Source: Methylocystaceae bacterium
GTDB taxonomy: Bacteria > Pseudomonadota > Alphaproteobacteria > Rhodospirillales > Terasakiellaceae
DNA length: 63,803 nucleotides
Reading direction: 5' to 3'
Assembly (NCBI GenBank): GCA_013373265.1
Contig: JABXIC010000077.1
Location: 1 to 63,803, forward strand
Of this stretch, positions 1 to 63,803 are shown piece after piece (the first letter of the stretch is position 1; every line of letters starts with the position of its first letter). The notes under the pieces are model-generated. The model was given only the letters and a program-made list of their open reading frames with translations. It was not told the DNA's origin and did no database searches. A program made the translations under genes and the position numbers.

Positions 1-464
1 GTGATCGTTAGTATTTTTCCATGCGATTTATGAAATGTTGCTAAAGCGTTTAAATCTATATTTCCGACACCATCACCATAGGTAAGAAAGAAGTTTTCAT
101 CATCTTGAATATAATCACGAATTCGAAAAATACGGCCACCTGTCATGGTGTTGACACCTGTCTCTGCAAGAGTCACAGTCCAATCTTCTTCATTGTGAGA
201 TGTATTATACTGTATTTCACGCGAATGATTGAGAGATAAGGTTACATCACTTGTACGCATCTGATAATTGAGGAAAAAATCTTTGATGACGTCACTTTTG
301 TATCCAAGGCATAAAACAAAGTCTTTATGATTAAAGCGCGAATAATATTTCATGATATGCCAGAGGATTGGATAGCGCCCTACAGGGATCATTGGTTTTG
401 GAATATTATCAGCAACATCTCGAATGCGAGTGCCGAACCCACCAGCAAGAATAACAGTTTTCAT
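1..464 (-). CDS. rfbF: Glucose-1-phosphate cytidylyltransferase (partial; 3' end runs off the left edge)
   Basis: Not in the ORF track; translated by hand from ATG at 464: MKTVILAGGFGTRIRDVADNIPKPMIPVGRYPILWHIMKYYS...LCLGYK...TMTGGRI...FFLTYGDGV. These are typical RfbF/DdhA motifs. Confidence 0.9.
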   Translation of the reverse strand, partial: MKTVILAGGFGTRIRDVADNIPKPMIPVGRYPILWHIMKYYSRFNHKDFVLCLGYKSDVIKDFFLNYQMRTSDVTLSLNHSREIQYNTSHNEEDWTVTLAETGVNTMTGGRIFRIRDYIQDDENFFLTYGDGVGNIDLNALATFHKSHGKILTI

Positions 465-479
465 GAATGGAACTCACGT

Positions 480-2387
480 TTATGAATAGATGCGGCTGAT
501 TTTATTTAATTTACCCAGCCTACGAACAGAAATAGTTGATTTCAGCTCATCAATCAAGCTTTCCGCATCTGGTTTTGCGAAACATTTTTGGATTTCCTTT
601 AATGAAGTTAGAGCAAGTTCCTCATTTTTTTCCATTTGATCCAGTAGATATGATAATTCAGTAACATTTTGGGCTTTGTTACACATAGACTGAGGGACTT
701 TATTAAAATCCAGTGCGGTATCACTTCCAATATAAATAGCAGGTATATAAACGGCTATAGCATCAAAAGCAGCAGCAGAACTGTTGTAAAGAATAACTTT
801 TGCGTCTTTTATCAAAACTTGTACTGATTCTTCAGAATATTCGACATGTGCTAAGGAGCAATCTAATATTTCGGCGATGTCTTTTTTTAAATTTTCTCGA
901 AAGCTCTTATCAGTTACAGGATGGAAGTTTATTATAAGTTTTTCATTGGCAATAGTGCTTGTTGCGCTAATAGCTTTACAGGCAAGCTCTAATGATTCAG
1001 CATAAGCAATACTCGTGCAGCATAAAACAAAATGTCCGTTTTTTCTCTTCTTGTGAGAAGGATCTATTTTCATTAAATGCTCATATCTTAAAGCTCCAAG
1101 ATTATAGACAGGTATTGCTCCCTTCACATTGGTTTTAAAGGTTTGTGCATCATTGGCACCAATGGTGGTTAGTATGTCTGGAAGGCGTTTCTTTTGAACA
1201 TCTAAATCACTAAAAAGAAAACTGAGGTACAAAGGAGCAAAGGGAGCATGTTGACAGCCTATAATAGAGACATCTGGTAAATACTGACGTAGCCCCCGCC
1301 TAAGATGTTTTTCCCAACCTTGGCCTTCATACAGGTGTAGGACTATGCTCGGTTTGAGATTCAAATTTTTAAATTTTCTGCCAATGGAGTTATGAATTAT
1401 ACTATGAAGAATACGGCCCTTTATGCATTCATTTATTGCTTCAAATTTTAATACATCATACATATAAACGTTAGCAATGGACGTTCGTTTAGACAAAAAA
1501 AACGGAAAAATAATTGACCCTATAAATCCTTTAAACAGGTCAGTTAAACTAACGCAATCGTTTACGAAAACAATTGCGTCCTGTGATTTATCGGCATTAT
1601 TTTGAATGTCAGTTTGTGAGAAAATCCAATTCATTGGACTTGCAATATAACCAACCTTTAAGCCATTCTCCTGTAAAAGTTTTGGGAGTTGCCCCCAATA
1701 TACGTCACTTCGTTTTTTTTCGTGTTCTGGAAAAGAATCAGGGCGCGCCCAAATCATTAAGAAAACATCTACATTTTGTAATGCATTTATCTTTAAGGGG
1801 TGTTTTTTTCTATATTTATGATGTTCATGAAGATCGCGATAAGCTGAACGAAAATAAGATAGTTGCTGACGTAATATCTTCAGCCATAACGGTTTTCTGT
1901 TTTTCTTTTTTAGGAATAACAAAGGGTGGTGGCCGTGTTTTTTTGCAACTTTGGACAAAGCAAGGCCAAAGTCAGTGTGTTCGACGATTACGACAAAATT
2001 ATAATCTTGTTCAAGCTCTTCCATAAAAAGTTTACATCTGCAGATATTGGCAAACAAATTACTTAAATTTGGATTGTGTTCACCAAAAGTACTTGCTTCA
2101 TAAAGGGCATGGCCAAATTTTTCAGAGCCAAAAAAAACATCTAAATTTAAAACATCATTAGATATTTCTTTAGCAATTTTATTTAATTTTGGGCTGACAT
2201 TAACAAAATCTAACTGGTCTTTATATTTTGTTTTAAGTTTCGCATAAGTCTCGTATGTCTCACCGAAGTAGTAACATTTGATCGGTTGTGAAATAGAGAG
2301 TTGTTCCGGTAATTCTTTTAATAGGTCATTCGCCTCTAAAATCCCTGAATGAAATAAAGGGGTGCATTTCTTTGAATGATCGGACAC
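480..2387 (-). CDS. Surface-carbohydrate biosynthesis protein, putative transferase (resembles LIC13510/TIGR04326-type proteins)
   Basis: 635-aa ORF with GTG start. Motifs D-x-YWG, YEGQGWEK, GCQH, GALRYEHL and NFHP suggest a GT-B-like C-terminal half. Family assignment is from memory. Confidence 0.5.
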   Translation of the reverse strand: MSDHSKKCTPLFHSGILEANDLLKELPEQLSISQPIKCYYFGETYETYAKLKTKYKDQLDFVNVSPKLNKIAKEISNDVLNLDVFFGSEKFGHALYEASTFGEHNPNLSNLFANICRCKLFMEELEQDYNFVVIVEHTDFGLALSKVAKKHGHHPLLFLKKKNRKPLWLKILRQQLSYFRSAYRDLHEHHKYRKKHPLKINALQNVDVFLMIWARPDSFPEHEKKRSDVYWGQLPKLLQENGLKVGYIASPMNWIFSQTDIQNNADKSQDAIVFVNDCVSLTDLFKGFIGSIIFPFFLSKRTSIANVYMYDVLKFEAINECIKGRILHSIIHNSIGRKFKNLNLKPSIVLHLYEGQGWEKHLRRGLRQYLPDVSIIGCQHAPFAPLYLSFLFSDLDVQKKRLPDILTTIGANDAQTFKTNVKGAIPVYNLGALRYEHLMKIDPSHKKRKNGHFVLCCTSIAYAESLELACKAISATSTIANEKLIINFHPVTDKSFRENLKKDIAEILDCSLAHVEYSEESVQVLIKDAKVILYNSSAAAFDAIAVYIPAIYIGSDTALDFNKVPQSMCNKAQNVTELSYLLDQMEKNEELALTSLKEIQKCFAKPDAESLIDELKSTISVRRLGKLNKISRIYS

Positions 2388-2423
2388 AATTTTGTTCTCA
2401 AGTAATGATATGAAGTGTGACTT

Positions 2424-3569
2424 TTACACCAATGAACAATTTTTACAAGGCATCAACTGGTTACGATTCTTGTTAAGGTGTTGTTGTCGTAGGATGTTGT
2501 ATTGGTCAGAGTTCCATAATTCTGACAAGGACATGTCTTTCACATTTCCAACGGCGAGTGCGGATAAATAGTCTACATCACACGGATTTACACGGCCATC
2601 CCACCAAACAAAAAGACGTCGCCATAAATCAGAACAAGCTGTTTCAACGTTTGTTGGATCAGCATCATAAACACTTTCCCAAGGATTATAATCGACAAAA
2701 GCGACTTGATTGACATAGTCCTTCCAAAACCCTTCTATTTTATCAAAGTCCTGTTGTTCAGTGAATTTAACACCGGACACGCGTGTAATGGTTCTTGAAT
2801 TTGAATAATGCTTTGCTTTGATATCTGCAAATAATTGAACATTTTCAAGTACTTTATCGAGTCGCCCATTAACACGGAGTTTTGCATAAAGTTCGTCGTC
2901 TGCTGCATCTGCTGAAAAAACAATAGTATTCGGTTCCGCTGATAGCAAAGCATGTATTTTCTTCTCATCCAAATACCAAGCATTGGTATTAACCTTAAGT
3001 CCTAGAAACTTGCCGGCAACATATTCCAGCATATCTTCAATGCCTTTGCACAATAACGGTTCACCCCTAGAGGCCAATGTGACCGCTTCAACTTCACCTT
3101 CGATCTGATCAACAATTTGTTTGAAAAGGTTTACCTCCATGCGCCCTTTGTGCCCTCCTTTCCGGTCTGTCAGTTTGTGGTCTGTCTGGTAACAAAAGAC
3201 ACAACGGTAATTACAGACGGATGTTGGCTCGATCTGAACACAGGGTGGAAACGCATCTAGTTCTTTTTGCGCAGGATAGACATCATAGCGGAAACGGTAG
3301 AACAAATAGCGCGGTAATTCTTCATCACGAAGACGGTTAATCTCTTCAATAATATGCGGGCGCAACCAAAAACCATCTTTGCTTTTGTCTTTTTGCGTTA
3401 ACAAATTATCACAAGCCCGTTGCAAAATTAAACGACGTTCTTGAGAGAGATTCATCTCATCCAACTGAGTTGATAAATTATGGATACGCTTAATGATAAT
3501 CGATTGATCCGTATTGAGACCAGACAAACCAATAAAGCTATTGTCTTTGGTATAGGTTTTATTTTCCAT
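2424..3569 (-). CDS. Radical SAM protein with C-terminal SPASM/twitch domain
   Basis: CNYRCVFC motif, LASRGEPLL, and C-terminal CSDLW...DGRVNPC...CKNC. Start moved to ATG 3569 (MENKTY), which follows a GAGGA RBS overlapping the upstream stop. Confidence 0.88.
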   Translation of the reverse strand: MENKTYTKDNSFIGLSGLNTDQSIIIKRIHNLSTQLDEMNLSQERRLILQRACDNLLTQKDKSKDGFWLRPHIIEEINRLRDEELPRYLFYRFRYDVYPAQKELDAFPPCVQIEPTSVCNYRCVFCYQTDHKLTDRKGGHKGRMEVNLFKQIVDQIEGEVEAVTLASRGEPLLCKGIEDMLEYVAGKFLGLKVNTNAWYLDEKKIHALLSAEPNTIVFSADAADDELYAKLRVNGRLDKVLENVQLFADIKAKHYSNSRTITRVSGVKFTEQQDFDKIEGFWKDYVNQVAFVDYNPWESVYDADPTNVETACSDLWRRLFVWWDGRVNPCDVDYLSALAVGNVKDMSLSELWNSDQYNILRQQHLNKNRNQLMPCKNCSLV

Positions 3570-3576
3570 GTAATCC

Positions 3577-5154
3577 TCAGCTGCTCTGTTGTACGCCATA
3601 CTCAAGATCGGCAACTTGAGCGATCTCAGCATTTGGATTATCAGATGGAGCCTGGAAATAATTTTCCATATATTCTTGCTTCAATTCTTCAAAAATCCGA
3701 TTGCCTTCAGGCGTATCAGCTTCTGCGCGTTTAATGTCGTTCCAACGACTTTTTGGTAAATTAACATACAGAACAAAACATTTTCGCAAACCCATAATTT
3801 CATGGACTGGATATTGTGGCATTTCGAAAACAGGTTTATCGGTCAAACATTTTGTAATCGTTTCATGCTTAATTAAACCTAAATCTTCACACACTTTGCG
3901 AAGGGGTGTTCCGTGGAAAGGAACGAACGTATAGAGGTTAGCATTATCGGCTTTTATTTCTCGGTTAATTTCTATCGTATCCATAGCAATTTCACGCGTT
4001 TCTTTAGGAAAGCCAGTAATATTGTTAACCGAGAACTGAACGCCATATTGATGCGGAATTTTTAAAGCCTTAATAATATCGGCATTTTTCCATTGGCGAT
4101 CCAACATCTCTGATCGGAACTTCTCATTTCCATGCTCAAGACCAAATGAGATACGGTGTAAACCCACATCACTTAATTGTTTAATGTTCGCATGGGTAAT
4201 TGTTTCAGGGCGGGTCTGCATCCAAAATGGAAGTTTAATTTCCGAATACATTTCACAAAATTCATCCAGCTCACGCTGGTTCACTGCTAAGAATGTATCT
4301 GCCCAAAAATAGGCATACTCCAGATTTAATTCATCTTTAAAATAACGTAATTCTTTATAAACAAGGTCCATTTTCTTCTTACGTAAGAACTTGGAATCAG
4401 TTTCTTCTTTGTAAAAAGACATTTGCTGCGGTGAATTACAGAAACGACATTTATATGGACAGCCGCGAATGGTTTCAATCGGCAACATCCGATATATACG
4501 CCCTGACATGGGCCGATACAAGCGTGCATCTTCAAACAGTTCAACATCAATCATCGGCAGTTCATTGATATCAACCGGCTTGGTAACAGTATTTTTCTTC
4601 GTCAATCCACTTGGTTGTTTAATCCACAGGTTCGTTACATCATCATAATTCCCGCCAGCTTGAAGCTTTGCGCAAAGATCAATTAATGTATTTTCACCTT
4701 CACCGACACAGACCATATCAACTAAGGGCGCACTTAAACATATATCAGGAGCAAAAGTTGGGAAAACACCACCAGCAATAACTGGAACGGCATTTTTAAT
4801 CTTATATTCCTTGATCTCATCAAGGATATGCATGCCAAGTTCCCACATATCTTCTGTAGAGGAAATCGCAATAAGATCAGGCTGGAAACGATCAACTTGT
4901 TCGACTAAGTCAGTGCGCCAATTTGTTGTACGCAAATTGATGCCACGTCCATCCATATTATAAGGGACAACGTTTAGCATCTCCATCTTTGTGCCGTCAG
5001 AATCAATGCCATAATCAGTTTGATAATATGTTGCATCAAATACTTCGACGTTATGCCCCTGTTCTTTAAGCAGTGATGAAAACAAAGCAATGGCAGGAGG
5101 TAGCATATTCATCCCAAAAGTATTTGGATAAACAAATAATATATTGATTCCCAT
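3577..5154 (-). CDS. Cobalamin-dependent (B12-binding) radical SAM protein
   Basis: N-terminal B12-binding domain (ILFVYPN...PPAIALFSSLLKEQGH...IAGGVFPTF...VGEGE), RGCPYKCRFC, FWADTF, FGLEHG, TFVPFHGTPL; AAGGAG RBS. Confidence 0.9.
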   Translation of the reverse strand: MGINILFVYPNTFGMNMLPPAIALFSSLLKEQGHNVEVFDATYYQTDYGIDSDGTKMEMLNVVPYNMDGRGINLRTTNWRTDLVEQVDRFQPDLIAISSTEDMWELGMHILDEIKEYKIKNAVPVIAGGVFPTFAPDICLSAPLVDMVCVGEGENTLIDLCAKLQAGGNYDDVTNLWIKQPSGLTKKNTVTKPVDINELPMIDVELFEDARLYRPMSGRIYRMLPIETIRGCPYKCRFCNSPQQMSFYKEETDSKFLRKKKMDLVYKELRYFKDELNLEYAYFWADTFLAVNQRELDEFCEMYSEIKLPFWMQTRPETITHANIKQLSDVGLHRISFGLEHGNEKFRSEMLDRQWKNADIIKALKIPHQYGVQFSVNNITGFPKETREIAMDTIEINREIKADNANLYTFVPFHGTPLRKVCEDLGLIKHETITKCLTDKPVFEMPQYPVHEIMGLRKCFVLYVNLPKSRWNDIKRAEADTPEGNRIFEELKQEYMENYFQAPSDNPNAEIAQVADLEYGVQQSS

Positions 5155-5278
5155 TTAGACCATTCTCCTTGTCGTGCACTTATATAAAAAAGAGCCATAT
5201 TTTAAAGGTTAAGTAAATATAGTATTTACTGGAAGATTAATATAGCTCTGACTACTTTTTATAATCTGGCGTCGTGCT

Positions 5279-5986
5279 TTATTCGCCACCTGCGACCGAG
5301 ATAACTTCATTTGAAATATAACTGTTATCTTCAGATGCGAACCAAATAATAGATTTAGCCATTTCTTGGACAGAAGCCGCTCGTCCTGCAGGGATTAATT
5401 CACAGCGTTGATTTAGCTTGTCATCAAGATGTATACGCGTATCAGTCACTCCAATTCGGACTATATTTGTAAATACATTATGCTTTGCCCAAGAGCGACA
5501 AATTGAGGGTATAAATTCAAGAGCGTGCTTGGATAAAGAATAAGTATAACTCTTTTCACCACCACCAAATTTTACACCAATACTAGACGCATGCACAATC
5601 CGACCATAGCCTCGTTCAACCATCTTTGGCCCGACTATTTGCATAATCATGATACCAGGTAATAAGTTTGATTGCAGCGCGTTTAATACATCATGTGCAG
5701 TCACATCATCGAATGAGACTGTTGGATAATTTGCCGCTAAATTAATAAAAACATCAGAAGATGCAATTTTATCACTGTAGATGTTTAAGCCTTTTTCTAG
5801 CGCCGAGATTGATGAGAAGTCTATTTGAATTGGGTATACAGCACTGTTTTTACATATTTTTTCAAATTCTGGACGCATCGTTCTATAATGGGCTAAAATG
5901 AAATAGTCCCTAGGATTATCTAGATATTGTTGGCATACAGCTAAACCAATATCTGAGCTGGCACCGCTAATAAGAACTGTTTTCAT
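5279..5986 (-). CDS. SDR family oxidoreductase
   Basis: Rossmann-like VLISGASSDIG, catalytic YSLSK (YxxxK), C-terminal ISNEVISVAGG. Confidence 0.85.
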   Translation of the reverse strand: MKTVLISGASSDIGLAVCQQYLDNPRDYFILAHYRTMRPEFEKICKNSAVYPIQIDFSSISALEKGLNIYSDKIASSDVFINLAANYPTVSFDDVTAHDVLNALQSNLLPGIMIMQIVGPKMVERGYGRIVHASSIGVKFGGGEKSYTYSLSKHALEFIPSICRSWAKHNVFTNIVRIGVTDTRIHLDDKLNQRCELIPAGRAASVQEMAKSIIWFASEDNSYISNEVISVAGGE

Positions 5987-6006
5987 TGAACAACTATACC
6001 ATTTTT

Positions 6007-6750
6007 TTATGCTGGTTTGATACCGTTCTTTTTAAGCCAAAATTCAGCTTGTGGTATTTGGTAGTCATAATCCACATCAAGACCGCCTTCATTGTGAATA
6101 GGCCAAATATTTTGACCCATCCATTTTTGCGGGAGTAACCCTTCTTCCATATTGTCAAGATTTTGTGGTCGAATAATTGAAACACCCATATCCGCAAACA
6201 ACACGTCGCCTTGACTATCGCGGTCGCAATTTAAAGTTTTAGGATCTCCAAAGGCTTCAAATGGGACAAAGGGCTGAAGGTGACCTGCGTCATCGACCTT
6301 ACGTGCACGTAAGGGGCTCCACATATTATAACAACTGACAGTTACGGTACTGTCTGTTTCGGGCTGTTCGCGTAATACCTTGATACCTTCTTCAAGCTGT
6401 GCCACGGAGATGGTTGGAGCGTTGGCCATTAAGAGAACAAGAAGTTCAAGTTCTTCACCATTGGCCTCGCATTCTTCTTTAATAATATTATAGGCATGAA
6501 CGTAAGCATCTTCACCTAAGGCCACTTTGTCTGCAAGGTAAGCAGGACGATCAATGATCACAGCATTAAATTCTTTAGCGATATCTTTGATACCCTGACT
6601 ATCGGTAGAAACATAAATTCGATCAATAGAAGGGGCAGCTTGGGCGGCTAATAAAGGATAAGCAACCAAAGGGCGACCTAGAACAGGATAGAGATTCTTA
6701 CCTGGGAAACCTGTTGAGCCTTCTCGGCCAATTAAAATTGCAACAATCAT
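6007..6750 (-). CDS. Acylneuraminate/CMP-ulosonate cytidylyltransferase family protein
   Basis: GREGSTGFPGKN, VSTDS, DRPAYLAD and DVDYDYQ motifs of the NeuA/KdsB (CTP_transf_3) family. Confidence 0.85.
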   Translation of the reverse strand: MIVAILIGREGSTGFPGKNLYPVLGRPLVAYPLLAAQAAPSIDRIYVSTDSQGIKDIAKEFNAVIIDRPAYLADKVALGEDAYVHAYNIIKEECEANGEELELLVLLMANAPTISVAQLEEGIKVLREQPETDSTVTVSCYNMWSPLRARKVDDAGHLQPFVPFEAFGDPKTLNCDRDSQGDVLFADMGVSIIRPQNLDNMEEGLLPQKWMGQNIWPIHNEGGLDVDYDYQIPQAEFWLKKNGIKPA

Positions 6751-6775
6751 TTTAAATGATACTCTTTCAAATCAA

Positions 6776-7378
6776 TTAAGCGATGGAATTATTTCTTTCT
6801 GAAATCGTTGTAATTACTCGAGCAGGAACACCTGTTGCGATTGAGCCTGAGGGAATATTTTTTGTGATGACTGAACCAGCTCCAATAACAACATTGTCAC
6901 CTATTATACATCCGGAAGTTATCACCACATTTGCCCCAATCCAAACGTCTTCTCCGATTATTATTGGAGTACCTATGTGGCCTTGTTTTCTAATTAAAAT
7001 CTCAGGGGATTTATCAAATCTATGATTAGATGCTCTGATAACTACATTTGGACCGATTAAACAATTATCACCGATTGAAATCTCACTCTGGTTTGCATCA
7101 AGAAATACACGATTGTTAATACTTACATTATCACCGATCTTCAAAGTGCCATGTAAAGATTCAATTTGACATCCTATCCCTAAATTTACTCGGTTACCTA
7201 TTGATATATTAGACCAACCGTTAACGTTAACAAACTGTTCAATGTTCATTCCTAAGCAGGGGCAACCTGAATATTTGCGAAACAAACGTAACCGAGCTTT
7301 ATAGCCTAATGCCCCAGGCATTATGGATGTAAAAAATATACCCCATTTTTCTGCTTCAATTTTTATTTGAGAAAACAT
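6776..7378 (-). CDS. Hexapeptide-repeat (left-handed beta-helix) acyltransferase
   Basis: Repeated [LIV]G-x-N hexapeptides, IGEDVWIGANVVI, GVPARVI. Confidence 0.88.
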   Translation of the reverse strand: MFSQIKIEAEKWGIFFTSIMPGALGYKARLRLFRKYSGCPCLGMNIEQFVNVNGWSNISIGNRVNLGIGCQIESLHGTLKIGDNVSINNRVFLDANQSEISIGDNCLIGPNVVIRASNHRFDKSPEILIRKQGHIGTPIIIGEDVWIGANVVITSGCIIGDNVVIGAGSVITKNIPSGSIATGVPARVITTISERNNSIA

Positions 7379-7393
7379 TGATGACTTCCTAAA

Positions 7394-8272
7394 TTAATGT
7401 CCTTCGCGGGTTTTGCTATCAATTGATTGCATGCAATCTAATAATCCCAAACCTAAATCGATATATGTATGTTGGACTAATTTTTTGCCTAATTTTGGCG
7501 TGTAACTATAGGGGGTTTGCATGTAATGGCCGATCCTAGATCCCTTACTCGTGTCGATTTCAATTCCGCCACCTAACATTTCAGAGATCATTTCCATCAT
7601 TTCACTTGTTTTGATTCGTTCACGACCCATTAAATGAATATGCTCATTTTTATATTCTGGTTGCAAAATTTCTACAGATGCTTCCGCAGCATCTGTAACA
7701 TGAATATATTCTCTGACTTCGTCTCCGGTGCCACTATACTCAATCTTTTTCTCTCTTAAGGCCTGTGCGATCATTCTAAAAATTGCGTTATGTTCATCAG
7801 CACGCGGGCCGTATAAGGAACCAAAACGCAATACCGTAAACGGCAAATTAAAACGTTGCAGATAATCATGTACTAGATGTTCGCCGGCTTGTTTTGAGGT
7901 GCGATAAAAAGACCCCTGAGTGCTATATACATAAATGGAACTGGCGAAAACGAAGCGTTTAATTTTGTTTTCTCGTGCTGCTTCTAAAGCATTCAATGTG
8001 CCAATAATGTTTACCTCTACCGTTGCACGGGGGCTGTTAATGGCATCATCAATGTCTGCGACGGCAGCAAGGTGGTATATGACATCACACCCTTTTACGG
8101 CAGCATTGACATGTTCAACATTTTTAATATCACCAATAACCATCGTTTGATCGTCACGCAGATATTTAGAAGGTATTAAGTCAAAAATACTTACTTCGTG
8201 ACCTGCATTGGATAGACTATCGGCAATATGACTTCCTAAAAAACCAGAACCACCAGTAACAAGAATTTTCAT
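7394..8272 (-). CDS. NAD-dependent epimerase/dehydratase (extended SDR)
   Basis: TGGSGFLG, YHLAA, YRTSK, LRFGSLYGP, REYIHVTD. Confidence 0.9.
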   Translation of the reverse strand: MKILVTGGSGFLGSHIADSLSNAGHEVSIFDLIPSKYLRDDQTMVIGDIKNVEHVNAAVKGCDVIYHLAAVADIDDAINSPRATVEVNIIGTLNALEAARENKIKRFVFASSIYVYSTQGSFYRTSKQAGEHLVHDYLQRFNLPFTVLRFGSLYGPRADEHNAIFRMIAQALREKKIEYSGTGDEVREYIHVTDAAEASVEILQPEYKNEHIHLMGRERIKTSEMMEMISEMLGGGIEIDTSKGSRIGHYMQTPYSYTPKLGKKLVQHTYIDLGLGLLDCMQSIDSKTREGH

Positions 8273-8303
8273 TATATTTTTCCCGACTTAAGCAAAGATG
8301 ATT

Positions 8304-9311
8304 TTACGTAAGTGCCATTTGTGCTGCTAATTCATATTCACTTTCAGGAACCGGATTCATAAAATCTTCCCCTTTCATAAAGCGAATTGCTTCTTCAGTA
8401 GCTTCAATTTCCATACGTGCTCGGCAATCTTTAGTCATTGATCCCATATGGCACGTTAAGATTATATTGTCTAATTCAAGAAGTTCACCGTTATACGGCT
8501 CTTCTTCAAACACATCAACCGCTGCCATTCTGATTTCATTATTTTTTAAAGCTTCAGCAAGGGCTTTTTCATTCACAATACTACCCCTTGCAGTATTAAC
8601 TAGAGCAGATGAAGGTTTCATCATATTTAATTCATCAGCACCTATTAAGTCTCGAGTGGTGGCTGTTAAGGGAATGTGTAATGAGATAACGTCTGACTCT
8701 TTATAAATTGTATCTTTACCAACCCATTCTATATTGTCATAAGTGAATTGATCCGACTTATCAATTATATCATTAGCAAGAATTTTAACATCGGGGAAAC
8801 CTCGACATAAATGATTAGTAAGTAACGCGCCAATCCTGCCCATCCCAATTATACCAATAGTAGATTTTGCAATTCGCGAGCCATGATAGCGGTGCCAAAT
8901 CCCATTACGCATTTTTTGATTTGCCGATGATATATTACGCAAGGCATCAAGTATTAAGCCAAGGCTCAGTTCAGCGACAGCAGTGGAAGGTCCATCAGGT
9001 GTATATGAGACGGTAATTCCACGCTTCTTAGCTTCGATTAAATCAACACTATCTAAACCAATTCCAACACGACAAATGGCTTTCAAATTAGGACAGGCAT
9101 CCATAACTTCAGCAGTTATCGGTTCAGTGCCAGCGATAACAATTGAATGATCTGAAATGATATCCGCGACCTCATTTGGCTTTAACTTTCTATTCAAAGG
9201 ATTGATTGAATATTTTATTGATTCTTGTTCCAATAATTGTGTAGGTGTTTTATCCGTATCAGAAAATGGAACAGTTGTTACAATAATTTTTTTGGGCTTT
9301 GTGTTTAGCAC
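8304..9311 (-). CDS. D-isomer-specific 2-hydroxyacid dehydrogenase (phosphoglycerate dehydrogenase-like, no ACT domain)
   Basis: RVGIGLDSVD, AVAE, GIIGMGRIG, LHIPLT, NTARG, DVFEEEP, TCHMGS. Confidence 0.88.
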   Translation of the reverse strand: MLNTKPKKIIVTTVPFSDTDKTPTQLLEQESIKYSINPLNRKLKPNEVADIISDHSIVIAGTEPITAEVMDACPNLKAICRVGIGLDSVDLIEAKKRGITVSYTPDGPSTAVAELSLGLILDALRNISSANQKMRNGIWHRYHGSRIAKSTIGIIGMGRIGALLTNHLCRGFPDVKILANDIIDKSDQFTYDNIEWVGKDTIYKESDVISLHIPLTATTRDLIGADELNMMKPSSALVNTARGSIVNEKALAEALKNNEIRMAAVDVFEEEPYNGELLELDNIILTCHMGSMTKDCRARMEIEATEEAIRFMKGEDFMNPVPESEYELAAQMALT

Positions 9312-9317
9312 GGCTCT

Positions 9318-11135
9318 TTAATCCTCATCATCAAATAAATCAAGGCTTTGGTGCTGTACCATATCCCAATAGATGCCTTTTTTCTGCTTAAGTTGATCGT
9401 GTTGTCCCTCTTCGGCGACACTACCATTTTTTAGTACAATAACTTTATCTGCTTTTCGAATAGTAGATAACCGATGCGCGATAACAAGGACGGTTCGCCC
9501 GACTCGTAATTCTTCAACAGCATCTTGAATGACTTTTTCTGTGAAAGTATCTAGATGACTTGTAGCTTCATCCATTATTAAAAGAGTTGGTTTACGAAGA
9601 ATTGCACGAGCAATCGCTATACGTTGTTTTTGCCCGCCTGACAATCTAACACCTTTATCACCTAGCTTCGTATCGTATTGCTCGGGCATATTATTAATAA
9701 ACTCATGAGCAGATGCGAGTTTAGCAGCCATAATGATTTCTTCGTCAGTAACATTATCGAGAGCAAAAGAGATATTGTTCTTAACTGTATCGTTAAAAAT
9801 AAAGATGTCTTGGGATACGATACTTGTATGCTCTCTTAGTTTTTGAATATTAAATTCATTTAGATTTTCCCCGTCAATTTTTATTGATCCTTTATCGACG
9901 TCATAAAATCTTGTTAAGAGTGAAATCAGTGTTGTTTTACCGGCCCCAGAAGGGCCGACAACGGCTGTCAGTTTCCCAGCAGGAATAGTCATTGTTAAGT
10001 TATCAATTACGTTCGCTTTATTCTGCGGGTAACAAAAGTTGACATGATCAAAAGTTATAGAATTTTGTATGACTTTAAATTCTTTGTCCCCGGACTTTTG
10101 TTTTTTAAGCGTTGTTTCCTTGAAAAAATTATCAAGCATATTTAGAAAATATATATGTTGCACTACGCGATTACGGGCGGCATTAATCTGAGAAATTGGT
10201 CCTAATATGCGCATTATTAAGAATAAAAATAACAAAAGGCCACTTAACCAATTCTCTTGTCCGTCGTAAAGATAGCTACCCCCATACAACATCATGCAAA
10301 CGAATATTCCAGCACTTGTTGTCAAAAATGGAAATGTAAGTGTTTGATACTTTACAGTAGCTAGTTGGACAGAAAGTACATTGTTCATCGCATCGTTAAA
10401 TTTTTTAGCCATCAGAAACTCTGCGACAGCTTGTCTAATGAAGGTCATTCCTGTTATGGTTTCATGAATGATATTACTCATAATCGCATTATAGTTTGAA
10501 TGCTTTTCCCCTAATATACGTAACGGTTTAGAAACAAAAGTTTTTAAGCAAAACGATAAAAATACCACAAAAACTAAGGCTATGATGGTCATTTTCCATG
10601 ATAAAATGACCATGAAACTTAAGTACATGAGCAGAAGGAGGGAGTTCCATATAATAGTTGCTAGACTTGTTAGTAAAATTGTAACACCACCAATCCAGCC
10701 AGTTAGTCCGTTTGTTAAATCCCCTACTTCTTTCTCTGTTATGTAATTAATATCAACATTAATTAATGCACTATAACTTTTTCTAGTAAGGTTTCTTTGA
10801 AGTCTTAAGGGGATAATGGATCCCAGCATGTCTACGGAATATTGTATAAAACCGCGAATCAGAAGGACGATCGCTAACAATACCGCGCAGTATTGCAGTT
10901 TAGTTGTTATATCCATTCCTTCAAACAATGTGGATATATTATTTACAATAGGTACATTGGCAAAGGCAGAGTTATTCCCCTGAGCCTCAAGAACAGGTAT
11001 GATCATTGATACGCTGAAACCCTCTGAAAGGGCAGCAATTATCGAAAGAACAAGAAATATTGAGAAAAGCCATTTTTCTTGTGACATAAGCGCAAAGCAT
11101 TTATGTATAAAAATATAAGAATTTTTAAACTTCAT
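9318..11135 (-). CDS. ABC transporter, fused permease/ATPase (MsbA/PglK/Wzk-like exporter)
   Basis: About six N-terminal TM segments; Walker A GPSGAGKT, signature LSGGQ, Walker B LLIMDE, switch AHRLST. No C39 peptidase domain. Confidence 0.92.
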   Translation of the reverse strand: MKFKNSYIFIHKCFALMSQEKWLFSIFLVLSIIAALSEGFSVSMIIPVLEAQGNNSAFANVPIVNNISTLFEGMDITTKLQYCAVLLAIVLLIRGFIQYSVDMLGSIIPLRLQRNLTRKSYSALINVDINYITEKEVGDLTNGLTGWIGGVTILLTSLATIIWNSLLLLMYLSFMVILSWKMTIIALVFVVFLSFCLKTFVSKPLRILGEKHSNYNAIMSNIIHETITGMTFIRQAVAEFLMAKKFNDAMNNVLSVQLATVKYQTLTFPFLTTSAGIFVCMMLYGGSYLYDGQENWLSGLLLFLFLIMRILGPISQINAARNRVVQHIYFLNMLDNFFKETTLKKQKSGDKEFKVIQNSITFDHVNFCYPQNKANVIDNLTMTIPAGKLTAVVGPSGAGKTTLISLLTRFYDVDKGSIKIDGENLNEFNIQKLREHTSIVSQDIFIFNDTVKNNISFALDNVTDEEIIMAAKLASAHEFINNMPEQYDTKLGDKGVRLSGGQKQRIAIARAILRKPTLLIMDEATSHLDTFTEKVIQDAVEELRVGRTVLVIAHRLSTIRKADKVIVLKNGSVAEEGQHDQLKQKKGIYWDMVQHQSLDLFDDED

Positions 11136-13290
11136 TGTTTTTCTCGATATTCTTTCGTGCAGTTTTCTGTGCCCATTGGGAATTTACTGTTGGTGGCAGT
11201 GGGCTTGGCCATGCAGGGTAAAATTTTTCTTTTGCTGTTTTCCACGGGCCTATTTTTGTTTCATCGCTGTTTACATGTCTCCTTGTGGAAACTAGTTCGA
11301 AACCATACTTTTTACCATAATTATTTAATGATAAATTTAAGCCTTCAAGCATCGAATGACCAGCCTCTCTATACATTAAATAGTCGGTAATAATTTCAGA
11401 TGATCTCTTTCGACCATATCCATCTCGAAAGGGATCAATTTCATCTTGTATGGCAGAATGATCACCAATATTGGTCAAGTGCGGCTGAATTGCAATCTCT
11501 TTAAGGGCAGAAGAAAATGATGTGGGTGTTCTAAAAATGATGTTTTCATTACCTATAAAATCAGATGAGGGAAACATCTTTAAGTTCTGTGGATCAAAAT
11601 GAACAACTGGTTTGCCAGTATGGATAAATGATTGAATACCAGCTGAGTTAATTGAATAACATGCGACAGCATCAGCAGCGAGAGCGGCAATCGATGGGCG
11701 TTGAATAGGATTGAGAAGTATGCATCTGCCTTCAGAGCTCAGGCGTTTAAACTCCTGTTTTAAGAGAGAGTTTTGCTGTAAAAATAATTCAGTTGTACCT
11801 TTTGGTTTGATGATACATCCCCAATTTGGGTTTGCTAATAAGAGGTCAAACACGGTTTTAAAAAAAATAATTACATTGGCTGTGTCATGGTGAACACCTT
11901 TACCATTCTCAGCATGAGAGCTGTCGAATAATGTTAATACGAAATTGACAGATGAAGGGAATTTTTCTCTAATTTCCTTTGCTTTAATTTCATCATTTTC
12001 ATCTCGTCCGTCATACCCAAGAATACCGACTTGTGCCGCATATGAAAAATCAAAGTCCTGAATACAATTGTGATTTAAATCATATTTTCCCCAAGCAAGG
12101 AATAGGTCTGCAAAAACACCACTGTACCATGAAGCAAATAGGCCAAGAAAAGACCAGTAACTCCAGATAAACAGAGTATCTTCCATTCGACAGGCAAGAT
12201 TTTGTAAGAGTGAATTAGCTGCAAATTCCTGATGTTGGTATAAAGAGACTGCATTTGTTTTTTTTATAATATTTCGATGGTGTTGTAATCTTAAATAGTT
12301 TTTAGCTAAGAACAACCATTGCCAGTAATCATTCATTTTTCCGAAAACAGGAACGAGAGAAATTATTGAAACCCAAGTATTGAAATCGATGCCATGGATG
12401 TATTTAAGTTCGCTTTCAGGGGCTAAAGCATCTAAGTATCCAAATTTAAATTCTTTTAATTTCAGTAATATTTCATCTGTTACTGGAGTATCGAAACGAT
12501 CAAAAAGAATAACAACGCGATTTGGGTCTAGATTACTATCTACAAACCAGTCTAAAGAAGTCACAAAAGGGAGTCTGTCTAGCATATTTTGTTCATATTG
12601 AACTAAAATTGTACCTTTCTTAATTGCTTCTGGATCAACTTCGGCTTTAAAGTCTATGCGAATTTTTTTTAAATTTTTAATGACTCTTAGAGGCCAAGCA
12701 ATGGCTATCCAAATTAATAAGCTAAGATTTTCCCGAAAACTAACTTTGGAAAAATGGGATTTAATTAAAAGAGGGAAGTTAATATCTAATAATTTATAAC
12801 ATGTTGGAATTGTTTTTTTAGATAGAGGTATGCCTGAATAATGAATAACAATATTTGAAAGATTCTTATTTTCTACTTGATGGGTTTCGTATAAATTCTC
12901 AATAGTACAAAGATAATTAACTAGAGGAGTGCATTGCTCACGAAAATGTTGGGTTAAAATCCGTAACCATTCTTCTTGAAAGGGTTGGAGTTCTTTTGGA
13001 ATTTTGTACGCTTTAGCGTCTTTCCCTACTGCAGAACGTGTTAAGGCTGCTTTAAATTCTTCAAATCGTGCTCTTATATTAACACCGTTTTTGTTTAATG
13101 ACGTATAACTTATTGAAAATGTGTTTATTTTCGGAAGCTTAAGATGCTTTTTGTTTTCTAAATAAAAATATAACTTTTGGGAATTTGGACTAAATGCGGA
13201 CACAAATATACATCGTGAAGAGAAATAATTTAAAAATATTTCTTTCATTAATGATAGAAGGCTAAGCTGAATATACCAAATATGAGACAT
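11125..13290 (-). CDS. Large hypothetical protein, putative polysaccharide-biosynthesis transferase
   Basis: 721-aa AT-rich ORF overlapping the ABC gene start. C-terminal LAWG, FDSS, IIKPK, NSAG and DPFRDG motifs suggest a GT-B-like fold. Confidence 0.5.
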   Translation of the reverse strand: MSHIWYIQLSLLSLMKEIFLNYFSSRCIFVSAFSPNSQKLYFYLENKKHLKLPKINTFSISYTSLNKNGVNIRARFEEFKAALTRSAVGKDAKAYKIPKELQPFQEEWLRILTQHFREQCTPLVNYLCTIENLYETHQVENKNLSNIVIHYSGIPLSKKTIPTCYKLLDINFPLLIKSHFSKVSFRENLSLLIWIAIAWPLRVIKNLKKIRIDFKAEVDPEAIKKGTILVQYEQNMLDRLPFVTSLDWFVDSNLDPNRVVILFDRFDTPVTDEILLKLKEFKFGYLDALAPESELKYIHGIDFNTWVSIISLVPVFGKMNDYWQWLFLAKNYLRLQHHRNIIKKTNAVSLYQHQEFAANSLLQNLACRMEDTLFIWSYWSFLGLFASWYSGVFADLFLAWGKYDLNHNCIQDFDFSYAAQVGILGYDGRDENDEIKAKEIREKFPSSVNFVLTLFDSSHAENGKGVHHDTANVIIFFKTVFDLLLANPNWGCIIKPKGTTELFLQQNSLLKQEFKRLSSEGRCILLNPIQRPSIAALAADAVACYSINSAGIQSFIHTGKPVVHFDPQNLKMFPSSDFIGNENIIFRTPTSFSSALKEIAIQPHLTNIGDHSAIQDEIDPFRDGYGRKRSSEIITDYLMYREAGHSMLEGLNLSLNNYGKKYGFELVSTRRHVNSDETKIGPWKTAKEKFYPAWPSPLPPTVNSQWAQKTARKNIEKNNEV

Positions 13291-13329
13291 GATTTTATTT
13301 AATTAACTTAATGTATAATTATTTATAAT

Positions 13330-14163
13330 TTATTTGATTTTTTGAGCAAAAATAAGATGTCTATCAGGAGGCAAAAACCGCATTACGATTTGCATCATCT
13401 TACAGATAATATTCGGGGCTTTCGGTAAATTCAAAGCTTCACAAAAATGTTCAAATGAGAGCGGAGATTTAATATGATGGATTATTTCAAAACCATGTTT
13501 TTTAAGAATCTTCTTTAAAGTCGGATAGGTAAACATATAGGTTGCCATTGCCCCATAGCGAACACGTAAATTATTTTGGCTCCAATAGTACGGGCTATCC
13601 AGAAGATTACCTTTAATATATAGAATTCCTGTATCTGTGAGTCTGCGATGTGTGAGATCAAGAGTTTCCTTTAATGAATCTACGTAATACAAGCATTCGC
13701 GAAAGGAGATGAGTTCAAAACTTTCATCGCTAAATTCTTTACTCAGATTTTTAGTATCGTATCTACCGTGTCTAACATCAGCCCCAGCAGTTTGAGCCTG
13801 TTTACTTAAAACAGCATAGGCTTCGATCCCACTCGCGTTTGAGCCTTTATTTTTTAATCCAGCGACAAAAGTGCCATCTCCAGAACCAATATCAAGAGAT
13901 CGTCCATTATTGAAAATGTGTGGAGCGATTTTATGTAGAATATCTAACTCTGGTATTATTGAAGCAAAATTCCACTGAACAGACACATCCGTAGAATAAA
14001 CTAAATCATATTGGTCATCTAGAATAGCCTGGCTTTGGTCAGCATTTTTGAGTTCTTTAGGAAAAACAACATCACATTCCGAGCATGCCAATAGGCTGGC
14101 ATCTTTTGTATTACGCGGTTTATGACTGCTAGAACAATAAGGGCAAGTAACTATCTTATTCAT
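13330..14163 (-). CDS. Class I SAM-dependent methyltransferase with N-terminal CxxC..CxxC zinc knuckle
   Basis: CPYC...CSEC, motif I LDIGSGDG, FELISFRECLYYV. Confidence 0.85.
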   Translation of the reverse strand: MNKIVTCPYCSSSHKPRNTKDASLLACSECDVVFPKELKNADQSQAILDDQYDLVYSTDVSVQWNFASIIPELDILHKIAPHIFNNGRSLDIGSGDGTFVAGLKNKGSNASGIEAYAVLSKQAQTAGADVRHGRYDTKNLSKEFSDESFELISFRECLYYVDSLKETLDLTHRRLTDTGILYIKGNLLDSPYYWSQNNLRVRYGAMATYMFTYPTLKKILKKHGFEIIHHIKSPLSFEHFCEALNLPKAPNIICKMMQIVMRFLPPDRHLIFAQKIK

Positions 14164-14191
14164 AAATAATTTTTCCCATTTATAATAATAG

Positions 14192-15763
14192 TTAGATGAA
14201 AGATAGAGGGACTTTTTCTTTCATCTTTGCATCTGCTCGAGCAACTCCTTCCTGTGGGTCACCTTTTAATTTGACCCATTCTTTTTCAAAAGCGTCTAGT
14301 TTATCAAAATCCCCCCTGATCATAAGTTCTCGCAGACCATAAAGCTCAACAGCATTGAAATTTTCAGATATCGTAGCTGTAATGTCTGTCGCATCACCGA
14401 GAGCCTTCACATAGTTCTCTAGCTTACCATTGTATTGAGAAAGAATTTTGTCTTTATACATGCCGTACCATTCGCATCCTGGGTATGGTGTTACAAAAAA
14501 TGGCTTTGTAACAATACCAAGGCGATCCCAAGCCTTCATAGTATCACGAAGGCTTTCAAAATCTTCTGATGGAAATCCGATCATCTGATTGGGAATTGGG
14601 CGTATTCCAGCTTGCATAGTCCAATTATATGACTTGATGTTATTAGCTGGGGTAGCTCCTTTGCCGATACTTTTTAAGATACGTGGAGAGAATGATTCCC
14701 AACCATAATCAAGGTATGAACAACCCGCATTGCCCATCATTTGGAGGATGTCTTGAGTACATAAAGTGGCGTGACTTGTTCCACCCCAATGTACACCATG
14801 AGTGCAGTTTTCATCATGAAGAACACCTTCTTGACGGCACTTAGGTTGTAGGCCCTCTTTAATCCATAGATTACAAATCTCCTTCATCCATGTTCGTTTG
14901 GAATATTGGTCCATTGTCATCAAATTTTCGTCTAAGAAAGATACAAAATTAACTTGAAAACGTTCAACCATATATTTGACCATGTCAATAATATATCTTG
15001 GGCTATGATATCTGATATTACGGCTATGATTACCCGGCATGTCAAAGACTACATCTGCTTTTCCACCATCTCCTTCGACATAAGCCATGTCGCCAGATAA
15101 ACCCAGGTGGAAACAATAACGACAAATTAGTGAACATCCATAACTTGTATTAATGTCCAGTCGCCTTGTTGCTGTCATTGACTCTTCCGCTAGGGCTACA
15201 GACGAGTTTGGGAAATATACTTCTTCAAGGGGGAAAAGTTCCCATGCAGGATACGGTAAACTATCTAAATCAGCTAAAAGAGGACGAGACTTTGTAAAGT
15301 AGGTTTCATTATTTTTACGAAGACAGAGACCAGCTACATCATCGAGAGATGCTGCACTTTGACCGATAGCATCCAACAGTTCTGGAAACGTTACATATGC
15401 TTCACCAATAACTCCAATATCAATTTGTTTGATAAAAGACATAATGTCGTGAGGCATGCTTGTCAGCATACCACCGCCACAGATAGTTATTGATTTTTCA
15501 GAATAAGTTTTGGCACTTTCAAAAATTGTTTTAAGGGAAGAATATGCCGTCGTAATTCCTCCTGCAGCAATGACATCCCATTCATCCGCTTGCATAACGT
15601 CTTTAAGGACATCATCATTTAAGCGCCAAGCATTGTGATCGAATACCTGAACTTGATGCCCAGCTTTCATCGCAAGTGAGGCTAACATTGCTATACCGTA
15701 AGGAACATGTCGAGGTGCATCTTCTGCTCTTACGATCGGGTTTACAAAAAGAATTTTTACCAA
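14192..15763 (-). CDS. Cobalamin-dependent (B12-binding) radical SAM protein
   Basis: KILFVNP...PYGIAMLAS...IGEAY; YGCSLICRYC; FLDEN; YGWESFS; TPYPG. TTG start with AAGGA RBS. Confidence 0.9.
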   Translation of the reverse strand: MVKILFVNPIVRAEDAPRHVPYGIAMLASLAMKAGHQVQVFDHNAWRLNDDVLKDVMQADEWDVIAAGGITTAYSSLKTIFESAKTYSEKSITICGGGMLTSMPHDIMSFIKQIDIGVIGEAYVTFPELLDAIGQSAASLDDVAGLCLRKNNETYFTKSRPLLADLDSLPYPAWELFPLEEVYFPNSSVALAEESMTATRRLDINTSYGCSLICRYCFHLGLSGDMAYVEGDGGKADVVFDMPGNHSRNIRYHSPRYIIDMVKYMVERFQVNFVSFLDENLMTMDQYSKRTWMKEICNLWIKEGLQPKCRQEGVLHDENCTHGVHWGGTSHATLCTQDILQMMGNAGCSYLDYGWESFSPRILKSIGKGATPANNIKSYNWTMQAGIRPIPNQMIGFPSEDFESLRDTMKAWDRLGIVTKPFFVTPYPGCEWYGMYKDKILSQYNGKLENYVKALGDATDITATISENFNAVELYGLRELMIRGDFDKLDAFEKEWVKLKGDPQEGVARADAKMKEKVPLSFI

Positions 15764-15813
15764 AATATGTTCCTTAATAATATTGGATTAACAAGGTTTA
15801 ACGATAAAGGAAT

Positions 15814-16845
15814 TTATTGTTGAGGTTTAATAAATTCTTCGAAAGAGCATGTCTCAATACCCTCTCCAAACAAGATACCACCACCGGTACAGTTGTAGGT
15901 TTTTACACCATTACTTGAAGCCATCTCTGCCATCTCTAAAAATGCTGATCGATACCACAAATATGCTGGGTCGGTGAAAAATTCTGTATTTGTATGAGGA
16001 TTTTGAAAATGTACAAACCCCTTCGACAGATTGTCCTCACCTAGTAAATCTAATAACTCGGTGTAATATTGAGTTTCTTTATACGTAGTATCCCCATAAT
16101 AACTGAAGTCCATTCCAAGTAAGCCAACCCTAGACTTGCTTAATAAGGCATGAGCAATCACCCAACAAGCTGTACCAACATTGCCTCCAGCATTAATGCA
16201 TGGAAGGCCATTCATTCGATGGACTTCACGTGTTAAACTTTCCGGGGCATCGTAGTCATCAAAGAATGGGTTCCACCAATAGGTATCCATACCAGATTGT
16301 TGAGCTCTTTGTACGACAGCAGGAGAAGCAGAACTTGAAATGGCAATCCTCATTTCCTTGCCATGTTCATTAATAAGATTAATTAAGTCATTATTAAATG
16401 CAAGTTGATTATCTCTGAATGAAGGGTCCATATCTTGGCGTGAAAAATAATCGTCTTCATCAATAGCTTGTTGATTTAGCTTTGGATCACCAAACCAACG
16501 TACAATGCGTTCTGGATGTGGATCAACAGTCACAACAACATGTGGAATAATTTTATTCCTCAAGCACCAGGCCATAGATGACTCCGTAACAATAATGGTC
16601 CCATCAAAATTGCTTCCTTTTATCATCTTTGCCGTATCGTTACGGTGCAGGCTAGGTCCTGCAGCAATTACAAGGGCAGTATCATTATCTGGCAAACCAC
16701 TATCTTTTAGATACTGTATAGGGTTACTCTCCTCAATAGAGAGCTGGTTTTTGTGGGCATTTTTAATAGCTTGCTGTCCCACTCTTTCAAGAGTAAGGGA
16801 GTTCATTTGCTCAACTAAAGTTTCAGCGAAACTTGAAATGGCCAT
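15814..16845 (-). CDS. Maf/DUF115 (MAF_flag10, MptE-like) domain protein; candidate nonulosonate transferase
   Basis: ALVIAAGPSL, PHVVVTVD, GGNVGT, LLGMDFSY and YNCTGGG match the DUF115 motif order. Confidence 0.78.
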   Translation of the reverse strand: MAISSFAETLVEQMNSLTLERVGQQAIKNAHKNQLSIEESNPIQYLKDSGLPDNDTALVIAAGPSLHRNDTAKMIKGSNFDGTIIVTESSMAWCLRNKIIPHVVVTVDPHPERIVRWFGDPKLNQQAIDEDDYFSRQDMDPSFRDNQLAFNNDLINLINEHGKEMRIAISSSASPAVVQRAQQSGMDTYWWNPFFDDYDAPESLTREVHRMNGLPCINAGGNVGTACWVIAHALLSKSRVGLLGMDFSYYGDTTYKETQYYTELLDLLGEDNLSKGFVHFQNPHTNTEFFTDPAYLWYRSAFLEMAEMASSNGVKTYNCTGGGILFGEGIETCSFEEFIKPQQ

Positions 16846-16877
16846 TTGGTATACCTGTATTTAAGATTCTGCGAGTA

Positions 16878-17093
16878 TTAATCTTTGTCATATTGTGATG
16901 CGCGACCTGATTTTTTCATTTCTTTCTCATCTCCATCTTCGATCCAGACGAAGTTTTTACGAGAAACAAACCCAATACTTCCACCAAGTGTCGCTAGCGC
17001 AGCTTTCTCGAACCTTGACTCTATATCGTCTTTTTCTTTATTTTTTACAACCTGTGAAGCTGGTTCGAAGTTACCTTTTAGTAAGTTGTTCAT
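16878..17093 (-). CDS. Small hypothetical protein (71 aa)
   Basis: Fills the gap between flanking co-oriented genes; GGAGA RBS 7 nt before the ATG; no family recognised. Confidence 0.65.
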   Translation of the reverse strand: MNNLLKGNFEPASQVVKNKEKDDIESRFEKAALATLGGSIGFVSRKNFVWIEDGDEKEMKKSGRASQYDKD

Positions 17094-17117
17094 AATGTAT
17101 TCTCCGTATATATATTG

Positions 17118-17795
17118 CTAAAAAATTGCTTTTAATATCATAAAGGCTTCTGCGTTTTTAACGCTAATGTCCGCACCTCTATATTCCGAAATAGCACGAA
17201 CTTTTTTAAATGATCGTGGGTGCGGGTCATCCATTATTTCGCTTTTATAAAGCGAAAGAATTTCAATCTTTTTATCAATGAGGTCAGTGATATCACAATA
17301 CGAATTAGGAATAAAACAATTTGTTAACAGAGGCGGTGAAACATTTGTTGAGGATAGTGTTTCAAAGCAAAGTATTTGTTTCACGCATGGTAGTCTAAAT
17401 GATTTAGTACATGCCCAGACTGCATCAAAAGTTATTTTATGATCGGAATGTACATCTCCAGGATATACAACGTAGATAATTTCGGGCTGAATTTCATTAA
17501 GTATCTTACTAATCTTCCCAATAAGATCAGGAAGGCAGCTCTCATGAAGGGATGCAGGTTGATTGCCCAATTCGTAAGTAGCGTTCATACCATATGATTT
17601 AGCAACAGCTTTTATAGTGTCCTTCCTTTCACGTACAGAAGAATCAGTATATTTGGGAGTTTGTGGGGAAGTGGCTATTAGCCAGTTAATTACATCTCCA
17701 TTCGCAGAATGTTTAAGTATTGTTCCACCACATCCAAGGGTTTCATCATCTGCGTGAGCTGAAATCACAGCAATAGATTTTTTTCGAGCAATCAT
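17118..17795 (-). CDS. PIG-L/LmbE family deacetylase
   Basis: SAHADDETLGCGG and DVHSDH metal-binding motifs; C-terminal AEAF. Confidence 0.9.
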   Translation of the reverse strand: MIARKKSIAVISAHADDETLGCGGTILKHSANGDVINWLIATSPQTPKYTDSSVRERKDTIKAVAKSYGMNATYELGNQPASLHESCLPDLIGKISKILNEIQPEIIYVVYPGDVHSDHKITFDAVWACTKSFRLPCVKQILCFETLSSTNVSPPLLTNCFIPNSYCDITDLIDKKIEILSLYKSEIMDDPHPRSFKKVRAISEYRGADISVKNAEAFMILKAIF

Positions 17796-18679
17796 AATAA
17801 GGTATCATGTTTTTTTGGTAATTTTTTTAAGTTGTGCTTTGTAACAGTCACTGATCCATCGCCTGTTTTAACTTTAAATTGGTTTTTGTCAACAAAAAGG
17901 ACATGTCCTGGCTCTATATCTGGTGATGAGTCTTTATTGATTTCAAGGTCCCAAATTTTAAAACATCCAGTTGGACCATCTGAATCGGCACCAGGGTAAG
18001 GATGGCTTAATGCACGTACTAAATTGCGAATACTTGTTGAATGCATTCGCCAATCTATTTTGCCATCGCTTGCCTTTCTTTTGCGCCAATATGTTGCTTG
18101 ACTATGATCCTGAGGCTGCGCTGATATGGTATTGGTATTGAATTGCTCTATTAGTTCTCGTATTTGCCGTGCGGCAGTTTGCGTGATTTCAAAGTATAGG
18201 CTTTGTGCGTTCATATCTTCACTTATTAGTATGCGTTCTTGTGAGAGAATTGGACCTGAGTCCGCACCTTCATCCATTAAGAAAAATGTAGAACCCGTTT
18301 TTTTCAAACCCAAGGCAAGAGCCCAAATGATTGGATGGCGCCCTCTATTCCTTGGTAATAAAGTGGGATGATATCCAATGACTCCTTGAGGAGGAATTGC
18401 AAGAATATTACTATCTAATATCTCGGACCATCCAATACAAAAAATGATGTCAGGCTTTTTTGCTTTGATCCACTCAATTGCTGATGCGTCACGTAAGGTC
18501 ATGACTTGAAGGTATGGTATGTTAGCATTTCGCGCAAGATCACCCAGAGGTGCGAAATCAGTGTTAAAGTTTGACTTTGGCTTACAAATAACGCCGCATA
18601 GATCTACATCTGTTTTTATAAGTGTACTTAATAAATGTCGGCTAAAAGCAACACTTCCAATAACTAGTGCTCTTATCAT
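17792..18679 (-). CDS. Formyltransferase (N10-formyl-THF-dependent, Fmt-like sugar N-formyltransferase)
   Basis: HPTLLPRNRGRHP, DEGADSG and IDW...RAL..PYPGA; C-terminal Fmt domain. Confidence 0.88.
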   Translation of the reverse strand: MIRALVIGSVAFSRHLLSTLIKTDVDLCGVICKPKSNFNTDFAPLGDLARNANIPYLQVMTLRDASAIEWIKAKKPDIIFCIGWSEILDSNILAIPPQGVIGYHPTLLPRNRGRHPIIWALALGLKKTGSTFFLMDEGADSGPILSQERILISEDMNAQSLYFEITQTAARQIRELIEQFNTNTISAQPQDHSQATYWRKRKASDGKIDWRMHSTSIRNLVRALSHPYPGADSDGPTGCFKIWDLEINKDSSPDIEPGHVLFVDKNQFKVKTGDGSVTVTKHNLKKLPKKHDTLL

Positions 18680-19845
18680 GAGCGTTTAACTTCATAAAAA
18701 GGTTTTCTCAGTAAATTACCAGATCGTAATTTTGACTTAATAATTTTGACGGTTTGAACTGCAGAGGTACCATCACCATAGGGGTTATCCATGTCGATTA
18801 GTGTATTTAAGAAAGCTGGACTAAGACCTGTTTTGATAGATGATAGGAGTTCTTCATATTTTCCTTGGCAGTGAATGACTGACTTGGGAGCCAAACGCCC
18901 TTTTTGCCTATCACCGATATTTATTGTTGGGGTTTTAAAGTGTGGAGCTTCAAGCAATCCGCTTGATGAATTCCCAATAACAAGGTCAGCATGTTTCAAT
19001 AAGCTCAAATAACGTAGTTGGCCTAACGAACTTTTTAGTTGGCACCGTTCTTTATTTTTACTGATGTACTCAATAATTAGCTTTTCAATTTCTCTGCCTT
19101 CCATATCTGCATTTGGTTGTGAGAAAAGTATTGTTGCAGTTGGATAAACATCTAACACTTTCAGAACTTCAGAAAATTCCAATGCGGATTTTCCCTTTTC
19201 TAAAGTAATAGGATGGTACGTTACTGAGAAAATTAAATCACTATTTTTTAAGTTCAAGCTGTTAATTAACTCCTTTTTGCTAAGGAGTTTTATAGAATCC
19301 AATGTATCTAAAACGGGTGCCCCAACATTAAAAACTCTATTGGGCTGCTCCCCCATTTGTATTATTCGATTTTTATATAAATCAGTAACCGGGAAATGAA
19401 GGGAAGACATCTTAGTGACTGCATGACGAATAGCATCATCAATCAATCCTTCTGTTGCTTCTCCCCCATGAATATGCGCAATTGGGATTCTCGACATCAC
19501 GGCTGCACTAACGATACTTAATAATTCAAAACGATCGCCAAGGACAATTATTAAATCTGGTTTAAGGCGCTTAAAAGCATAACCAAATTTTGAAAGGCCT
19601 TGCCCCATAGAGGAGATAATCTCATGAGGAGAGTCTTGATTAATTGCCATATCAATTAGATTTGTAATTTCAAGCCCATCATTTTCTATTTCCTTAAAAG
19701 TAGAACCGAATTTCTCAGAAAGGTGCATTCCTGTAACAATAAGCATGGTTTCAAAATCAGCATCTTGTTTTAAGGTCTGAATTAATGGTTTCAACAAACC
19801 ATAATCAGCTCGGCTCCCGGTAACGACTGCAACTTTGAATTTCAT
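18676..19845 (-). CDS. neuC: NDP-N,N'-diacetylbacillosamine/UDP-GlcNAc 2-epimerase, hydrolysing (NeuC/LegG)
   Basis: VTGSRADYGLL, TGMHL, LGDRFE, HIHGGE, DDAIRHAVTK, GNSSSG, GDRQKGR, NPYGDG. Start moved to ATG 19845 (ATGA overlap with the legC stop). Confidence 0.93.
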   Translation of the reverse strand: MKFKVAVVTGSRADYGLLKPLIQTLKQDADFETMLIVTGMHLSEKFGSTFKEIENDGLEITNLIDMAINQDSPHEIISSMGQGLSKFGYAFKRLKPDLIIVLGDRFELLSIVSAAVMSRIPIAHIHGGEATEGLIDDAIRHAVTKMSSLHFPVTDLYKNRIIQMGEQPNRVFNVGAPVLDTLDSIKLLSKKELINSLNLKNSDLIFSVTYHPITLEKGKSALEFSEVLKVLDVYPTATILFSQPNADMEGREIEKLIIEYISKNKERCQLKSSLGQLRYLSLLKHADLVIGNSSSGLLEAPHFKTPTINIGDRQKGRLAPKSVIHCQGKYEELLSSIKTGLSPAFLNTLIDMDNPYGDGTSAVQTVKIIKSKLRSGNLLRKPFYEVKRS

Positions 19846-20981
19846 GTTAGTCCTTTTCTCCCTGTCCACTTGACTAAGGCTTCACAAATTCTTTCAATAT
19901 CGTGCTTAGAAAGGTTACATGAATTAGGTAAAGTTACCATTGTTTCAGATAAATGATGAGCACCCTGTTGGTTTTGAGAGCGTGGAAAGTTACGGTATGG
20001 ATCCTGAATACTAAGATCGGACCAGAAGTGACGGGCGCCTATACCGCAATCATTTAGGTGAGTAATTAAACTATCAGCATCTTTTGTTGATGATGTTAAT
20101 AGGGCGTACATCCAACCATTCCAGAAACTATTCTCAGGATATAATAGTTTTTTTAAATCTGTGCGTTCAACAATGATGTTGTCATAAATTGCAGCTATTT
20201 CTTTTTTCCGTTGGATAATCTCATCCAACCTTTCTAATTGGGCCACACCTACTGCGGCACATAAGTTCGTCATACGAAGATTATAGCCAATTTTGTCATG
20301 TATATATCGAGATCCAACACGAGCTTGAGTACTAAGGTGGCGTGCTGTCGTGGCTAATTCTTCATCGTTTGTTACGATGATGCCCCCACCGCCTGCGGTT
20401 ACAATTTTATTTCCATTAAAACTGATTATTGCTGCTTTCCCAATACTCCCAAGCGGGCGGTTTTTATATTTCGAGCCTAGAGCTCCTGCAGCATCTTCAA
20501 TCAGTGGAATATCATTATCGTTACATATCTTCAAAAGTGGATCTAAATCAACGGAATTTCCTAAAGGATGGACAGCAATAACGCCTTTTATTGGTAATTT
20601 TTTCTCTTTTGCAGATTGCAATGCATTCCGTAAAGTAACTTCGTCTATAGACCCTGTTTTTGGGCAAACATCAGCAAAGAAAGGTTTTGCACAGATATGT
20701 GCTACAGCATTTGCGGTTGCTGCAAATGTCCAATTGGGAACAATGATATAATCACTAGGTTGGATACCAATTGATATTAGTAATAAAGATAAAGCTGTCG
20801 TACCGTTCATAGTTGATACGGCGTATTTTGTTCCAGAAATTTCAGCTACACGTTGTTCAAATGTTGTTACAAATGATCCGGCAGAAGATATCCAATTATC
20901 ATCTATGCATTGCATTAAATAATTTTTCTCATTGCCGGTTAAATTTGGTTCTAAAAGTGGGATAAATCTTTGATCAAACAT
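19842..20981 (-). CDS. legC: LegC-family PLP aminotransferase (DegT/DnrJ/EryC1/StrS)
   Basis: IPLLEP...WISSAG, NGTTAL, EDAAGALGS, SFNGNKIVTAGGGG, GYNLRM. Start moved to ATG 20981, just after the legB stop. Confidence 0.85.
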   Translation of the reverse strand: MFDQRFIPLLEPNLTGNEKNYLMQCIDDNWISSAGSFVTTFEQRVAEISGTKYAVSTMNGTTALSLLLISIGIQPSDYIIVPNWTFAATANAVAHICAKPFFADVCPKTGSIDEVTLRNALQSAKEKKLPIKGVIAVHPLGNSVDLDPLLKICNDNDIPLIEDAAGALGSKYKNRPLGSIGKAAIISFNGNKIVTAGGGGIIVTNDEELATTARHLSTQARVGSRYIHDKIGYNLRMTNLCAAVGVAQLERLDEIIQRKKEIAAIYDNIIVERTDLKKLLYPENSFWNGWMYALLTSSTKDADSLITHLNDCGIGARHFWSDLSIQDPYRNFPRSQNQQGAHHLSETMVTLPNSCNLSKHDIERICEALVKWTGRKGLT

Positions 20982-20982
20982 T

Positions 20983-21969
20983 TTAAATAACGTATTTATT
21001 TGGATGAAAAATTTCAGAGTTGTTTCGAACCCAGTCAATAGTATTAAGCAAACCTTCTTCGAGGCTTACTTGAGGGGCCCAATTCATAAGTGATTTAGCT
21101 AGAGAATTGTCTGATAATAATCTATCGACCTCACTTTTGTCCGGGCGTAATCGTTCACTATCATTTTGTATTAGTTCAGGAACTCCCACCAGCTTACATA
21201 TTAAACTAGCAAGGTCAGAAATTGAAATTTCTAATCCTGTGCCTAAATTAACAGTCCGGCCAATTGCCTTATCACAATTTGCAATAGAAATGAAACCGTT
21301 CACGGTGTCATCAATAAATGTGAAATCGCGGGTAGGTGTTAGATTGCCAAGTTTTATATTTTTGTCTGCTAAACATTGAGAGATGATTGTAGGGATAACG
21401 GCTCTATCAGATTGGCGAGGACCAAACGTATTAAAAGGCCTTAATGTTGTTACGGGTAATTCAAATGATTTGAAATATGACTCTGCAATTTTATCGGCCC
21501 CAATTTTACTTGCAGAATATGGAGATTGACCTTGTAATGGATGGTCTTCATTTATCGGGATGAACTGAGCGCTACCATACACTTCACTTGTAGATGTATG
21601 CACAATTCTTTGTACATTGCTATTTCGGGAAGCTTCAAGAATATTTAAAGTACCCTCAATATTTGTGCGAACATATGAAGCAGGAGCAACATAGGAATAA
21701 GGAATGGCAATAAGAGCGGCAAGATGGAAAACAATATCAACACTTTTGGTAGCCTGCTGACAAAACCATGGATCACGAATATCTCCTAACAAAAAATTCA
21801 TATCATTTTTATATTCAGAATTGTTAAGCCAACCATATGAGCCAGTAGAATTATATTCAATTAGTGCAGTCACATTTGATCCGGACTGCACTAATCGTTC
21901 TGCAAGATGGCTTCCTATAAACCCCCCTGCACCGGTTACAAGTACTCTTTTTGATCCCAAATCTATCAT
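20983..21969 (-). CDS. legB: NAD-dependent NDP-GlcNAc 4,6-dehydratase LegB
   Basis: TGAGGFIGSHL, HLAALIAIPYSY, TSTSEVYG, QSPYSASKIGAD, RPFNTFGPRQS, RLRPDKSEVDRL. Confidence 0.9.
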   Translation of the reverse strand: MIDLGSKRVLVTGAGGFIGSHLAERLVQSGSNVTALIEYNSTGSYGWLNNSEYKNDMNFLLGDIRDPWFCQQATKSVDIVFHLAALIAIPYSYVAPASYVRTNIEGTLNILEASRNSNVQRIVHTSTSEVYGSAQFIPINEDHPLQGQSPYSASKIGADKIAESYFKSFELPVTTLRPFNTFGPRQSDRAVIPTIISQCLADKNIKLGNLTPTRDFTFIDDTVNGFISIANCDKAIGRTVNLGTGLEISISDLASLICKLVGVPELIQNDSERLRPDKSEVDRLLSDNSLAKSLMNWAPQVSLEEGLLNTIDWVRNNSEIFHPNKYVI

Positions 21970-23048
21970 GTTTCAAAATCTCTTTTTACAATTTCTTGTG
22001 CTTGCGCATAATCTTCAATTCTACCGATATCTAACCAGTATTCACGGATGGGAAAGCTAACAACATTATAATCATTGTTAACGAGCTTTTCTATTAACTC
22101 CGTCATGTCATATCGTTTATTTGTCGGGATATGATCTACAACTGAGCTGTTCAGTAAATATATTCCGGCGTTGACAAAAAAGGAATATTTGGGTTTTTCA
22201 ATTAAGGATTTAACTTTTTCATTTTTGGTTTTAACGACACCATACGGAACATCAATTTCATATTTTCTTACTCCAATAGTGAGATCAGCTTTAAAATTTT
22301 TATGATATTCGATCATAGTTGCATAATTAATATTTGTGAGAATATCGCCATTCACGACCAAAAGGTGCTCAGCTGTTTTTTCAATTAGTTTCAGGGCGCC
22401 CGCAGTTCCAAGTGGTTTATCTTCATGAATATAATTGAATTTTACACCATAATCTTTGCCATCACCAAAATGCTTAATAATCTGGTCAGGTAAATAATGA
22501 GTTGTGATGTTTACATCATTGACACCAGAAGCTCTGAGTTGCTCTATCGTTCTTTCCATTAGCGGTCGGTTACCAACAGGAAGCATTGGCTTGGGTGTAT
22601 TCTCTGTTAAGGGTCTCAATCGTGTTCCAAAACCTCCGGCCATAACAACAGCTTCAACCGAAGGGATCTTGTCCTCAATTAAATGAGAAAGTAGCGCAAC
22701 ATCCACGGCTCGTCCAAATTGATCAAGAAGTGGTATATGCATTAAATCAAGCTCAAGCATTACTTGCAAGAGAACATCGTTGCTTTCGTTAATGTCTTTA
22801 GTAATTGGTGAAGTTTGCCTAATTGAACGTTTCAAAAGATGCAATTCTTTAATAGAAGCATCAAACGATAATTCGTTTAGCATTGCTCTTCGAACATCAC
22901 CATCTGTGATAATGTCTAAAAACTCATTATCTGACCCTGTGATAATACATATACCGATAGTACTTGCATCCATTATTTTAATAGCATTGCGAATACTTGT
23001 ATCCGCCAATATGCTAATTGCGTGAACGTCCTTTACAAATGGCCTCAT
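21966..23048 (-). CDS. CBS-domain nucleotidyltransferase (PtmE-like sugar-1-phosphate guanylyltransferase)
   Basis: N-terminal CBS pair (TDGDVRR), MAGGFGTRLRPLT...PKPML, LGTAGAL, NGDILT, WLDIG. Start moved to ATG 23048 (ATGA overlap). Confidence 0.88.
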   Translation of the reverse strand: MRPFVKDVHAISILADTSIRNAIKIMDASTIGICIITGSDNEFLDIITDGDVRRAMLNELSFDASIKELHLLKRSIRQTSPITKDINESNDVLLQVMLELDLMHIPLLDQFGRAVDVALLSHLIEDKIPSVEAVVMAGGFGTRLRPLTENTPKPMLPVGNRPLMERTIEQLRASGVNDVNITTHYLPDQIIKHFGDGKDYGVKFNYIHEDKPLGTAGALKLIEKTAEHLLVVNGDILTNINYATMIEYHKNFKADLTIGVRKYEIDVPYGVVKTKNEKVKSLIEKPKYSFFVNAGIYLLNSSVVDHIPTNKRYDMTELIEKLVNNDYNVVSFPIREYWLDIGRIEDYAQAQEIVKRDFET

Positions 23049-23701
23049 TGTAAGCTCTTTATAAAACATGCCGGGTTGCCGGCTACCATTGTATTTGCGG
23101 TAATATCAGATGTGACTACACTACCCGCACCTATAACAGTACCGGTTTTAATTTCAATTTGATTACAAATAACTGAATTGGCACCGATAAAGGCATGGTC
23201 TTCAATTGTTACTCCACCACATAATACAGCGCCAGGTGCAATATGAACATTGTTTCCTATTATACAATCATGTTCAATAATAGCACCCGTATTAATCACT
23301 GAATTTTTCCCCACTGTCACGTTTGGGTTTATAACTGCCCTGGCAAGAACTGCGGTTCCATTATCAATGCTTGAAAATGGAGAAACGATAGAACTAGGAT
23401 GAATTATATTGAAAGGCATCATTCGTTCAGAAAAATCAAGAAATAACTTATGACGATTAATCCAGTGTTTTTGGTTGCCAAATCCGATGATAAAATTCAA
23501 GTCAGAGTCTGTAGGGTTCAGCGAGAAATAAGTGTCATCACCAATAATAGGAATATTAAACAAGTGCTTCCCCCATTGCGTTTCATCACTTGATAAAAGA
23601 TTTATCGGGGAAAGATTCATCTGAAGCATCGCATCCAGTAAAACCTTTGCATGCCCACCGCTACCTAAAACAAGAAAAAGATCTTTTTTTTTGGATGTCA
23701 C
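23045..23701 (-). CDS. neuD: NeuD/PglD/LegH-family sugar acetyltransferase
   Basis: GSGGHAKV, IIHPSS, INTGAIIEHDC, GNPA. Confidence 0.88.
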   Translation of the reverse strand: MTSKKKDLFLVLGSGGHAKVLLDAMLQMNLSPINLLSSDETQWGKHLFNIPIIGDDTYFSLNPTDSDLNFIIGFGNQKHWINRHKLFLDFSERMMPFNIIHPSSIVSPFSSIDNGTAVLARAVINPNVTVGKNSVINTGAIIEHDCIIGNNVHIAPGAVLCGGVTIEDHAFIGANSVICNQIEIKTGTVIGAGSVVTSDITANTMVAGNPACFIKSLQ

Positions 23702-24765
23702 TAATCACCTTTGCTTATCATAGACCATTCAATTGGTTTCCCGGCCTGAATATCGACTTTTGCTGTGGAGTTAATAATAGAATGTAGATTGGTTGGCGGG
23801 ATACCGTTTCCTGGGCGTTGGATTACCAGCATATCTGCAGTTAAAGCTGAACCCGCAGGGATATCACAAGCTGCAACGATACTTTTTCTGATAACATTTC
23901 TCATTGATAGTTCATCAATAGTAGGATTTTTTTCTCCAGAACCAAGAGATGCTTCCACTATTCTTATTTGCTCAACAAACTTTTTGAAAGAGATTGGGTC
24001 TGCTGATGCGTTATGATCTGGACCGGGCATTGTACGGTCCAGTGTGAAATGTTTTTCAATAACTTTTGCCCCCAATGCTACTGCCGCAATACTGATGGTT
24101 GCCCCTTCTGTATGATCAGAGTACCCAACAGGGACTTTAAAAATGTTATGAAGATTTGAAATAACCTTTAAATTAGCAGTTTTGGGATCTGCTGGATAAG
24201 CACTTGTACAATGAAGCAGAGCAAGATTTTGGTTACATGTTTGCTTAATTTTTTCAACGGCTTGTATTACTTCATCAATATTTGACATTCCCGTTGATAA
24301 AATAATTGGTAAACCTTTTGCTGATACATATTTGATGAAATTATAGTTTGTGAGCTCACCGGAAGGAAGTTTAAAGGCCTTAATGCCAAGGTTAAACAGA
24401 AAGTCGGCACTTTCTTCTTCAAATGGCGTTGATAAAAAGATGATGCCTCTTTGTTTACTGTGCTCCATTAATTTAGAATGTTCACTATATGGAAGCTCAA
24501 GTTTTGTCAGCATATCAAGCTGGGACTCTATTGTATTGGTTTGGTCTTCTTGATAAGTGGCCTTATTGGCACTTGGGCTAGCCAAAACGCTTGCCTTAAA
24601 TGTTTGAAATTTGACTGCATCGGCACCGCAATCAGCAGCAATATCAATTAGTTTATGCGCATTTTCCATATCGCCATTGTGATTCACGCCAACTTCAGCA
24701 ATTATAAAACATGGTTCGTCATTGCTAATTTTTTTGTTATCAATCTCAAAACACTGGTTAAACAT
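23701..24765 (-). CDS. neuB: Nonulosonate synthase NeuB/LegI (with SAF domain)
   Basis: IIAEVGVNHNGD, DAVKFQTF, LSTPFE, ILSTGMS, LHCTSAYP, GYSDHT, IEKHFTLD, GPDHNAS, RPGNGIPP. Confidence 0.93.
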   Translation of the reverse strand: MFNQCFEIDNKKISNDEPCFIIAEVGVNHNGDMENAHKLIDIAADCGADAVKFQTFKASVLASPSANKATYQEDQTNTIESQLDMLTKLELPYSEHSKLMEHSKQRGIIFLSTPFEEESADFLFNLGIKAFKLPSGELTNYNFIKYVSAKGLPIILSTGMSNIDEVIQAVEKIKQTCNQNLALLHCTSAYPADPKTANLKVISNLHNIFKVPVGYSDHTEGATISIAAVALGAKVIEKHFTLDRTMPGPDHNASADPISFKKFVEQIRIVEASLGSGEKNPTIDELSMRNVIRKSIVAACDIPAGSALTADMLVIQRPGNGIPPTNLHSIINSTAKVDIQAGKPIEWSMISKGD

Positions 24766-25481
24766 TACTCACCAATCAATCTAATATTATATTTTTTTGC
24801 AACTGCTTCTGCGTACATCAAATCTAAGTCTTCATCAATATCAACAGCTCTGTCCCAATCCATTTCCACCAGACATTTTGGGTCTGCGTAGAGAGACTTT
24901 TTTTCTCTTAATATGGGGACTCTTACTGCATAGGCACCACCGGTAGGTAAGAAAACTTTATCCAGAAGTTGAGTATGAGTTGCTTCACCTGTGATTTCTT
25001 TACCTAGTATGGGTGATGCAATCCCTTCTTCATTGGTATTAAACATCCATTGAGGTGGCTCAGAAGCAACTCTAGCAGCAAAACTTGAATTTAAATTGGG
25101 GTTATCCAAAGATGCTACACATTTATCTATCGTCTCTGGTAAGATGAAAGGGGTTGTGGGTTGCAAATGAACAACTACATCAAAACAGATATTTTCATGT
25201 TCCTCAAACCAGTCGATCGCATGAAGAAGAATATCTGCATCCATTGCATAATTTTCAGCTAAATGGCTGGGGCGTTTGAAAGGAACGTCGGCACCATACT
25301 TCTTGGCAATCTGTTTAATCTCGTCATCTTCGGTGCTGACGATGACATGATCCAATCGTTTGCATGCTGAGGCTGCTTTAATCATATAGGCAATTAAGGG
25401 TATACCATTTAAAGGTAAAACATTTTTTCTCGGTAGACGTGTCGACCCTCCTCTTGCTGGAATAACACCTAATACTTTCAT
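24765..25481 (-). CDS. neuA: CMP-nonulosonate synthetase NeuA/LegF
   Basis: IPARGGSTRLPRKN, VSTEDDEI, LQPTTPF, VDIDEDLD; translationally coupled to neuB. Confidence 0.9.
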   Translation of the reverse strand: MKVLGVIPARGGSTRLPRKNVLPLNGIPLIAYMIKAASACKRLDHVIVSTEDDEIKQIAKKYGADVPFKRPSHLAENYAMDADILLHAIDWFEEHENICFDVVVHLQPTTPFILPETIDKCVASLDNPNLNSSFAARVASEPPQWMFNTNEEGIASPILGKEITGEATHTQLLDKVFLPTGGAYAVRVPILREKKSLYADPKCLVEMDWDRAVDIDEDLDLMYAEAVAKKYNIRLIGE

Positions 25482-25485
25482 AATA

Positions 25486-26940
25486 TTATTTCCCTTTTAG
25501 CATTTTAGGAGCCACACCAATACGTCCGGCACTATACTCTTTAGATCTATCTTCTAGTAGGTGCTCTGCTGCAATCAATTCATCTTTGTTATTAATGACT
25601 TTTTTTATAGCATTAACGATGTCTGTCATATCGTCAATCGTAGATGAGTATGCAATATGGTAAAACCATAGAAATTCTTTATATAATAAATTTTCACAAA
25701 CTGGGCACTGACCATGTTCATAAGTGATTTCACTTTTTACACCAGAACCGTCAACCCATGGGAACCCATTTTTATTGAATGCGGTACGTTTTAAGAAAGT
25801 CGGATTTGCATACATTGGGCGGGAGTACCCGGTACCAACTGGAATACCTTCATCACGTAGCGCGCTTACAAATAAACTTCTCGGCATTCCCATTGCATTT
25901 TCGTCAAAGAGTAATGTGAAAAAATGGGGTATATTTTCTGCGGGACTATTACTTGTGCTCTGATTTATAGGTATTTTTAAGCCTGGTATATTGTTTAACT
26001 CTTTTTGAAGGAAATCGGCATTCTTAATTCTCCAATTATTCACTGTATCAAGCTTTTCTAGTTGAGCCCTTCCTAATGCAGCGCTTAATTCTGGCATACG
26101 AAAATTTAATCCAATGATACCAGCGAGTTCTTCAGTAGTTGCAGTATCGTCAAAACATAATTCTCCATGATTTAAGATCATGCGACATCGTTTTGCGATT
26201 TCAGGATCAGAAGTAATTATCATACCTCCTTCACCAGTCATGATATTTTTTGATTGCTGGAAGCTGAAAACACCCGCATCACCAATTGTACCAGACTTTT
26301 TATTATTCCAACTTCCGCCGATAGCCTGGCAGGCGTCTTCAATGACTTTCAATTTGTATTGGTTTGCAATATCCATGATCGCATCCATATCTGCCATATT
26401 GCCACATAAATGGACGGGTAATATTGCTTTGGTACGAGGGGAAATTGCTTTGATTATTTCATTTGGATCAATGCAAAATGTTTCTGGATTGACATCAACG
26501 AAAACTGGTATTGCACCGATCATTAAAGGTGCGTTTCCTGTGGCGGAAAATGAAATGCCAGGTAGAATGACTTCATCATAAGGGCCAATACCCGCAGCTG
26601 CTAGGGCAATGCTTAATCCCGCGGTTGCAGATGAAACAGGAATTGCAAAAGGTGTTCCCATTTTTACTGCGAAACTAGCGGAAAATTGTCGAACATTCTC
26701 TCCACCAAGGAAATGCCAGTAATCAGTTATTTGTGCTGCTTCTGCACTGGGCATCTTCAGAACTTCATCATCAACACCGACACCAATATATCGAGAAAAG
26801 TTTCTTTGTTTAAGAGCCTCTAATACAAGCTTTTCTTCGTTGTGATCAATCATAGGCTCAACAATAAAAGGGGTTGAGCGTGTAGGTGATCCTCCAAGGA
26901 TTGCCAATTTTGTTTCGTTATTATTTATCATTGCTTTCAC
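25486..26940 (-). CDS. DegT/DnrJ/EryC1/StrS PLP aminotransferase
   Basis: SSATAGL, EDACQAIG, FSFQQSKNIMTGEGG, GLNFRM. Confidence 0.9.
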   Translation of the reverse strand: MKAMINNNETKLAILGGSPTRSTPFIVEPMIDHNEEKLVLEALKQRNFSRYIGVGVDDEVLKMPSAEAAQITDYWHFLGGENVRQFSASFAVKMGTPFAIPVSSATAGLSIALAAAGIGPYDEVILPGISFSATGNAPLMIGAIPVFVDVNPETFCIDPNEIIKAISPRTKAILPVHLCGNMADMDAIMDIANQYKLKVIEDACQAIGGSWNNKKSGTIGDAGVFSFQQSKNIMTGEGGMIITSDPEIAKRCRMILNHGELCFDDTATTEELAGIIGLNFRMPELSAALGRAQLEKLDTVNNWRIKNADFLQKELNNIPGLKIPINQSTSNSPAENIPHFFTLLFDENAMGMPRSLFVSALRDEGIPVGTGYSRPMYANPTFLKRTAFNKNGFPWVDGSGVKSEITYEHGQCPVCENLLYKEFLWFYHIAYSSTIDDMTDIVNAIKKVINNKDELIAAEHLLEDRSKEYSAGRIGVAPKMLKGK

Positions 26941-27939
26941 TTAATTTGCTATTTCTTTTAAAATTTCTTGTGTGGCCATCGCTTGAAAACCATCACATGT
27001 ACATTTAAAGTTTTCGTTGTTCATCATCGTCATGATTTCTTTGGCTATTTCGATAAATACTGAGAAATTATTATTGTTGGAGATAATTTCTGTGCTGTGA
27101 TTTTTTAATATTTTATACCCTTTATAGGTATCGCTTTCTTCAAACAATTCGTGGATGATTTCATTCGAGACTTCATTTATCTTTAGACGTCCGGCGCTTC
27201 CATATACTTCAGCCTCAACAACTAAATTTTCTTTAAATCCAGTAACCTCGATAGATCCTACAACACCACTCTTAAAAAGCAATAAGACAGCTTTAGCCGG
27301 TTCGTTTTCTTCATATAATTTAGGTATATTAAGACTGGTTACCTTTTCGATTGGTCCGCCAAGAAAATTTGCAAGGTCAACCGCATGACTTCCAATAGAA
27401 AAGAGACGATTAGGCATTGAAATTCTGATGGTATTGATATCACCGATTAAATTATTTTCCATTTTATACATAGCCTTTTTCCATATAGGCAACCAACGCC
27501 GATTGTAAGAGACTATTAGCTTAATATCAAGTTTCTCACAATCCGATACCATTGTTTTCGCGTCGTCTAATGTAGTTGCAAGAGGTTTTTCACACCAGAT
27601 GACTTTCGGAATATATGAATTCGATAAAGCTCGGATTTCTTGAAAAATTTCAAAATGAGTTGTTGTGGGAGTGCAAATACTTATTACATCCGGGCGTTCA
27701 TTTTTTATAAGTTCCGATACATTTGAATAAACGGGAACATTTGGGCATCGGGATTTAAAAGCTAAAATATTATTGGAATCAAAATCAGAAGCACCGCACA
27801 ACTCAAACTCCTGAGTTAGCCCGAGATAGGCTCCAACATGACTCCAAATTACTTTTCTACCTGATTCTTCATCAAATCTAGATCCAATTTGACCTAGTCC
27901 AATAACAGCCGCGCGGATAGGATTGTTTGTGTTAATCAA
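26941..27939 (-). CDS. Gfo/Idh/MocA family oxidoreductase
   Basis: AAVIGLGQIG, ICTPTTTH, CEKP, YNRRW, GSHAVD. Confidence 0.9.
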   Translation of the reverse strand: MINTNNPIRAAVIGLGQIGSRFDEESGRKVIWSHVGAYLGLTQEFELCGASDFDSNNILAFKSRCPNVPVYSNVSELIKNERPDVISICTPTTTHFEIFQEIRALSNSYIPKVIWCEKPLATTLDDAKTMVSDCEKLDIKLIVSYNRRWLPIWKKAMYKMENNLIGDINTIRISMPNRLFSIGSHAVDLANFLGGPIEKVTSLNIPKLYEENEPAKAVLLLFKSGVVGSIEVTGFKENLVVEAEVYGSAGRLKINEVSNEIIHELFEESDTYKGYKILKNHSTEIISNNNNFSVFIEIAKEIMTMMNNENFKCTCDGFQAMATQEILKEIAN

Positions 27940-27981
27940 TGTTCATTTCTCACTTTTTTTAATTAAATAAAAAATGATAAA

Positions 27982-29253
27982 TTATAGATTATCTAAATTG
28001 GCCCAAACTTTTTCAAAGGCTTGAATTATTTCATCCATGTCATTAGCAGTTAATGGCGGATGGATGACCTCAGTTGAGAATGTCCATTCACGTGCCCAAG
28101 AAACATTTGTAAGGTTATTACCAGAATAATCAGGTTTCCCTGAATACATTGGGCATTTAAATGGACAACCCTGATGACCGAAAGCAGTCATTTTTTGATA
28201 AATAGGGTATTCATTTAATGGTTGATAGCCAGCATAAAAATCCATGCCCTCAGCATTCAATGCTTCGACAATTCGTGGTGCGGAAATTTTAACAATTGAG
28301 CTGTCTATTGTTAAAGGGTAACGATAGAAACTATGGTCACAGCCTTCTTTTAAAATAGGCAGACATAGTCCAGGTAAATGACGAATTCCATCATTCAAAT
28401 ACTGAATCAATGATAGGCGCTCTTCCAGAAAGCCTTTAAGTTTTTTAAGTTGCTCTCGTCCAATGGCAGCTTCAATTTCATTCATACGGTAATTCCAGCC
28501 AACCATATTGACGAGAGATTTGACTGATTTTCCAGAGGCGATAACAGCTTCAGCATGATTACGAATGAGCTGTAATCTTTCTGCCAAATCATCATCATTC
28601 GTTGTTACGATACCGCCTTCACCAGTTTGAATGATTTTATGGTTATTTAAGCTGTGAACGCCCATATCGCCAATGCAGCCTGTTAGGGTTCCGTGATAAC
28701 GAACACCAGGGGACTGAGCTGCATCTTCAATGACAGCAAGGTTATGTGCTTTTGCAATTTCCATAATTGCATTCATATTTGCAGGATGGCCATAGATATG
28801 GATTGGCATGATCGCTTTAGTGCGTTCTGTGATGTGCTTTTCTAAAGAGTCTGGGCACATACAAAATGTATCACGATCAATATCGCAAAAAATTGGAACG
28901 GCGTTATTTGAAATGACTGAAATAGGTGTTGCAGACATTGTCCAAGGTGTTGTTATAACTTCGTCACCTGGGCCAACCGCCGCTGCACCAACGGCAGCCA
29001 TAAGACCTGACGTGGCAGAGTTTACTGCAATAGCATGCTTGCAATCATAATAGTCAGCCCATTCACGTTCAAATGCTTTGACTTCAGGTCCTCCTAAAAA
29101 CCACTCATTATGGGACCCTTCAAAATCGGATAAAATACCATTGTCCATTACCCGCATAACAGCGGCTTTTTCTTCTTCCCCAGTCGTTATATGAGGTGGG
29201 TATGATTTTGTACGAATAGGTTTGCTGCCAAAAAGTGCAAGAGTCTCAGCCAT
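27982..29253 (-). CDS. DegT/DnrJ/EryC1/StrS PLP aminotransferase
   Basis: NSATSGL, EDAAQSPG, SLNNHKIIQTGEGG, GWNYRM. Confidence 0.9.
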   Translation of the reverse strand: MAETLALFGSKPIRTKSYPPHITTGEEEKAAVMRVMDNGILSDFEGSHNEWFLGGPEVKAFEREWADYYDCKHAIAVNSATSGLMAAVGAAAVGPGDEVITTPWTMSATPISVISNNAVPIFCDIDRDTFCMCPDSLEKHITERTKAIMPIHIYGHPANMNAIMEIAKAHNLAVIEDAAQSPGVRYHGTLTGCIGDMGVHSLNNHKIIQTGEGGIVTTNDDDLAERLQLIRNHAEAVIASGKSVKSLVNMVGWNYRMNEIEAAIGREQLKKLKGFLEERLSLIQYLNDGIRHLPGLCLPILKEGCDHSFYRYPLTIDSSIVKISAPRIVEALNAEGMDFYAGYQPLNEYPIYQKMTAFGHQGCPFKCPMYSGKPDYSGNNLTNVSWAREWTFSTEVIHPPLTANDMDEIIQAFEKVWANLDNL

Positions 29254-29325
29254 AACAATATCTCACTGATAGAAAAAAATGCGTGTCTGTTGTCTTTTAG
29301 AATACAAATACTCTTAGGTCTAGTA

Positions 29326-30432
29326 CTAGATAATACCTAAAACAATTAGGCAATTATCAGTTGCTTGATATTTGTTTGACCACTTATTTTGATGTTGAAT
29401 GTGCGCCGTTCTGTTTTCAGCTGAACTAAGTAAATTATGTATTAACTTTTCTGCCTCATGGGCATTTTTAATAAACGGTAATATACCACAACGCGTTAGT
29501 GATAGTTGAGGCTCGTGTTTGGCATTTAACTCTAAAGAAATTACAGCTTTTTCTGTTATTACAGCTTCAACCAACATTACTGAGGACATGCCGATCACGA
29601 CATCAGAAAGAGCTAGAATTTGAGGCGGACTATATTCATTTCCTACAATACGGGTATTTAAATTTGGCCATGCTTCCATACACCAAGAAAAATCAGATTT
29701 ATTGTTTTGTGGGTGGAGTTTAATAATCAGTCCCAAATTCGGTAAATTAATTTTTGATAGAATATCGCCCAATACCTTCACAGTGGATATTTCATCATAT
29801 CCCAAGGTGTTTCCAAAATCTTTTGCAAGAGCTTCAGAAACAAAAGTGACAATGATGTTTGAATTTGAAAGTTGTAAATCATTTAGATGGCTGATTGTTT
29901 GATTATCAGCACTTTTATTTTGCTCACGTAGCCAATCAAAAGAAGGCTGACCGGTTACGATAATACGTGACTCAGGAATACCTTGTTTGATCATCTCTGT
30001 TCTTGCTAATTCATCCATTACACAGATTCGATCTGGCAGATACGCTAAATGCTGTTCAGGCTTTTCACCACTGAAACGAATAGCATAATTTTGCCATTGA
30101 TCTAAAATTGCAGTGCTGAGTATATTTTGTTTTGAAGCCCACTGCCATAGATATCTTTCAGTCATATCTAGATGAGGTAAGCTAGCTGCGGATGTTAATA
30201 GATGGCTAGGATGGTTTTTGAAATGTTTTTGGCATAGTGATTCAAGTTCACTTTCGTTAAAGCTAAAAGCATTTGGATGTAATCCACGAGCTTTAAAGAT
30301 ATCCAGACCTTTGTCATCTGAGAGTAAGAGCAAAGGAATATTTAAATCCAATATCCTTTTACATACCGGAGCAATCGCAGCTGCCCCCCCCGCTTCGCGG
30401 GCAAACGCAAGGACCGAATTTCCCCTAGGCAT
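29326..30432 (-). CDS. Hypothetical GT-B-like protein (candidate ulosonate transferase); contains a G8 tract
   Basis: LDQWQNY, PDRICVMD, IIVTGQP, IKLHP and SDVVIGMSS motifs are reminiscent of GT-B/CDP-glycerol-transferase-like proteins. Confidence 0.55.
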   Translation of the reverse strand: MPRGNSVLAFAREAGGAAAIAPVCKRILDLNIPLLLLSDDKGLDIFKARGLHPNAFSFNESELESLCQKHFKNHPSHLLTSAASLPHLDMTERYLWQWASKQNILSTAILDQWQNYAIRFSGEKPEQHLAYLPDRICVMDELARTEMIKQGIPESRIIVTGQPSFDWLREQNKSADNQTISHLNDLQLSNSNIIVTFVSEALAKDFGNTLGYDEISTVKVLGDILSKINLPNLGLIIKLHPQNNKSDFSWCMEAWPNLNTRIVGNEYSPPQILALSDVVIGMSSVMLVEAVITEKAVISLELNAKHEPQLSLTRCGILPFIKNAHEAEKLIHNLLSSAENRTAHIQHQNKWSNKYQATDNCLIVLGII

Positions 30433-31183
30433 TTACATAAGCCGCTGATTGTTGTTCGCAATGACTATTGATGGCGGCCAGTTCAGGGTTTGCATCTAAA
30501 TAGGCAACAAGTTCTTTGGAGGTGAAATGCAAGTTATTGACACCCTCAAAATATTGATAGAGTTTTTGAGTAAGTTCCATGTCTTCAGGATAGTCAACTG
30601 TCAACCGAATTTCAGGACGGTTTAAAAAGCTTTTAGGAGCTGCTTCGAGGTTAAAAATTGGAAACCGTTCAGCGTTGTTCCATATGAAGCGTGGTGTGTC
30701 GTCACGCTCATTTTCTTCTTTGGCTTCCTTGGCAGAGGCTTCTAATGCATCAAATGTCATGATATGGGCATCGATACCTTCAGGATATGTCAGGGTCATG
30801 TCGTTGGCAGAATAAGCATATCCGCCAATCTGCAGTGCCGAAATGAGAACATCAATTAATTCAGGGTCATAGAAAGGACAATCAGCGCCCGACTGGACAA
30901 TGATATCAGCATTAAAATGTTTAGCGGCATCATAGACACGTCCAAGGACGTCTGTTTCACTACCTCGCCAATAAGCGATTGACTTTTCTTTGCAGAAATT
31001 AGCAATCGCATCATCATCTGATGATGTTGTCGTGGCTACAACGACTTGGTTTATAATTTCACTTAAAGATAATCGATCTACAACTCGTTCTAGAAGTGTT
31101 TTGCCGGCAACGTCCATTAAGGTTTTTTTTGGAAGCCGGCGAGCACCCATTCGAGCTTCGATTGTGGCGACTACTTTATTCAT
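30425..31183 (-). CDS. SpsF-like cytidylyltransferase
   Basis: IEARMGARRLPKK, VVATT, RGSETDVLGR, ADCPF, YPEG, RLTVDYPED. Confidence 0.88.
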   Translation of the reverse strand: MNKVVATIEARMGARRLPKKTLMDVAGKTLLERVVDRLSLSEIINQVVVATTTSSDDDAIANFCKEKSIAYWRGSETDVLGRVYDAAKHFNADIIVQSGADCPFYDPELIDVLISALQIGGYAYSANDMTLTYPEGIDAHIMTFDALEASAKEAKEENERDDTPRFIWNNAERFPIFNLEAAPKSFLNRPEIRLTVDYPEDMELTQKLYQYFEGVNNLHFTSKELVAYLDANPELAAINSHCEQQSAAYVNA

Positions 31184-31186
31184 GAG

Positions 31187-31814
31187 TTATGCTTTCTTTA
31201 AAACATAAAAGCTGAATCCACCTTCTTTAGGGCCATTCTTGAATTCTTCATCGCATAGCTCTTTGATCATAGGCAGAAGCCCCTGACACCATTTCTGTTT
31301 AATATTGAAACGATCGGTTCGTGACAAAGTATTAGCCATCTTAATCATATAAGGTGAAAATGGTCGTAGGCCAATATCCCAAATATTTAGGGTTTGACGT
31401 GAGAGATATAATGAAGATTCTTGAATGGTAAGCTCAGTTTCTATAATTTTATACCAAGAAATTGCGTCGTCAATATCCAAATCACCATATTTTCCATAGC
31501 GTTGAATTTCTTGTTGATCATATGCTTCTGCCCAGTTTACCCCATTTTTCCCGCTCATACATATATCTTTTAATGATTCACGTACATCTGGATCTTTTTC
31601 TACTAAAATAAACCCGATTGATCCAATCATTGAAAACACCATTATACAAGCACGACATTAATAATGGTCTCTGATCTGGTGATTGCCATGTAGATAAGAT
31701 CTTTGAAACATATGCTTTGGTCAAAAAACAACGAGATATTAATATACTTAGTCAATCAATCAAAACCGATGGATGTTTAATTAACGTGGATAGTTTTCTA
31801 ATTATCACTCGCAT
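31187..31814 (-). pseudogene. Decayed gene (nonsense codon plus frameshift); possibly a methyltransferase relic
   Basis: GAGGA RBS (31821-31825) and ATG at 31814 open MRVIIRKLSTLIKHPSVLID, then in-frame TGA at 31752-31754. The frame stays open to TGA at 31578-31580, while the 151-aa track ORF continues in another frame to 31187. Confidence 0.6.
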
Positions 31815-31836
31815 TTATATTCCTCAGAGATTGATC

Positions 31837-33504
31837 TTAAAAACAACCTTTTAACACAAATTTCAGCCAATGGAACCACCAGAATTTAGATCTTTGAGCA
31901 TATTCATTAATCCACTCTTTTCTAGCACTCTGTACTTCAGCACTATGCCACCACCCCTCAACATCTTCCCATATGACATTAATATGCTCTCCCAATTCTT
32001 TTGGTGTCTCAAACGCAATTCCCGCTTTTTTTAAACAAGTTAAAAAATATTTTTTATCATCCAGCAACGGCCATTCATTTTCATTCCAATATACTACAGT
32101 AGGTACATTCCACGCCAACGCTTGATGAAAAGATGTTGAAGCATGATCCAACACCAACAGGCGACACGCTAAGACACTATCATTAAAATCACCCTCATGA
32201 ACACTTATCTCTGGAAAATGTTCAACCAAGAGACTTTCATCCTTAAACGTCTGAGCAACTTTATAAGGTCGATAGAAAAGGTTTCGTCTAATATTAACAT
32301 GGATGTATTTTAGGATTTCCTTTTTATCTTCCAAATATTTTAATGGATGAGGGTACAAATCAAAGCGAGGATTAAAGCCATATGCGGCAGCTCCCACGAG
32401 AAGTATTGAATTATTGTTCCCTTGATGACAATGGCGGCTAAGCATTGGAATCGGTAATGGTTGAAACTGCCCTTCATATTCACTATGTTCTTTCCAACCC
32501 CAGGTAATAAAACCAGAAAGACTATATTCAACCTCTGCCAACAAACTAAAAGGAGATGCCCAACCGTAACAGCCTCCATGTTGAATGGAAACAACATGTT
32601 CTCCACTTAATAACGCATGTGCACTTTCTAAGTTCTCATTATCATCATGAAAATTGATAAATCCCAGTCTTAATGCGCCCGTACGTCGAGGTCTATTGCG
32701 AATAAGAGTATCATTCTCAATAAATTTTTCCGTAAATGATTGTGGAAGAAAGTGGATTATAAGTTTATTAAGGACCGTCAAATATGTTTCTGGAAAAGAA
32801 AAATCCGGTTGCGCTACTGGCTGTATGAAATCAGTTTTTTTAATGGGACGTTTGCGCCAGTTTAATAATGTGATGAGTGCTTTAAAGATTTTATCACTTG
32901 TATGATTAAGTCCAGGTACAAAATGCAGAAAAGGTCTCTTTGATGGGACTCTTGAGGGATGGGGTCTTATTTCCTCTGAATATTCAGTTTTATAAAGTGA
33001 CCAATTTTTAGGGGCGAGTTCTGTAATTATTTCTGATAAAAAAAACCAAAGTATCACATTTTTTTCAAATAAATTAACTACAAATTCTTCCGTATTTTGA
33101 ATTGGTTTAAGGTTTTCGATATCAGTTATTATAACGTCAAATTCGTCATTTCCATGTTTGGCAATGAGTTGTTCTATAATATTATATAACTTCCATGAAC
33201 CTTGAACCAAATGCAGCATCCAGTTAATCAATAAACGGTGCCAAAATTCCAATGGGTAATCTAGACCATGAAGCTCATTTAATATTGTTGCTTGTTTTTT
33301 AATCTGTTGATGTGCAAGCCAACGTGTTGCTTCACCATGTGTCTGTCTTAATTTTACATCATCAAAAGAAGTGCAGAATTCATAACTACGCCACTCAGGC
33401 CAAATTTCTTCTTTACCAGAAAAACACCATGGCCCCGCTGCGACATCAGAATCAGAATTAAAATCATCACTGATCGTATTTAGGTATAAACGTTTTTTAG
33501 TCAT
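31837..33504 (-). CDS. Putative transferase, LIC12162 (TIGR04331)-like
   Basis: GPWCF, FWHRLLINW, QHGGCYG, FITWGW, FYRPY, W+D++GWW pattern; family recalled from Leptospira rfb-locus proteins. Confidence 0.7.
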   Translation of the reverse strand: MTKKRLYLNTISDDFNSDSDVAAGPWCFSGKEEIWPEWRSYEFCTSFDDVKLRQTHGEATRWLAHQQIKKQATILNELHGLDYPLEFWHRLLINWMLHLVQGSWKLYNIIEQLIAKHGNDEFDVIITDIENLKPIQNTEEFVVNLFEKNVILWFFLSEIITELAPKNWSLYKTEYSEEIRPHPSRVPSKRPFLHFVPGLNHTSDKIFKALITLLNWRKRPIKKTDFIQPVAQPDFSFPETYLTVLNKLIIHFLPQSFTEKFIENDTLIRNRPRRTGALRLGFINFHDDNENLESAHALLSGEHVVSIQHGGCYGWASPFSLLAEVEYSLSGFITWGWKEHSEYEGQFQPLPIPMLSRHCHQGNNNSILLVGAAAYGFNPRFDLYPHPLKYLEDKKEILKYIHVNIRRNLFYRPYKVAQTFKDESLLVEHFPEISVHEGDFNDSVLACRLLVLDHASTSFHQALAWNVPTVVYWNENEWPLLDDKKYFLTCLKKAGIAFETPKELGEHINVIWEDVEGWWHSAEVQSARKEWINEYAQRSKFWWFHWLKFVLKGCF

Positions 33505-34241
33505 TTTCGTTTAAACTCAAAAGCTGTATAGCGTGGATGACCCGTTTCATCTTTAAGAGGAGTAATGGAAATAAGCTCCATACGATCATCAACAAGTTTC
33601 TCATAATAATGCATATGTCCGTAATTCCATGCCAGGATGCCAAGTTTACGAAAAAAGGACATGGGTCGATGATCAACCTCGACTAATAACATTCTATGAT
33701 TACAAGCTCGGGTCATTTCTGAAATGGCATTTTCTACAATGCTGAAATCAATATGAGTTAGCGATACAACGGTATAGACGACATCGAACTGACGATTTTT
33801 TAAAGGTAGTTGTGTTGCGTTTGCGGTTATCAAAGGGATGTTTTTGAGGTTAGGAATATTTTTTTGACCGTACCGTAAATTCGTTTCACCTATGTCAAGA
33901 CCATGAAATTTTTTATCTGGAAGTATCTTAGAGAATTTGGCAAGTCGATACCCGAAATGGCAACCGATTTCTAAGTAAGTTTGACCGTCCGAATTTTTAA
34001 GTTTTTCATAAATAAACTCATCGAATTTTTGGTAATAAGGGTCATTATCAACATTTTTAATATCTAAAAAATCTTGCTCAGTACGGTTTTCCCAAAGGGT
34101 TTGTTGATCTTGCACAACGGCATATTTTTCATGGCGAAAATAGAAATAGAAAATTGACAAGCACAAGTGCTTCCAAGCAGAAATTTTTGCTCGAAAAGGA
34201 TTTAACACACAACGTAAAACGGATTTTAAAAATCGGGTCAA
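33501..34241 (-). CDS. Class I SAM-dependent methyltransferase
   Basis: YLEIGCHFG, GLDIG, NATQLP..FDVVYT..LTHI. Confidence 0.88.
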   Translation of the reverse strand: MTRFLKSVLRCVLNPFRAKISAWKHLCLSIFYFYFRHEKYAVVQDQQTLWENRTEQDFLDIKNVDNDPYYQKFDEFIYEKLKNSDGQTYLEIGCHFGYRLAKFSKILPDKKFHGLDIGETNLRYGQKNIPNLKNIPLITANATQLPLKNRQFDVVYTVVSLTHIDFSIVENAISEMTRACNHRMLLVEVDHRPMSFFRKLGILAWNYGHMHYYEKLVDDRMELISITPLKDETGHPRYTAFEFKRK

Positions 34242-35272
34242 GGTTTGATCCGATCATTAAGGAAAGTTATATGATAATATGGGACTAAATGCCCACCAAA
34301 GCTAAGCTTGAAATGGCCCCTTAACGGGCTATTCACACCCTCCATATCAACACTGGGAAGGCCGCGCTCAGCAAGATCAAGGAAAGCCTGCCATAGGATC
34401 ATTGTACCGGTGTGATCATCTCTACAGGTAGGGTCATTTGCACCATATAGATAATAAGCGCGTTTATTATCCCATGCAAAAACCGCTGCGCTACCTAGGC
34501 GTCCATCTGCAGTATAGCTAAAATACATAACGCCAATACCAGCATTAAGAATGGCAAACATTACAGTGCGTAACGTCTCTTCCATTAATCCGATAGCATT
34601 TTCGTCTTGACGATCAAATGTAAGTTTATAGAGTTCAAGAAAACGTTCAACGTCTGTTGAAAGTTCTGTAATAACTCCTTTTTTAATACCATATTTAATT
34701 TGTTGGCGGCGAGATTGGCTCGCAGAAATGTATATGGGATTTTTTTCGAGTGGACCGTTTGGATCTATAAGGCTGAGATCGTGATAGCTTGTATAGCGCA
34801 GATCATGCTGCCATTTTGGATTGTCATTGCCATAATTGTACCACAGAAACGGTCTTAAATCTTCGATGTTTGGTGACAAATTTATGAATACAGTCTCATA
34901 AAGTCTTTGTAATTCGTCTGCCAGAAAAGCTGATATTCTAAAATGTTCAGACATCGTTTGTGCGACATTTTGATTTGGGCGATCTTTTTTAAATAAAATA
35001 CCGCCATAAATGATGAGATCATCTTCAACAGCTTGGGAGCCATCGGGGCTCTCGACAACACAGACTGCAGCGACAATTTCACCTTTTTTCTTACAATACC
35101 AAGTACCTGGCTTGTTATGCATCAAACATGAAAGAAAAATAGAGGTAGAAAACAGCGTACCTTGAGGACTGTTATGAACAAAATTATCCCAACGTTCATC
35201 AATATCCGCGCGAACAAGGCTGTATCCACTAAGGTCTAGAAAACCTTCTTTATAGAATAATTGACTAGACAT
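34238..35272 (-). CDS. FemAB-like double-GNAT acyltransferase
   Basis: WDNFVHNSPQGTLFS, YGGIL, RRQQIK, AYYLYGA, DMEGVNSP, FKLSFGG. Confidence 0.8.
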   Translation of the reverse strand: MSSQLFYKEGFLDLSGYSLVRADIDERWDNFVHNSPQGTLFSTSIFLSCLMHNKPGTWYCKKKGEIVAAVCVVESPDGSQAVEDDLIIYGGILFKKDRPNQNVAQTMSEHFRISAFLADELQRLYETVFINLSPNIEDLRPFLWYNYGNDNPKWQHDLRYTSYHDLSLIDPNGPLEKNPIYISASQSRRQQIKYGIKKGVITELSTDVERFLELYKLTFDRQDENAIGLMEETLRTVMFAILNAGIGVMYFSYTADGRLGSAAVFAWDNKRAYYLYGANDPTCRDDHTGTMILWQAFLDLAERGLPSVDMEGVNSPLRGHFKLSFGGHLVPYYHITFLNDRIKP

Positions 35273-35277
35273 TTTAA

Positions 35278-36351
35278 TTATAAGCCGATTTTTTGTGTTC
35301 TATTGATATATTGTTCCAAGATGACTTCTTCACCACCAATTATTAATGTTTCTGGTTCGGTTCTACGTGGTAAATAACATTTACGGCAAGGTTCAATCTC
35401 TAAATGTCCGCGATGATTTTTGTGGAGTTCACGTGCTTCTTGGATACGTGGTCCATGCCAGATTTCATGGATTGTCTGGAATTGAGCATTTCCGATTACA
35501 AATTCTTCTATTTCATCATTGGCACATAACATAACATTTCCATCTGCACCGATCGTGAGACGTTGATAGAGTTGTGGACAAGAGAAATCTTCATGGTATA
35601 AAATTTGATCATCATCATCCAGACGAAGGTAGTCAATCAATGGGTTACTTGCTACTTCGTCGCAAAGTGGGGCAAATGTATTATAAAAAACATCGGGATC
35701 TTCCATAATAGCAGGGTAGATTGTCTGAATTTTAATGACAGGTTTAATCTTGTCAGCCTCTTCTTTAATTTTTTTGAAATTGGCCAGTTTCTCTAATAAA
35801 CGATCAAATTTTGCAGGTTTGCGGATTTTTTCGTATACATCTGCCATCCCATCAACAGAGATCGTAATCCAATCCATTCCCATGTTCATGATTTCAGTGA
35901 ACTGTTTTTCATCCATTTTATGGGCATTGGTTAATGAGGAAACTTCCTTAATACCTTTCTTTTTTGCATAATCAATACAATCAAGAACCCGTTTATGTAA
36001 AAAAGATTCACCTCTTAAACTGAGGCGTATGGAATAGACGCCACCCTCGGCACATTCATCTACAATTTTTGTAAACAGATCATAATCCATTAGTTTCGCA
36101 TTGACCTGTTCTTTAAAATGATCCGTAATTGTATAGCACATAGGGCACTTTAAATTACAGACTGATGCCAATTCAACATCTACATGCAGAGGGTAATCGG
36201 CAATGTGCTTTTGTTTGGGAAATTCTGCCCATTGACGGCGATTTTCTTGATAGGCTTCTTCAACTCCATAACCACGACGGCGTTCGAACTCTGCTTCACG
36301 TTCAGCAGGTTCCAGAATCGTTTGGCCTTTATTAATCGGGGTATAGCTCAT
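35278..36351 (-). CDS. Radical SAM protein with SPASM/twitch domain
   Basis: CNLKCPMC, LSLRGESFL, and C-terminal CPQLY...ADGNVMLC...CRKC. Confidence 0.9.
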   Translation of the reverse strand: MSYTPINKGQTILEPAEREAEFERRRGYGVEEAYQENRRQWAEFPKQKHIADYPLHVDVELASVCNLKCPMCYTITDHFKEQVNAKLMDYDLFTKIVDECAEGGVYSIRLSLRGESFLHKRVLDCIDYAKKKGIKEVSSLTNAHKMDEKQFTEIMNMGMDWITISVDGMADVYEKIRKPAKFDRLLEKLANFKKIKEEADKIKPVIKIQTIYPAIMEDPDVFYNTFAPLCDEVASNPLIDYLRLDDDDQILYHEDFSCPQLYQRLTIGADGNVMLCANDEIEEFVIGNAQFQTIHEIWHGPRIQEARELHKNHRGHLEIEPCRKCYLPRRTEPETLIIGGEEVILEQYINRTQKIGL

Positions 36352-36372
36352 CTTATTATTTGTCCGTCTAAT

Positions 36373-37689
36373 TTATTCTATAAGTTCCAACAGGCCTTCT
36401 TCAACTAAGCGATCTGCTAAATGAGAAATGTCTTCAAAAGGGTAGCCTGAACGTTCTGCCATATCAATTAAGTCGTGTTTTCCATCTGCAAGAAACATCA
36501 TCCAGCAAATGATATCCACTTGATTATTTATGTCAGAATTCACTGCCCCCGCAGCGATTTGTTTTTGCCCACCGCCTGTAGAGGGATATAGATTTCTTTT
36601 ACCTAACTGTGGTTCACACTTGGGATTTAAGCTACGATATACTCTATTTTTCTCCAAAACAGCAATAGCTTTCATATAATATTCTGCTGTCAGAGCCAGA
36701 TTTTCACCTGTAACGAAAGCTTTGTTGTCTAAAGATGTGTGATAATAGGGATATTCGTAATATTTATCTTTACTGATTGTTGTAACCGGAATTCTGAAGC
36801 CTGGTGACGAATATTGGCGTTCATCTGATCCATCTGGTACAAATGGATATGATATTAAATCAGTGTTCGCATCACGAAAAATAAGTCGAACAGCGCGGTC
36901 CAGCTCATGATTACCTTGGAATGTTTCTTTGTGTCCATATCCCCCTGGGCCACCACAGGTAGTAACTACAAATCCACCTTGCAACTTTTGCATTTCCGTT
37001 TCATTTTCTGAAAGATATGTAATTGCACCAATGGTTTCTGGTAAGACAACAAAGCGATAACTGTGGTAATGTCCACGTTCTTTCAGTTTTTTGTATAGTA
37101 AAGTGGAGACAATTGGGCCGGATAAGTTGTCATTAGCCATTGAGGGATGACAACAGTAGGTAGAGATTAGGTATTCTTTTCCTGATGTTCCTTCAAGGAG
37201 GCTGTCCCCGAGTGTCAAATGGCCGTTTTTAATTTCTGAATCAATAACAACATCATAGAATTGATTTTTATCCAAACCATCTAGTTGTTTTTGACTTAGG
37301 CAAAAAGCCCAGTCCTCTTTGAAATATGAGGTCCGATAGGGAATTGCATCCGGGATTTCAGGTAAAGTTTGTAGATGTGGGCGCAATTCATCAAAAGACA
37401 TACGGGCATTGACAGGGGTGCTGTAACTCATCACATGCAGATTGTTTTCTCGAAAATCGATAACTCTTTTTCCTGAGTGATCTGCAATGTAGGCATCATT
37501 GATATTCCATTCTTTCGGTATTACCCAATCATAAACATGCTTCCCACTTGGAATTTCGTGGATGTTTAAGTTCATTGTCCGACTTAAAATATTGAGAGTC
37601 TGGCGAACACCATTCCCTGTAATTGAGCGACAAATAGGAAAAAGTTCATCAAGCAAATCAGAAGCAAAATTGGCTTCAGTAGCAATCAC
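36373..37689 (-). CDS. DUF4910-type aminopeptidase-like (M28 fold) protein with C-terminal winged helix
   Basis: LFPICRSITGNGVRQTL, NNLHV, IPYRTSYF, CHPSMANDNLSG, PETIG, GSDERQY, YHTSLDN, EPQLGKRNLY. Confidence 0.85.
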   Translation of the reverse strand: MIATEANFASDLLDELFPICRSITGNGVRQTLNILSRTMNLNIHEIPSGKHVYDWVIPKEWNINDAYIADHSGKRVIDFRENNLHVMSYSTPVNARMSFDELRPHLQTLPEIPDAIPYRTSYFKEDWAFCLSQKQLDGLDKNQFYDVVIDSEIKNGHLTLGDSLLEGTSGKEYLISTYCCHPSMANDNLSGPIVSTLLYKKLKERGHYHSYRFVVLPETIGAITYLSENETEMQKLQGGFVVTTCGGPGGYGHKETFQGNHELDRAVRLIFRDANTDLISYPFVPDGSDERQYSSPGFRIPVTTISKDKYYEYPYYHTSLDNKAFVTGENLALTAEYYMKAIAVLEKNRVYRSLNPKCEPQLGKRNLYPSTGGGQKQIAAGAVNSDINNQVDIICWMMFLADGKHDLIDMAERSGYPFEDISHLADRLVEEGLLELIE

Positions 37690-38741
37690 GCTAAATCCTC
37701 CCAGCGTAAAATGTTATCAGCATCCAAGTTCTTATTGATTTGACGTCCAATGACTTCATCCCAATGAAGGGGGCTGATGCCATGAGCGGGGCGCTTATAG
37801 GTTAAATCAGCTTCTACAAGTTGGTGGCCTTTTTTAAGAGGACGATCAATAACAATGCTGCGTCTTGCATGAAGACGTGCAGGAGCTTCTTCTTCTAATG
37901 GTTTTTTGATTGTGTTGCCTAGCGTTTCCATGAGTATGTTTACGTTTTCTTGGAAACGTTTTAGGTCATGAACATCCATGGCGTGGTAGTGATCATTCCC
38001 TGAGAGCGTTTTGTCATGTGTAAAGTGCTTTTCAAGTACTAGGGCACCCTTTAACCAGGCTGCACTGAGAACCCGCATCGCATCGTCAGGTACGGTATGA
38101 TCAGAGTAGCCGATTGTAAGGTCTGGGTGGGCGCGTTGCAGACTCTCGATCATGTTTAAATGGGCATGTCGATTTAAACATGGATAATTCAGAACACAAT
38201 GAAGAAGAACTAATTCTGAGCAACCAGCTTTGTTAAGTGTGTCCCTAGCTGTATCAATCTCACCTAATGTAGATGCACCTGTAGAGAGTAGTACAGGTTT
38301 TCCTTTTTTTGCAATTTGGCGAAGCAAAGGAATATTCGTTATATCGGCAGAAGCTACTTTGTGAAAAGAAACTAAGGGGTCAATAAAATCAATTGCATCT
38401 GCATCAAAAGGGGTTGATAAAAAGTCAATTTCGATATCCTGACAGTGTCGGGCTAAAGAAATATATTCGTCAGGACCAAACATATCGTATTTTTGAAAGA
38501 GTTTGTATTGGCTTTCAGTTGGTTCTTTGCTTGTATCCCAATAAGCAGGACTATTTTTTGAGGTGATACGACTTGCCTTGTAGGTTTGGAATTTTGCCGC
38601 ATCCGCACCACCTTCTTTACATAAATCAATCAGGTGTCTCGCCTGATCTAACGAACCTTCATGGTTCACACCGATTTCTGCAATTAGATAGGGGCGATGT
38701 TGGGGTGAAATTTCACGTTCCCCAAGAATTAAAGGTGTCAT
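37686..38741 (-). CDS. neuB: Second nonulosonate synthase (NeuB/SpsE family)
   Basis: LIAEIGVNHEG, AAKFQTY, LSTPFD, KVASAD, LHCVLNYP, GYSDHT, LEKHFT, GNDHYHAMD, KRPAHGISP. Confidence 0.9.
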   Translation of the reverse strand: MTPLILGEREISPQHRPYLIAEIGVNHEGSLDQARHLIDLCKEGGADAAKFQTYKASRITSKNSPAYWDTSKEPTESQYKLFQKYDMFGPDEYISLARHCQDIEIDFLSTPFDADAIDFIDPLVSFHKVASADITNIPLLRQIAKKGKPVLLSTGASTLGEIDTARDTLNKAGCSELVLLHCVLNYPCLNRHAHLNMIESLQRAHPDLTIGYSDHTVPDDAMRVLSAAWLKGALVLEKHFTHDKTLSGNDHYHAMDVHDLKRFQENVNILMETLGNTIKKPLEEEAPARLHARRSIVIDRPLKKGHQLVEADLTYKRPAHGISPLHWDEVIGRQINKNLDADNILRWEDLA

Positions 38742-38743
38742 TT

Positions 38744-39946
38744 TTATCCCTTACGTACCTGATTTAAGGCGGCCTGAGTTTGATTAATCATAGCTTTAAA
38801 TTGATCTTGCGGCATCCAATGCTGAAAGGGGAAGGATATCATATTATCAAAGAAGCGATCTGTTTGTGGACAGTTCGCTTGCCCAAAGCCAGCTTTTTGG
38901 AACATAGGATAGCGATATAACGGACAATATTGAACAACTGCTCTAATTCCAAATGTGTAGGCGAGTAACGACATTAGGTCATCTCGCACTTTTCCAATGC
39001 CTTCGCCATCAAAGCGTGCGGTTAACAGGTGCCAAGAATGTTCGCAATCTCTTGGGATTTTCTGAAAAACCAATTCAGGGTAGTCTTTCATTGCATTGAT
39101 AAATTGTTCTGCGCGAATGCGCCTTTCTTGATTAATTTGGTCCAGGCGATCTAGTAATTTTGTGCCTAAGGCACATTGGACTTCTCCAAGGCAAAAGTTA
39201 TAAGGCCAAAGTCCGTCAATATCAAAATCCACATTGCTCATTGCCGGTTGCCAGTAATGTAAACGCTCTCCTTCAAAGCCGCACATTCCATTATGGCGTA
39301 ATCCCGGGACTAAAGCCGCATGTTGTGAAGATTTAACCGTCAACATTCCACCTTCGCCAAGTGTCGAGATGTTCTTATGTGTGTGAAAACTAAAACAACC
39401 GAAGTCACCAATTGACCCGGCCTGTTTCCCTTTATAAGTCACGCCGAGAGCTTGTGCGGCATCTTCAACAACTAAAACCCCATGTTGAGAAGCAAGTTCC
39501 ATAATGGGGTCCATATCACATATGAGGCCGTAAAGGTGAACAACGATAATGACTTTGGTTTTGGGTGTAATTAGGGGACGAATGGTCTCTGCGGTTACAA
39601 CACGTGTTTCAGCATCAATATCGGCCCAAATCATCTTTGCTCCGGTTCTAGCGAACGGAATAGCTGTTGCGGCAAAGGTATGAGCTGGCAGAATGACCTC
39701 GTCATTTTCAGTGAGATCACAAAGTAAAGCGGATAACTCCAATGCAGCAGTGCAACTTGAGATAGCAAAAGAATAGTTGGCATTTGTTAACTTTGTGAAC
39801 TTTTCCTCAAACACATTTTGATGATGGCCTTGGGTGAGCGGGTCGGCCTGTGACATAACATCAACAACTGTTGCAATTTCGTCATCTGTATAGGCTAAAC
39901 CGCGTCCGCTCCATGGTATCTGTATTGTATTGGTATTTGTGGGCAT
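38744..39946 (-). CDS. DegT/DnrJ/EryC1/StrS PLP aminotransferase
   Basis: SSCTAALEL, EDAAQALG, FSFHTHKNISTLGEGG. Confidence 0.9.
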   Translation of the reverse strand: MPTNTNTIQIPWSGRGLAYTDDEIATVVDVMSQADPLTQGHHQNVFEEKFTKLTNANYSFAISSCTAALELSALLCDLTENDEVILPAHTFAATAIPFARTGAKMIWADIDAETRVVTAETIRPLITPKTKVIIVVHLYGLICDMDPIMELASQHGVLVVEDAAQALGVTYKGKQAGSIGDFGCFSFHTHKNISTLGEGGMLTVKSSQHAALVPGLRHNGMCGFEGERLHYWQPAMSNVDFDIDGLWPYNFCLGEVQCALGTKLLDRLDQINQERRIRAEQFINAMKDYPELVFQKIPRDCEHSWHLLTARFDGEGIGKVRDDLMSLLAYTFGIRAVVQYCPLYRYPMFQKAGFGQANCPQTDRFFDNMISFPFQHWMPQDQFKAMINQTQAALNQVRKG

Positions 39947-39949
39947 GGC

Positions 39950-40615
39950 TTATGATTTACTTTCATCATGTTTTGTGCGCAGTTGTTCTTCGTAATGATC
40001 CCACTTTTGTGTATCATTTGTCATGTTTTCTGCATGACGACGGTATCTGTAGAGGGGAAGCTCTAAGCGGCTTATATTGTATCGTTTTAAAAAGCGTGTT
40101 CGAAGGTCTCGATCTTCGTGCATTAAAAAACCATCATCATAAAGACCGATCTCAATAAGGTGATCAGTTCTAAACATAATACCGCATCCGATCGGTTGCT
40201 CCATACAATTTACACGTTGAAGCACGTTTTCAAGATCATCTACCAACAGATAATCACAGGCTATGGCATCCATATAGGTGTTTTCTTCTAAAAAGCGATG
40301 CATAATATAAAGGTAATCTGCAGTTACATAGTCATCTGCATCAACACGTACAATATACTTACCACGGGCAGTTTTTATGGCCTTATTTAAGCTGCCTGGT
40401 AAACCCAGGTTTTCGTCATTATTAATGATGCGAATTTCGTCTTTGAAAATATTTAAAGCATAGTCAGTTCGGTCTGTACTTGCATCATTGACAACAATGA
40501 CTTCAAACCGTTCACCAATTATATTTTGCTTTAGAATGGATCGGATTGATCTGCCGATGTGTTTTTCCTCATTAAAAGCAGGAATAATAACAGAAATTTC
40601 AGGAGTTATAATCAT
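39950..40615 (-). CDS. Glycosyltransferase family 2
   Basis: [36 protein letters not shown]. Confidence 0.9.
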
Positions 40616-40634
40616 TTAGTTAGACCCTACCTCA

Positions 40635-41711
40635 TTACATGCGTTCAAATATTCTGCGAACAGTACTTGGCGTTAATGTCTTTTTGAAATCATCACCCAG
40701 TGCATTCATTAAAGGTTTCTCGTGCACAATCGTGGCATCATAAAGGTTTTGATGTTGTTTATCAGTTAAATTCGCGCAAAGGCCAGTCGGTAATTTTATG
40801 GATTGTTTCTCTAGCATACGGTGAAATTCTTGCGTTTGAGAGGGGTAGAATTGATCCATTACATTCATAACGATACAATTTCCAATGCAATGGTGCAGTC
40901 CTAAAACCATACTTAATCCAGCAGAGAAAGGATGCACAACGCCAACAAAACTGTTCCCAATGGCGCTTCCTCCCATAAAAGAGGCAACCATTAAAGATTC
41001 GCGGTTTTCTTTAGACTGCATATCATCAGACAGAAATATTTTTCGCGATAAAGATAATGCTGCATCTGATAAGGCATCTGCAAAGGAGTGACGATAACGG
41101 CCTTCAAGAGATTCAATACAATGAATAAAGGTATCCATCCCTGTATAGAAATATTGATCTTTGGGGACTGAGGCAGTCAAATCAGGGTCCATGATTAGGC
41201 GGTTGTAAACAGTGTAATCGCTATTATGGCCGAGTTTTAATTTCTTGGCATGATTCATTAAGACACAAGTACGTGATCCTTCTGCACCAGTTCCAGATAT
41301 TGTCGGAATGCCAATTTTAAAAATACCTGGCCCTGGAACTAAATCCCATCCTTGGTAATCTTCTGCTTTAGCACCGTTGGGTATTAGATTTGCGATGGCT
41401 TTTGTTATATCTAATGTGGAGCCACCACCGATACCGACTGCTGCAATGATTTCCCCTTCGCGCTGAAACTCCTCAGCAATTTTATCGACTTGTTCAGTTG
41501 TAGGTTCATCTGTTGTGTCAATAAAATAAAGAATGTCATTTTCCCGAATGGGTAATTTGTCTTTTAGATCACTTTTCAGGAAATAATGGTCAATAAGATA
41601 AGCGACTTTGCCAGTATTATTTGTTTCTTGGAGAGGCTTTAATAAGGTATCTAAATTCTTAAGGGCACCAGAACCAAGGTAGTAATCACCAACTGTTTTT
41701 GTAAGACGCAT
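40635..41711 (-). CDS. Iron-containing alcohol dehydrogenase, KdnB-like (ulosonate oxidase/dehydrogenase)
   Basis: GIGGGSTLD, YQGWDL, IPTISGTGAE-SRT, KLG-NSDYT, FYTGMD-FIHC-ESLEG and LG-HH-IGNCI match the recalled Shewanella KdnB. Start moved to ATG 41711 (GAGGA RBS). Confidence 0.8.
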   Translation of the reverse strand: MRLTKTVGDYYLGSGALKNLDTLLKPLQETNNTGKVAYLIDHYFLKSDLKDKLPIRENDILYFIDTTDEPTTEQVDKIAEEFQREGEIIAAVGIGGGSTLDITKAIANLIPNGAKAEDYQGWDLVPGPGIFKIGIPTISGTGAEGSRTCVLMNHAKKLKLGHNSDYTVYNRLIMDPDLTASVPKDQYFYTGMDTFIHCIESLEGRYRHSFADALSDAALSLSRKIFLSDDMQSKENRESLMVASFMGGSAIGNSFVGVVHPFSAGLSMVLGLHHCIGNCIVMNVMDQFYPSQTQEFHRMLEKQSIKLPTGLCANLTDKQHQNLYDATIVHEKPLMNALGDDFKKTLTPSTVRRIFERM

Positions 41712-41729
41712 AGGATCCTCTAAACACAA

Positions 41730-42746
41730 TTATTTTGTTAAATTCGTATCAGAAATATTTGCTTTTGCTTCAAATAAAAATGACATCACATTAGTTGCAG
41801 CATTGAAATCAATACCATTTAGTTTTTCTTTCTTTGGCTCTAATAAAAAATCTGCAGCTTGTCTATATAAGTTTTCGATTGCGGTTTCATTACCTTCGGC
41901 GAGAAAAGGCGTTGTAATTTTTAATTCGCGTTCATTAATATCATTGATTTGGACCTCGTCTAGAAATATCTCATTTCCAAAATTCATGAAGCGGATACGG
42001 CCTGTCTCAAAACGAAGTTCTCCCTCAAATAATTGAAAAGCATATTCTGGAAAACTTTCAATATAGATTGGACCGTTCTGATGTGCTTTTGCAGTTAAAT
42101 GAAGATTTAAAGAAGGATCATCTGCTCTATCATTAAAACCAGTATGAATGTAGGAAATTCCCAGATTTGTTTCCAGTAACATTTGTAGAGTATCAATAAC
42201 ATGGCTGCCAGTGTGAAGCCACCCACCATAGTAAACCCAATGTGCAGATATAAAATCCCCCCATGTTTTCGCAGCAATCTTTTTTGATAGCGTTTTATGC
42301 CTGTTATCAAACCGACGGGAATGATTGACGATAACATTCATTGAACAAATATCGGGACAGTTTTTTAATTCATCGAGTTGATTTTTTGAGATGCATAATG
42401 GTTTTTCCATAATTACCAAGTTGGGTCGAGATTTGTGGGTTGCTATTTCTTTCAATATATCTGCATGCGTAGTATCTGGTGTGCAGATTACAACGAGGTC
42501 ACATTTGATGTTGCTTAGCATAGTCTGGATATCTTGATAGGTGTCTCCACCCCATTTTTCGGCAAAAGCGGGCGCTTTTTTGAAGTCAGTATCAACAACA
42601 CCCGCGATTACAAACTCAGGCAATTTTGTTATAGTTTGAGCATGGGTTGTGGGTGGTTCAGTTGTGATATCTGCGAAAAATCCAGAAATTTTTCCTGTAC
42701 CTATGAGACCAACTTTTATTTTGTTCTTATTCTGTTTTGTGTTCAT
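41730..42746 (-). CDS. Gfo/Idh/MocA family oxidoreductase
   Basis: VGLIGTGKIS, ICTPDTTH, MEKP, NHSRRF, GSHVID. Start moved to ATG 42746. Confidence 0.88.
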   Translation of the reverse strand: MNTKQNKNKIKVGLIGTGKISGFFADITTEPPTTHAQTITKLPEFVIAGVVDTDFKKAPAFAEKWGGDTYQDIQTMLSNIKCDLVVICTPDTTHADILKEIATHKSRPNLVIMEKPLCISKNQLDELKNCPDICSMNVIVNHSRRFDNRHKTLSKKIAAKTWGDFISAHWVYYGGWLHTGSHVIDTLQMLLETNLGISYIHTGFNDRADDPSLNLHLTAKAHQNGPIYIESFPEYAFQLFEGELRFETGRIRFMNFGNEIFLDEVQINDINERELKITTPFLAEGNETAIENLYRQAADFLLEPKKEKLNGIDFNAATNVMSFLFEAKANISDTNLTK

Positions 42747-43488
42747 TTCGGAAAGCTTTCCAACGTCTGGGAACATTAATGTTCATTTTTTTAATTCTAG
42801 GATTGTTATCCATAAAATGGATAATATCTTCTAAACTCATATCTAATTTTTCTGAGAAATGATCAAAAATATGTTTTATAACGATCATATCTTCTTCCGT
42901 ATCGACCTCTAATTCAAGTTCTGGACGGTTTAACGGGTGTGGTGCTTCAATATTATGAAGGCGATATCGTTCTGGGTTTTGTCGAATGTATAGGGTGCCA
43001 TGTTCACGTATTGCAGGGTCATTACATTTTTCTTCCGCATCATTTAAAGACTTCATAGAAAAGACTTCAACTTCCATTCCGGGTGGATAACTTGTCTTAA
43101 GGTCGTTGCTAAGAAAATCAACATGGTTCAAATTTTCCAGATATCTATTTACTAATTCGTCAACGATTGCGGGATCTACAAGAGGACAATCTCCAAAGAC
43201 TAAAACACCGATCTCAGCATGCATGTAATTTAAAGCATTGGTGAGGCGGTTTAAAACATTCTCTTCAGAACCCTGAAAACAAGGAATATTTCGCTCTTTA
43301 CAATAGTTTGCAATAGCTTTATCTTTTTTATCTGTAGAAGTCGCGATGATAACAGAACTTAAATTGTGGCAAAGGGCTAATCGATTTAACAGGTGGCCCA
43401 GTAGAGGAGTTTCGTTTACTGGCATAAGGATTTTTCCAGGTAATCGGGAAGATCCCATTCTGACAGGTACTACACAAACAATATTCAT
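42727..43488 (-). CDS. SpsF-like cytidylyltransferase (first gene of the left operon)
   Basis: VRMGSSRLPGK, IIATS, GSEENVL, GDCPLVDP, YPPGM, LEVDTEED. Confidence 0.88.
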   Translation of the reverse strand: MNIVCVVPVRMGSSRLPGKILMPVNETPLLGHLLNRLALCHNLSSVIIATSTDKKDKAIANYCKERNIPCFQGSEENVLNRLTNALNYMHAEIGVLVFGDCPLVDPAIVDELVNRYLENLNHVDFLSNDLKTSYPPGMEVEVFSMKSLNDAEEKCNDPAIREHGTLYIRQNPERYRLHNIEAPHPLNRPELELEVDTEEDMIVIKHIFDHFSEKLDMSLEDIIHFMDNNPRIKKMNINVPRRWKAFRNEHKTE

Positions 43489-43614
43489 CAGATAATTCCA
43501 AGTTCAGTCAATTGATCAATTCATGAAGCAAAATATGTGAATCGTAAACCCATAAAGTGGGTCGTAAAGCACTAAAAAGATGATAAAGAACATCATCCAG
43601 ATAAAAATTATGAG
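43489..43614. promoter_or_regulatory. Divergent promoter region driving both arms
   Basis: Only divergent intergenic region in the window. Contains palindrome AATTGATCAATT (43510-43521) and short inverted repeats ACCCA-N5-TGGGT and GATGAT-N7-ATCATC. Confidence 0.6.
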
Positions 43615-44652
43615 ATGACCTTGAATAATAACGGAACAATACTTGTCACTGGTGGCGCAGGTTACATCGGTAGCCATACGACTTTATCTTTATTAGAGTC
43701 CGGATATGATGTCGTTATTCTGGATAACTTATCAACTGGTTCAAAAGAGGCTGTACCTGAAGAAGCAGAACTTATAGTTGGCGATATCGATGATGAGATG
43801 CTGGTTAACGCTATATGCAAAGATTATCAAATCAAGGCAGTTATCCATTTTGCAGGTAGCATTATTGTTCCCGAATCAGTAATTTCACCATTAAGTTATT
43901 ATGAAAACAATGTATCTAAAACAATTATTTTCTTGAATGTTTTACATGCTTCAGGTGTTGAAAAAGTTATCTTTTCCTCGACCGCAGCAGTATATGGATA
44001 TGCCCAAACTGATGAACCAATTCAAGAAAACGCTTTGGTTTCTCCTTTGAGCCCGTATGGAACATCAAAACTAATGATTGAGTGGGTCTTACGGGATATG
44101 TCTATGGCGTATGACTTTAATTATATAGTTTTACGTTATTTCAACGTTGCAGGAGCTGACCCTCAGGGGCGTACTGGTCAACGTTCACTTCAGACAACCC
44201 ATCTTATCAAAATGGTTTGTGAAACAATTCTAGGTGAACAAAAAGAACTTGTTATCTTTGGCGATGATTATAATACCCCGGACGGGACATGTGTGCGCGA
44301 TTATATACATGTGTCTGATCTTGCTGATGCCCATGTTAAGGCCTTGGTTTATTTGATGAATAATAAAAAAAGTGAAATTTTTAATTGTGGTTATGGGACA
44401 GGGAATTCGGTAAAAGATATTGTTGTTGCGGCTGAAAAAGTTTCAGGGGAACCTTTTCCAGTACATGTTGGCCCTCGGCGTGCCGGTGATCCACCTTCTC
44501 TAATTGCAAATTCCAATAAAATTCGTTCAGATCTTCAATGGGAACCCAAATATGACGATTTGTCAGTTATTGTGAAAACAGCATTAGATTGGGAGAAGAA
44601 GGAACTTTCTCAGAAATCACTCGAAGCAGAGTCGCCAAATGATCAAATGTGA
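43615..44652 (+). CDS. galE: UDP-glucose 4-epimerase GalE
   Basis: TGGAGYIGSH, IHFAG, YYENN, SSTAAVYG, PYGTSK, LRYFNVAGAD, PDGTCVRDYIHV, RRAGD. Confidence 0.95.
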   Translation: MTLNNNGTILVTGGAGYIGSHTTLSLLESGYDVVILDNLSTGSKEAVPEEAELIVGDIDDEMLVNAICKDYQIKAVIHFAGSIIVPESVISPLSYYENNVSKTIIFLNVLHASGVEKVIFSSTAAVYGYAQTDEPIQENALVSPLSPYGTSKLMIEWVLRDMSMAYDFNYIVLRYFNVAGADPQGRTGQRSLQTTHLIKMVCETILGEQKELVIFGDDYNTPDGTCVRDYIHVSDLADAHVKALVYLMNNKKSEIFNCGYGTGNSVKDIVVAAEKVSGEPFPVHVGPRRAGDPPSLIANSNKIRSDLQWEPKYDDLSVIVKTALDWEKKELSQKSLEAESPNDQM

Positions 44653-44808
44653 ACTTAAACCAAGTTATTAGGTAGCAAGGTTTTAATTTTTTAAGTGAGT
44701 CGGTTTCATGATCCTTTTCAACCTAACTAAATTGGGGCTCTCATTGGTAGTTCTTAAAAATGTTGTGTTTTGTGATGACCTGCTGATTATCAGAAATGAG
44801 ATTGTATA

Positions 44809-45549
44809 ATGTACGATATCGCAGGGTTTTTGTTGCCCAAAAATAAAGCAATTGATCCTGGCCTTTTGACGGTTTTTTCAGAAAAACAAGCTCACCGTGG
44901 ACCTGATGATTTAAGGTTTCTGGGTTGGCGTGCAGGCGATAGTAAGCTTCATATTTCACGAAACGTAAATGAATTTTCTGTCAATGCCCATGTTGAGTTT
45001 GTTCATCGCCGCCTCATCATTATTGATGAGTGTGAAGGCGGATGGCAGCCAAAATCAAGTGCCTGCGAGGTCTATGCCATTTGTTTCAATGGCGAAATAT
45101 ATAATTATGTGGAACTGCGCGAAGAGCTGAGATCAGCCAGAATAAGTTTTTCAAGTGAAGGTGATAGCGAAGTTCTGCTAAATGCGCTTATTCATTGGAG
45201 TGTTGAAAAGACAATCGATATTTCTTTTGAAGAAGCCGCAGCTGCATTACGCGAAAGGTTTCAAGAGTCTGTCAAAGTTCATTTGCGTTTTGACGTGTCT
45301 GTGGAGGCGACTCTGTCGGGTAAAGTTGATAGTTCTGCCGTTGTCATGGTCATGCGCACCCATGAAGGCGATGCTCTAGCCCCCCCTACTTTTAGCTTCA
45401 TTGCACTTAGTGCAGTCGAGGAACTCAAGAGCTTACTACTTGATTTTTATAAAATTCTGGATAGGCTAACTGGCTTATCTAGTTTTGGTGCTTTTCCCAT
45501 GCACGCGAGCGATGCAATGAGTTTATACGCTGAAGGCCTTGGAGAATGA
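44809..45549 (+). pseudogene. Degenerate asparagine-synthase-like (asnB) paralogue relic
   Basis: Colinear with 46970-48904 for 135 codons, but catalytic MCGI is now MYDI. About 116 codons are deleted in frame at 45213/45214 (EKT|IDISF), SGGVDS is now SGKVDS, and most of the synthetase domain is missing. Confidence 0.85.
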
Positions 45550-46667
45550 CTAAGCAGCCTTTAAAAATCTGTATTCTGGCGGCGGCCAGCAGTTCACATA
45601 CCTATCTTCAATGCGGTATTTTGCGTGACTTTGGTCATGAAGTGACCTTGGTGTCACCCGATAAGGGCCGTGTGCCTGAAGGGGTAATGTATGTATGTTG
45701 TGATGTGGAAAACCGTTCTGGCTTATCTGGGAAATTGCGCTGGTTAAAAGCCATTTATGATGGTGTTAAATCTGTGCATGCGGATGTTTATCATGCTCAT
45801 TACGCTGCTGAACTGACCACATGGATGGCAGCATTTTTAAACAAGCGCCCTTTTGTCATCAGTTGCTTGGGCGGGGATGTGTTGTTTGAAGAACAAGGCA
45901 CACAAGGTCCCATTGGGCAATGGTTGACCATTAAAGCTCTAAAAAAATGTGACCATATAACCGTGGTATCCAACTTTTTAGGCGATGCGGTGAAGCATTT
46001 TGGTATTTCACAAAACAAAATAGAACGAGTCGTCTGGGGGGTGAACCATCAGGTTTTCTATCCCTTAGACAACAAAAATGCCCTGCGTTCGGTTTGGTCG
46101 GTTGATGAAAAAGCGCAAGTCATATTCAGTCCGCGCATGCTGAAACCGTTTTATAATCAGATGATGATGCTGGATATTTTGCAACAGGTTGTTGAAAAAT
46201 TCCCTCATGTGGTTCTGGTCTTTGCGACCTATAATCAAGAGCTGACCTATCGTCACGACATAGACAAACGCATCACAGAACTTGGCTTAAATGACCATGT
46301 CCGTTTTGCTCCGCCGATGAACCAGCCTGAAATGATGCAAGCCTATAATAGTGCAGACTTGGTGCTAAGTTTATCGCCATCGGATGGCACACCTGTTTCT
46401 GTGATGGAAGCCATGGCCTGTGGCACGCCGGTTGTGATGGCTGATCTTGAAAGATATAAAGAATTTTCCACCCACAAAGAAACCGGCTGGTTTACCAAAA
46501 TTACTGTGCCCGATGTGGTGGATGCGCTGTCGACATTATTGGAAGACCAAACGCTCTATAATAGTATAAAAGTTAAGGGGCAGGCGCTTGTAAAAGAAAA
46601 AGCCGATTTACATTCGCAATCACGTTTATTAGAAGAGATTTCGTATCGTCTACTTGAGCAGAGTTAA
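45546..46667 (+). CDS. Glycosyltransferase family 4
   Basis: YHAHY, GGDV, WGVN, SPR, DGTPVSVMEAMACG. Confidence 0.9.
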   Translation: MTKQPLKICILAAASSSHTYLQCGILRDFGHEVTLVSPDKGRVPEGVMYVCCDVENRSGLSGKLRWLKAIYDGVKSVHADVYHAHYAAELTTWMAAFLNKRPFVISCLGGDVLFEEQGTQGPIGQWLTIKALKKCDHITVVSNFLGDAVKHFGISQNKIERVVWGVNHQVFYPLDNKNALRSVWSVDEKAQVIFSPRMLKPFYNQMMMLDILQQVVEKFPHVVLVFATYNQELTYRHDIDKRITELGLNDHVRFAPPMNQPEMMQAYNSADLVLSLSPSDGTPVSVMEAMACGTPVVMADLERYKEFSTHKETGWFTKITVPDVVDALSTLLEDQTLYNSIKVKGQALVKEKADLHSQSRLLEEISYRLLEQS

Positions 46668-46970
46668 ATGCCCCTTTCTTCCCCGACTATTCTTGTGACC
46701 GGCGCAAACGGTTTTATCGGTCATCATGTGGTGGAAGAATTGCGTACTCAAGGTGAAACGGTCCTTTGTATTGGCCATAGTGATGTGGATTTAGCTGAAG
46801 CGACTTACCCGCTGCCAGACACAATTCAGACCATCTATCACTTTGCACGGCAAAATCTGGAAGTTTCTTACCGGGTAGCCGATATCACAAAGCTTACCTC
46901 TTTAAGTGGTTGGAAACCGACAGTTTTTTTAACTGATGGTTTGGCCCGTGTTGTGGCGGAGATGGGCTGA
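46668..46970 (+). pseudogene. Internally deleted NAD-dependent epimerase/dehydratase relic
   Basis: N-terminal ILVTGANGFIG...IYHFA joins directly (about 46847) to C-terminal ADITKL..GWKP...DGL; the catalytic YxxxK core is absent (100 aa versus about 300 typical). Confidence 0.8.
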
Positions 46971-48904
46971 TGTGCGGTATTGCGGGGCTTATTTTACCGT
47001 CTGATCGTTTTCTTGATCCCGCATTGATGCGTTTGCTGTCAGATCGTCAAAGCCATCGTGGGCTGGATGATTTCGGTTTTTTGGGTTGGCAGAGTGGCGG
47101 GGAAAGGCCAAAGATTTCACGCGATGTAACAGCTGTTTGTGATCAGGCGCGGGTGGGTTTTGTCCATCGTCGTTTGACTATTATTGACGAAACGGAAGGC
47201 GGCTGGCAGCCGATGCAAAGCGAGGATGGTCGCTTTAACATCACCTTTAATGGCGAGATTTATAATTATCTTGAACTCAAAGAAGAGTTAAAACAACAAG
47301 GCCATAGCTTCAAATCCACCAGCGATACAGAAGTCTTGTTAAAAGCTCTCTCCCATTGGGGGGTAGAAAAAACGTTACCGCGTCTCACCGGGATGTTTGC
47401 GTTTGCCTTTCTGGATACGCTCTCTCAAAGCGTGACTTTGGCGCGTGACCCGTTTGGGATCAAACCGTTATCTTACACGTTTTTTCAAGGCGGGTTTGCC
47501 TTTGCTTCTGAACTGGGTGCTTTGCTTGCCTTGCCCGGTGTGAAACGAAATGTCGAACCACAAGCCCTTTATGACTATTTACGTTTTGGTTTTACTGACC
47601 AAGGTGCAACAACGCTCTTTAGTTCACTCAAGCATTTGGAACCGGCTCATTTTGCCGTGATTAATCTGAATGATTTATCCATAACATCACAGCGCTACTG
47701 GGCGCCTTCTGTTGCAACAACAATGGATATTTCCTTTGAAGAAGCGGCCCGTCACTTAAGAGGTCTGTTTGAAGAGTCAATTGCCTTGCATTTACGTGCC
47801 GATGTACCTGTCGGGGCTGCTTTAAGCGGGGGTGTTGACTCTTCTGCCGTGGTGATGGCGATGCGCGCCCTTAAAGGGGATGCGCTGAACCTTCATACCT
47901 TTAGCTTTATCGCCCCGGGTGAAGCGATAAATGAAGAAAGCTGGGCCGATATCGTTGGGCAGTCGGTTCAGGCTAATATGCACAAGGTGCAATCCAATGG
48001 TCAGGAATTGGTGCGCGATCTTGATAACATCATTAAGATACAGGGCGAACCCTTTGGCACGACCAGTATTTATGCTCAATATCGTGTTTTTGGCTTGGCG
48101 CGCGAACATAACGTGCCAGTGACGCTGGACGGTCAAGGCGCAGATGAAATTTTGGCAGGTTATGTGCCTTTCTTGGCCGCGCGCATGGCGACCATGATCA
48201 AACGGGGTGAATTTCTGCGTGCCAATAACCTTTTAAACAATGCGCTGGCCACATCCGGGTCAAAAGCCCCTGTGATGATGCGGGCTATGCGGTTTTTATT
48301 GCCCCAAGCTTTGCAAGGGCTGGGGCGACGTTTGGTCGGGGAAAAACTGGTGCCTGATTGGATGAATGGTGACTGGTTTGAAGAACGCGGTGTTTCCATG
48401 CGCGCCAAACAACAACCGGTTGGTGGTGATGTGTTGCGTCATGAATTAAAAGAAAGCCTGTGCAGCCGTGTTCTGCCATCGTTGTTGCGCTATGAAGACC
48501 GCAGTTCTATGGCCCATTCCATCGAAAGCCGGGTGCCGTTTTTAACCACAAAGATTGTAGATTTTGTTTATAGCCTGCCAGAAGAATATTTAATCTCTGA
48601 TAATGGGGAAACCAAGGCTGTCTTCAGAAAGGCCATGCGTGGCCTTGTGCCGGATGCCATTTTGGATCGACGCGATAAAATCGGATTTGCAACACCGGAA
48701 GAAACATGGATGGGACAAGCCAAAGACTGGCTGGAAACGACCCTGCAAAGTAAGCGGGCGCAGGATTTACCTTTCTTTGCAACAGATGCCTTTCAATCTG
48801 AATTAGATGTTGTTAAGAAGGGACGTAAAGCTTTACAAGGTGATGTGTGGCGCTGGGTTAATCTTATTCGCTGGGCAGATCGCTTTGATGTGGATTTTAT
48901 GTAA
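46970..48904 (+). CDS. asnB: Asparagine synthase-like glutamine amidotransferase (WbpS-like sugar amidotransferase)
   Basis: MCGIAG, HRRLTIID, FNGEIYNY, SDTEV, RDPFGIKPL, LSGGVDSS, LDGQGADE, EDRSSMAHSIESRVPFL, KIGFATP. Confidence 0.93.
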   Translation: MCGIAGLILPSDRFLDPALMRLLSDRQSHRGLDDFGFLGWQSGGERPKISRDVTAVCDQARVGFVHRRLTIIDETEGGWQPMQSEDGRFNITFNGEIYNYLELKEELKQQGHSFKSTSDTEVLLKALSHWGVEKTLPRLTGMFAFAFLDTLSQSVTLARDPFGIKPLSYTFFQGGFAFASELGALLALPGVKRNVEPQALYDYLRFGFTDQGATTLFSSLKHLEPAHFAVINLNDLSITSQRYWAPSVATTMDISFEEAARHLRGLFEESIALHLRADVPVGAALSGGVDSSAVVMAMRALKGDALNLHTFSFIAPGEAINEESWADIVGQSVQANMHKVQSNGQELVRDLDNIIKIQGEPFGTTSIYAQYRVFGLAREHNVPVTLDGQGADEILAGYVPFLAARMATMIKRGEFLRANNLLNNALATSGSKAPVMMRAMRFLLPQALQGLGRRLVGEKLVPDWMNGDWFEERGVSMRAKQQPVGGDVLRHELKESLCSRVLPSLLRYEDRSSMAHSIESRVPFLTTKIVDFVYSLPEEYLISDNGETKAVFRKAMRGLVPDAILDRRDKIGFATPEETWMGQAKDWLETTLQSKRAQDLPFFATDAFQSELDVVKKGRKALQGDVWRWVNLIRWADRFDVDFM

Positions 48905-50961
<2,057 letters not shown>

Positions 50962-50964
50962 GCG

Positions 50965-51546
50965 ATGGCAAACGCACCGATCTTTAATGGCGTTACCATT
51001 CATGAAAGCGCCTATGTGGATGAACCTTGCGAAATTGGTGCGGGCACCAAAATCTGGCATTTCTCTCATGTGTTAAGCCAGACCAAAATTGGTCAAAATT
51101 GCGTTTTGGGGCAAAATGTGGTGGCGGGGCCCCATGTGACAATCGGCAATAATTGTAAAATTCAAAATAACGTCAGTGTCTATAAAGGTGTGGTCTTAGA
51201 AGATGGCGTCTTCTGTGGCCCTTCTTGTGTGTTTACAAACGTCAACAATCCGCGTGCGGAAATTGAACGTAAAGAAGAATTTCGTCAAACTTTGGTGAAG
51301 CGCGGTGCCACCATCGGGGCAAATGCGACGATTGTTTGCGGGGTAACCCTGGGGCAATATAGCTTTATCGCCGCTGGTGCTGTTGTGGCCGGTGACGTAC
51401 CTGCTTACGCCTTGATGGCAGGTGTACCTGCAAAACGCATCGGCTGGATGAGCAAGGCAGGCGGCAAGCTGGGCTCTGATTTAATTTGCCCGATTGACGG
51501 TACTCCGTATCGTGAAACCGATGCTGGCTTGTTGGAAGAGGCTTAA
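50965..51546 (+). CDS. wbpD: UDP-GlcNAc3NA N-acetyltransferase WbpD/WlbB
   Basis: [44 protein letters not shown]. Confidence 0.9.
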
Positions 51547-51549
51547 GCG

Positions 51550-52683
51550 ATGAATAATATTGCTTTTATTGACCTGCAAGCTCAACGCAAACGTCTTGGT
51601 GATAAAATTGATCAGGCGATCCAAGGGGTGTTGGAACGCGGTGATTTTATTCAAGGCCAAGCAGTGAGGGCCTTTGAAAAAGATCTGGCTGATTTTTGTG
51701 GTGCTGCTCATGTGGTCAGTTGTGCCAATGGTACGGATGCTTTGACCCTTGTGGGGATGGCAGAAAGTTTGGGGCCAAAGGATGTGGTTTTTGTCCCGGC
51801 CTTTACCTTTGTTGCCACAGCAGAAGCATTTTCATTACTCGGCGTGACGTCATTTTTTGTGGATGTGTTGCCCGATACCTTCAATATGGACCCGGCAAGT
51901 TTGAAGCAAGCTATTGTTGAAGCTCAAGGCCAAGGACTGACGCCACGTATGATTGTCGCGGTTGATTTATTTGGACAACCAGCTGATTACCCTGCTCTTT
52001 CACAAATTGCACAAGAAAACGATCTTGTTTTGGTTGCTGATGCGGCCCAATCTATGGGCGGGGCGATTGAGGGGCAGAAAGTGGGCACGCTTGCTGATTA
52101 TACCACGACCAGCTTTTTTCCGGCCAAACCGTTGGGTTGTTATGGGGATGGTGGCGCTGTTCTGACGGATAATGAAGAAAAAGCAGTTTTGCTGCGTTCT
52201 TTATCCCAACATGGCAAGGGCAGCGAGAAATATGACAATGTCCGCATTGGTTTAAACAGTCGCCTTGATAGCATTCAGGCGGCAATACTTAGGGAAAAAT
52301 TGTCTATTTTTGCCGATGAATTGGAAAAACGCCAAGATGTGGCGGCACGTTATTCAACAGCTTTAGGCAATCGGGTGGGGATACCCTTTATCAAAGATGG
52401 CTATTATAGTGCCTGGGCACAATACACCTTGACCTGTGAAGACCGCGATGGTTTGCAACGTTATTTAAAGGAAAAAGGTATACCGACAGCTGTTTATTAC
52501 CCGATGGCACTGAATATTCAAGGGGGATATAAGCAGTATCCGGTGGTGTCCAGCGGAGTGGCGGTGTCACAAAATGCATCCGCTTCTGTCTTAAGTTTGC
52601 CCATGCATCCTTATTTGGAAAAGGATGTGCAAGACTTTATCATTTCGGCAATTTCTGATTTCTATGGTAATAGGTCTACATGA
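51550..52683 (+). CDS. wbpE: UDP-3-oxo-GlcNAcA aminotransferase WbpE/WlbC
   Basis: FIDLQAQ, ANGTDAL, DAAQS, SFFPAKPLGCYGDGG, NSRLDSIQAA, AWAQYT, SLPMHPYL. Confidence 0.88.
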   Translation: MNNIAFIDLQAQRKRLGDKIDQAIQGVLERGDFIQGQAVRAFEKDLADFCGAAHVVSCANGTDALTLVGMAESLGPKDVVFVPAFTFVATAEAFSLLGVTSFFVDVLPDTFNMDPASLKQAIVEAQGQGLTPRMIVAVDLFGQPADYPALSQIAQENDLVLVADAAQSMGGAIEGQKVGTLADYTTTSFFPAKPLGCYGDGGAVLTDNEEKAVLLRSLSQHGKGSEKYDNVRIGLNSRLDSIQAAILREKLSIFADELEKRQDVAARYSTALGNRVGIPFIKDGYYSAWAQYTLTCEDRDGLQRYLKEKGIPTAVYYPMALNIQGGYKQYPVVSSGVAVSQNASASVLSLPMHPYLEKDVQDFIISAISDFYGNRST

Positions 52684-53702
52684 CAAGATCACGACAGATA
52701 GATATTAAAGTGCCATTAATAGCGGTTGTTATCCCGTGTTATAAGGTGACCAAACATATTGCGGGCGTTATCGATGCGATTGGGCCGGAAGTATCGCGCG
52801 TCTATGTGGTTGATGATAAATGCCCGGATGAGAGCGGTGCATTTGTTGAAGCCAATATAAAAGATAAGCGCGTCCATGTGTTGTATCATGATGTCAATAA
52901 AGGCGTGGGCGGTGCGACCTTGACCGGCATGCAGCAAGCTGTTGCAGACGGATGTGATATTTTGGTGAAAATCGATGGTGACGGACAGATGGATCCTGCG
53001 TTGATCCCGTCTTTTGTTGGGCCGATTATTGAAGGGCAAGCCGATTGTACTAAGGGCAATCGCTTTTTTGAGATTGATGGTGTTAAAGCTATGCCGACTG
53101 TGCGTTTGATCGGTAATGCAGGCTTGTCATTTATGGCAAAGCTTTCAACTGGTTATTGGCATATTTTTGATCCAAATAACGGTTTTTTGGCAGTGCATGC
53201 CAAAGTGCTAGAGATGTTGCCTTGTGACAAGATTGCACAACGTTATTTTTTTGAAACGGATTTTCTATTTCGGTTAAATACTGTTCAGGCGGTTGTGGTC
53301 GAAGTTCCCATGCAGGCGGTTTATGGGGATGAAGAGAGTAATTTACATGCGGGACGTGAAATTACCAAATTTGCTTACGGCCATTTGCGCAATTTTTTAA
53401 AGCGGATTTTTTATAGTTATTATCTACGCAATTTTTCTGTGGCTTCCATTGAGATCATCATTGCCTTAGTTGGGCTTTTTTTTGGTGTCACATACGGTGT
53501 AATGGCTTGGTGTAAGTCTGCTGAGACAGGCATTCCTGCCACAGCAGGGACGATTATGTTGGCGGCGTTACCCGTGATTATCGGCATGCAGTCACTGTTT
53601 GCATTTTTTAATCATGATTTAAACAATGTACCGAAAGAACCGTTACATAAACGTATGCGTGATTGGGCCAGTTATATTTCTGGAATAAGTAATCGAGAAT
53701 AA
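52680..53702 (+). CDS. GT2 polyprenyl-phosphate glycosyltransferase (DPM/ArnC-like, two C-terminal TMs)
   Basis: VVIPCY, VVDDKCPD, NKGVGGA, KIDGDGQMDP, KGNRF, DPNNGF, YFFETD, YGDEESNL. Confidence 0.88.
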   Translation: MTRSRQIDIKVPLIAVVIPCYKVTKHIAGVIDAIGPEVSRVYVVDDKCPDESGAFVEANIKDKRVHVLYHDVNKGVGGATLTGMQQAVADGCDILVKIDGDGQMDPALIPSFVGPIIEGQADCTKGNRFFEIDGVKAMPTVRLIGNAGLSFMAKLSTGYWHIFDPNNGFLAVHAKVLEMLPCDKIAQRYFFETDFLFRLNTVQAVVVEVPMQAVYGDEESNLHAGREITKFAYGHLRNFLKRIFYSYYLRNFSVASIEIIIALVGLFFGVTYGVMAWCKSAETGIPATAGTIMLAALPVIIGMQSLFAFFNHDLNNVPKEPLHKRMRDWASYISGISNRE

Positions 53703-53730
53703 CCCTCAGAAAACCAAGGTTTCTTTATGC

Positions 53731-53765
53731 TTGAGGCCGACAGTGAATCTTTGATATAACTGTCG
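53731..53765 (+). promoter_or_regulatory. Putative sigma70 promoter with overlapping inverted repeat
   Basis: TTGAGG (53731-53736), 18-nt spacer, extended -10 TGaTATAAC (53752-53760); inverted repeat CGACAGT-N14-ACTGTCG (53738-53765). Confidence 0.45.
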
Positions 53766-53810
53766 TATATAAGTTAAACCCTGCGCGAAATTGCATTAGG
53801 CACCCTATTT

Positions 53811-55334
53811 ATGAAAATATGTCTCATCCGTCCACCGATCCTATGTCCTAAGAGTCATCCGATCGTACAAATGACCCCTCCTATTGGCTTGGCTTATGTG
53901 GCGGGATCATTGCGTGATGCTGGTTATGAGGTAACAGTCATTGATGGGTTGGCAGAAAGTTTCGATACGCGTCATAACTGGGGGGAAGACTGCTATTTGT
54001 ACGGTCTGTCCATTGAACAGATTTTAGACGGCATTGATGAAACGACAGATGTTATTGGTGTATCTGCGGCCTTTACTTTTGAATGGCCGGTTTGTCGTGA
54101 ATTGATCAAGCAATTGCGCGAACGCTTTCCTAATGTACGCCTCATTGGTGGTGGGGAACATATTACTGCTTTGCCAGAACTTTCTATGGAAGAAACACCT
54201 TTGGAAGTTGGTGTGTTGGGTGAAGGCGAAGAGATTGTTATCAACCTTGTAAAAGCATTTGAAGCTAATGAGACGGATTTAAGCAAAATTGGTGGGATTG
54301 TATATCGTAATGAACAGGGCGATATTGTACGTAATGAGCGTCACAATCGGATCCGCGAGCTGGATGATATTCCGCGTCCGGCGTGGGAGTATTTGCCGAT
54401 TGAGCAATATCTTGACCGTGGATTTGGTTTTGGGGTGACACGAGGGCGTTCGATGCCAGTGATTGCTTCACGTGGCTGTCCATACCAATGTACCTTCTGT
54501 TCTAACCCAAAAATGTGGACAACACGGTGGGTGGTGCGTTCTGTCGATAATATGCTGGATGAACTAGAATATTATCAAAAGACATATGGGGCGCAAAACT
54601 TTGATTTTTATGATCTGACTGCAATTGTTAAAAAGACTTGGATTGTTGAGTTTTGTGAAAAGATTGAACAACGTCGCATGAAGTTTACATGGCAGTTGCC
54701 CAGCGGTACGCGTTCTGAAGCAATTGATGATGAAGTGTCACAACTGCTGTATAAGTCGGGGTGTCGCAACTTGTCTTATTCGCCGGAAAGTGGATCACCG
54801 ACTGTTTTAGCGCGCATTAAGAAAAAAATTAAAACCGAAGCCATGCTGACGTCTTTGCGTTCTACCGTAAATGCCGGCATGAATATTAAGCTTAATATTA
54901 TGTTTGGTTTCCCCGGGGAGACATACAAAGAAATTCGTGAGTCCTTTAAATTCATTTGTCAAATGGCTTGGGCTGGCGGTCATGATTTAAGTATTTGGGC
55001 ATTTTCGCCTTATCCAGGGTCTGAACTGTTTGATCAACTTTATAAAGAAGGCAAAATCAAAATGGATGATGCCTATTATGATGATCTGCGTTCGTACTCT
55101 GATATGTCGCGTTGTAAGTCATTCAGTGAACATATTGATAACAAGACATTGATGCGTCTTCGCTGGTTGGGAACTGTGCTGTTTTATGGTGTCGGCTGGT
55201 TGCGTCGTCCATGGCGTCCGTTCCGTATGGTGTGGAACGGTTTTACCGGGCGTCATGAAAGTCGTTCCGATCTTGTCATTACATCCTTGTTGCGACGCAT
55301 GAAACTTGTTAAGAAGTCAAAAGAAGCTGGGTAG
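53811..55334 (+). CDS. Cobalamin-dependent (B12-binding) radical SAM protein
   Basis: KICLIRPP...PPIGLAYVAG...GGEHITA...GEGE; SRGCPYQCTFC; FYDLT; PESGS; SPYPGS. Confidence 0.92.
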   Translation: MKICLIRPPILCPKSHPIVQMTPPIGLAYVAGSLRDAGYEVTVIDGLAESFDTRHNWGEDCYLYGLSIEQILDGIDETTDVIGVSAAFTFEWPVCRELIKQLRERFPNVRLIGGGEHITALPELSMEETPLEVGVLGEGEEIVINLVKAFEANETDLSKIGGIVYRNEQGDIVRNERHNRIRELDDIPRPAWEYLPIEQYLDRGFGFGVTRGRSMPVIASRGCPYQCTFCSNPKMWTTRWVVRSVDNMLDELEYYQKTYGAQNFDFYDLTAIVKKTWIVEFCEKIEQRRMKFTWQLPSGTRSEAIDDEVSQLLYKSGCRNLSYSPESGSPTVLARIKKKIKTEAMLTSLRSTVNAGMNIKLNIMFGFPGETYKEIRESFKFICQMAWAGGHDLSIWAFSPYPGSELFDQLYKEGKIKMDDAYYDDLRSYSDMSRCKSFSEHIDNKTLMRLRWLGTVLFYGVGWLRRPWRPFRMVWNGFTGRHESRSDLVITSLLRRMKLVKKSKEAG

Positions 55335-55372
55335 ACTTCTAAGACTTCAAACAGAATAATCGAGTATATCGC

Positions 55373-57322
55373 ATGTGTGGAATTTTCGGCCTCATCGTGA
55401 ATGAAAAGGCTTTGTGTTTGCCGCAAACCTACGAGGAATCACTTAAGTTGTTGTTTCGACTAGCAGAATTTAGAGGGCGAGAAGCTTCCGGTCTTGCCTT
55501 GGCTGGTGGAGAAGACATCTCGATTTTCAAACGACCTTTTACCCCGAGTGTAATGCTTTCAAGCCAGGAGTTTCAGGAATATCTCGGCGATTATATGAGA
55601 GATCGCTGCGACACGACTGGTGGTGTCATAACAAAAGCAATTGCCGGTATCGGTCATTCCCGCCTTGTAACCAACGGATCACAAAGTGAACAGGGCAACA
55701 ATCAACCCGCCATTGGCGGTAATATTGCAGGCGTTCATAACGGGATTGTGGCAAATGTGGATGATATCGTTGCAAACAATGACGATATTACGCAAGAGTC
55801 GGAACTCGACAGTGAAGTCTTGTTTAAGTTGATCAATAGAAATATCGATGAAAACGGGGCAAATGTTGCGCGTGCTGTTGCCGATAGTTTTGTAGATCTG
55901 GAAGGTGCGGCGTCTATCGCATTCTACCGCAAAGATTATGATACTCTGACGTTAGCGACCAATACGGGCTCGCTTTATTATGCCGGTGATGTTGATCAAG
56001 GTTGGTTTGTGTTTGCTTCTGAACGTCATTTCGTCGAAAGATTTTTAAAAGAAGCACCAGCGGCCAATATGCGTGTCGGGACTGTACGTCAACTAAAGCC
56101 AGCAACGTTAGCAATCATTCATTTTTCTTCATTGGCTATCACACCGGTTTCCTTTGCTGATATTGACAATGTGGTGGAAGAAGATCATGTCCATAGCCAC
56201 AAGTGCAGTGGCCATATCCATGATAACTCCTTAAACGATATTGAATATAAACGCTGTACCCGGTGTATTTTACCACATACATATCCCTTTATTGAATTTG
56301 ATGAAGAAGGGGTTTGTAATTACTGCAATCATTTTGAAAAACAAAAGTTTTTGGGTAAAGAAGCGTTGAACCGACGTTTGGAACCTTATCGCAGTTCTAC
56401 AGGCGCACCTGATTGCATTCTGGCTTTAAGTGGGGGACGTGACAGCTGTTATGGCCTGCATTATCTGGCTGAAGAAATGGAAATGCATCCCATCGCATAT
56501 ACATATGATTGGGGGTTGGTGACTGATTTGGCACGGCGTAATCAGGCCCGTATGTGTGGCAAGTTGGGTATTGAGCATATTGTACGCGCAGATGATATCC
56601 CGACCAAGCGACGTTATATCCGACGCAATATTGAAGCATGGTGCAAACGCCCTAATCTTGGTATGGTGCCGATCTTTATGGCTGGTGATAAGATGTTTTT
56701 CCATTGGGCACGTGAAGTGCGCAAGGAAACAGGTATTGAGACAGTGATTTTCTGTTCTGGTAACGAGTTGGAACGTTGTGAATTCAAAGTTGGTTTTACC
56801 GGGATTAACGATTTGGCTGTGACAGAAGTTCTTTATCAGTATCCGTTATGGAATAAAGTCCGTATGGCCTTATGGTATGCTAAGGAATATGCCCTGAACC
56901 CGGCCTATTTTAATGAATCTTTCCGCGATAGTTTGTTTTCTTTTTATTCAACATTTGTGGCCAAGGAAGATTTCATCCATCTTTATCATTACATTCCGTG
57001 GGATGAAAAAGTGATCGATAAGACCTTATTAGAAGATTATAATTGGGAAAAAGGGTCTGAATCGGACAATACATGGCGTGTCGGTGATGGCTATACCTCA
57101 TTTATCAATTTAATCTATTATAGCGTTGCAGGCTTTTCAGAATATGACACCTTTCGGTCAAATCAAATCCGTGCAGGTATCTTGACCCGTGAACAAGGTT
57201 TGAAAATGGCAATGAATGACAATGTGCCCAAGATGGAAGCGTTGGAAGAGTTTGCCCGTGTGATCGGTTTCAATCTGGATGAAGTTCTGATCAAGATCGA
57301 CGCTATTCCAAAATTGCGATAG
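55373..57322 (+). CDS. Fusion: class II (Ntn, GlmS-like) glutamine amidotransferase + WbpG/PseA/WbuX-type N-acetyl-sugar amidotransferase
   Basis: N-terminal MCGIFG, RGREASG, GHSRLVTNG, NNQP, HNGIV, DSE; C-terminal KRCTRCILP...EFDEEGVCNYC and PP-loop LSGGRDS. Confidence 0.82.
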   Translation: MCGIFGLIVNEKALCLPQTYEESLKLLFRLAEFRGREASGLALAGGEDISIFKRPFTPSVMLSSQEFQEYLGDYMRDRCDTTGGVITKAIAGIGHSRLVTNGSQSEQGNNQPAIGGNIAGVHNGIVANVDDIVANNDDITQESELDSEVLFKLINRNIDENGANVARAVADSFVDLEGAASIAFYRKDYDTLTLATNTGSLYYAGDVDQGWFVFASERHFVERFLKEAPAANMRVGTVRQLKPATLAIIHFSSLAITPVSFADIDNVVEEDHVHSHKCSGHIHDNSLNDIEYKRCTRCILPHTYPFIEFDEEGVCNYCNHFEKQKFLGKEALNRRLEPYRSSTGAPDCILALSGGRDSCYGLHYLAEEMEMHPIAYTYDWGLVTDLARRNQARMCGKLGIEHIVRADDIPTKRRYIRRNIEAWCKRPNLGMVPIFMAGDKMFFHWAREVRKETGIETVIFCSGNELERCEFKVGFTGINDLAVTEVLYQYPLWNKVRMALWYAKEYALNPAYFNESFRDSLFSFYSTFVAKEDFIHLYHYIPWDEKVIDKTLLEDYNWEKGSESDNTWRVGDGYTSFINLIYYSVAGFSEYDTFRSNQIRAGILTREQGLKMAMNDNVPKMEALEEFARVIGFNLDEVLIKIDAIPKLR

Positions 57323-57332
57323 GACGATTGCG

Positions 57333-58613
57333 ATGAAGCTGGATCGCAAATTCTGGGACGATACGGTTTGGAATTATGGTTCCTTGGCGGTGGTGGCGTC
57401 TTCCGGCTTATTTATCAATTTTATTATCGCTGGCAAAATGGGCGCTCAAGCCTTGGGTGTGTTCAATCAAACCTATGCGGTTTATGTGATTGCAGCGCAA
57501 ATTGCGGCGATGGCGGTGCATGATTCTGTACAAAAGCATGTGGCGCAACATGAAGCCGACCGCAACTTATGTAATGTTGTGTCTGCTGCTGCTCTTATAC
57601 ATTCAGCTCTTACGGGCTTATTATGTGCGTTGGTGGTTTATGTTTCGAGCACATTGATTGGTGATGTTTTAGATAGTCCCGCGACTGCAACAGGGATCGC
57701 ATTGACGGCACCGGGGCTTTTCCTGTTTAGCGTAAACAAGGTGCTGTTAGGTATTTTAAACGGGCAACGCAAGATGCGCTTTTATGCCATTGGTCAGGCG
57801 ATACGTGGTTTTGGTATCTTTCTGGTTTGTTTTGCCATCGCTTTTAATAATATGGCAGCGTCTTGGTTGGGGATAAGTTTCACACTGACAGAAGCTGTTT
57901 TATTTCCCTATCTCCTGTTTGTTGGGGCACCGCGCACGGTCAATTGGCGTTTTGAGGGGGAGTTAAAAAACTGGACCCGATTGCATTTCTCTTTTGGGTC
58001 ACGGGCCTTTGTAAATGGTCTTTTATCGGAAGCATATATTCGTGTTGATGTGATTATGCTCGGGATGTTCCTCAGTGACGAAAAGGTCGGGATCTATAGT
58101 TTTGCGGCTATGTTTGTCGAAGGCATTTACCAGCTTTCTGTCGTGATCCGTACCATTTCTAATCCGGTTCTGGTTAAGCTGCTTTCCCCTTTGGATAAAT
58201 TGGCGTTAGGGGCATTTGTGCGACGGATATCAGGGTTAAGCTTCTTAGCAACGGCAGCGGCAGCAACTGTATTGTTTGTTGTCTTCCCTTACTTGGACAT
58301 GGTTTTTAATCCAGAGATGATAGAGGCAGGGTATCCCGCTCTGATGATTTTGCTTGGTGGTATGACGGTCTTTTCCATTTTCGTTCCAACGGACCAAATT
58401 CTATTGCAAGCGGGGTGGCCAGGACGGCAAAGCCTGATGATGTTGATGAATATTTTGTTGAATGTGATCTTGAATTTTATGTTTATTCCTATATACGGGC
58501 TAATCGGGGCGGCTAGTGCAACAGCAATTTCTTTCGTTGGGGCCGGTTTGCTTTTAAACGTGCTGGCTTGGCGATTTTTAGGGCTTAAAGGGGGGCTTCT
58601 TGTTGCAAAATAA
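57333..58613 (+). CDS. Wzx/MOP-superfamily oligosaccharide flippase
   Basis: About 12 TM segments; RVDVIMLG...VGIYS and LNFMFIPIYGLIGAASAT motifs. Confidence 0.88.
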   Translation: MKLDRKFWDDTVWNYGSLAVVASSGLFINFIIAGKMGAQALGVFNQTYAVYVIAAQIAAMAVHDSVQKHVAQHEADRNLCNVVSAAALIHSALTGLLCALVVYVSSTLIGDVLDSPATATGIALTAPGLFLFSVNKVLLGILNGQRKMRFYAIGQAIRGFGIFLVCFAIAFNNMAASWLGISFTLTEAVLFPYLLFVGAPRTVNWRFEGELKNWTRLHFSFGSRAFVNGLLSEAYIRVDVIMLGMFLSDEKVGIYSFAAMFVEGIYQLSVVIRTISNPVLVKLLSPLDKLALGAFVRRISGLSFLATAAAATVLFVVFPYLDMVFNPEMIEAGYPALMILLGGMTVFSIFVPTDQILLQAGWPGRQSLMMLMNILLNVILNFMFIPIYGLIGAASATAISFVGAGLLLNVLAWRFLGLKGGLLVAK

Positions 58614-60009
58614 TTTGGAACAGGTGGAACGGCGAGATTGTATAATCGCATTTATAATTTGTGTGGTGACTGTTTTTGTACTGTTTTACTTGAAATATCC
58701 TCAACGATTGCCCTATGGCGATGAATATGAATATCTTGGATATGCTTATGGTGTCTTCAAGTTCGGTATATTCGGGCAAGTTAAGCAATTGAATGTTACT
58801 CCTGATGTGGATTTGTTTTTTCCACCAGTTTACCCCTATTTCTTATCCTTCATGATGTATCTGGATGATGGATTGGTCAAAACATTTGAATGTGTGTTGA
58901 GCGATATGGGTACGGGTACATTGGGGGCATATCAGTCAAAAGCAGATTGCACCCCTGATTATAACCTGGTAATCGGGGCTCAGGTACTGATGTCAGCTGT
59001 GACAATCTTTTTTGTTTGGTTGACAGCTTTGCGTCTTGGAAATGGATCAAAAAAAATCGCTTATTTTACGGCATTTTTAGCAGTTGTTTCGAAGGTGAGC
59101 TATTCTTATGCCAATTTCTTTTTGACAGAAACATCGACTCTCTTTTTGGCTGCGGGGTTAGGGTGGTCTTTGGTTTGGCTCTGGCAGGAATGCACGGCTA
59201 AATCTGCGCTTGCTTGCGGTGTGTTTTTTGCCATTTTAGTCATGACACGGGCGGGTTGGAGTTATGCGATCCTTGTGATGGTTCCGATCCTTCTGACTTT
59301 GGCTTTATTGTCTTGGAAAGAAAAAGGGGTAAAGGCTTTTTTACCTTTGATTGTTTTTTTATGTGTGTATGGATCTGCTTTGACACCTTGGCTTTTGCGC
59401 AATGCGATCATCTTTGACACACCTAGTCTGACGGGTGGCTATAGTGATCGTATCTTAACCCATCGGGTCCCTTATAATTTGATGACAACAGATGAAATGA
59501 TAGCTGCTTATGTCTATTGGTTGCCGGATTTTGGCGATAGCTTGGCGGCTACATTATTTCCTAAAGGGCAATATGAACGGTTGGATTTCAACGCATCTAA
59601 TGGGTTTTTTCAAGGTGCACGCTACAAGATGATGGCCGAGGCGAACAGTAAACGAGGTGATCAATCACTCTTTGATTATCTTCTCGAACATGAGGTTGTC
59701 GGTAATCTAGGACAGCATGTGGCGGTGACCATGGCGCTTGTGTCACGCGGGATGTGGGTTGGTAAATATTGGGGGCTTGTAGCTTGGATGTTTTACCTGC
59801 CGCTTTTGGTGTTTGCCCTCTATAAGAGATGGGGAAGTTTCATTGTGGTATCATTGCCACCGCTGTTTATTCTAGGTTTAAGTGCGTTCGTATCTGTCAG
59901 TATCCCACGTTATAATTTGGCTCTTATCCCTGTTCTTTCCTTCTCTGTTGCTTATGTTTTGGCACAAGCAGTAGAAAAATTTAAAAATTTACGAAGGGCA
60001 ACCGGATAA
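58600..60009 (+). CDS. Polytopic membrane protein, GT-C (ArnT/PMT-like) glycosyltransferase candidate
   Basis: Multiple TMs with DEYEY in the first loop, PPVYPYFL, LTE, TR, PWLLRN and PRY motifs. Confidence 0.7.
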   Translation: MLQNNLEQVERRDCIIAFIICVVTVFVLFYLKYPQRLPYGDEYEYLGYAYGVFKFGIFGQVKQLNVTPDVDLFFPPVYPYFLSFMMYLDDGLVKTFECVLSDMGTGTLGAYQSKADCTPDYNLVIGAQVLMSAVTIFFVWLTALRLGNGSKKIAYFTAFLAVVSKVSYSYANFFLTETSTLFLAAGLGWSLVWLWQECTAKSALACGVFFAILVMTRAGWSYAILVMVPILLTLALLSWKEKGVKAFLPLIVFLCVYGSALTPWLLRNAIIFDTPSLTGGYSDRILTHRVPYNLMTTDEMIAAYVYWLPDFGDSLAATLFPKGQYERLDFNASNGFFQGARYKMMAEANSKRGDQSLFDYLLEHEVVGNLGQHVAVTMALVSRGMWVGKYWGLVAWMFYLPLLVFALYKRWGSFIVVSLPPLFILGLSAFVSVSIPRYNLALIPVLSFSVAYVLAQAVEKFKNLRRATG

Positions 60010-60089
60010 AGTCTATAGTCATTGACCCTATCTGAATACCATCGCATAAAGACACAAATGAGATTTGCACAGAAAGGCAAATGTAAAAA

Positions 60090-61079
60090 ATGACGAAAGT
60101 TGGTGTAATCGGGGCCGGGGCCTGGGGGACGGCTTTGGCTTGTGCAGCAAAGCGTGGTGATAATGATGTGTTGCTGCAAGCCCATGAGCCAGACGTGGCG
60201 GAAATCATAAACAGAAGCCATGTGAATCCGACATATCTGCCCAATATAAACTTGGACCCCAATATTCGTGCGACGACCAATTTAATAGATGTGGTGGATA
60301 GTGATGTGGTGTTGCTGGTTGCGCCTGCCCAATATGTGCGTGAAACCTGCAAACAGTTAAAAGCGATCTGGCATGACGGCACGCCCATTTTGGTTTGTGC
60401 CAAAGGGATTGAACTGGATAGCGGCCAAATCATGAGTGAAGTTCTGGAAGAAGAACTGCCCGGTGTGATGATTGGCATTTTATCAGGCCCCACGTTTGCC
60501 ACTGAAGTTGCCAATGGTTTGCCATCAGCTTGTACATTGGCCATGCACGATATGGATAAAGCCATGGAAATTGGCAAAATCATTGGTTCAGACCGTTTTC
60601 GCATTTACGCCAGTGATGATGTCATTGGGGCGCAAATCGGCGGGGCGGTGAAAAACGTGTTGGCCATTGCCAGCGGGATGGCGTCCGGTAAAGGCTTTGG
60701 CGATAATGCACGCGCGGCTCTGATCACACGTGGCATCTCAGAACTTGTCCGCCTTGCTGTGGTGAAAGGTGCAAAGCCTGAAACTTTGATGGGTCTGTCA
60801 GGTATGGGGGATTTGACCCTGACTTGTAATTCCATGCAGTCGCGTAACTTCTCTTTGGGGTTTGCGTTGGGCCAAGGTCAACAGCTGAATGATATTTTGA
60901 ACAGCCGCAAAGCGGTGATCGAAGGTGTTTTTACTGCCCGCTCGGTCTGTAAACTGGCAGCGCGTTTAAAAGTGGAAATGCCCATCTGTACGGCCGTGAA
61001 TCAGGTTTTGAATGAAGGGGCAGACATCAATACTGTTGTTGATGATTTGTTGTCCCGACCCTTTAAAGAGGAAATTTAA
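60090..61079 (+). CDS. gpsA: NAD(P)H-dependent glycerol-3-phosphate dehydrogenase
   Basis: GAGAWGTALA, KGIE, LSGPTFA, GGAVKNV, GDNARAALITRG, GLSGMGDL..TC...SRN. Confidence 0.96.
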   Translation: MTKVGVIGAGAWGTALACAAKRGDNDVLLQAHEPDVAEIINRSHVNPTYLPNINLDPNIRATTNLIDVVDSDVVLLVAPAQYVRETCKQLKAIWHDGTPILVCAKGIELDSGQIMSEVLEEELPGVMIGILSGPTFATEVANGLPSACTLAMHDMDKAMEIGKIIGSDRFRIYASDDVIGAQIGGAVKNVLAIASGMASGKGFGDNARAALITRGISELVRLAVVKGAKPETLMGLSGMGDLTLTCNSMQSRNFSLGFALGQGQQLNDILNSRKAVIEGVFTARSVCKLAARLKVEMPICTAVNQVLNEGADINTVVDDLLSRPFKEEI

Positions 61080-61080
61080 T

Positions 61081-61365
61081 ATGCTTTATGTGGTGAAATG
61101 TGTCGATAAACCGAACCATTTACAAGTGCGTCTGGATAACCGTCCGGCCCATGTGGAATTTTTAAAATCCTATGGCGATAAGTTGTTTGCTGCCGGTCCG
61201 ACCTTGTCTGATGAAGATGATACCATGAATGGGTCGGTCGTCATATTGGACCTAGAAAGCAAAGATCAGGCACAGGAATTTTGCGACAATGACCCTTATG
61301 CAAAAGCCGGATTATTTGAATCGGTGAGCATTTCCAAATGGAAAAAAGTGCTCCCCGCCGATTAA
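61081..61365 (+). CDS. yciI: YciI family protein
   Basis: DKP...R...RPAH..FL, AGP, GS, NDPY..AGLF. Start moved to ATG 61081 (GAGGA RBS). Confidence 0.9.
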   Translation: MLYVVKCVDKPNHLQVRLDNRPAHVEFLKSYGDKLFAAGPTLSDEDDTMNGSVVILDLESKDQAQEFCDNDPYAKAGLFESVSISKWKKVLPAD

Positions 61366-61407
61366 TCTTATCCTGATTTAGAAAAATAACTAAGGAGCCT
61401 GTGCGCG

Positions 61408-61749
61408 ATGGCTGAGCAGTATCTTTGTGATTTTAATGATGTGGCCGAAGAAGACAGCAAAGAATTTTTCATAGAGCTGAATGGGCAAGAGCAGTCCATT
61501 CTGGCGGTCAAGAAAGATGGCATATTCAATGTGTTCGTGAATAAATGCCCCCATATTGGCGTACCGATGAATTTGGAGCCGGACCGATTCTTGGATTCTG
61601 AAAAGAATTTCATCATGTGTTCGACCCATGGCGCACTTTTTAAAATGGATGATGGGGAATGTGTCCATGGCCCCTGTTTGGGGCAACATCTCACGCCTGT
61701 GCCTTTTCACCTTCAAGGGCAAGAAGTCTTTATAGCCAAGGACTTGTAA
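61408..61749 (+). CDS. Rieske (2Fe-2S) ferredoxin-like protein
   Basis: NKCPH...MCSTHGALF...GECVHGPC; AAGGAG RBS. Confidence 0.92.
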   Translation: MAEQYLCDFNDVAEEDSKEFFIELNGQEQSILAVKKDGIFNVFVNKCPHIGVPMNLEPDRFLDSEKNFIMCSTHGALFKMDDGECVHGPCLGQHLTPVPFHLQGQEVFIAKDL

Positions 61750-61971
61750 AAGGTTTCCCACACACTTCGTAGGGATGCTTCTTTGGGTCGTAATCGGTAA
61801 CACCAATTTTAAAACTTTGTTGCGCGCAATAACGATGATTTATTCACTTGTTTCGCGCGAAGTTTCTGACATAATCAGGCCACGGTGCACGTAAATGCAG
61901 CGTATTTAATCCGAAGCACGAATTTAATAACGTGCTCATAACTCGACACATCTAGGGAGATTCGCAAAGAA

Positions 61972-63803
61972 ATGTCCGACATTTACCCCGTTAATCCAGA
62001 ACTGGCCGCGAAAGCGCATGTTGACAACGATAAATATCTGGAAATGTATAAGCAATCCGTGGAAGATCCAGATGCATTCTGGGGCGAACATGGTAAGCGG
62101 ATCGATTGGTTCAAGCCTTATACCAAAGTTAAAAATTCCTCATTTGATGGCAATGTAGAGATCAAATGGTTTGAAGACGGCACCACGAACGTCGCTTACA
62201 ACTGTTTGGACCGTCACCTCGAAAAACGTGGTGATCAGGTTGCTATCATTTGGGAAGGTGACGACCCATCTGAATCTGAAAATATCACGTATAAAGAATT
62301 ACACGCACGCGTTTGTAAATTGGCAAATGCCATGAAAGCACGCGGTGTTGGCAAAGGTGACCGTGTCACTCTTTACTTGCCGATGATTCCGGAAGCAGCA
62401 GTGGCGATGTTGGCTTGTGCACGCATTGGTGCCATCCACTCTATCGTTTTTGGTGGTTTTTCGCCGGATGCATTGGGTGATCGTATCAAAGGGTGTGAAG
62501 CCAAATGCGTGATTACCGCTGATGAAGGTTTGCGTGGCGGCCGTAAGGTTCCCTTGAAAGCTAATGCTGATGAAGCGATGGAAAAATTTGATGTGGAAAC
62601 TTGTATCGTTGTGAAACGTACCGGTGGCGACATCAACATGAAAGAGGGTCGCGACCTGTGGTATGAAGAAATCACCGCAGCGGCTTCTGCTGATTGCCCG
62701 GCAGAAGAAATGAACGCAGAAGATCCGCTGTTCATCCTTTATACGTCTGGTTCAACAGGCATGCCGAAAGGTGTCCAACACACCACAGGCGGGTATTTGG
62801 TCTATGCGTCTATGACGCACCAATATGTCTTTGATTACCACGACGGCGACATTTACTGGTGTACAGCGGATGTGGGTTGGGTGACAGGTCACTCTTACAT
62901 CGTTTACGGTCCGTTGGCGAACGGTGCGACCACATTGATGTTTGAAGGTGTGCCGAACTACCCGTCAACATCACGTTTCTGGGAAGTTTGCGATAAGCAT
63001 AAAGTAAATATTTTCTATACAGCACCGACGGCGATCCGCTCGCTGATGCGCGAAGGCAATGGTCCGGTTGAAAAATGTTCACTTGATACTTTGCGTGTCC
63101 TGGGTTCTGTGGGTGAACCGATCAACCCGGAAGCCTGGAACTGGTACAACGAAGTTGTCGGTAAAGGGAAATGCCCGATTGTGGATACATGGTGGCAGAC
63201 CGAAACCGGCGGGATTTTGATTACACCGTTGCCGGGTGCAACAGCCTTGAAACCGGGGTCCGCTACACGTCCGTTCTTTGGTGTCCAACCGCAATTGGTG
63301 GATAACGATGGCAACGTGATGGAAGGTGCAACCGAAGGCAACCTGTGTATGATTGACAGTTGGCCGGGCATGATGCGTACGTGTTACGGCGATCATGAGC
63401 GTTTCATCCAGACTTACTTCTCAACCTATAAAGGCAAGTACTTTACCGGGGACGGCGCACGCCGTGATGAAGATGGTTATTACTGGATTACCGGTCGTGT
63501 AGATGACGTGATCAACGTTTCCGGTCACCGTATGGGGACGGCAGAAGTTGAATCGGCTCTCGTGGCCCACCCGAAAGTGGCAGAAGCCGCTGTTGTGGGG
63601 GCACCGCATGAACTTAAAGGCCAAGGCATCTACGTTTACGTCACCTTGAATGCAGGTGAAGAACCGTCTGACGAACTTAAAACCGAGTTGGTCAAATGGG
63701 TCCGTCATGAAATCGGCCCGATTGCGTCACCGGATTGGCTGCAATGGTCACCGGGTCTGCCGAAAACACGTTCTGGTAAAATTATGCGCCGTATCCTGCG
63801 CAA
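61972..63803 (+). CDS. acs: Acetyl-CoA synthetase (partial; runs off the right edge)
   Basis: Not in the ORF track; ATG at 61972 after GGGAGA: MSDIYPV...[15 protein letters not shown]...NCLDRH...[11 protein letters not shown]...[10 protein letters not shown]...[10 protein letters not shown]...[13 protein letters not shown]...[14 protein letters not shown]. Confidence 0.97.

Follow-up and report, generated by a model that had tools for sequence, protein, structure and literature searches.

The five radical SAM enzymes (R1 to R5) encoded in the window, i.e. the whole stretch of 63,803 nucleotides that was analysed, which comes from a marine bacterium and carries a surface-sugar cluster, form four separable and widely shared modules, which are located in two divergent operons (Table 1). 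Our favoured reading, to which we give somewhat more than an even chance, is that these four independently mobile modules tailor surface sugars, and that the trio of R3 and its two partners would C-methylate a legionaminic-type sugar via methylcobalamin to yield a C10 ulosonic acid.

Radical SAM inventory and operon layout

Each of the five ORFs carries one CxxxCxxC motif and matches the Pfam family Radical_SAM, in agreement with the initial annotation, and its division of the enzymes into two types is also borne out: R2, R3 and R5 contain the B12-binding domain PF02310, while R1 and R4 contain the SPASM domain PF13186 and four C-terminal cysteines in the spacing C-X17-C-X44/45-C-X2-C, as twitch-type enzymes. 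Within each type the identity is just 21–27%. The DxHxxG (His-on) motif is absent from R2, R3 and R5, and this absence is a feature of class B cobalamin-dependent radical SAM methylases. None of the B12 radical SAM enzymes reaches an NCBIfam family cut-off. The whole genome has 24 PF04055 matches, five of which fall in the window (1.6% of the genome; 0.39 expected, binomial p = 3.5e-5). Moreover, the B12-radical-SAM genes number four in the genome and are confined to glycan loci, three in the window and one on contig C65, and cobN and cobS are present in the genome.

Table 1. Location of the radical SAM enzymes and the genes around them in the window
Feature	Coordinates	Strand	Basis
R1, BtrN-like twitch radical SAM, 381 aa, candidate sugar dehydrogenase	2424..3569	-	BtrN match, four auxiliary cysteines
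R2, B12-binding radical SAM, 525 aa, large conserved family	3577..5154	-	Pfam, motif
Rest of the R1/R2 cassette: SDR reductase, CMP-transferase, acetyltransferase, NAD epimerase/dehydratase, 2-hydroxyacid dehydrogenase	5279..9311	-	Pfam, recurrence in 80 loci
R3, B12-binding radical SAM, 523 aa, candidate C-methylase of a legionaminic-type sugar	14192..15763	-	Pfam, motif, orthologues
Short Maf-fold (DUF115/MptE-like) protein, 343 aa, constant R3 partner	15814..16845	-	PF01973, structure model
71-aa protein without annotation, completing the R3 unit	16878..17093	-	ORF, conserved at loci
Leg-type pathway with N-formyl tailoring: PIG-L deacetylase, formyltransferase, NeuC, LegC-like, LegB-like, PtmE-like, NeuD, NeuB, NeuA	17118..25481	-	NCBIfam/Pfam
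R4, 357-aa twitch radical SAM like R1, lying downstream of a DUF4910 gene and the second neuB	35278..36351	-	Pfam, cysteines
R5, B12-binding radical SAM, 507 aa, in a separate WlbABC/GT2/WbuX/Wzx operon	53811..55334	+	Pfam, neighbourhoods
R5 context: WlbA/B/C-type 2,3-diamino-uronate genes, GT2, WbuX-like amidotransferase, Wzx flippase, 469-aa membrane protein	50020..60009	+	Pfam, NCBIfam

The enzymes had been placed in a single nonulosonate locus; they occupy two operons, and the idea of one radical pathway is not supported. The minus-strand operon (480-43488, GC about 33–43%) holds both neuB genes, four CMP-transferase genes and R1 to R4, and in the divergent plus-strand operon (43615-60009, GC 42–49%) R5 is accompanied by genes of WlbABC type, for an amidotransferase and for a flippase, without any neuB or CMP-transferase gene. 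It is very improbable that all five enzymes serve one pathway on one ulosonic acid: they do lie within 53 kb, four of them on one strand with operon-like spacing, but R5 is in the divergent operon, the conserved neighbours and the distribution differ from enzyme to enzyme, and among 10 genomes of the same genus R2 has an orthologue in one, R5 in a different one and R3 in none. The expected co-occurrence with neuAB-type genes was found for R3 (13 of the 18 genomes with an orthologue, among 250 genomes of the order) and for R4 (3/3, few cases), held by half for R1/R2 (80 loci, see below) and failed for R5 (2/32); these counts overstate independence, since the genomes share kinship.

The R1/R2 cassette, R4 and R5

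R1 and R2 are accompanied by a CMP-transferase of their own and by either a reductase or an aminotransferase; neuB is mostly missing. Among the best 80 of 208 R2 loci, from which opposite-strand shadow ORFs were dropped, 52 have a CMP-transferase gene and just 12 have neuB. The twitch-enzyme loci (n = 33) have a CMP-transferase in 31 cases, and 16 of them have only the SDR, 15 only the aminotransferase and one both; this label changes 7–8 times on the R1 tree, with no clustering. Such an exclusive pairing fits a ketone as the product of the putative R1 dehydrogenase. The start at 3569 gives R1 381 residues, the length of its orthologue in genome G006, and its best solved relative is BtrN (E 1e-11), to whose cysteines the last three auxiliary cysteines of R1 align. 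R2 belongs to a family of at least 2200 clusters at E ≤ 1e-60. Its structure model matches OxsB, TsrM, MgmA, AprD4, CysS and TokK at 13–18% identity, with OxsB at the top, and the fold matches to OxsB, TsrM, MgmA, CysS and TokK have E values of 1e-14 to 1e-20; of the three B12-binding enzymes, this fold comparison covered R2. The cassette probably acts on a different CMP-activated keto acid from that of R3, where R1 would turn a hydroxyl group into a ketone, the SDR (here) or the aminotransferase (elsewhere) would complete an epimerisation or amination, and R2 would add a methyl group. R4, with orthologues of 54–59% identity in only 2 of the 250 genomes and neuB nearby in all three cases, is by its sequence a rarer BtrN-like enzyme, which might catalyse an oxidation of this kind close to the second neuB.

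R5 is not linked to nonulosonates. Its orthologues have neuB close by in only 2 of 32 genomes and sit mostly among housekeeping genes, as seen in regions from 20 of these 32 genomes. A profile of the R5 partner family matched none of the window and genome proteins, which leaves membrane topology as the sole ground for calling the 469-aa window protein an analogue. The probable substrate of R5 is an amino-uronate carried on a lipid rather than an ulosonic acid.

In SAR11, a B12 riboswitch and a gene for a BtuB-like receptor, which scores below the TIGR01779 cut-off, lie beside R2 orthologues. Among 150 Pelagibacteraceae genomes, the receptor is found in 17 of the 30 with a B12-binding domain (a BtuB-like match is missing in the other 13), versus 2 of the 120 without; in each of these two exceptions, a radical SAM gene whose B12-binding match is weak adjoins the receptor gene. 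For this count, the seed genome G031 and the genomes G078, G149, G173 and G178 (weak 360-aa PF02310 match only) were scored negative or left out; in G156 the receptor and the enzymes are about 470 kb apart. To our knowledge, cultured SAR11 needs no B12. A need for B12 in surface decoration would be a possible reason why a minority of the SAR11 genomes (19/150) carry the receptor, and would connect a vitamin that is scarce in the ocean with variation of the surface. The main text of a study on SAR11 O-chain clusters mentions neither radical enzymes nor cobalamin/B12, TonB or riboswitches (PMC11898729).

The R3 trio and the C10 ulosonic acid

R3, the Maf-fold partner and the 71-aa protein form a near-obligate trio close to neuB. 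R3 orthologues (53–63% identity) occur in 18 of the 250 genomes, and in the regions taken from 17 of these the partner adjoins R3 at 17 of 17 loci. In the reverse test, which used the best 80 of at least 426 partner loci and dropped 13 with less than 400 nt downstream, R3 follows within 400 nt at 64 of 67 informative metagenome loci and within 2 kb at 66. A member of the 71-aa family is present at 18 of 18 genome loci and at 70 of 73 informative metagenome loci. As for neuB, it lies within about 20 kb of R3 in the 13 genomes counted above; four regions reach a contig end first, and in one genome the distance is 208 kb. Co-occurrence at the genome level (17/18) was rejected as evidence, because neuB is present in 191 of the 250 genomes and only distance discriminates.

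The model of the partner (pLDDT 91) matches the flagellin transferase Maf (5mu5) with Z 22.1, rmsd 3.3 over 252 aligned residues and a Foldseek E of 2.4e-7. That the enzymes are mere passengers of a mobile glycan island with no common sugar chemistry, the partner being an MptE-type kinase, deserves very little credence: the best sequence match of the partner profile is indeed an archaeal HPPK/MptE protein (E 3e-10), and the housekeeping surroundings of R5 would agree with it, but the partner fold is nearer to Maf than to MptE (Z 14.8), its neighbours are sugar genes, the gene linkage is strict over many loci, and B12 import tracks the B12 radical enzymes in SAR11.

The 71-aa protein has no Pfam family, and an atlas search with it matched only clusters without a name. 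G7, N8, F28, E29, G37, G38 and S39 are invariant in the alignment, and modelled alone the protein has a low-confidence fold (pTM 0.22). A short conserved protein with a GG-S motif upstream of a radical SAM gene would also suit a RiPP-like system, in which the 71-aa protein is the methylation substrate of R3 and receives a nonulosonic acid on its invariant serine from the Maf-fold enzyme, the more so as Maf enzymes are described to glycosylate serine (10.1101/2023.12.03.569772). We consider this improbable: the segment past the GG is conserved rather than variable, the ABC transporter of the window is without a peptidase domain, no PqqD/RRE family match was found in the window (Pfam, E 1e-5, at which divergent forms could escape), and the C10 sugar described below is present already on the CMP-sugar. 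The predicted complex of the 71-aa protein with R3 and the Maf-fold protein scored 0.76 and a control with R3 replaced 0.65, which we counted for neither side.

The neighbours of the trio point to Leg, since NeuC (18) and PtmE (15) stand beside it in the 33 partner-centred loci, where WbuX/HisFH (11) and a formyltransferase (8) are also found. In the window, all the step types of the Leg pathway (LegB, LegC, LegH/NeuD, PtmE, LegG/NeuC, LegI/NeuB and LegF/NeuA) are present at 18676-25481. NeuB, NeuC and NeuD exceed their NCBIfam cut-offs, and the stereochemistry is only inferred because LegB (466.7 of 475) and LegC (371 of 420) score just below theirs. The deacetylase-formyltransferase pair resembles one described for Ca. 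Kuenenia in the main text of 10.64898/2026.04.20.719630.

The records of the cultured Magnetospirillum gryphiswaldense encode the partner and R3 under consecutive accessions (AVM75583.1 and AVM75584.1; 53% and 54% identity to the window proteins, with 54% between R3 and protein P0225). This bacterium makes a CMP-linked C10 keto acid with the marker 311.10, versus 297.09 for Leg/Pse; in the main text its authors argue against O-methylation, assign no gene and see the sugar already at the CMP-sugar stage (10.64898/2026.04.20.719630). Thus the +14 Da series anticipated for the window has been reported in this other species, and the link between R3 and the C10 sugar comes from this one species. 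The formula given for the sugar, C16H26N2O9 (PMC8157484 supplement), equals LegAc2 + acetyl + CH2 (390.1638) by mass arithmetic, while an extra CHOH would give a marker of 309.09. C-methylation therefore fits better than an extra CHOH, as the sugar that has lost its acyl groups has the Leg/Pse oxidation state plus exactly CH2. The SugarBase authors take the C10 sugar to have an elongated backbone, and a promiscuous aldol-type condensation is suggested by Kleikamp et al.

Among the enzymes, R3 is the best candidate for a C-methylase. A 5'-deoxyadenosyl radical would abstract hydrogen from an unactivated carbon, possibly C9 of Leg or C6 of the bacillosamine precursor, and the resulting radical would take the methyl group from methylcobalamin to give a linear C10 chain. 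The short Maf-fold protein may bind or transfer the CMP-sugar, and the 71-aa protein may be its subunit or a serine-linked carrier. It is rather unlikely that R3 instead performs other radical chemistry on Leg-type sugars (N-acyl side-chain methylation, oxidation or rearrangement), with the C10 sugar coming from another enzyme or from a seven-carbon precursor. Such chemistry would agree with the domain architecture of R3, which is that of the non-methylating enzymes OxsB and BchE, and with the common WbuX/HisFH and formyltransferase neighbours; in addition, a second B12-radical-SAM-like gene within about 10 kb of R3 at 5 of 17 loci could account for the C10 sugar. The exact CH2 difference and the R3 pair in the C10 producer stand against it.

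Extending the methylation reading, we regard it as evenly balanced whether the trio is the missing C10 ulosonic acid pathway, in which legionaminic acid would gain a longer chain or a branch through a B12 radical methylase, perhaps while attached to a serine-linked mini-carrier, with C-methylated sialic-like sugars as a common unseen class and some SAR11 lineages importing B12 only for surface decoration. If so, the trio, a three-gene candidate in a species that is cultured and harmless, would make radical B12 chemistry part of how cell-surface glycans are built, in families that each exceed 1000 sequence clusters. Reports of the C10 ulosonic acid date from 2020 and 2026, and their accessible text names no gene for it. 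Our literature search, whose coverage excluded most subscription journals, found no link between radical SAM enzymes and nonulosonic acids and no B12-binding radical SAM methyltransferase in O-antigen or surface-glycan synthesis; PMC4758666 mentions neither radical SAM nor SPASM.

Comparison with known systems

We know of no radical SAM step in the described Leg pathways. The twitch radical SAM dehydrogenase BtrN (PDB 4M7T) is the best solved relative of R1 and R4, and shares with them the four-cysteine twitch domain and the pairing with an aminotransferase or reductase; both differ from it in an extra length of about 100 residues and in lying with CMP-transferase genes or neuB. The R1 cassette is also similar to ElaABC, the CMP-Leg synthesis and C8-epimerisation cassette of Acinetobacter baumannii KL49, in joining a CMP-transferase to an apparent oxidise-then-reduce pair; however, the accessible text on ElaABC mentions no radical enzyme (PMC13656337), and in the R1 cassettes an aminotransferase can replace the reductase, a B12 enzyme is added and neuB is mostly missing.

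The partner of R3 shares the central-domain fold of the Maf flagellin nonulosonate transferases (PDB 5MU5), but it is half as long and has PF01973 only, without the Maf N-terminal domain, and a Pfam scan of 59 window ORFs gave no flagellin family. The full-length Maf (PF20157, 668 aa) and the flagellin of this genome are on contig C65. The 71-aa protein can be likened to GlfM, a small cis-encoded accessory of Maf-2, from which it is set apart by description, GlfM being an 89-residue predicted four-helix bundle encoded downstream of maf and the trio protein having 55–70 aa and an upstream gene.

GenK, Fom3 and MoeK5 are class B cobalamin-dependent radical SAM methylases, of which GenK lengthens a sugar chain by one carbon and Fom3 methylates a CMP-linked substrate. 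The class B enzymes TsrM, TokK, CysS and MgmA have an N-terminal B12-binding domain and a CxxxCxxC radical SAM domain, as in R2, R3 and R5, and the same overall fold as the R2 model, with the low identity in structural alignments given above. Their context is antibiotics and peptides, whereas here it is surface-glycan synthesis, and R3 adds two dedicated partners.

Radical SAM genes and layout of the contig

The initial annotation placed five radical SAM genes (R1 to R5) in one nonulosonate locus and proposed that they make C-methylated, branched or epimerised ulosonic acids. All five genes were confirmed, each with its radical SAM motif intact, and none reaches the cut-off of a named NCBIfam family. 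Their enzyme classes are already known, and a literature search found no radical SAM enzyme acting on surface ulosonic acids in print. The window holds 5 of the 24 radical SAM matches of the genome against 0.39 expected, and the genome encodes cobN and cobS.

Features of the window and their positions
Feature	Position	Strand	Content
Nucleotidyltransferase-like gene	1-463	-	cut off by the left contig end
Large orphan proteins (four)	480-2387, 11125-13290, 29326-30432, 31837-33504	-	one belongs to the LIC12162 family
R1	2424-3569	-	radical SAM and four-cysteine twitch domain
R2	3577-5154	-	radical SAM and B12-binding domain
R3	14192-15763		radical SAM and B12-binding domain
Partner of R3	15814-16845	-	343 aa, Maf fold
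Small third gene of the R3 unit	16878-17093	-	71 aa
R4	35278-36351		radical SAM and four-cysteine twitch domain
Gene set with second neuB	36373-43488	-	KdsB-like transferase, Gfo oxidoreductase, iron alcohol dehydrogenase, GT2, DegT aminotransferase, second neuB, DUF4910
Shortened asparagine-synthase-like ORF	44809-45549	+	start of plus-strand operon
Shortened epimerase-like ORF	46668-46970	+	start of plus-strand operon
R5	53811-55334	+	radical SAM and B12-binding domain

The genes form two divergent operons. The minus-strand operon carries a Leg-type pathway that includes a deacetylase-formyltransferase pair, together with a second neuB, four CMP-transferases, an ABC flippase and several orphan proteins. 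It extends beyond the window, since its nucleotidyltransferase-like gene runs past the contig end; the gene order there matches that of genome G006 by eye. The four large orphan proteins are candidate transferases for the four CMP-activated sugars. The gene set around the second neuB presumably resembles KdnAB (8-amino-Kdo) and Cj1295, and its DegT, neuB and DUF4910 recur in locus L168 at 59–74%. The plus-strand operon contains GalE, amidotransferases, WlbABC-type genes, GT2, R5, a WbuX-like gene and Wzx, and the two shortened ORFs at its start are probably gene remnants. Of ten congeneric genomes, an R2 orthologue is present in one, an R5 orthologue in another and R3 in none, so these enzymes move separately. 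In addition, a second glycan locus of the genome, for flagellin glycosylation (C65:7382-37839, on another contig; L011-L013), lies next to flagellin. It contains a full-length Maf, neuB and three further radical SAM genes, of which one is the fourth with a B12-binding domain, as well as CDP-dideoxysugar genes and genes for a TPP enzyme and a C-methyltransferase.

The R3 trio and its possible link to a ten-carbon ulosonic acid

Of 250 genomes of the order, 18 have an R3 orthologue (53–63% identity), and a DUF115 protein of 341–492 aa adjoins R3 in all 17 fetched loci. When metagenomes were searched with the partner, R3 lay less than 400 nt downstream in 64 and less than 2 kb downstream in 66 of 67 informative loci (the best 80 of at least 426, with 13 having less than 400 nt of downstream sequence left out). 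The two families comprise at least 1397 and 1696 clusters. All 18 genome loci contain the small third gene, as do 70 of the 73 metagenome loci that were informative, and its product has an invariant GGS motif in the alignment. In locus L188 a nucleotidyltransferase gene interrupts the trio; the intact small gene precedes R3, and a degenerate copy of it precedes the Maf-fold gene.

The predicted structure of the partner scores highest against the Maf central domain (Z 22.1) and next against MptE (Z 14.8); its scores with sialyltransferases (Z 7–8) are within the range of common arrangements. The Maf N-terminal domain is absent, which places the partner outside the flagellin Maf family, yet with the predicted fold of a CMP-ulosonate-binding enzyme. 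Moreover, neuB lies about 20 kb or less from R3 in 13 of the 18 genomes and 208 kb away in one, the other four having R3 at contig ends or no assembled neuB. For R3, the direction of the initial proposal is borne out.

A possible C10 ulosonic acid, C16H26N2O9, was reported from Magnetospirillum gryphiswaldense, and at a lower level from a methanogen sample (Kleikamp et al., PMC8157484). According to the SugarBase preprint (10.64898/2026.04.20.719630), this sugar is CMP-activated (marker 311.10) and has four carbons cleaved versus three for Leg, and its authors argue against O-methylation; neither "radical" nor "cobalamin" occurs in the main text. By mass arithmetic, adding acetyl and CH2 to LegAc2 gives the published formula, and the published CMP masses agree with LegAcAm bearing an additional acetyl and 0, 1 or 2 CH2. 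Profile searches returned named proteins of M. gryphiswaldense with consecutive accessions, an orthologue of R3 (AVM75584.1, 54%) and one of the partner (AVM75583.1, 53%). The link concerns one species, and another B12-radical-SAM-like gene is close to R3 in 5 of 17 loci. R3 is the leading candidate, and not the proven enzyme, for the C10 sugar. An orphan sugar in print thereby becomes testable through a single deletion.

R4 and R5

Two of the 250 genomes of the order carry a close orthologue of R4, and there, as in metagenome locus L228, a DegT aminotransferase follows the gene. All three fetched R4 genome loci contain neuB, and with this small sample a role in ulosonic acid synthesis is plausible. 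For R5 the same proposal was not borne out: among the 32 of 250 genomes with orthologues (at least 57%), neuB is within 20 kb in only two, and none of the 20 fetched loci has a CMP-transferase. R5 orthologues are most often accompanied (14/20 loci) by an unannotated protein that has 9–12 predicted membrane segments, and WbuX and Wzx are near R5 in four of the 20. R5 likely modifies a lipid-carried sugar, and we take it to resemble MoeK5 of moenomycin biosynthesis. The adjoining multi-pass membrane protein (610–650 aa; L136:10660-12516 and 13 other loci) has no Pfam match at E 0.01 and frequently lies close to genes for DinG helicase, GroEL or methionine synthase.

R2 loci, indirect signs of B12 use in SAR11 and the R1/R2 cassette

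At E ≤ 1e-60 the R2 family comprises at least 2200 clusters, and among the matches listed the nearest named relative is from Terasakiella sp. A23 (86%), which makes a marine alphaproteobacterium related to that strain the probable host. Neighbours were counted in the best 80 of 208 loci, many of them short, from SAR11, Nitrospina, Rhodospirillales, Omnitrophota, Nitrospirota, Planctomycetota and others.

A TonB-dependent receptor lies within 10 kb of R2 in 17 of 25 SAR11 loci (one of which we take to be SAR11 from its name) versus none of the 55 others; the family that it matches best is that of the B12 receptor, with a score below the cut-off. An AdoCbl-II riboswitch is present in 9 of 10 scanned SAR11 R2 loci. 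The riboswitch, a BtuB-like receptor and DUF6580 stand beside glycan B12-radical-SAM genes in 17 SAR11 loci (L051:11657-11738 and 16 others), and in L051 and L053 this set adjoins tRNA and 5S rRNA. A B12-binding domain was found in 30 of 150 Pelagibacteraceae genomes, none of these 30 having a methionine-synthase-size ORF with that domain. The receptor occurs in 17 of these 30 and the riboswitch in 14, versus 2 of the 120 remaining genomes in each case, statistics that are inflated by kinship; the receptor was not found in the other 13, and in both receptor exceptions it adjoins a radical SAM gene that matches the B12-binding domain weakly. SAR11 is called B12-auxotrophic and its btuB regulation is stated to be unknown in one report (PMC9296465). 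Other SAR11 B12-radical-SAM families (L115, L119-L121, L123, L125) occur with GHMP kinase, SIS isomerase and transketolase-like pairs, which suggests heptose or branched-sugar modules.

By R2, a CMP-transferase is found in 52 of the best 80 loci (35 of the 41 loci of at least 17 kb), an epimerase in 37 (25), a twitch enzyme in 33 (24), an aminotransferase in 25 (19), an SDR in 23 (15), a 2-hydroxyacid dehydrogenase in 23 (14), an HpcH- or HMGL-type aldolase in 16 (10) and neuB in 12 (9). For R1 and R2 the original proposal is shifted: the frequent CMP-transferase agrees with it and the scarce neuB does not. These two enzymes likely act on a CMP-activated keto acid whose source is not neuB. Aminotransferase and SDR occur together in one of the 80 loci, the SDRs are heterogeneous (24–46% to that of the window), and on the R1 tree the two alternatives switch 7–8 times with no clustering. 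The best solved relative of R1 is BtrN. By analogy with BtrN, this unclustered alternation fits a reading in which R1 makes a ketone that would be resolved by either an SDR or an aminotransferase, a pattern resembling the logic of ElaABC (PMC13656337).
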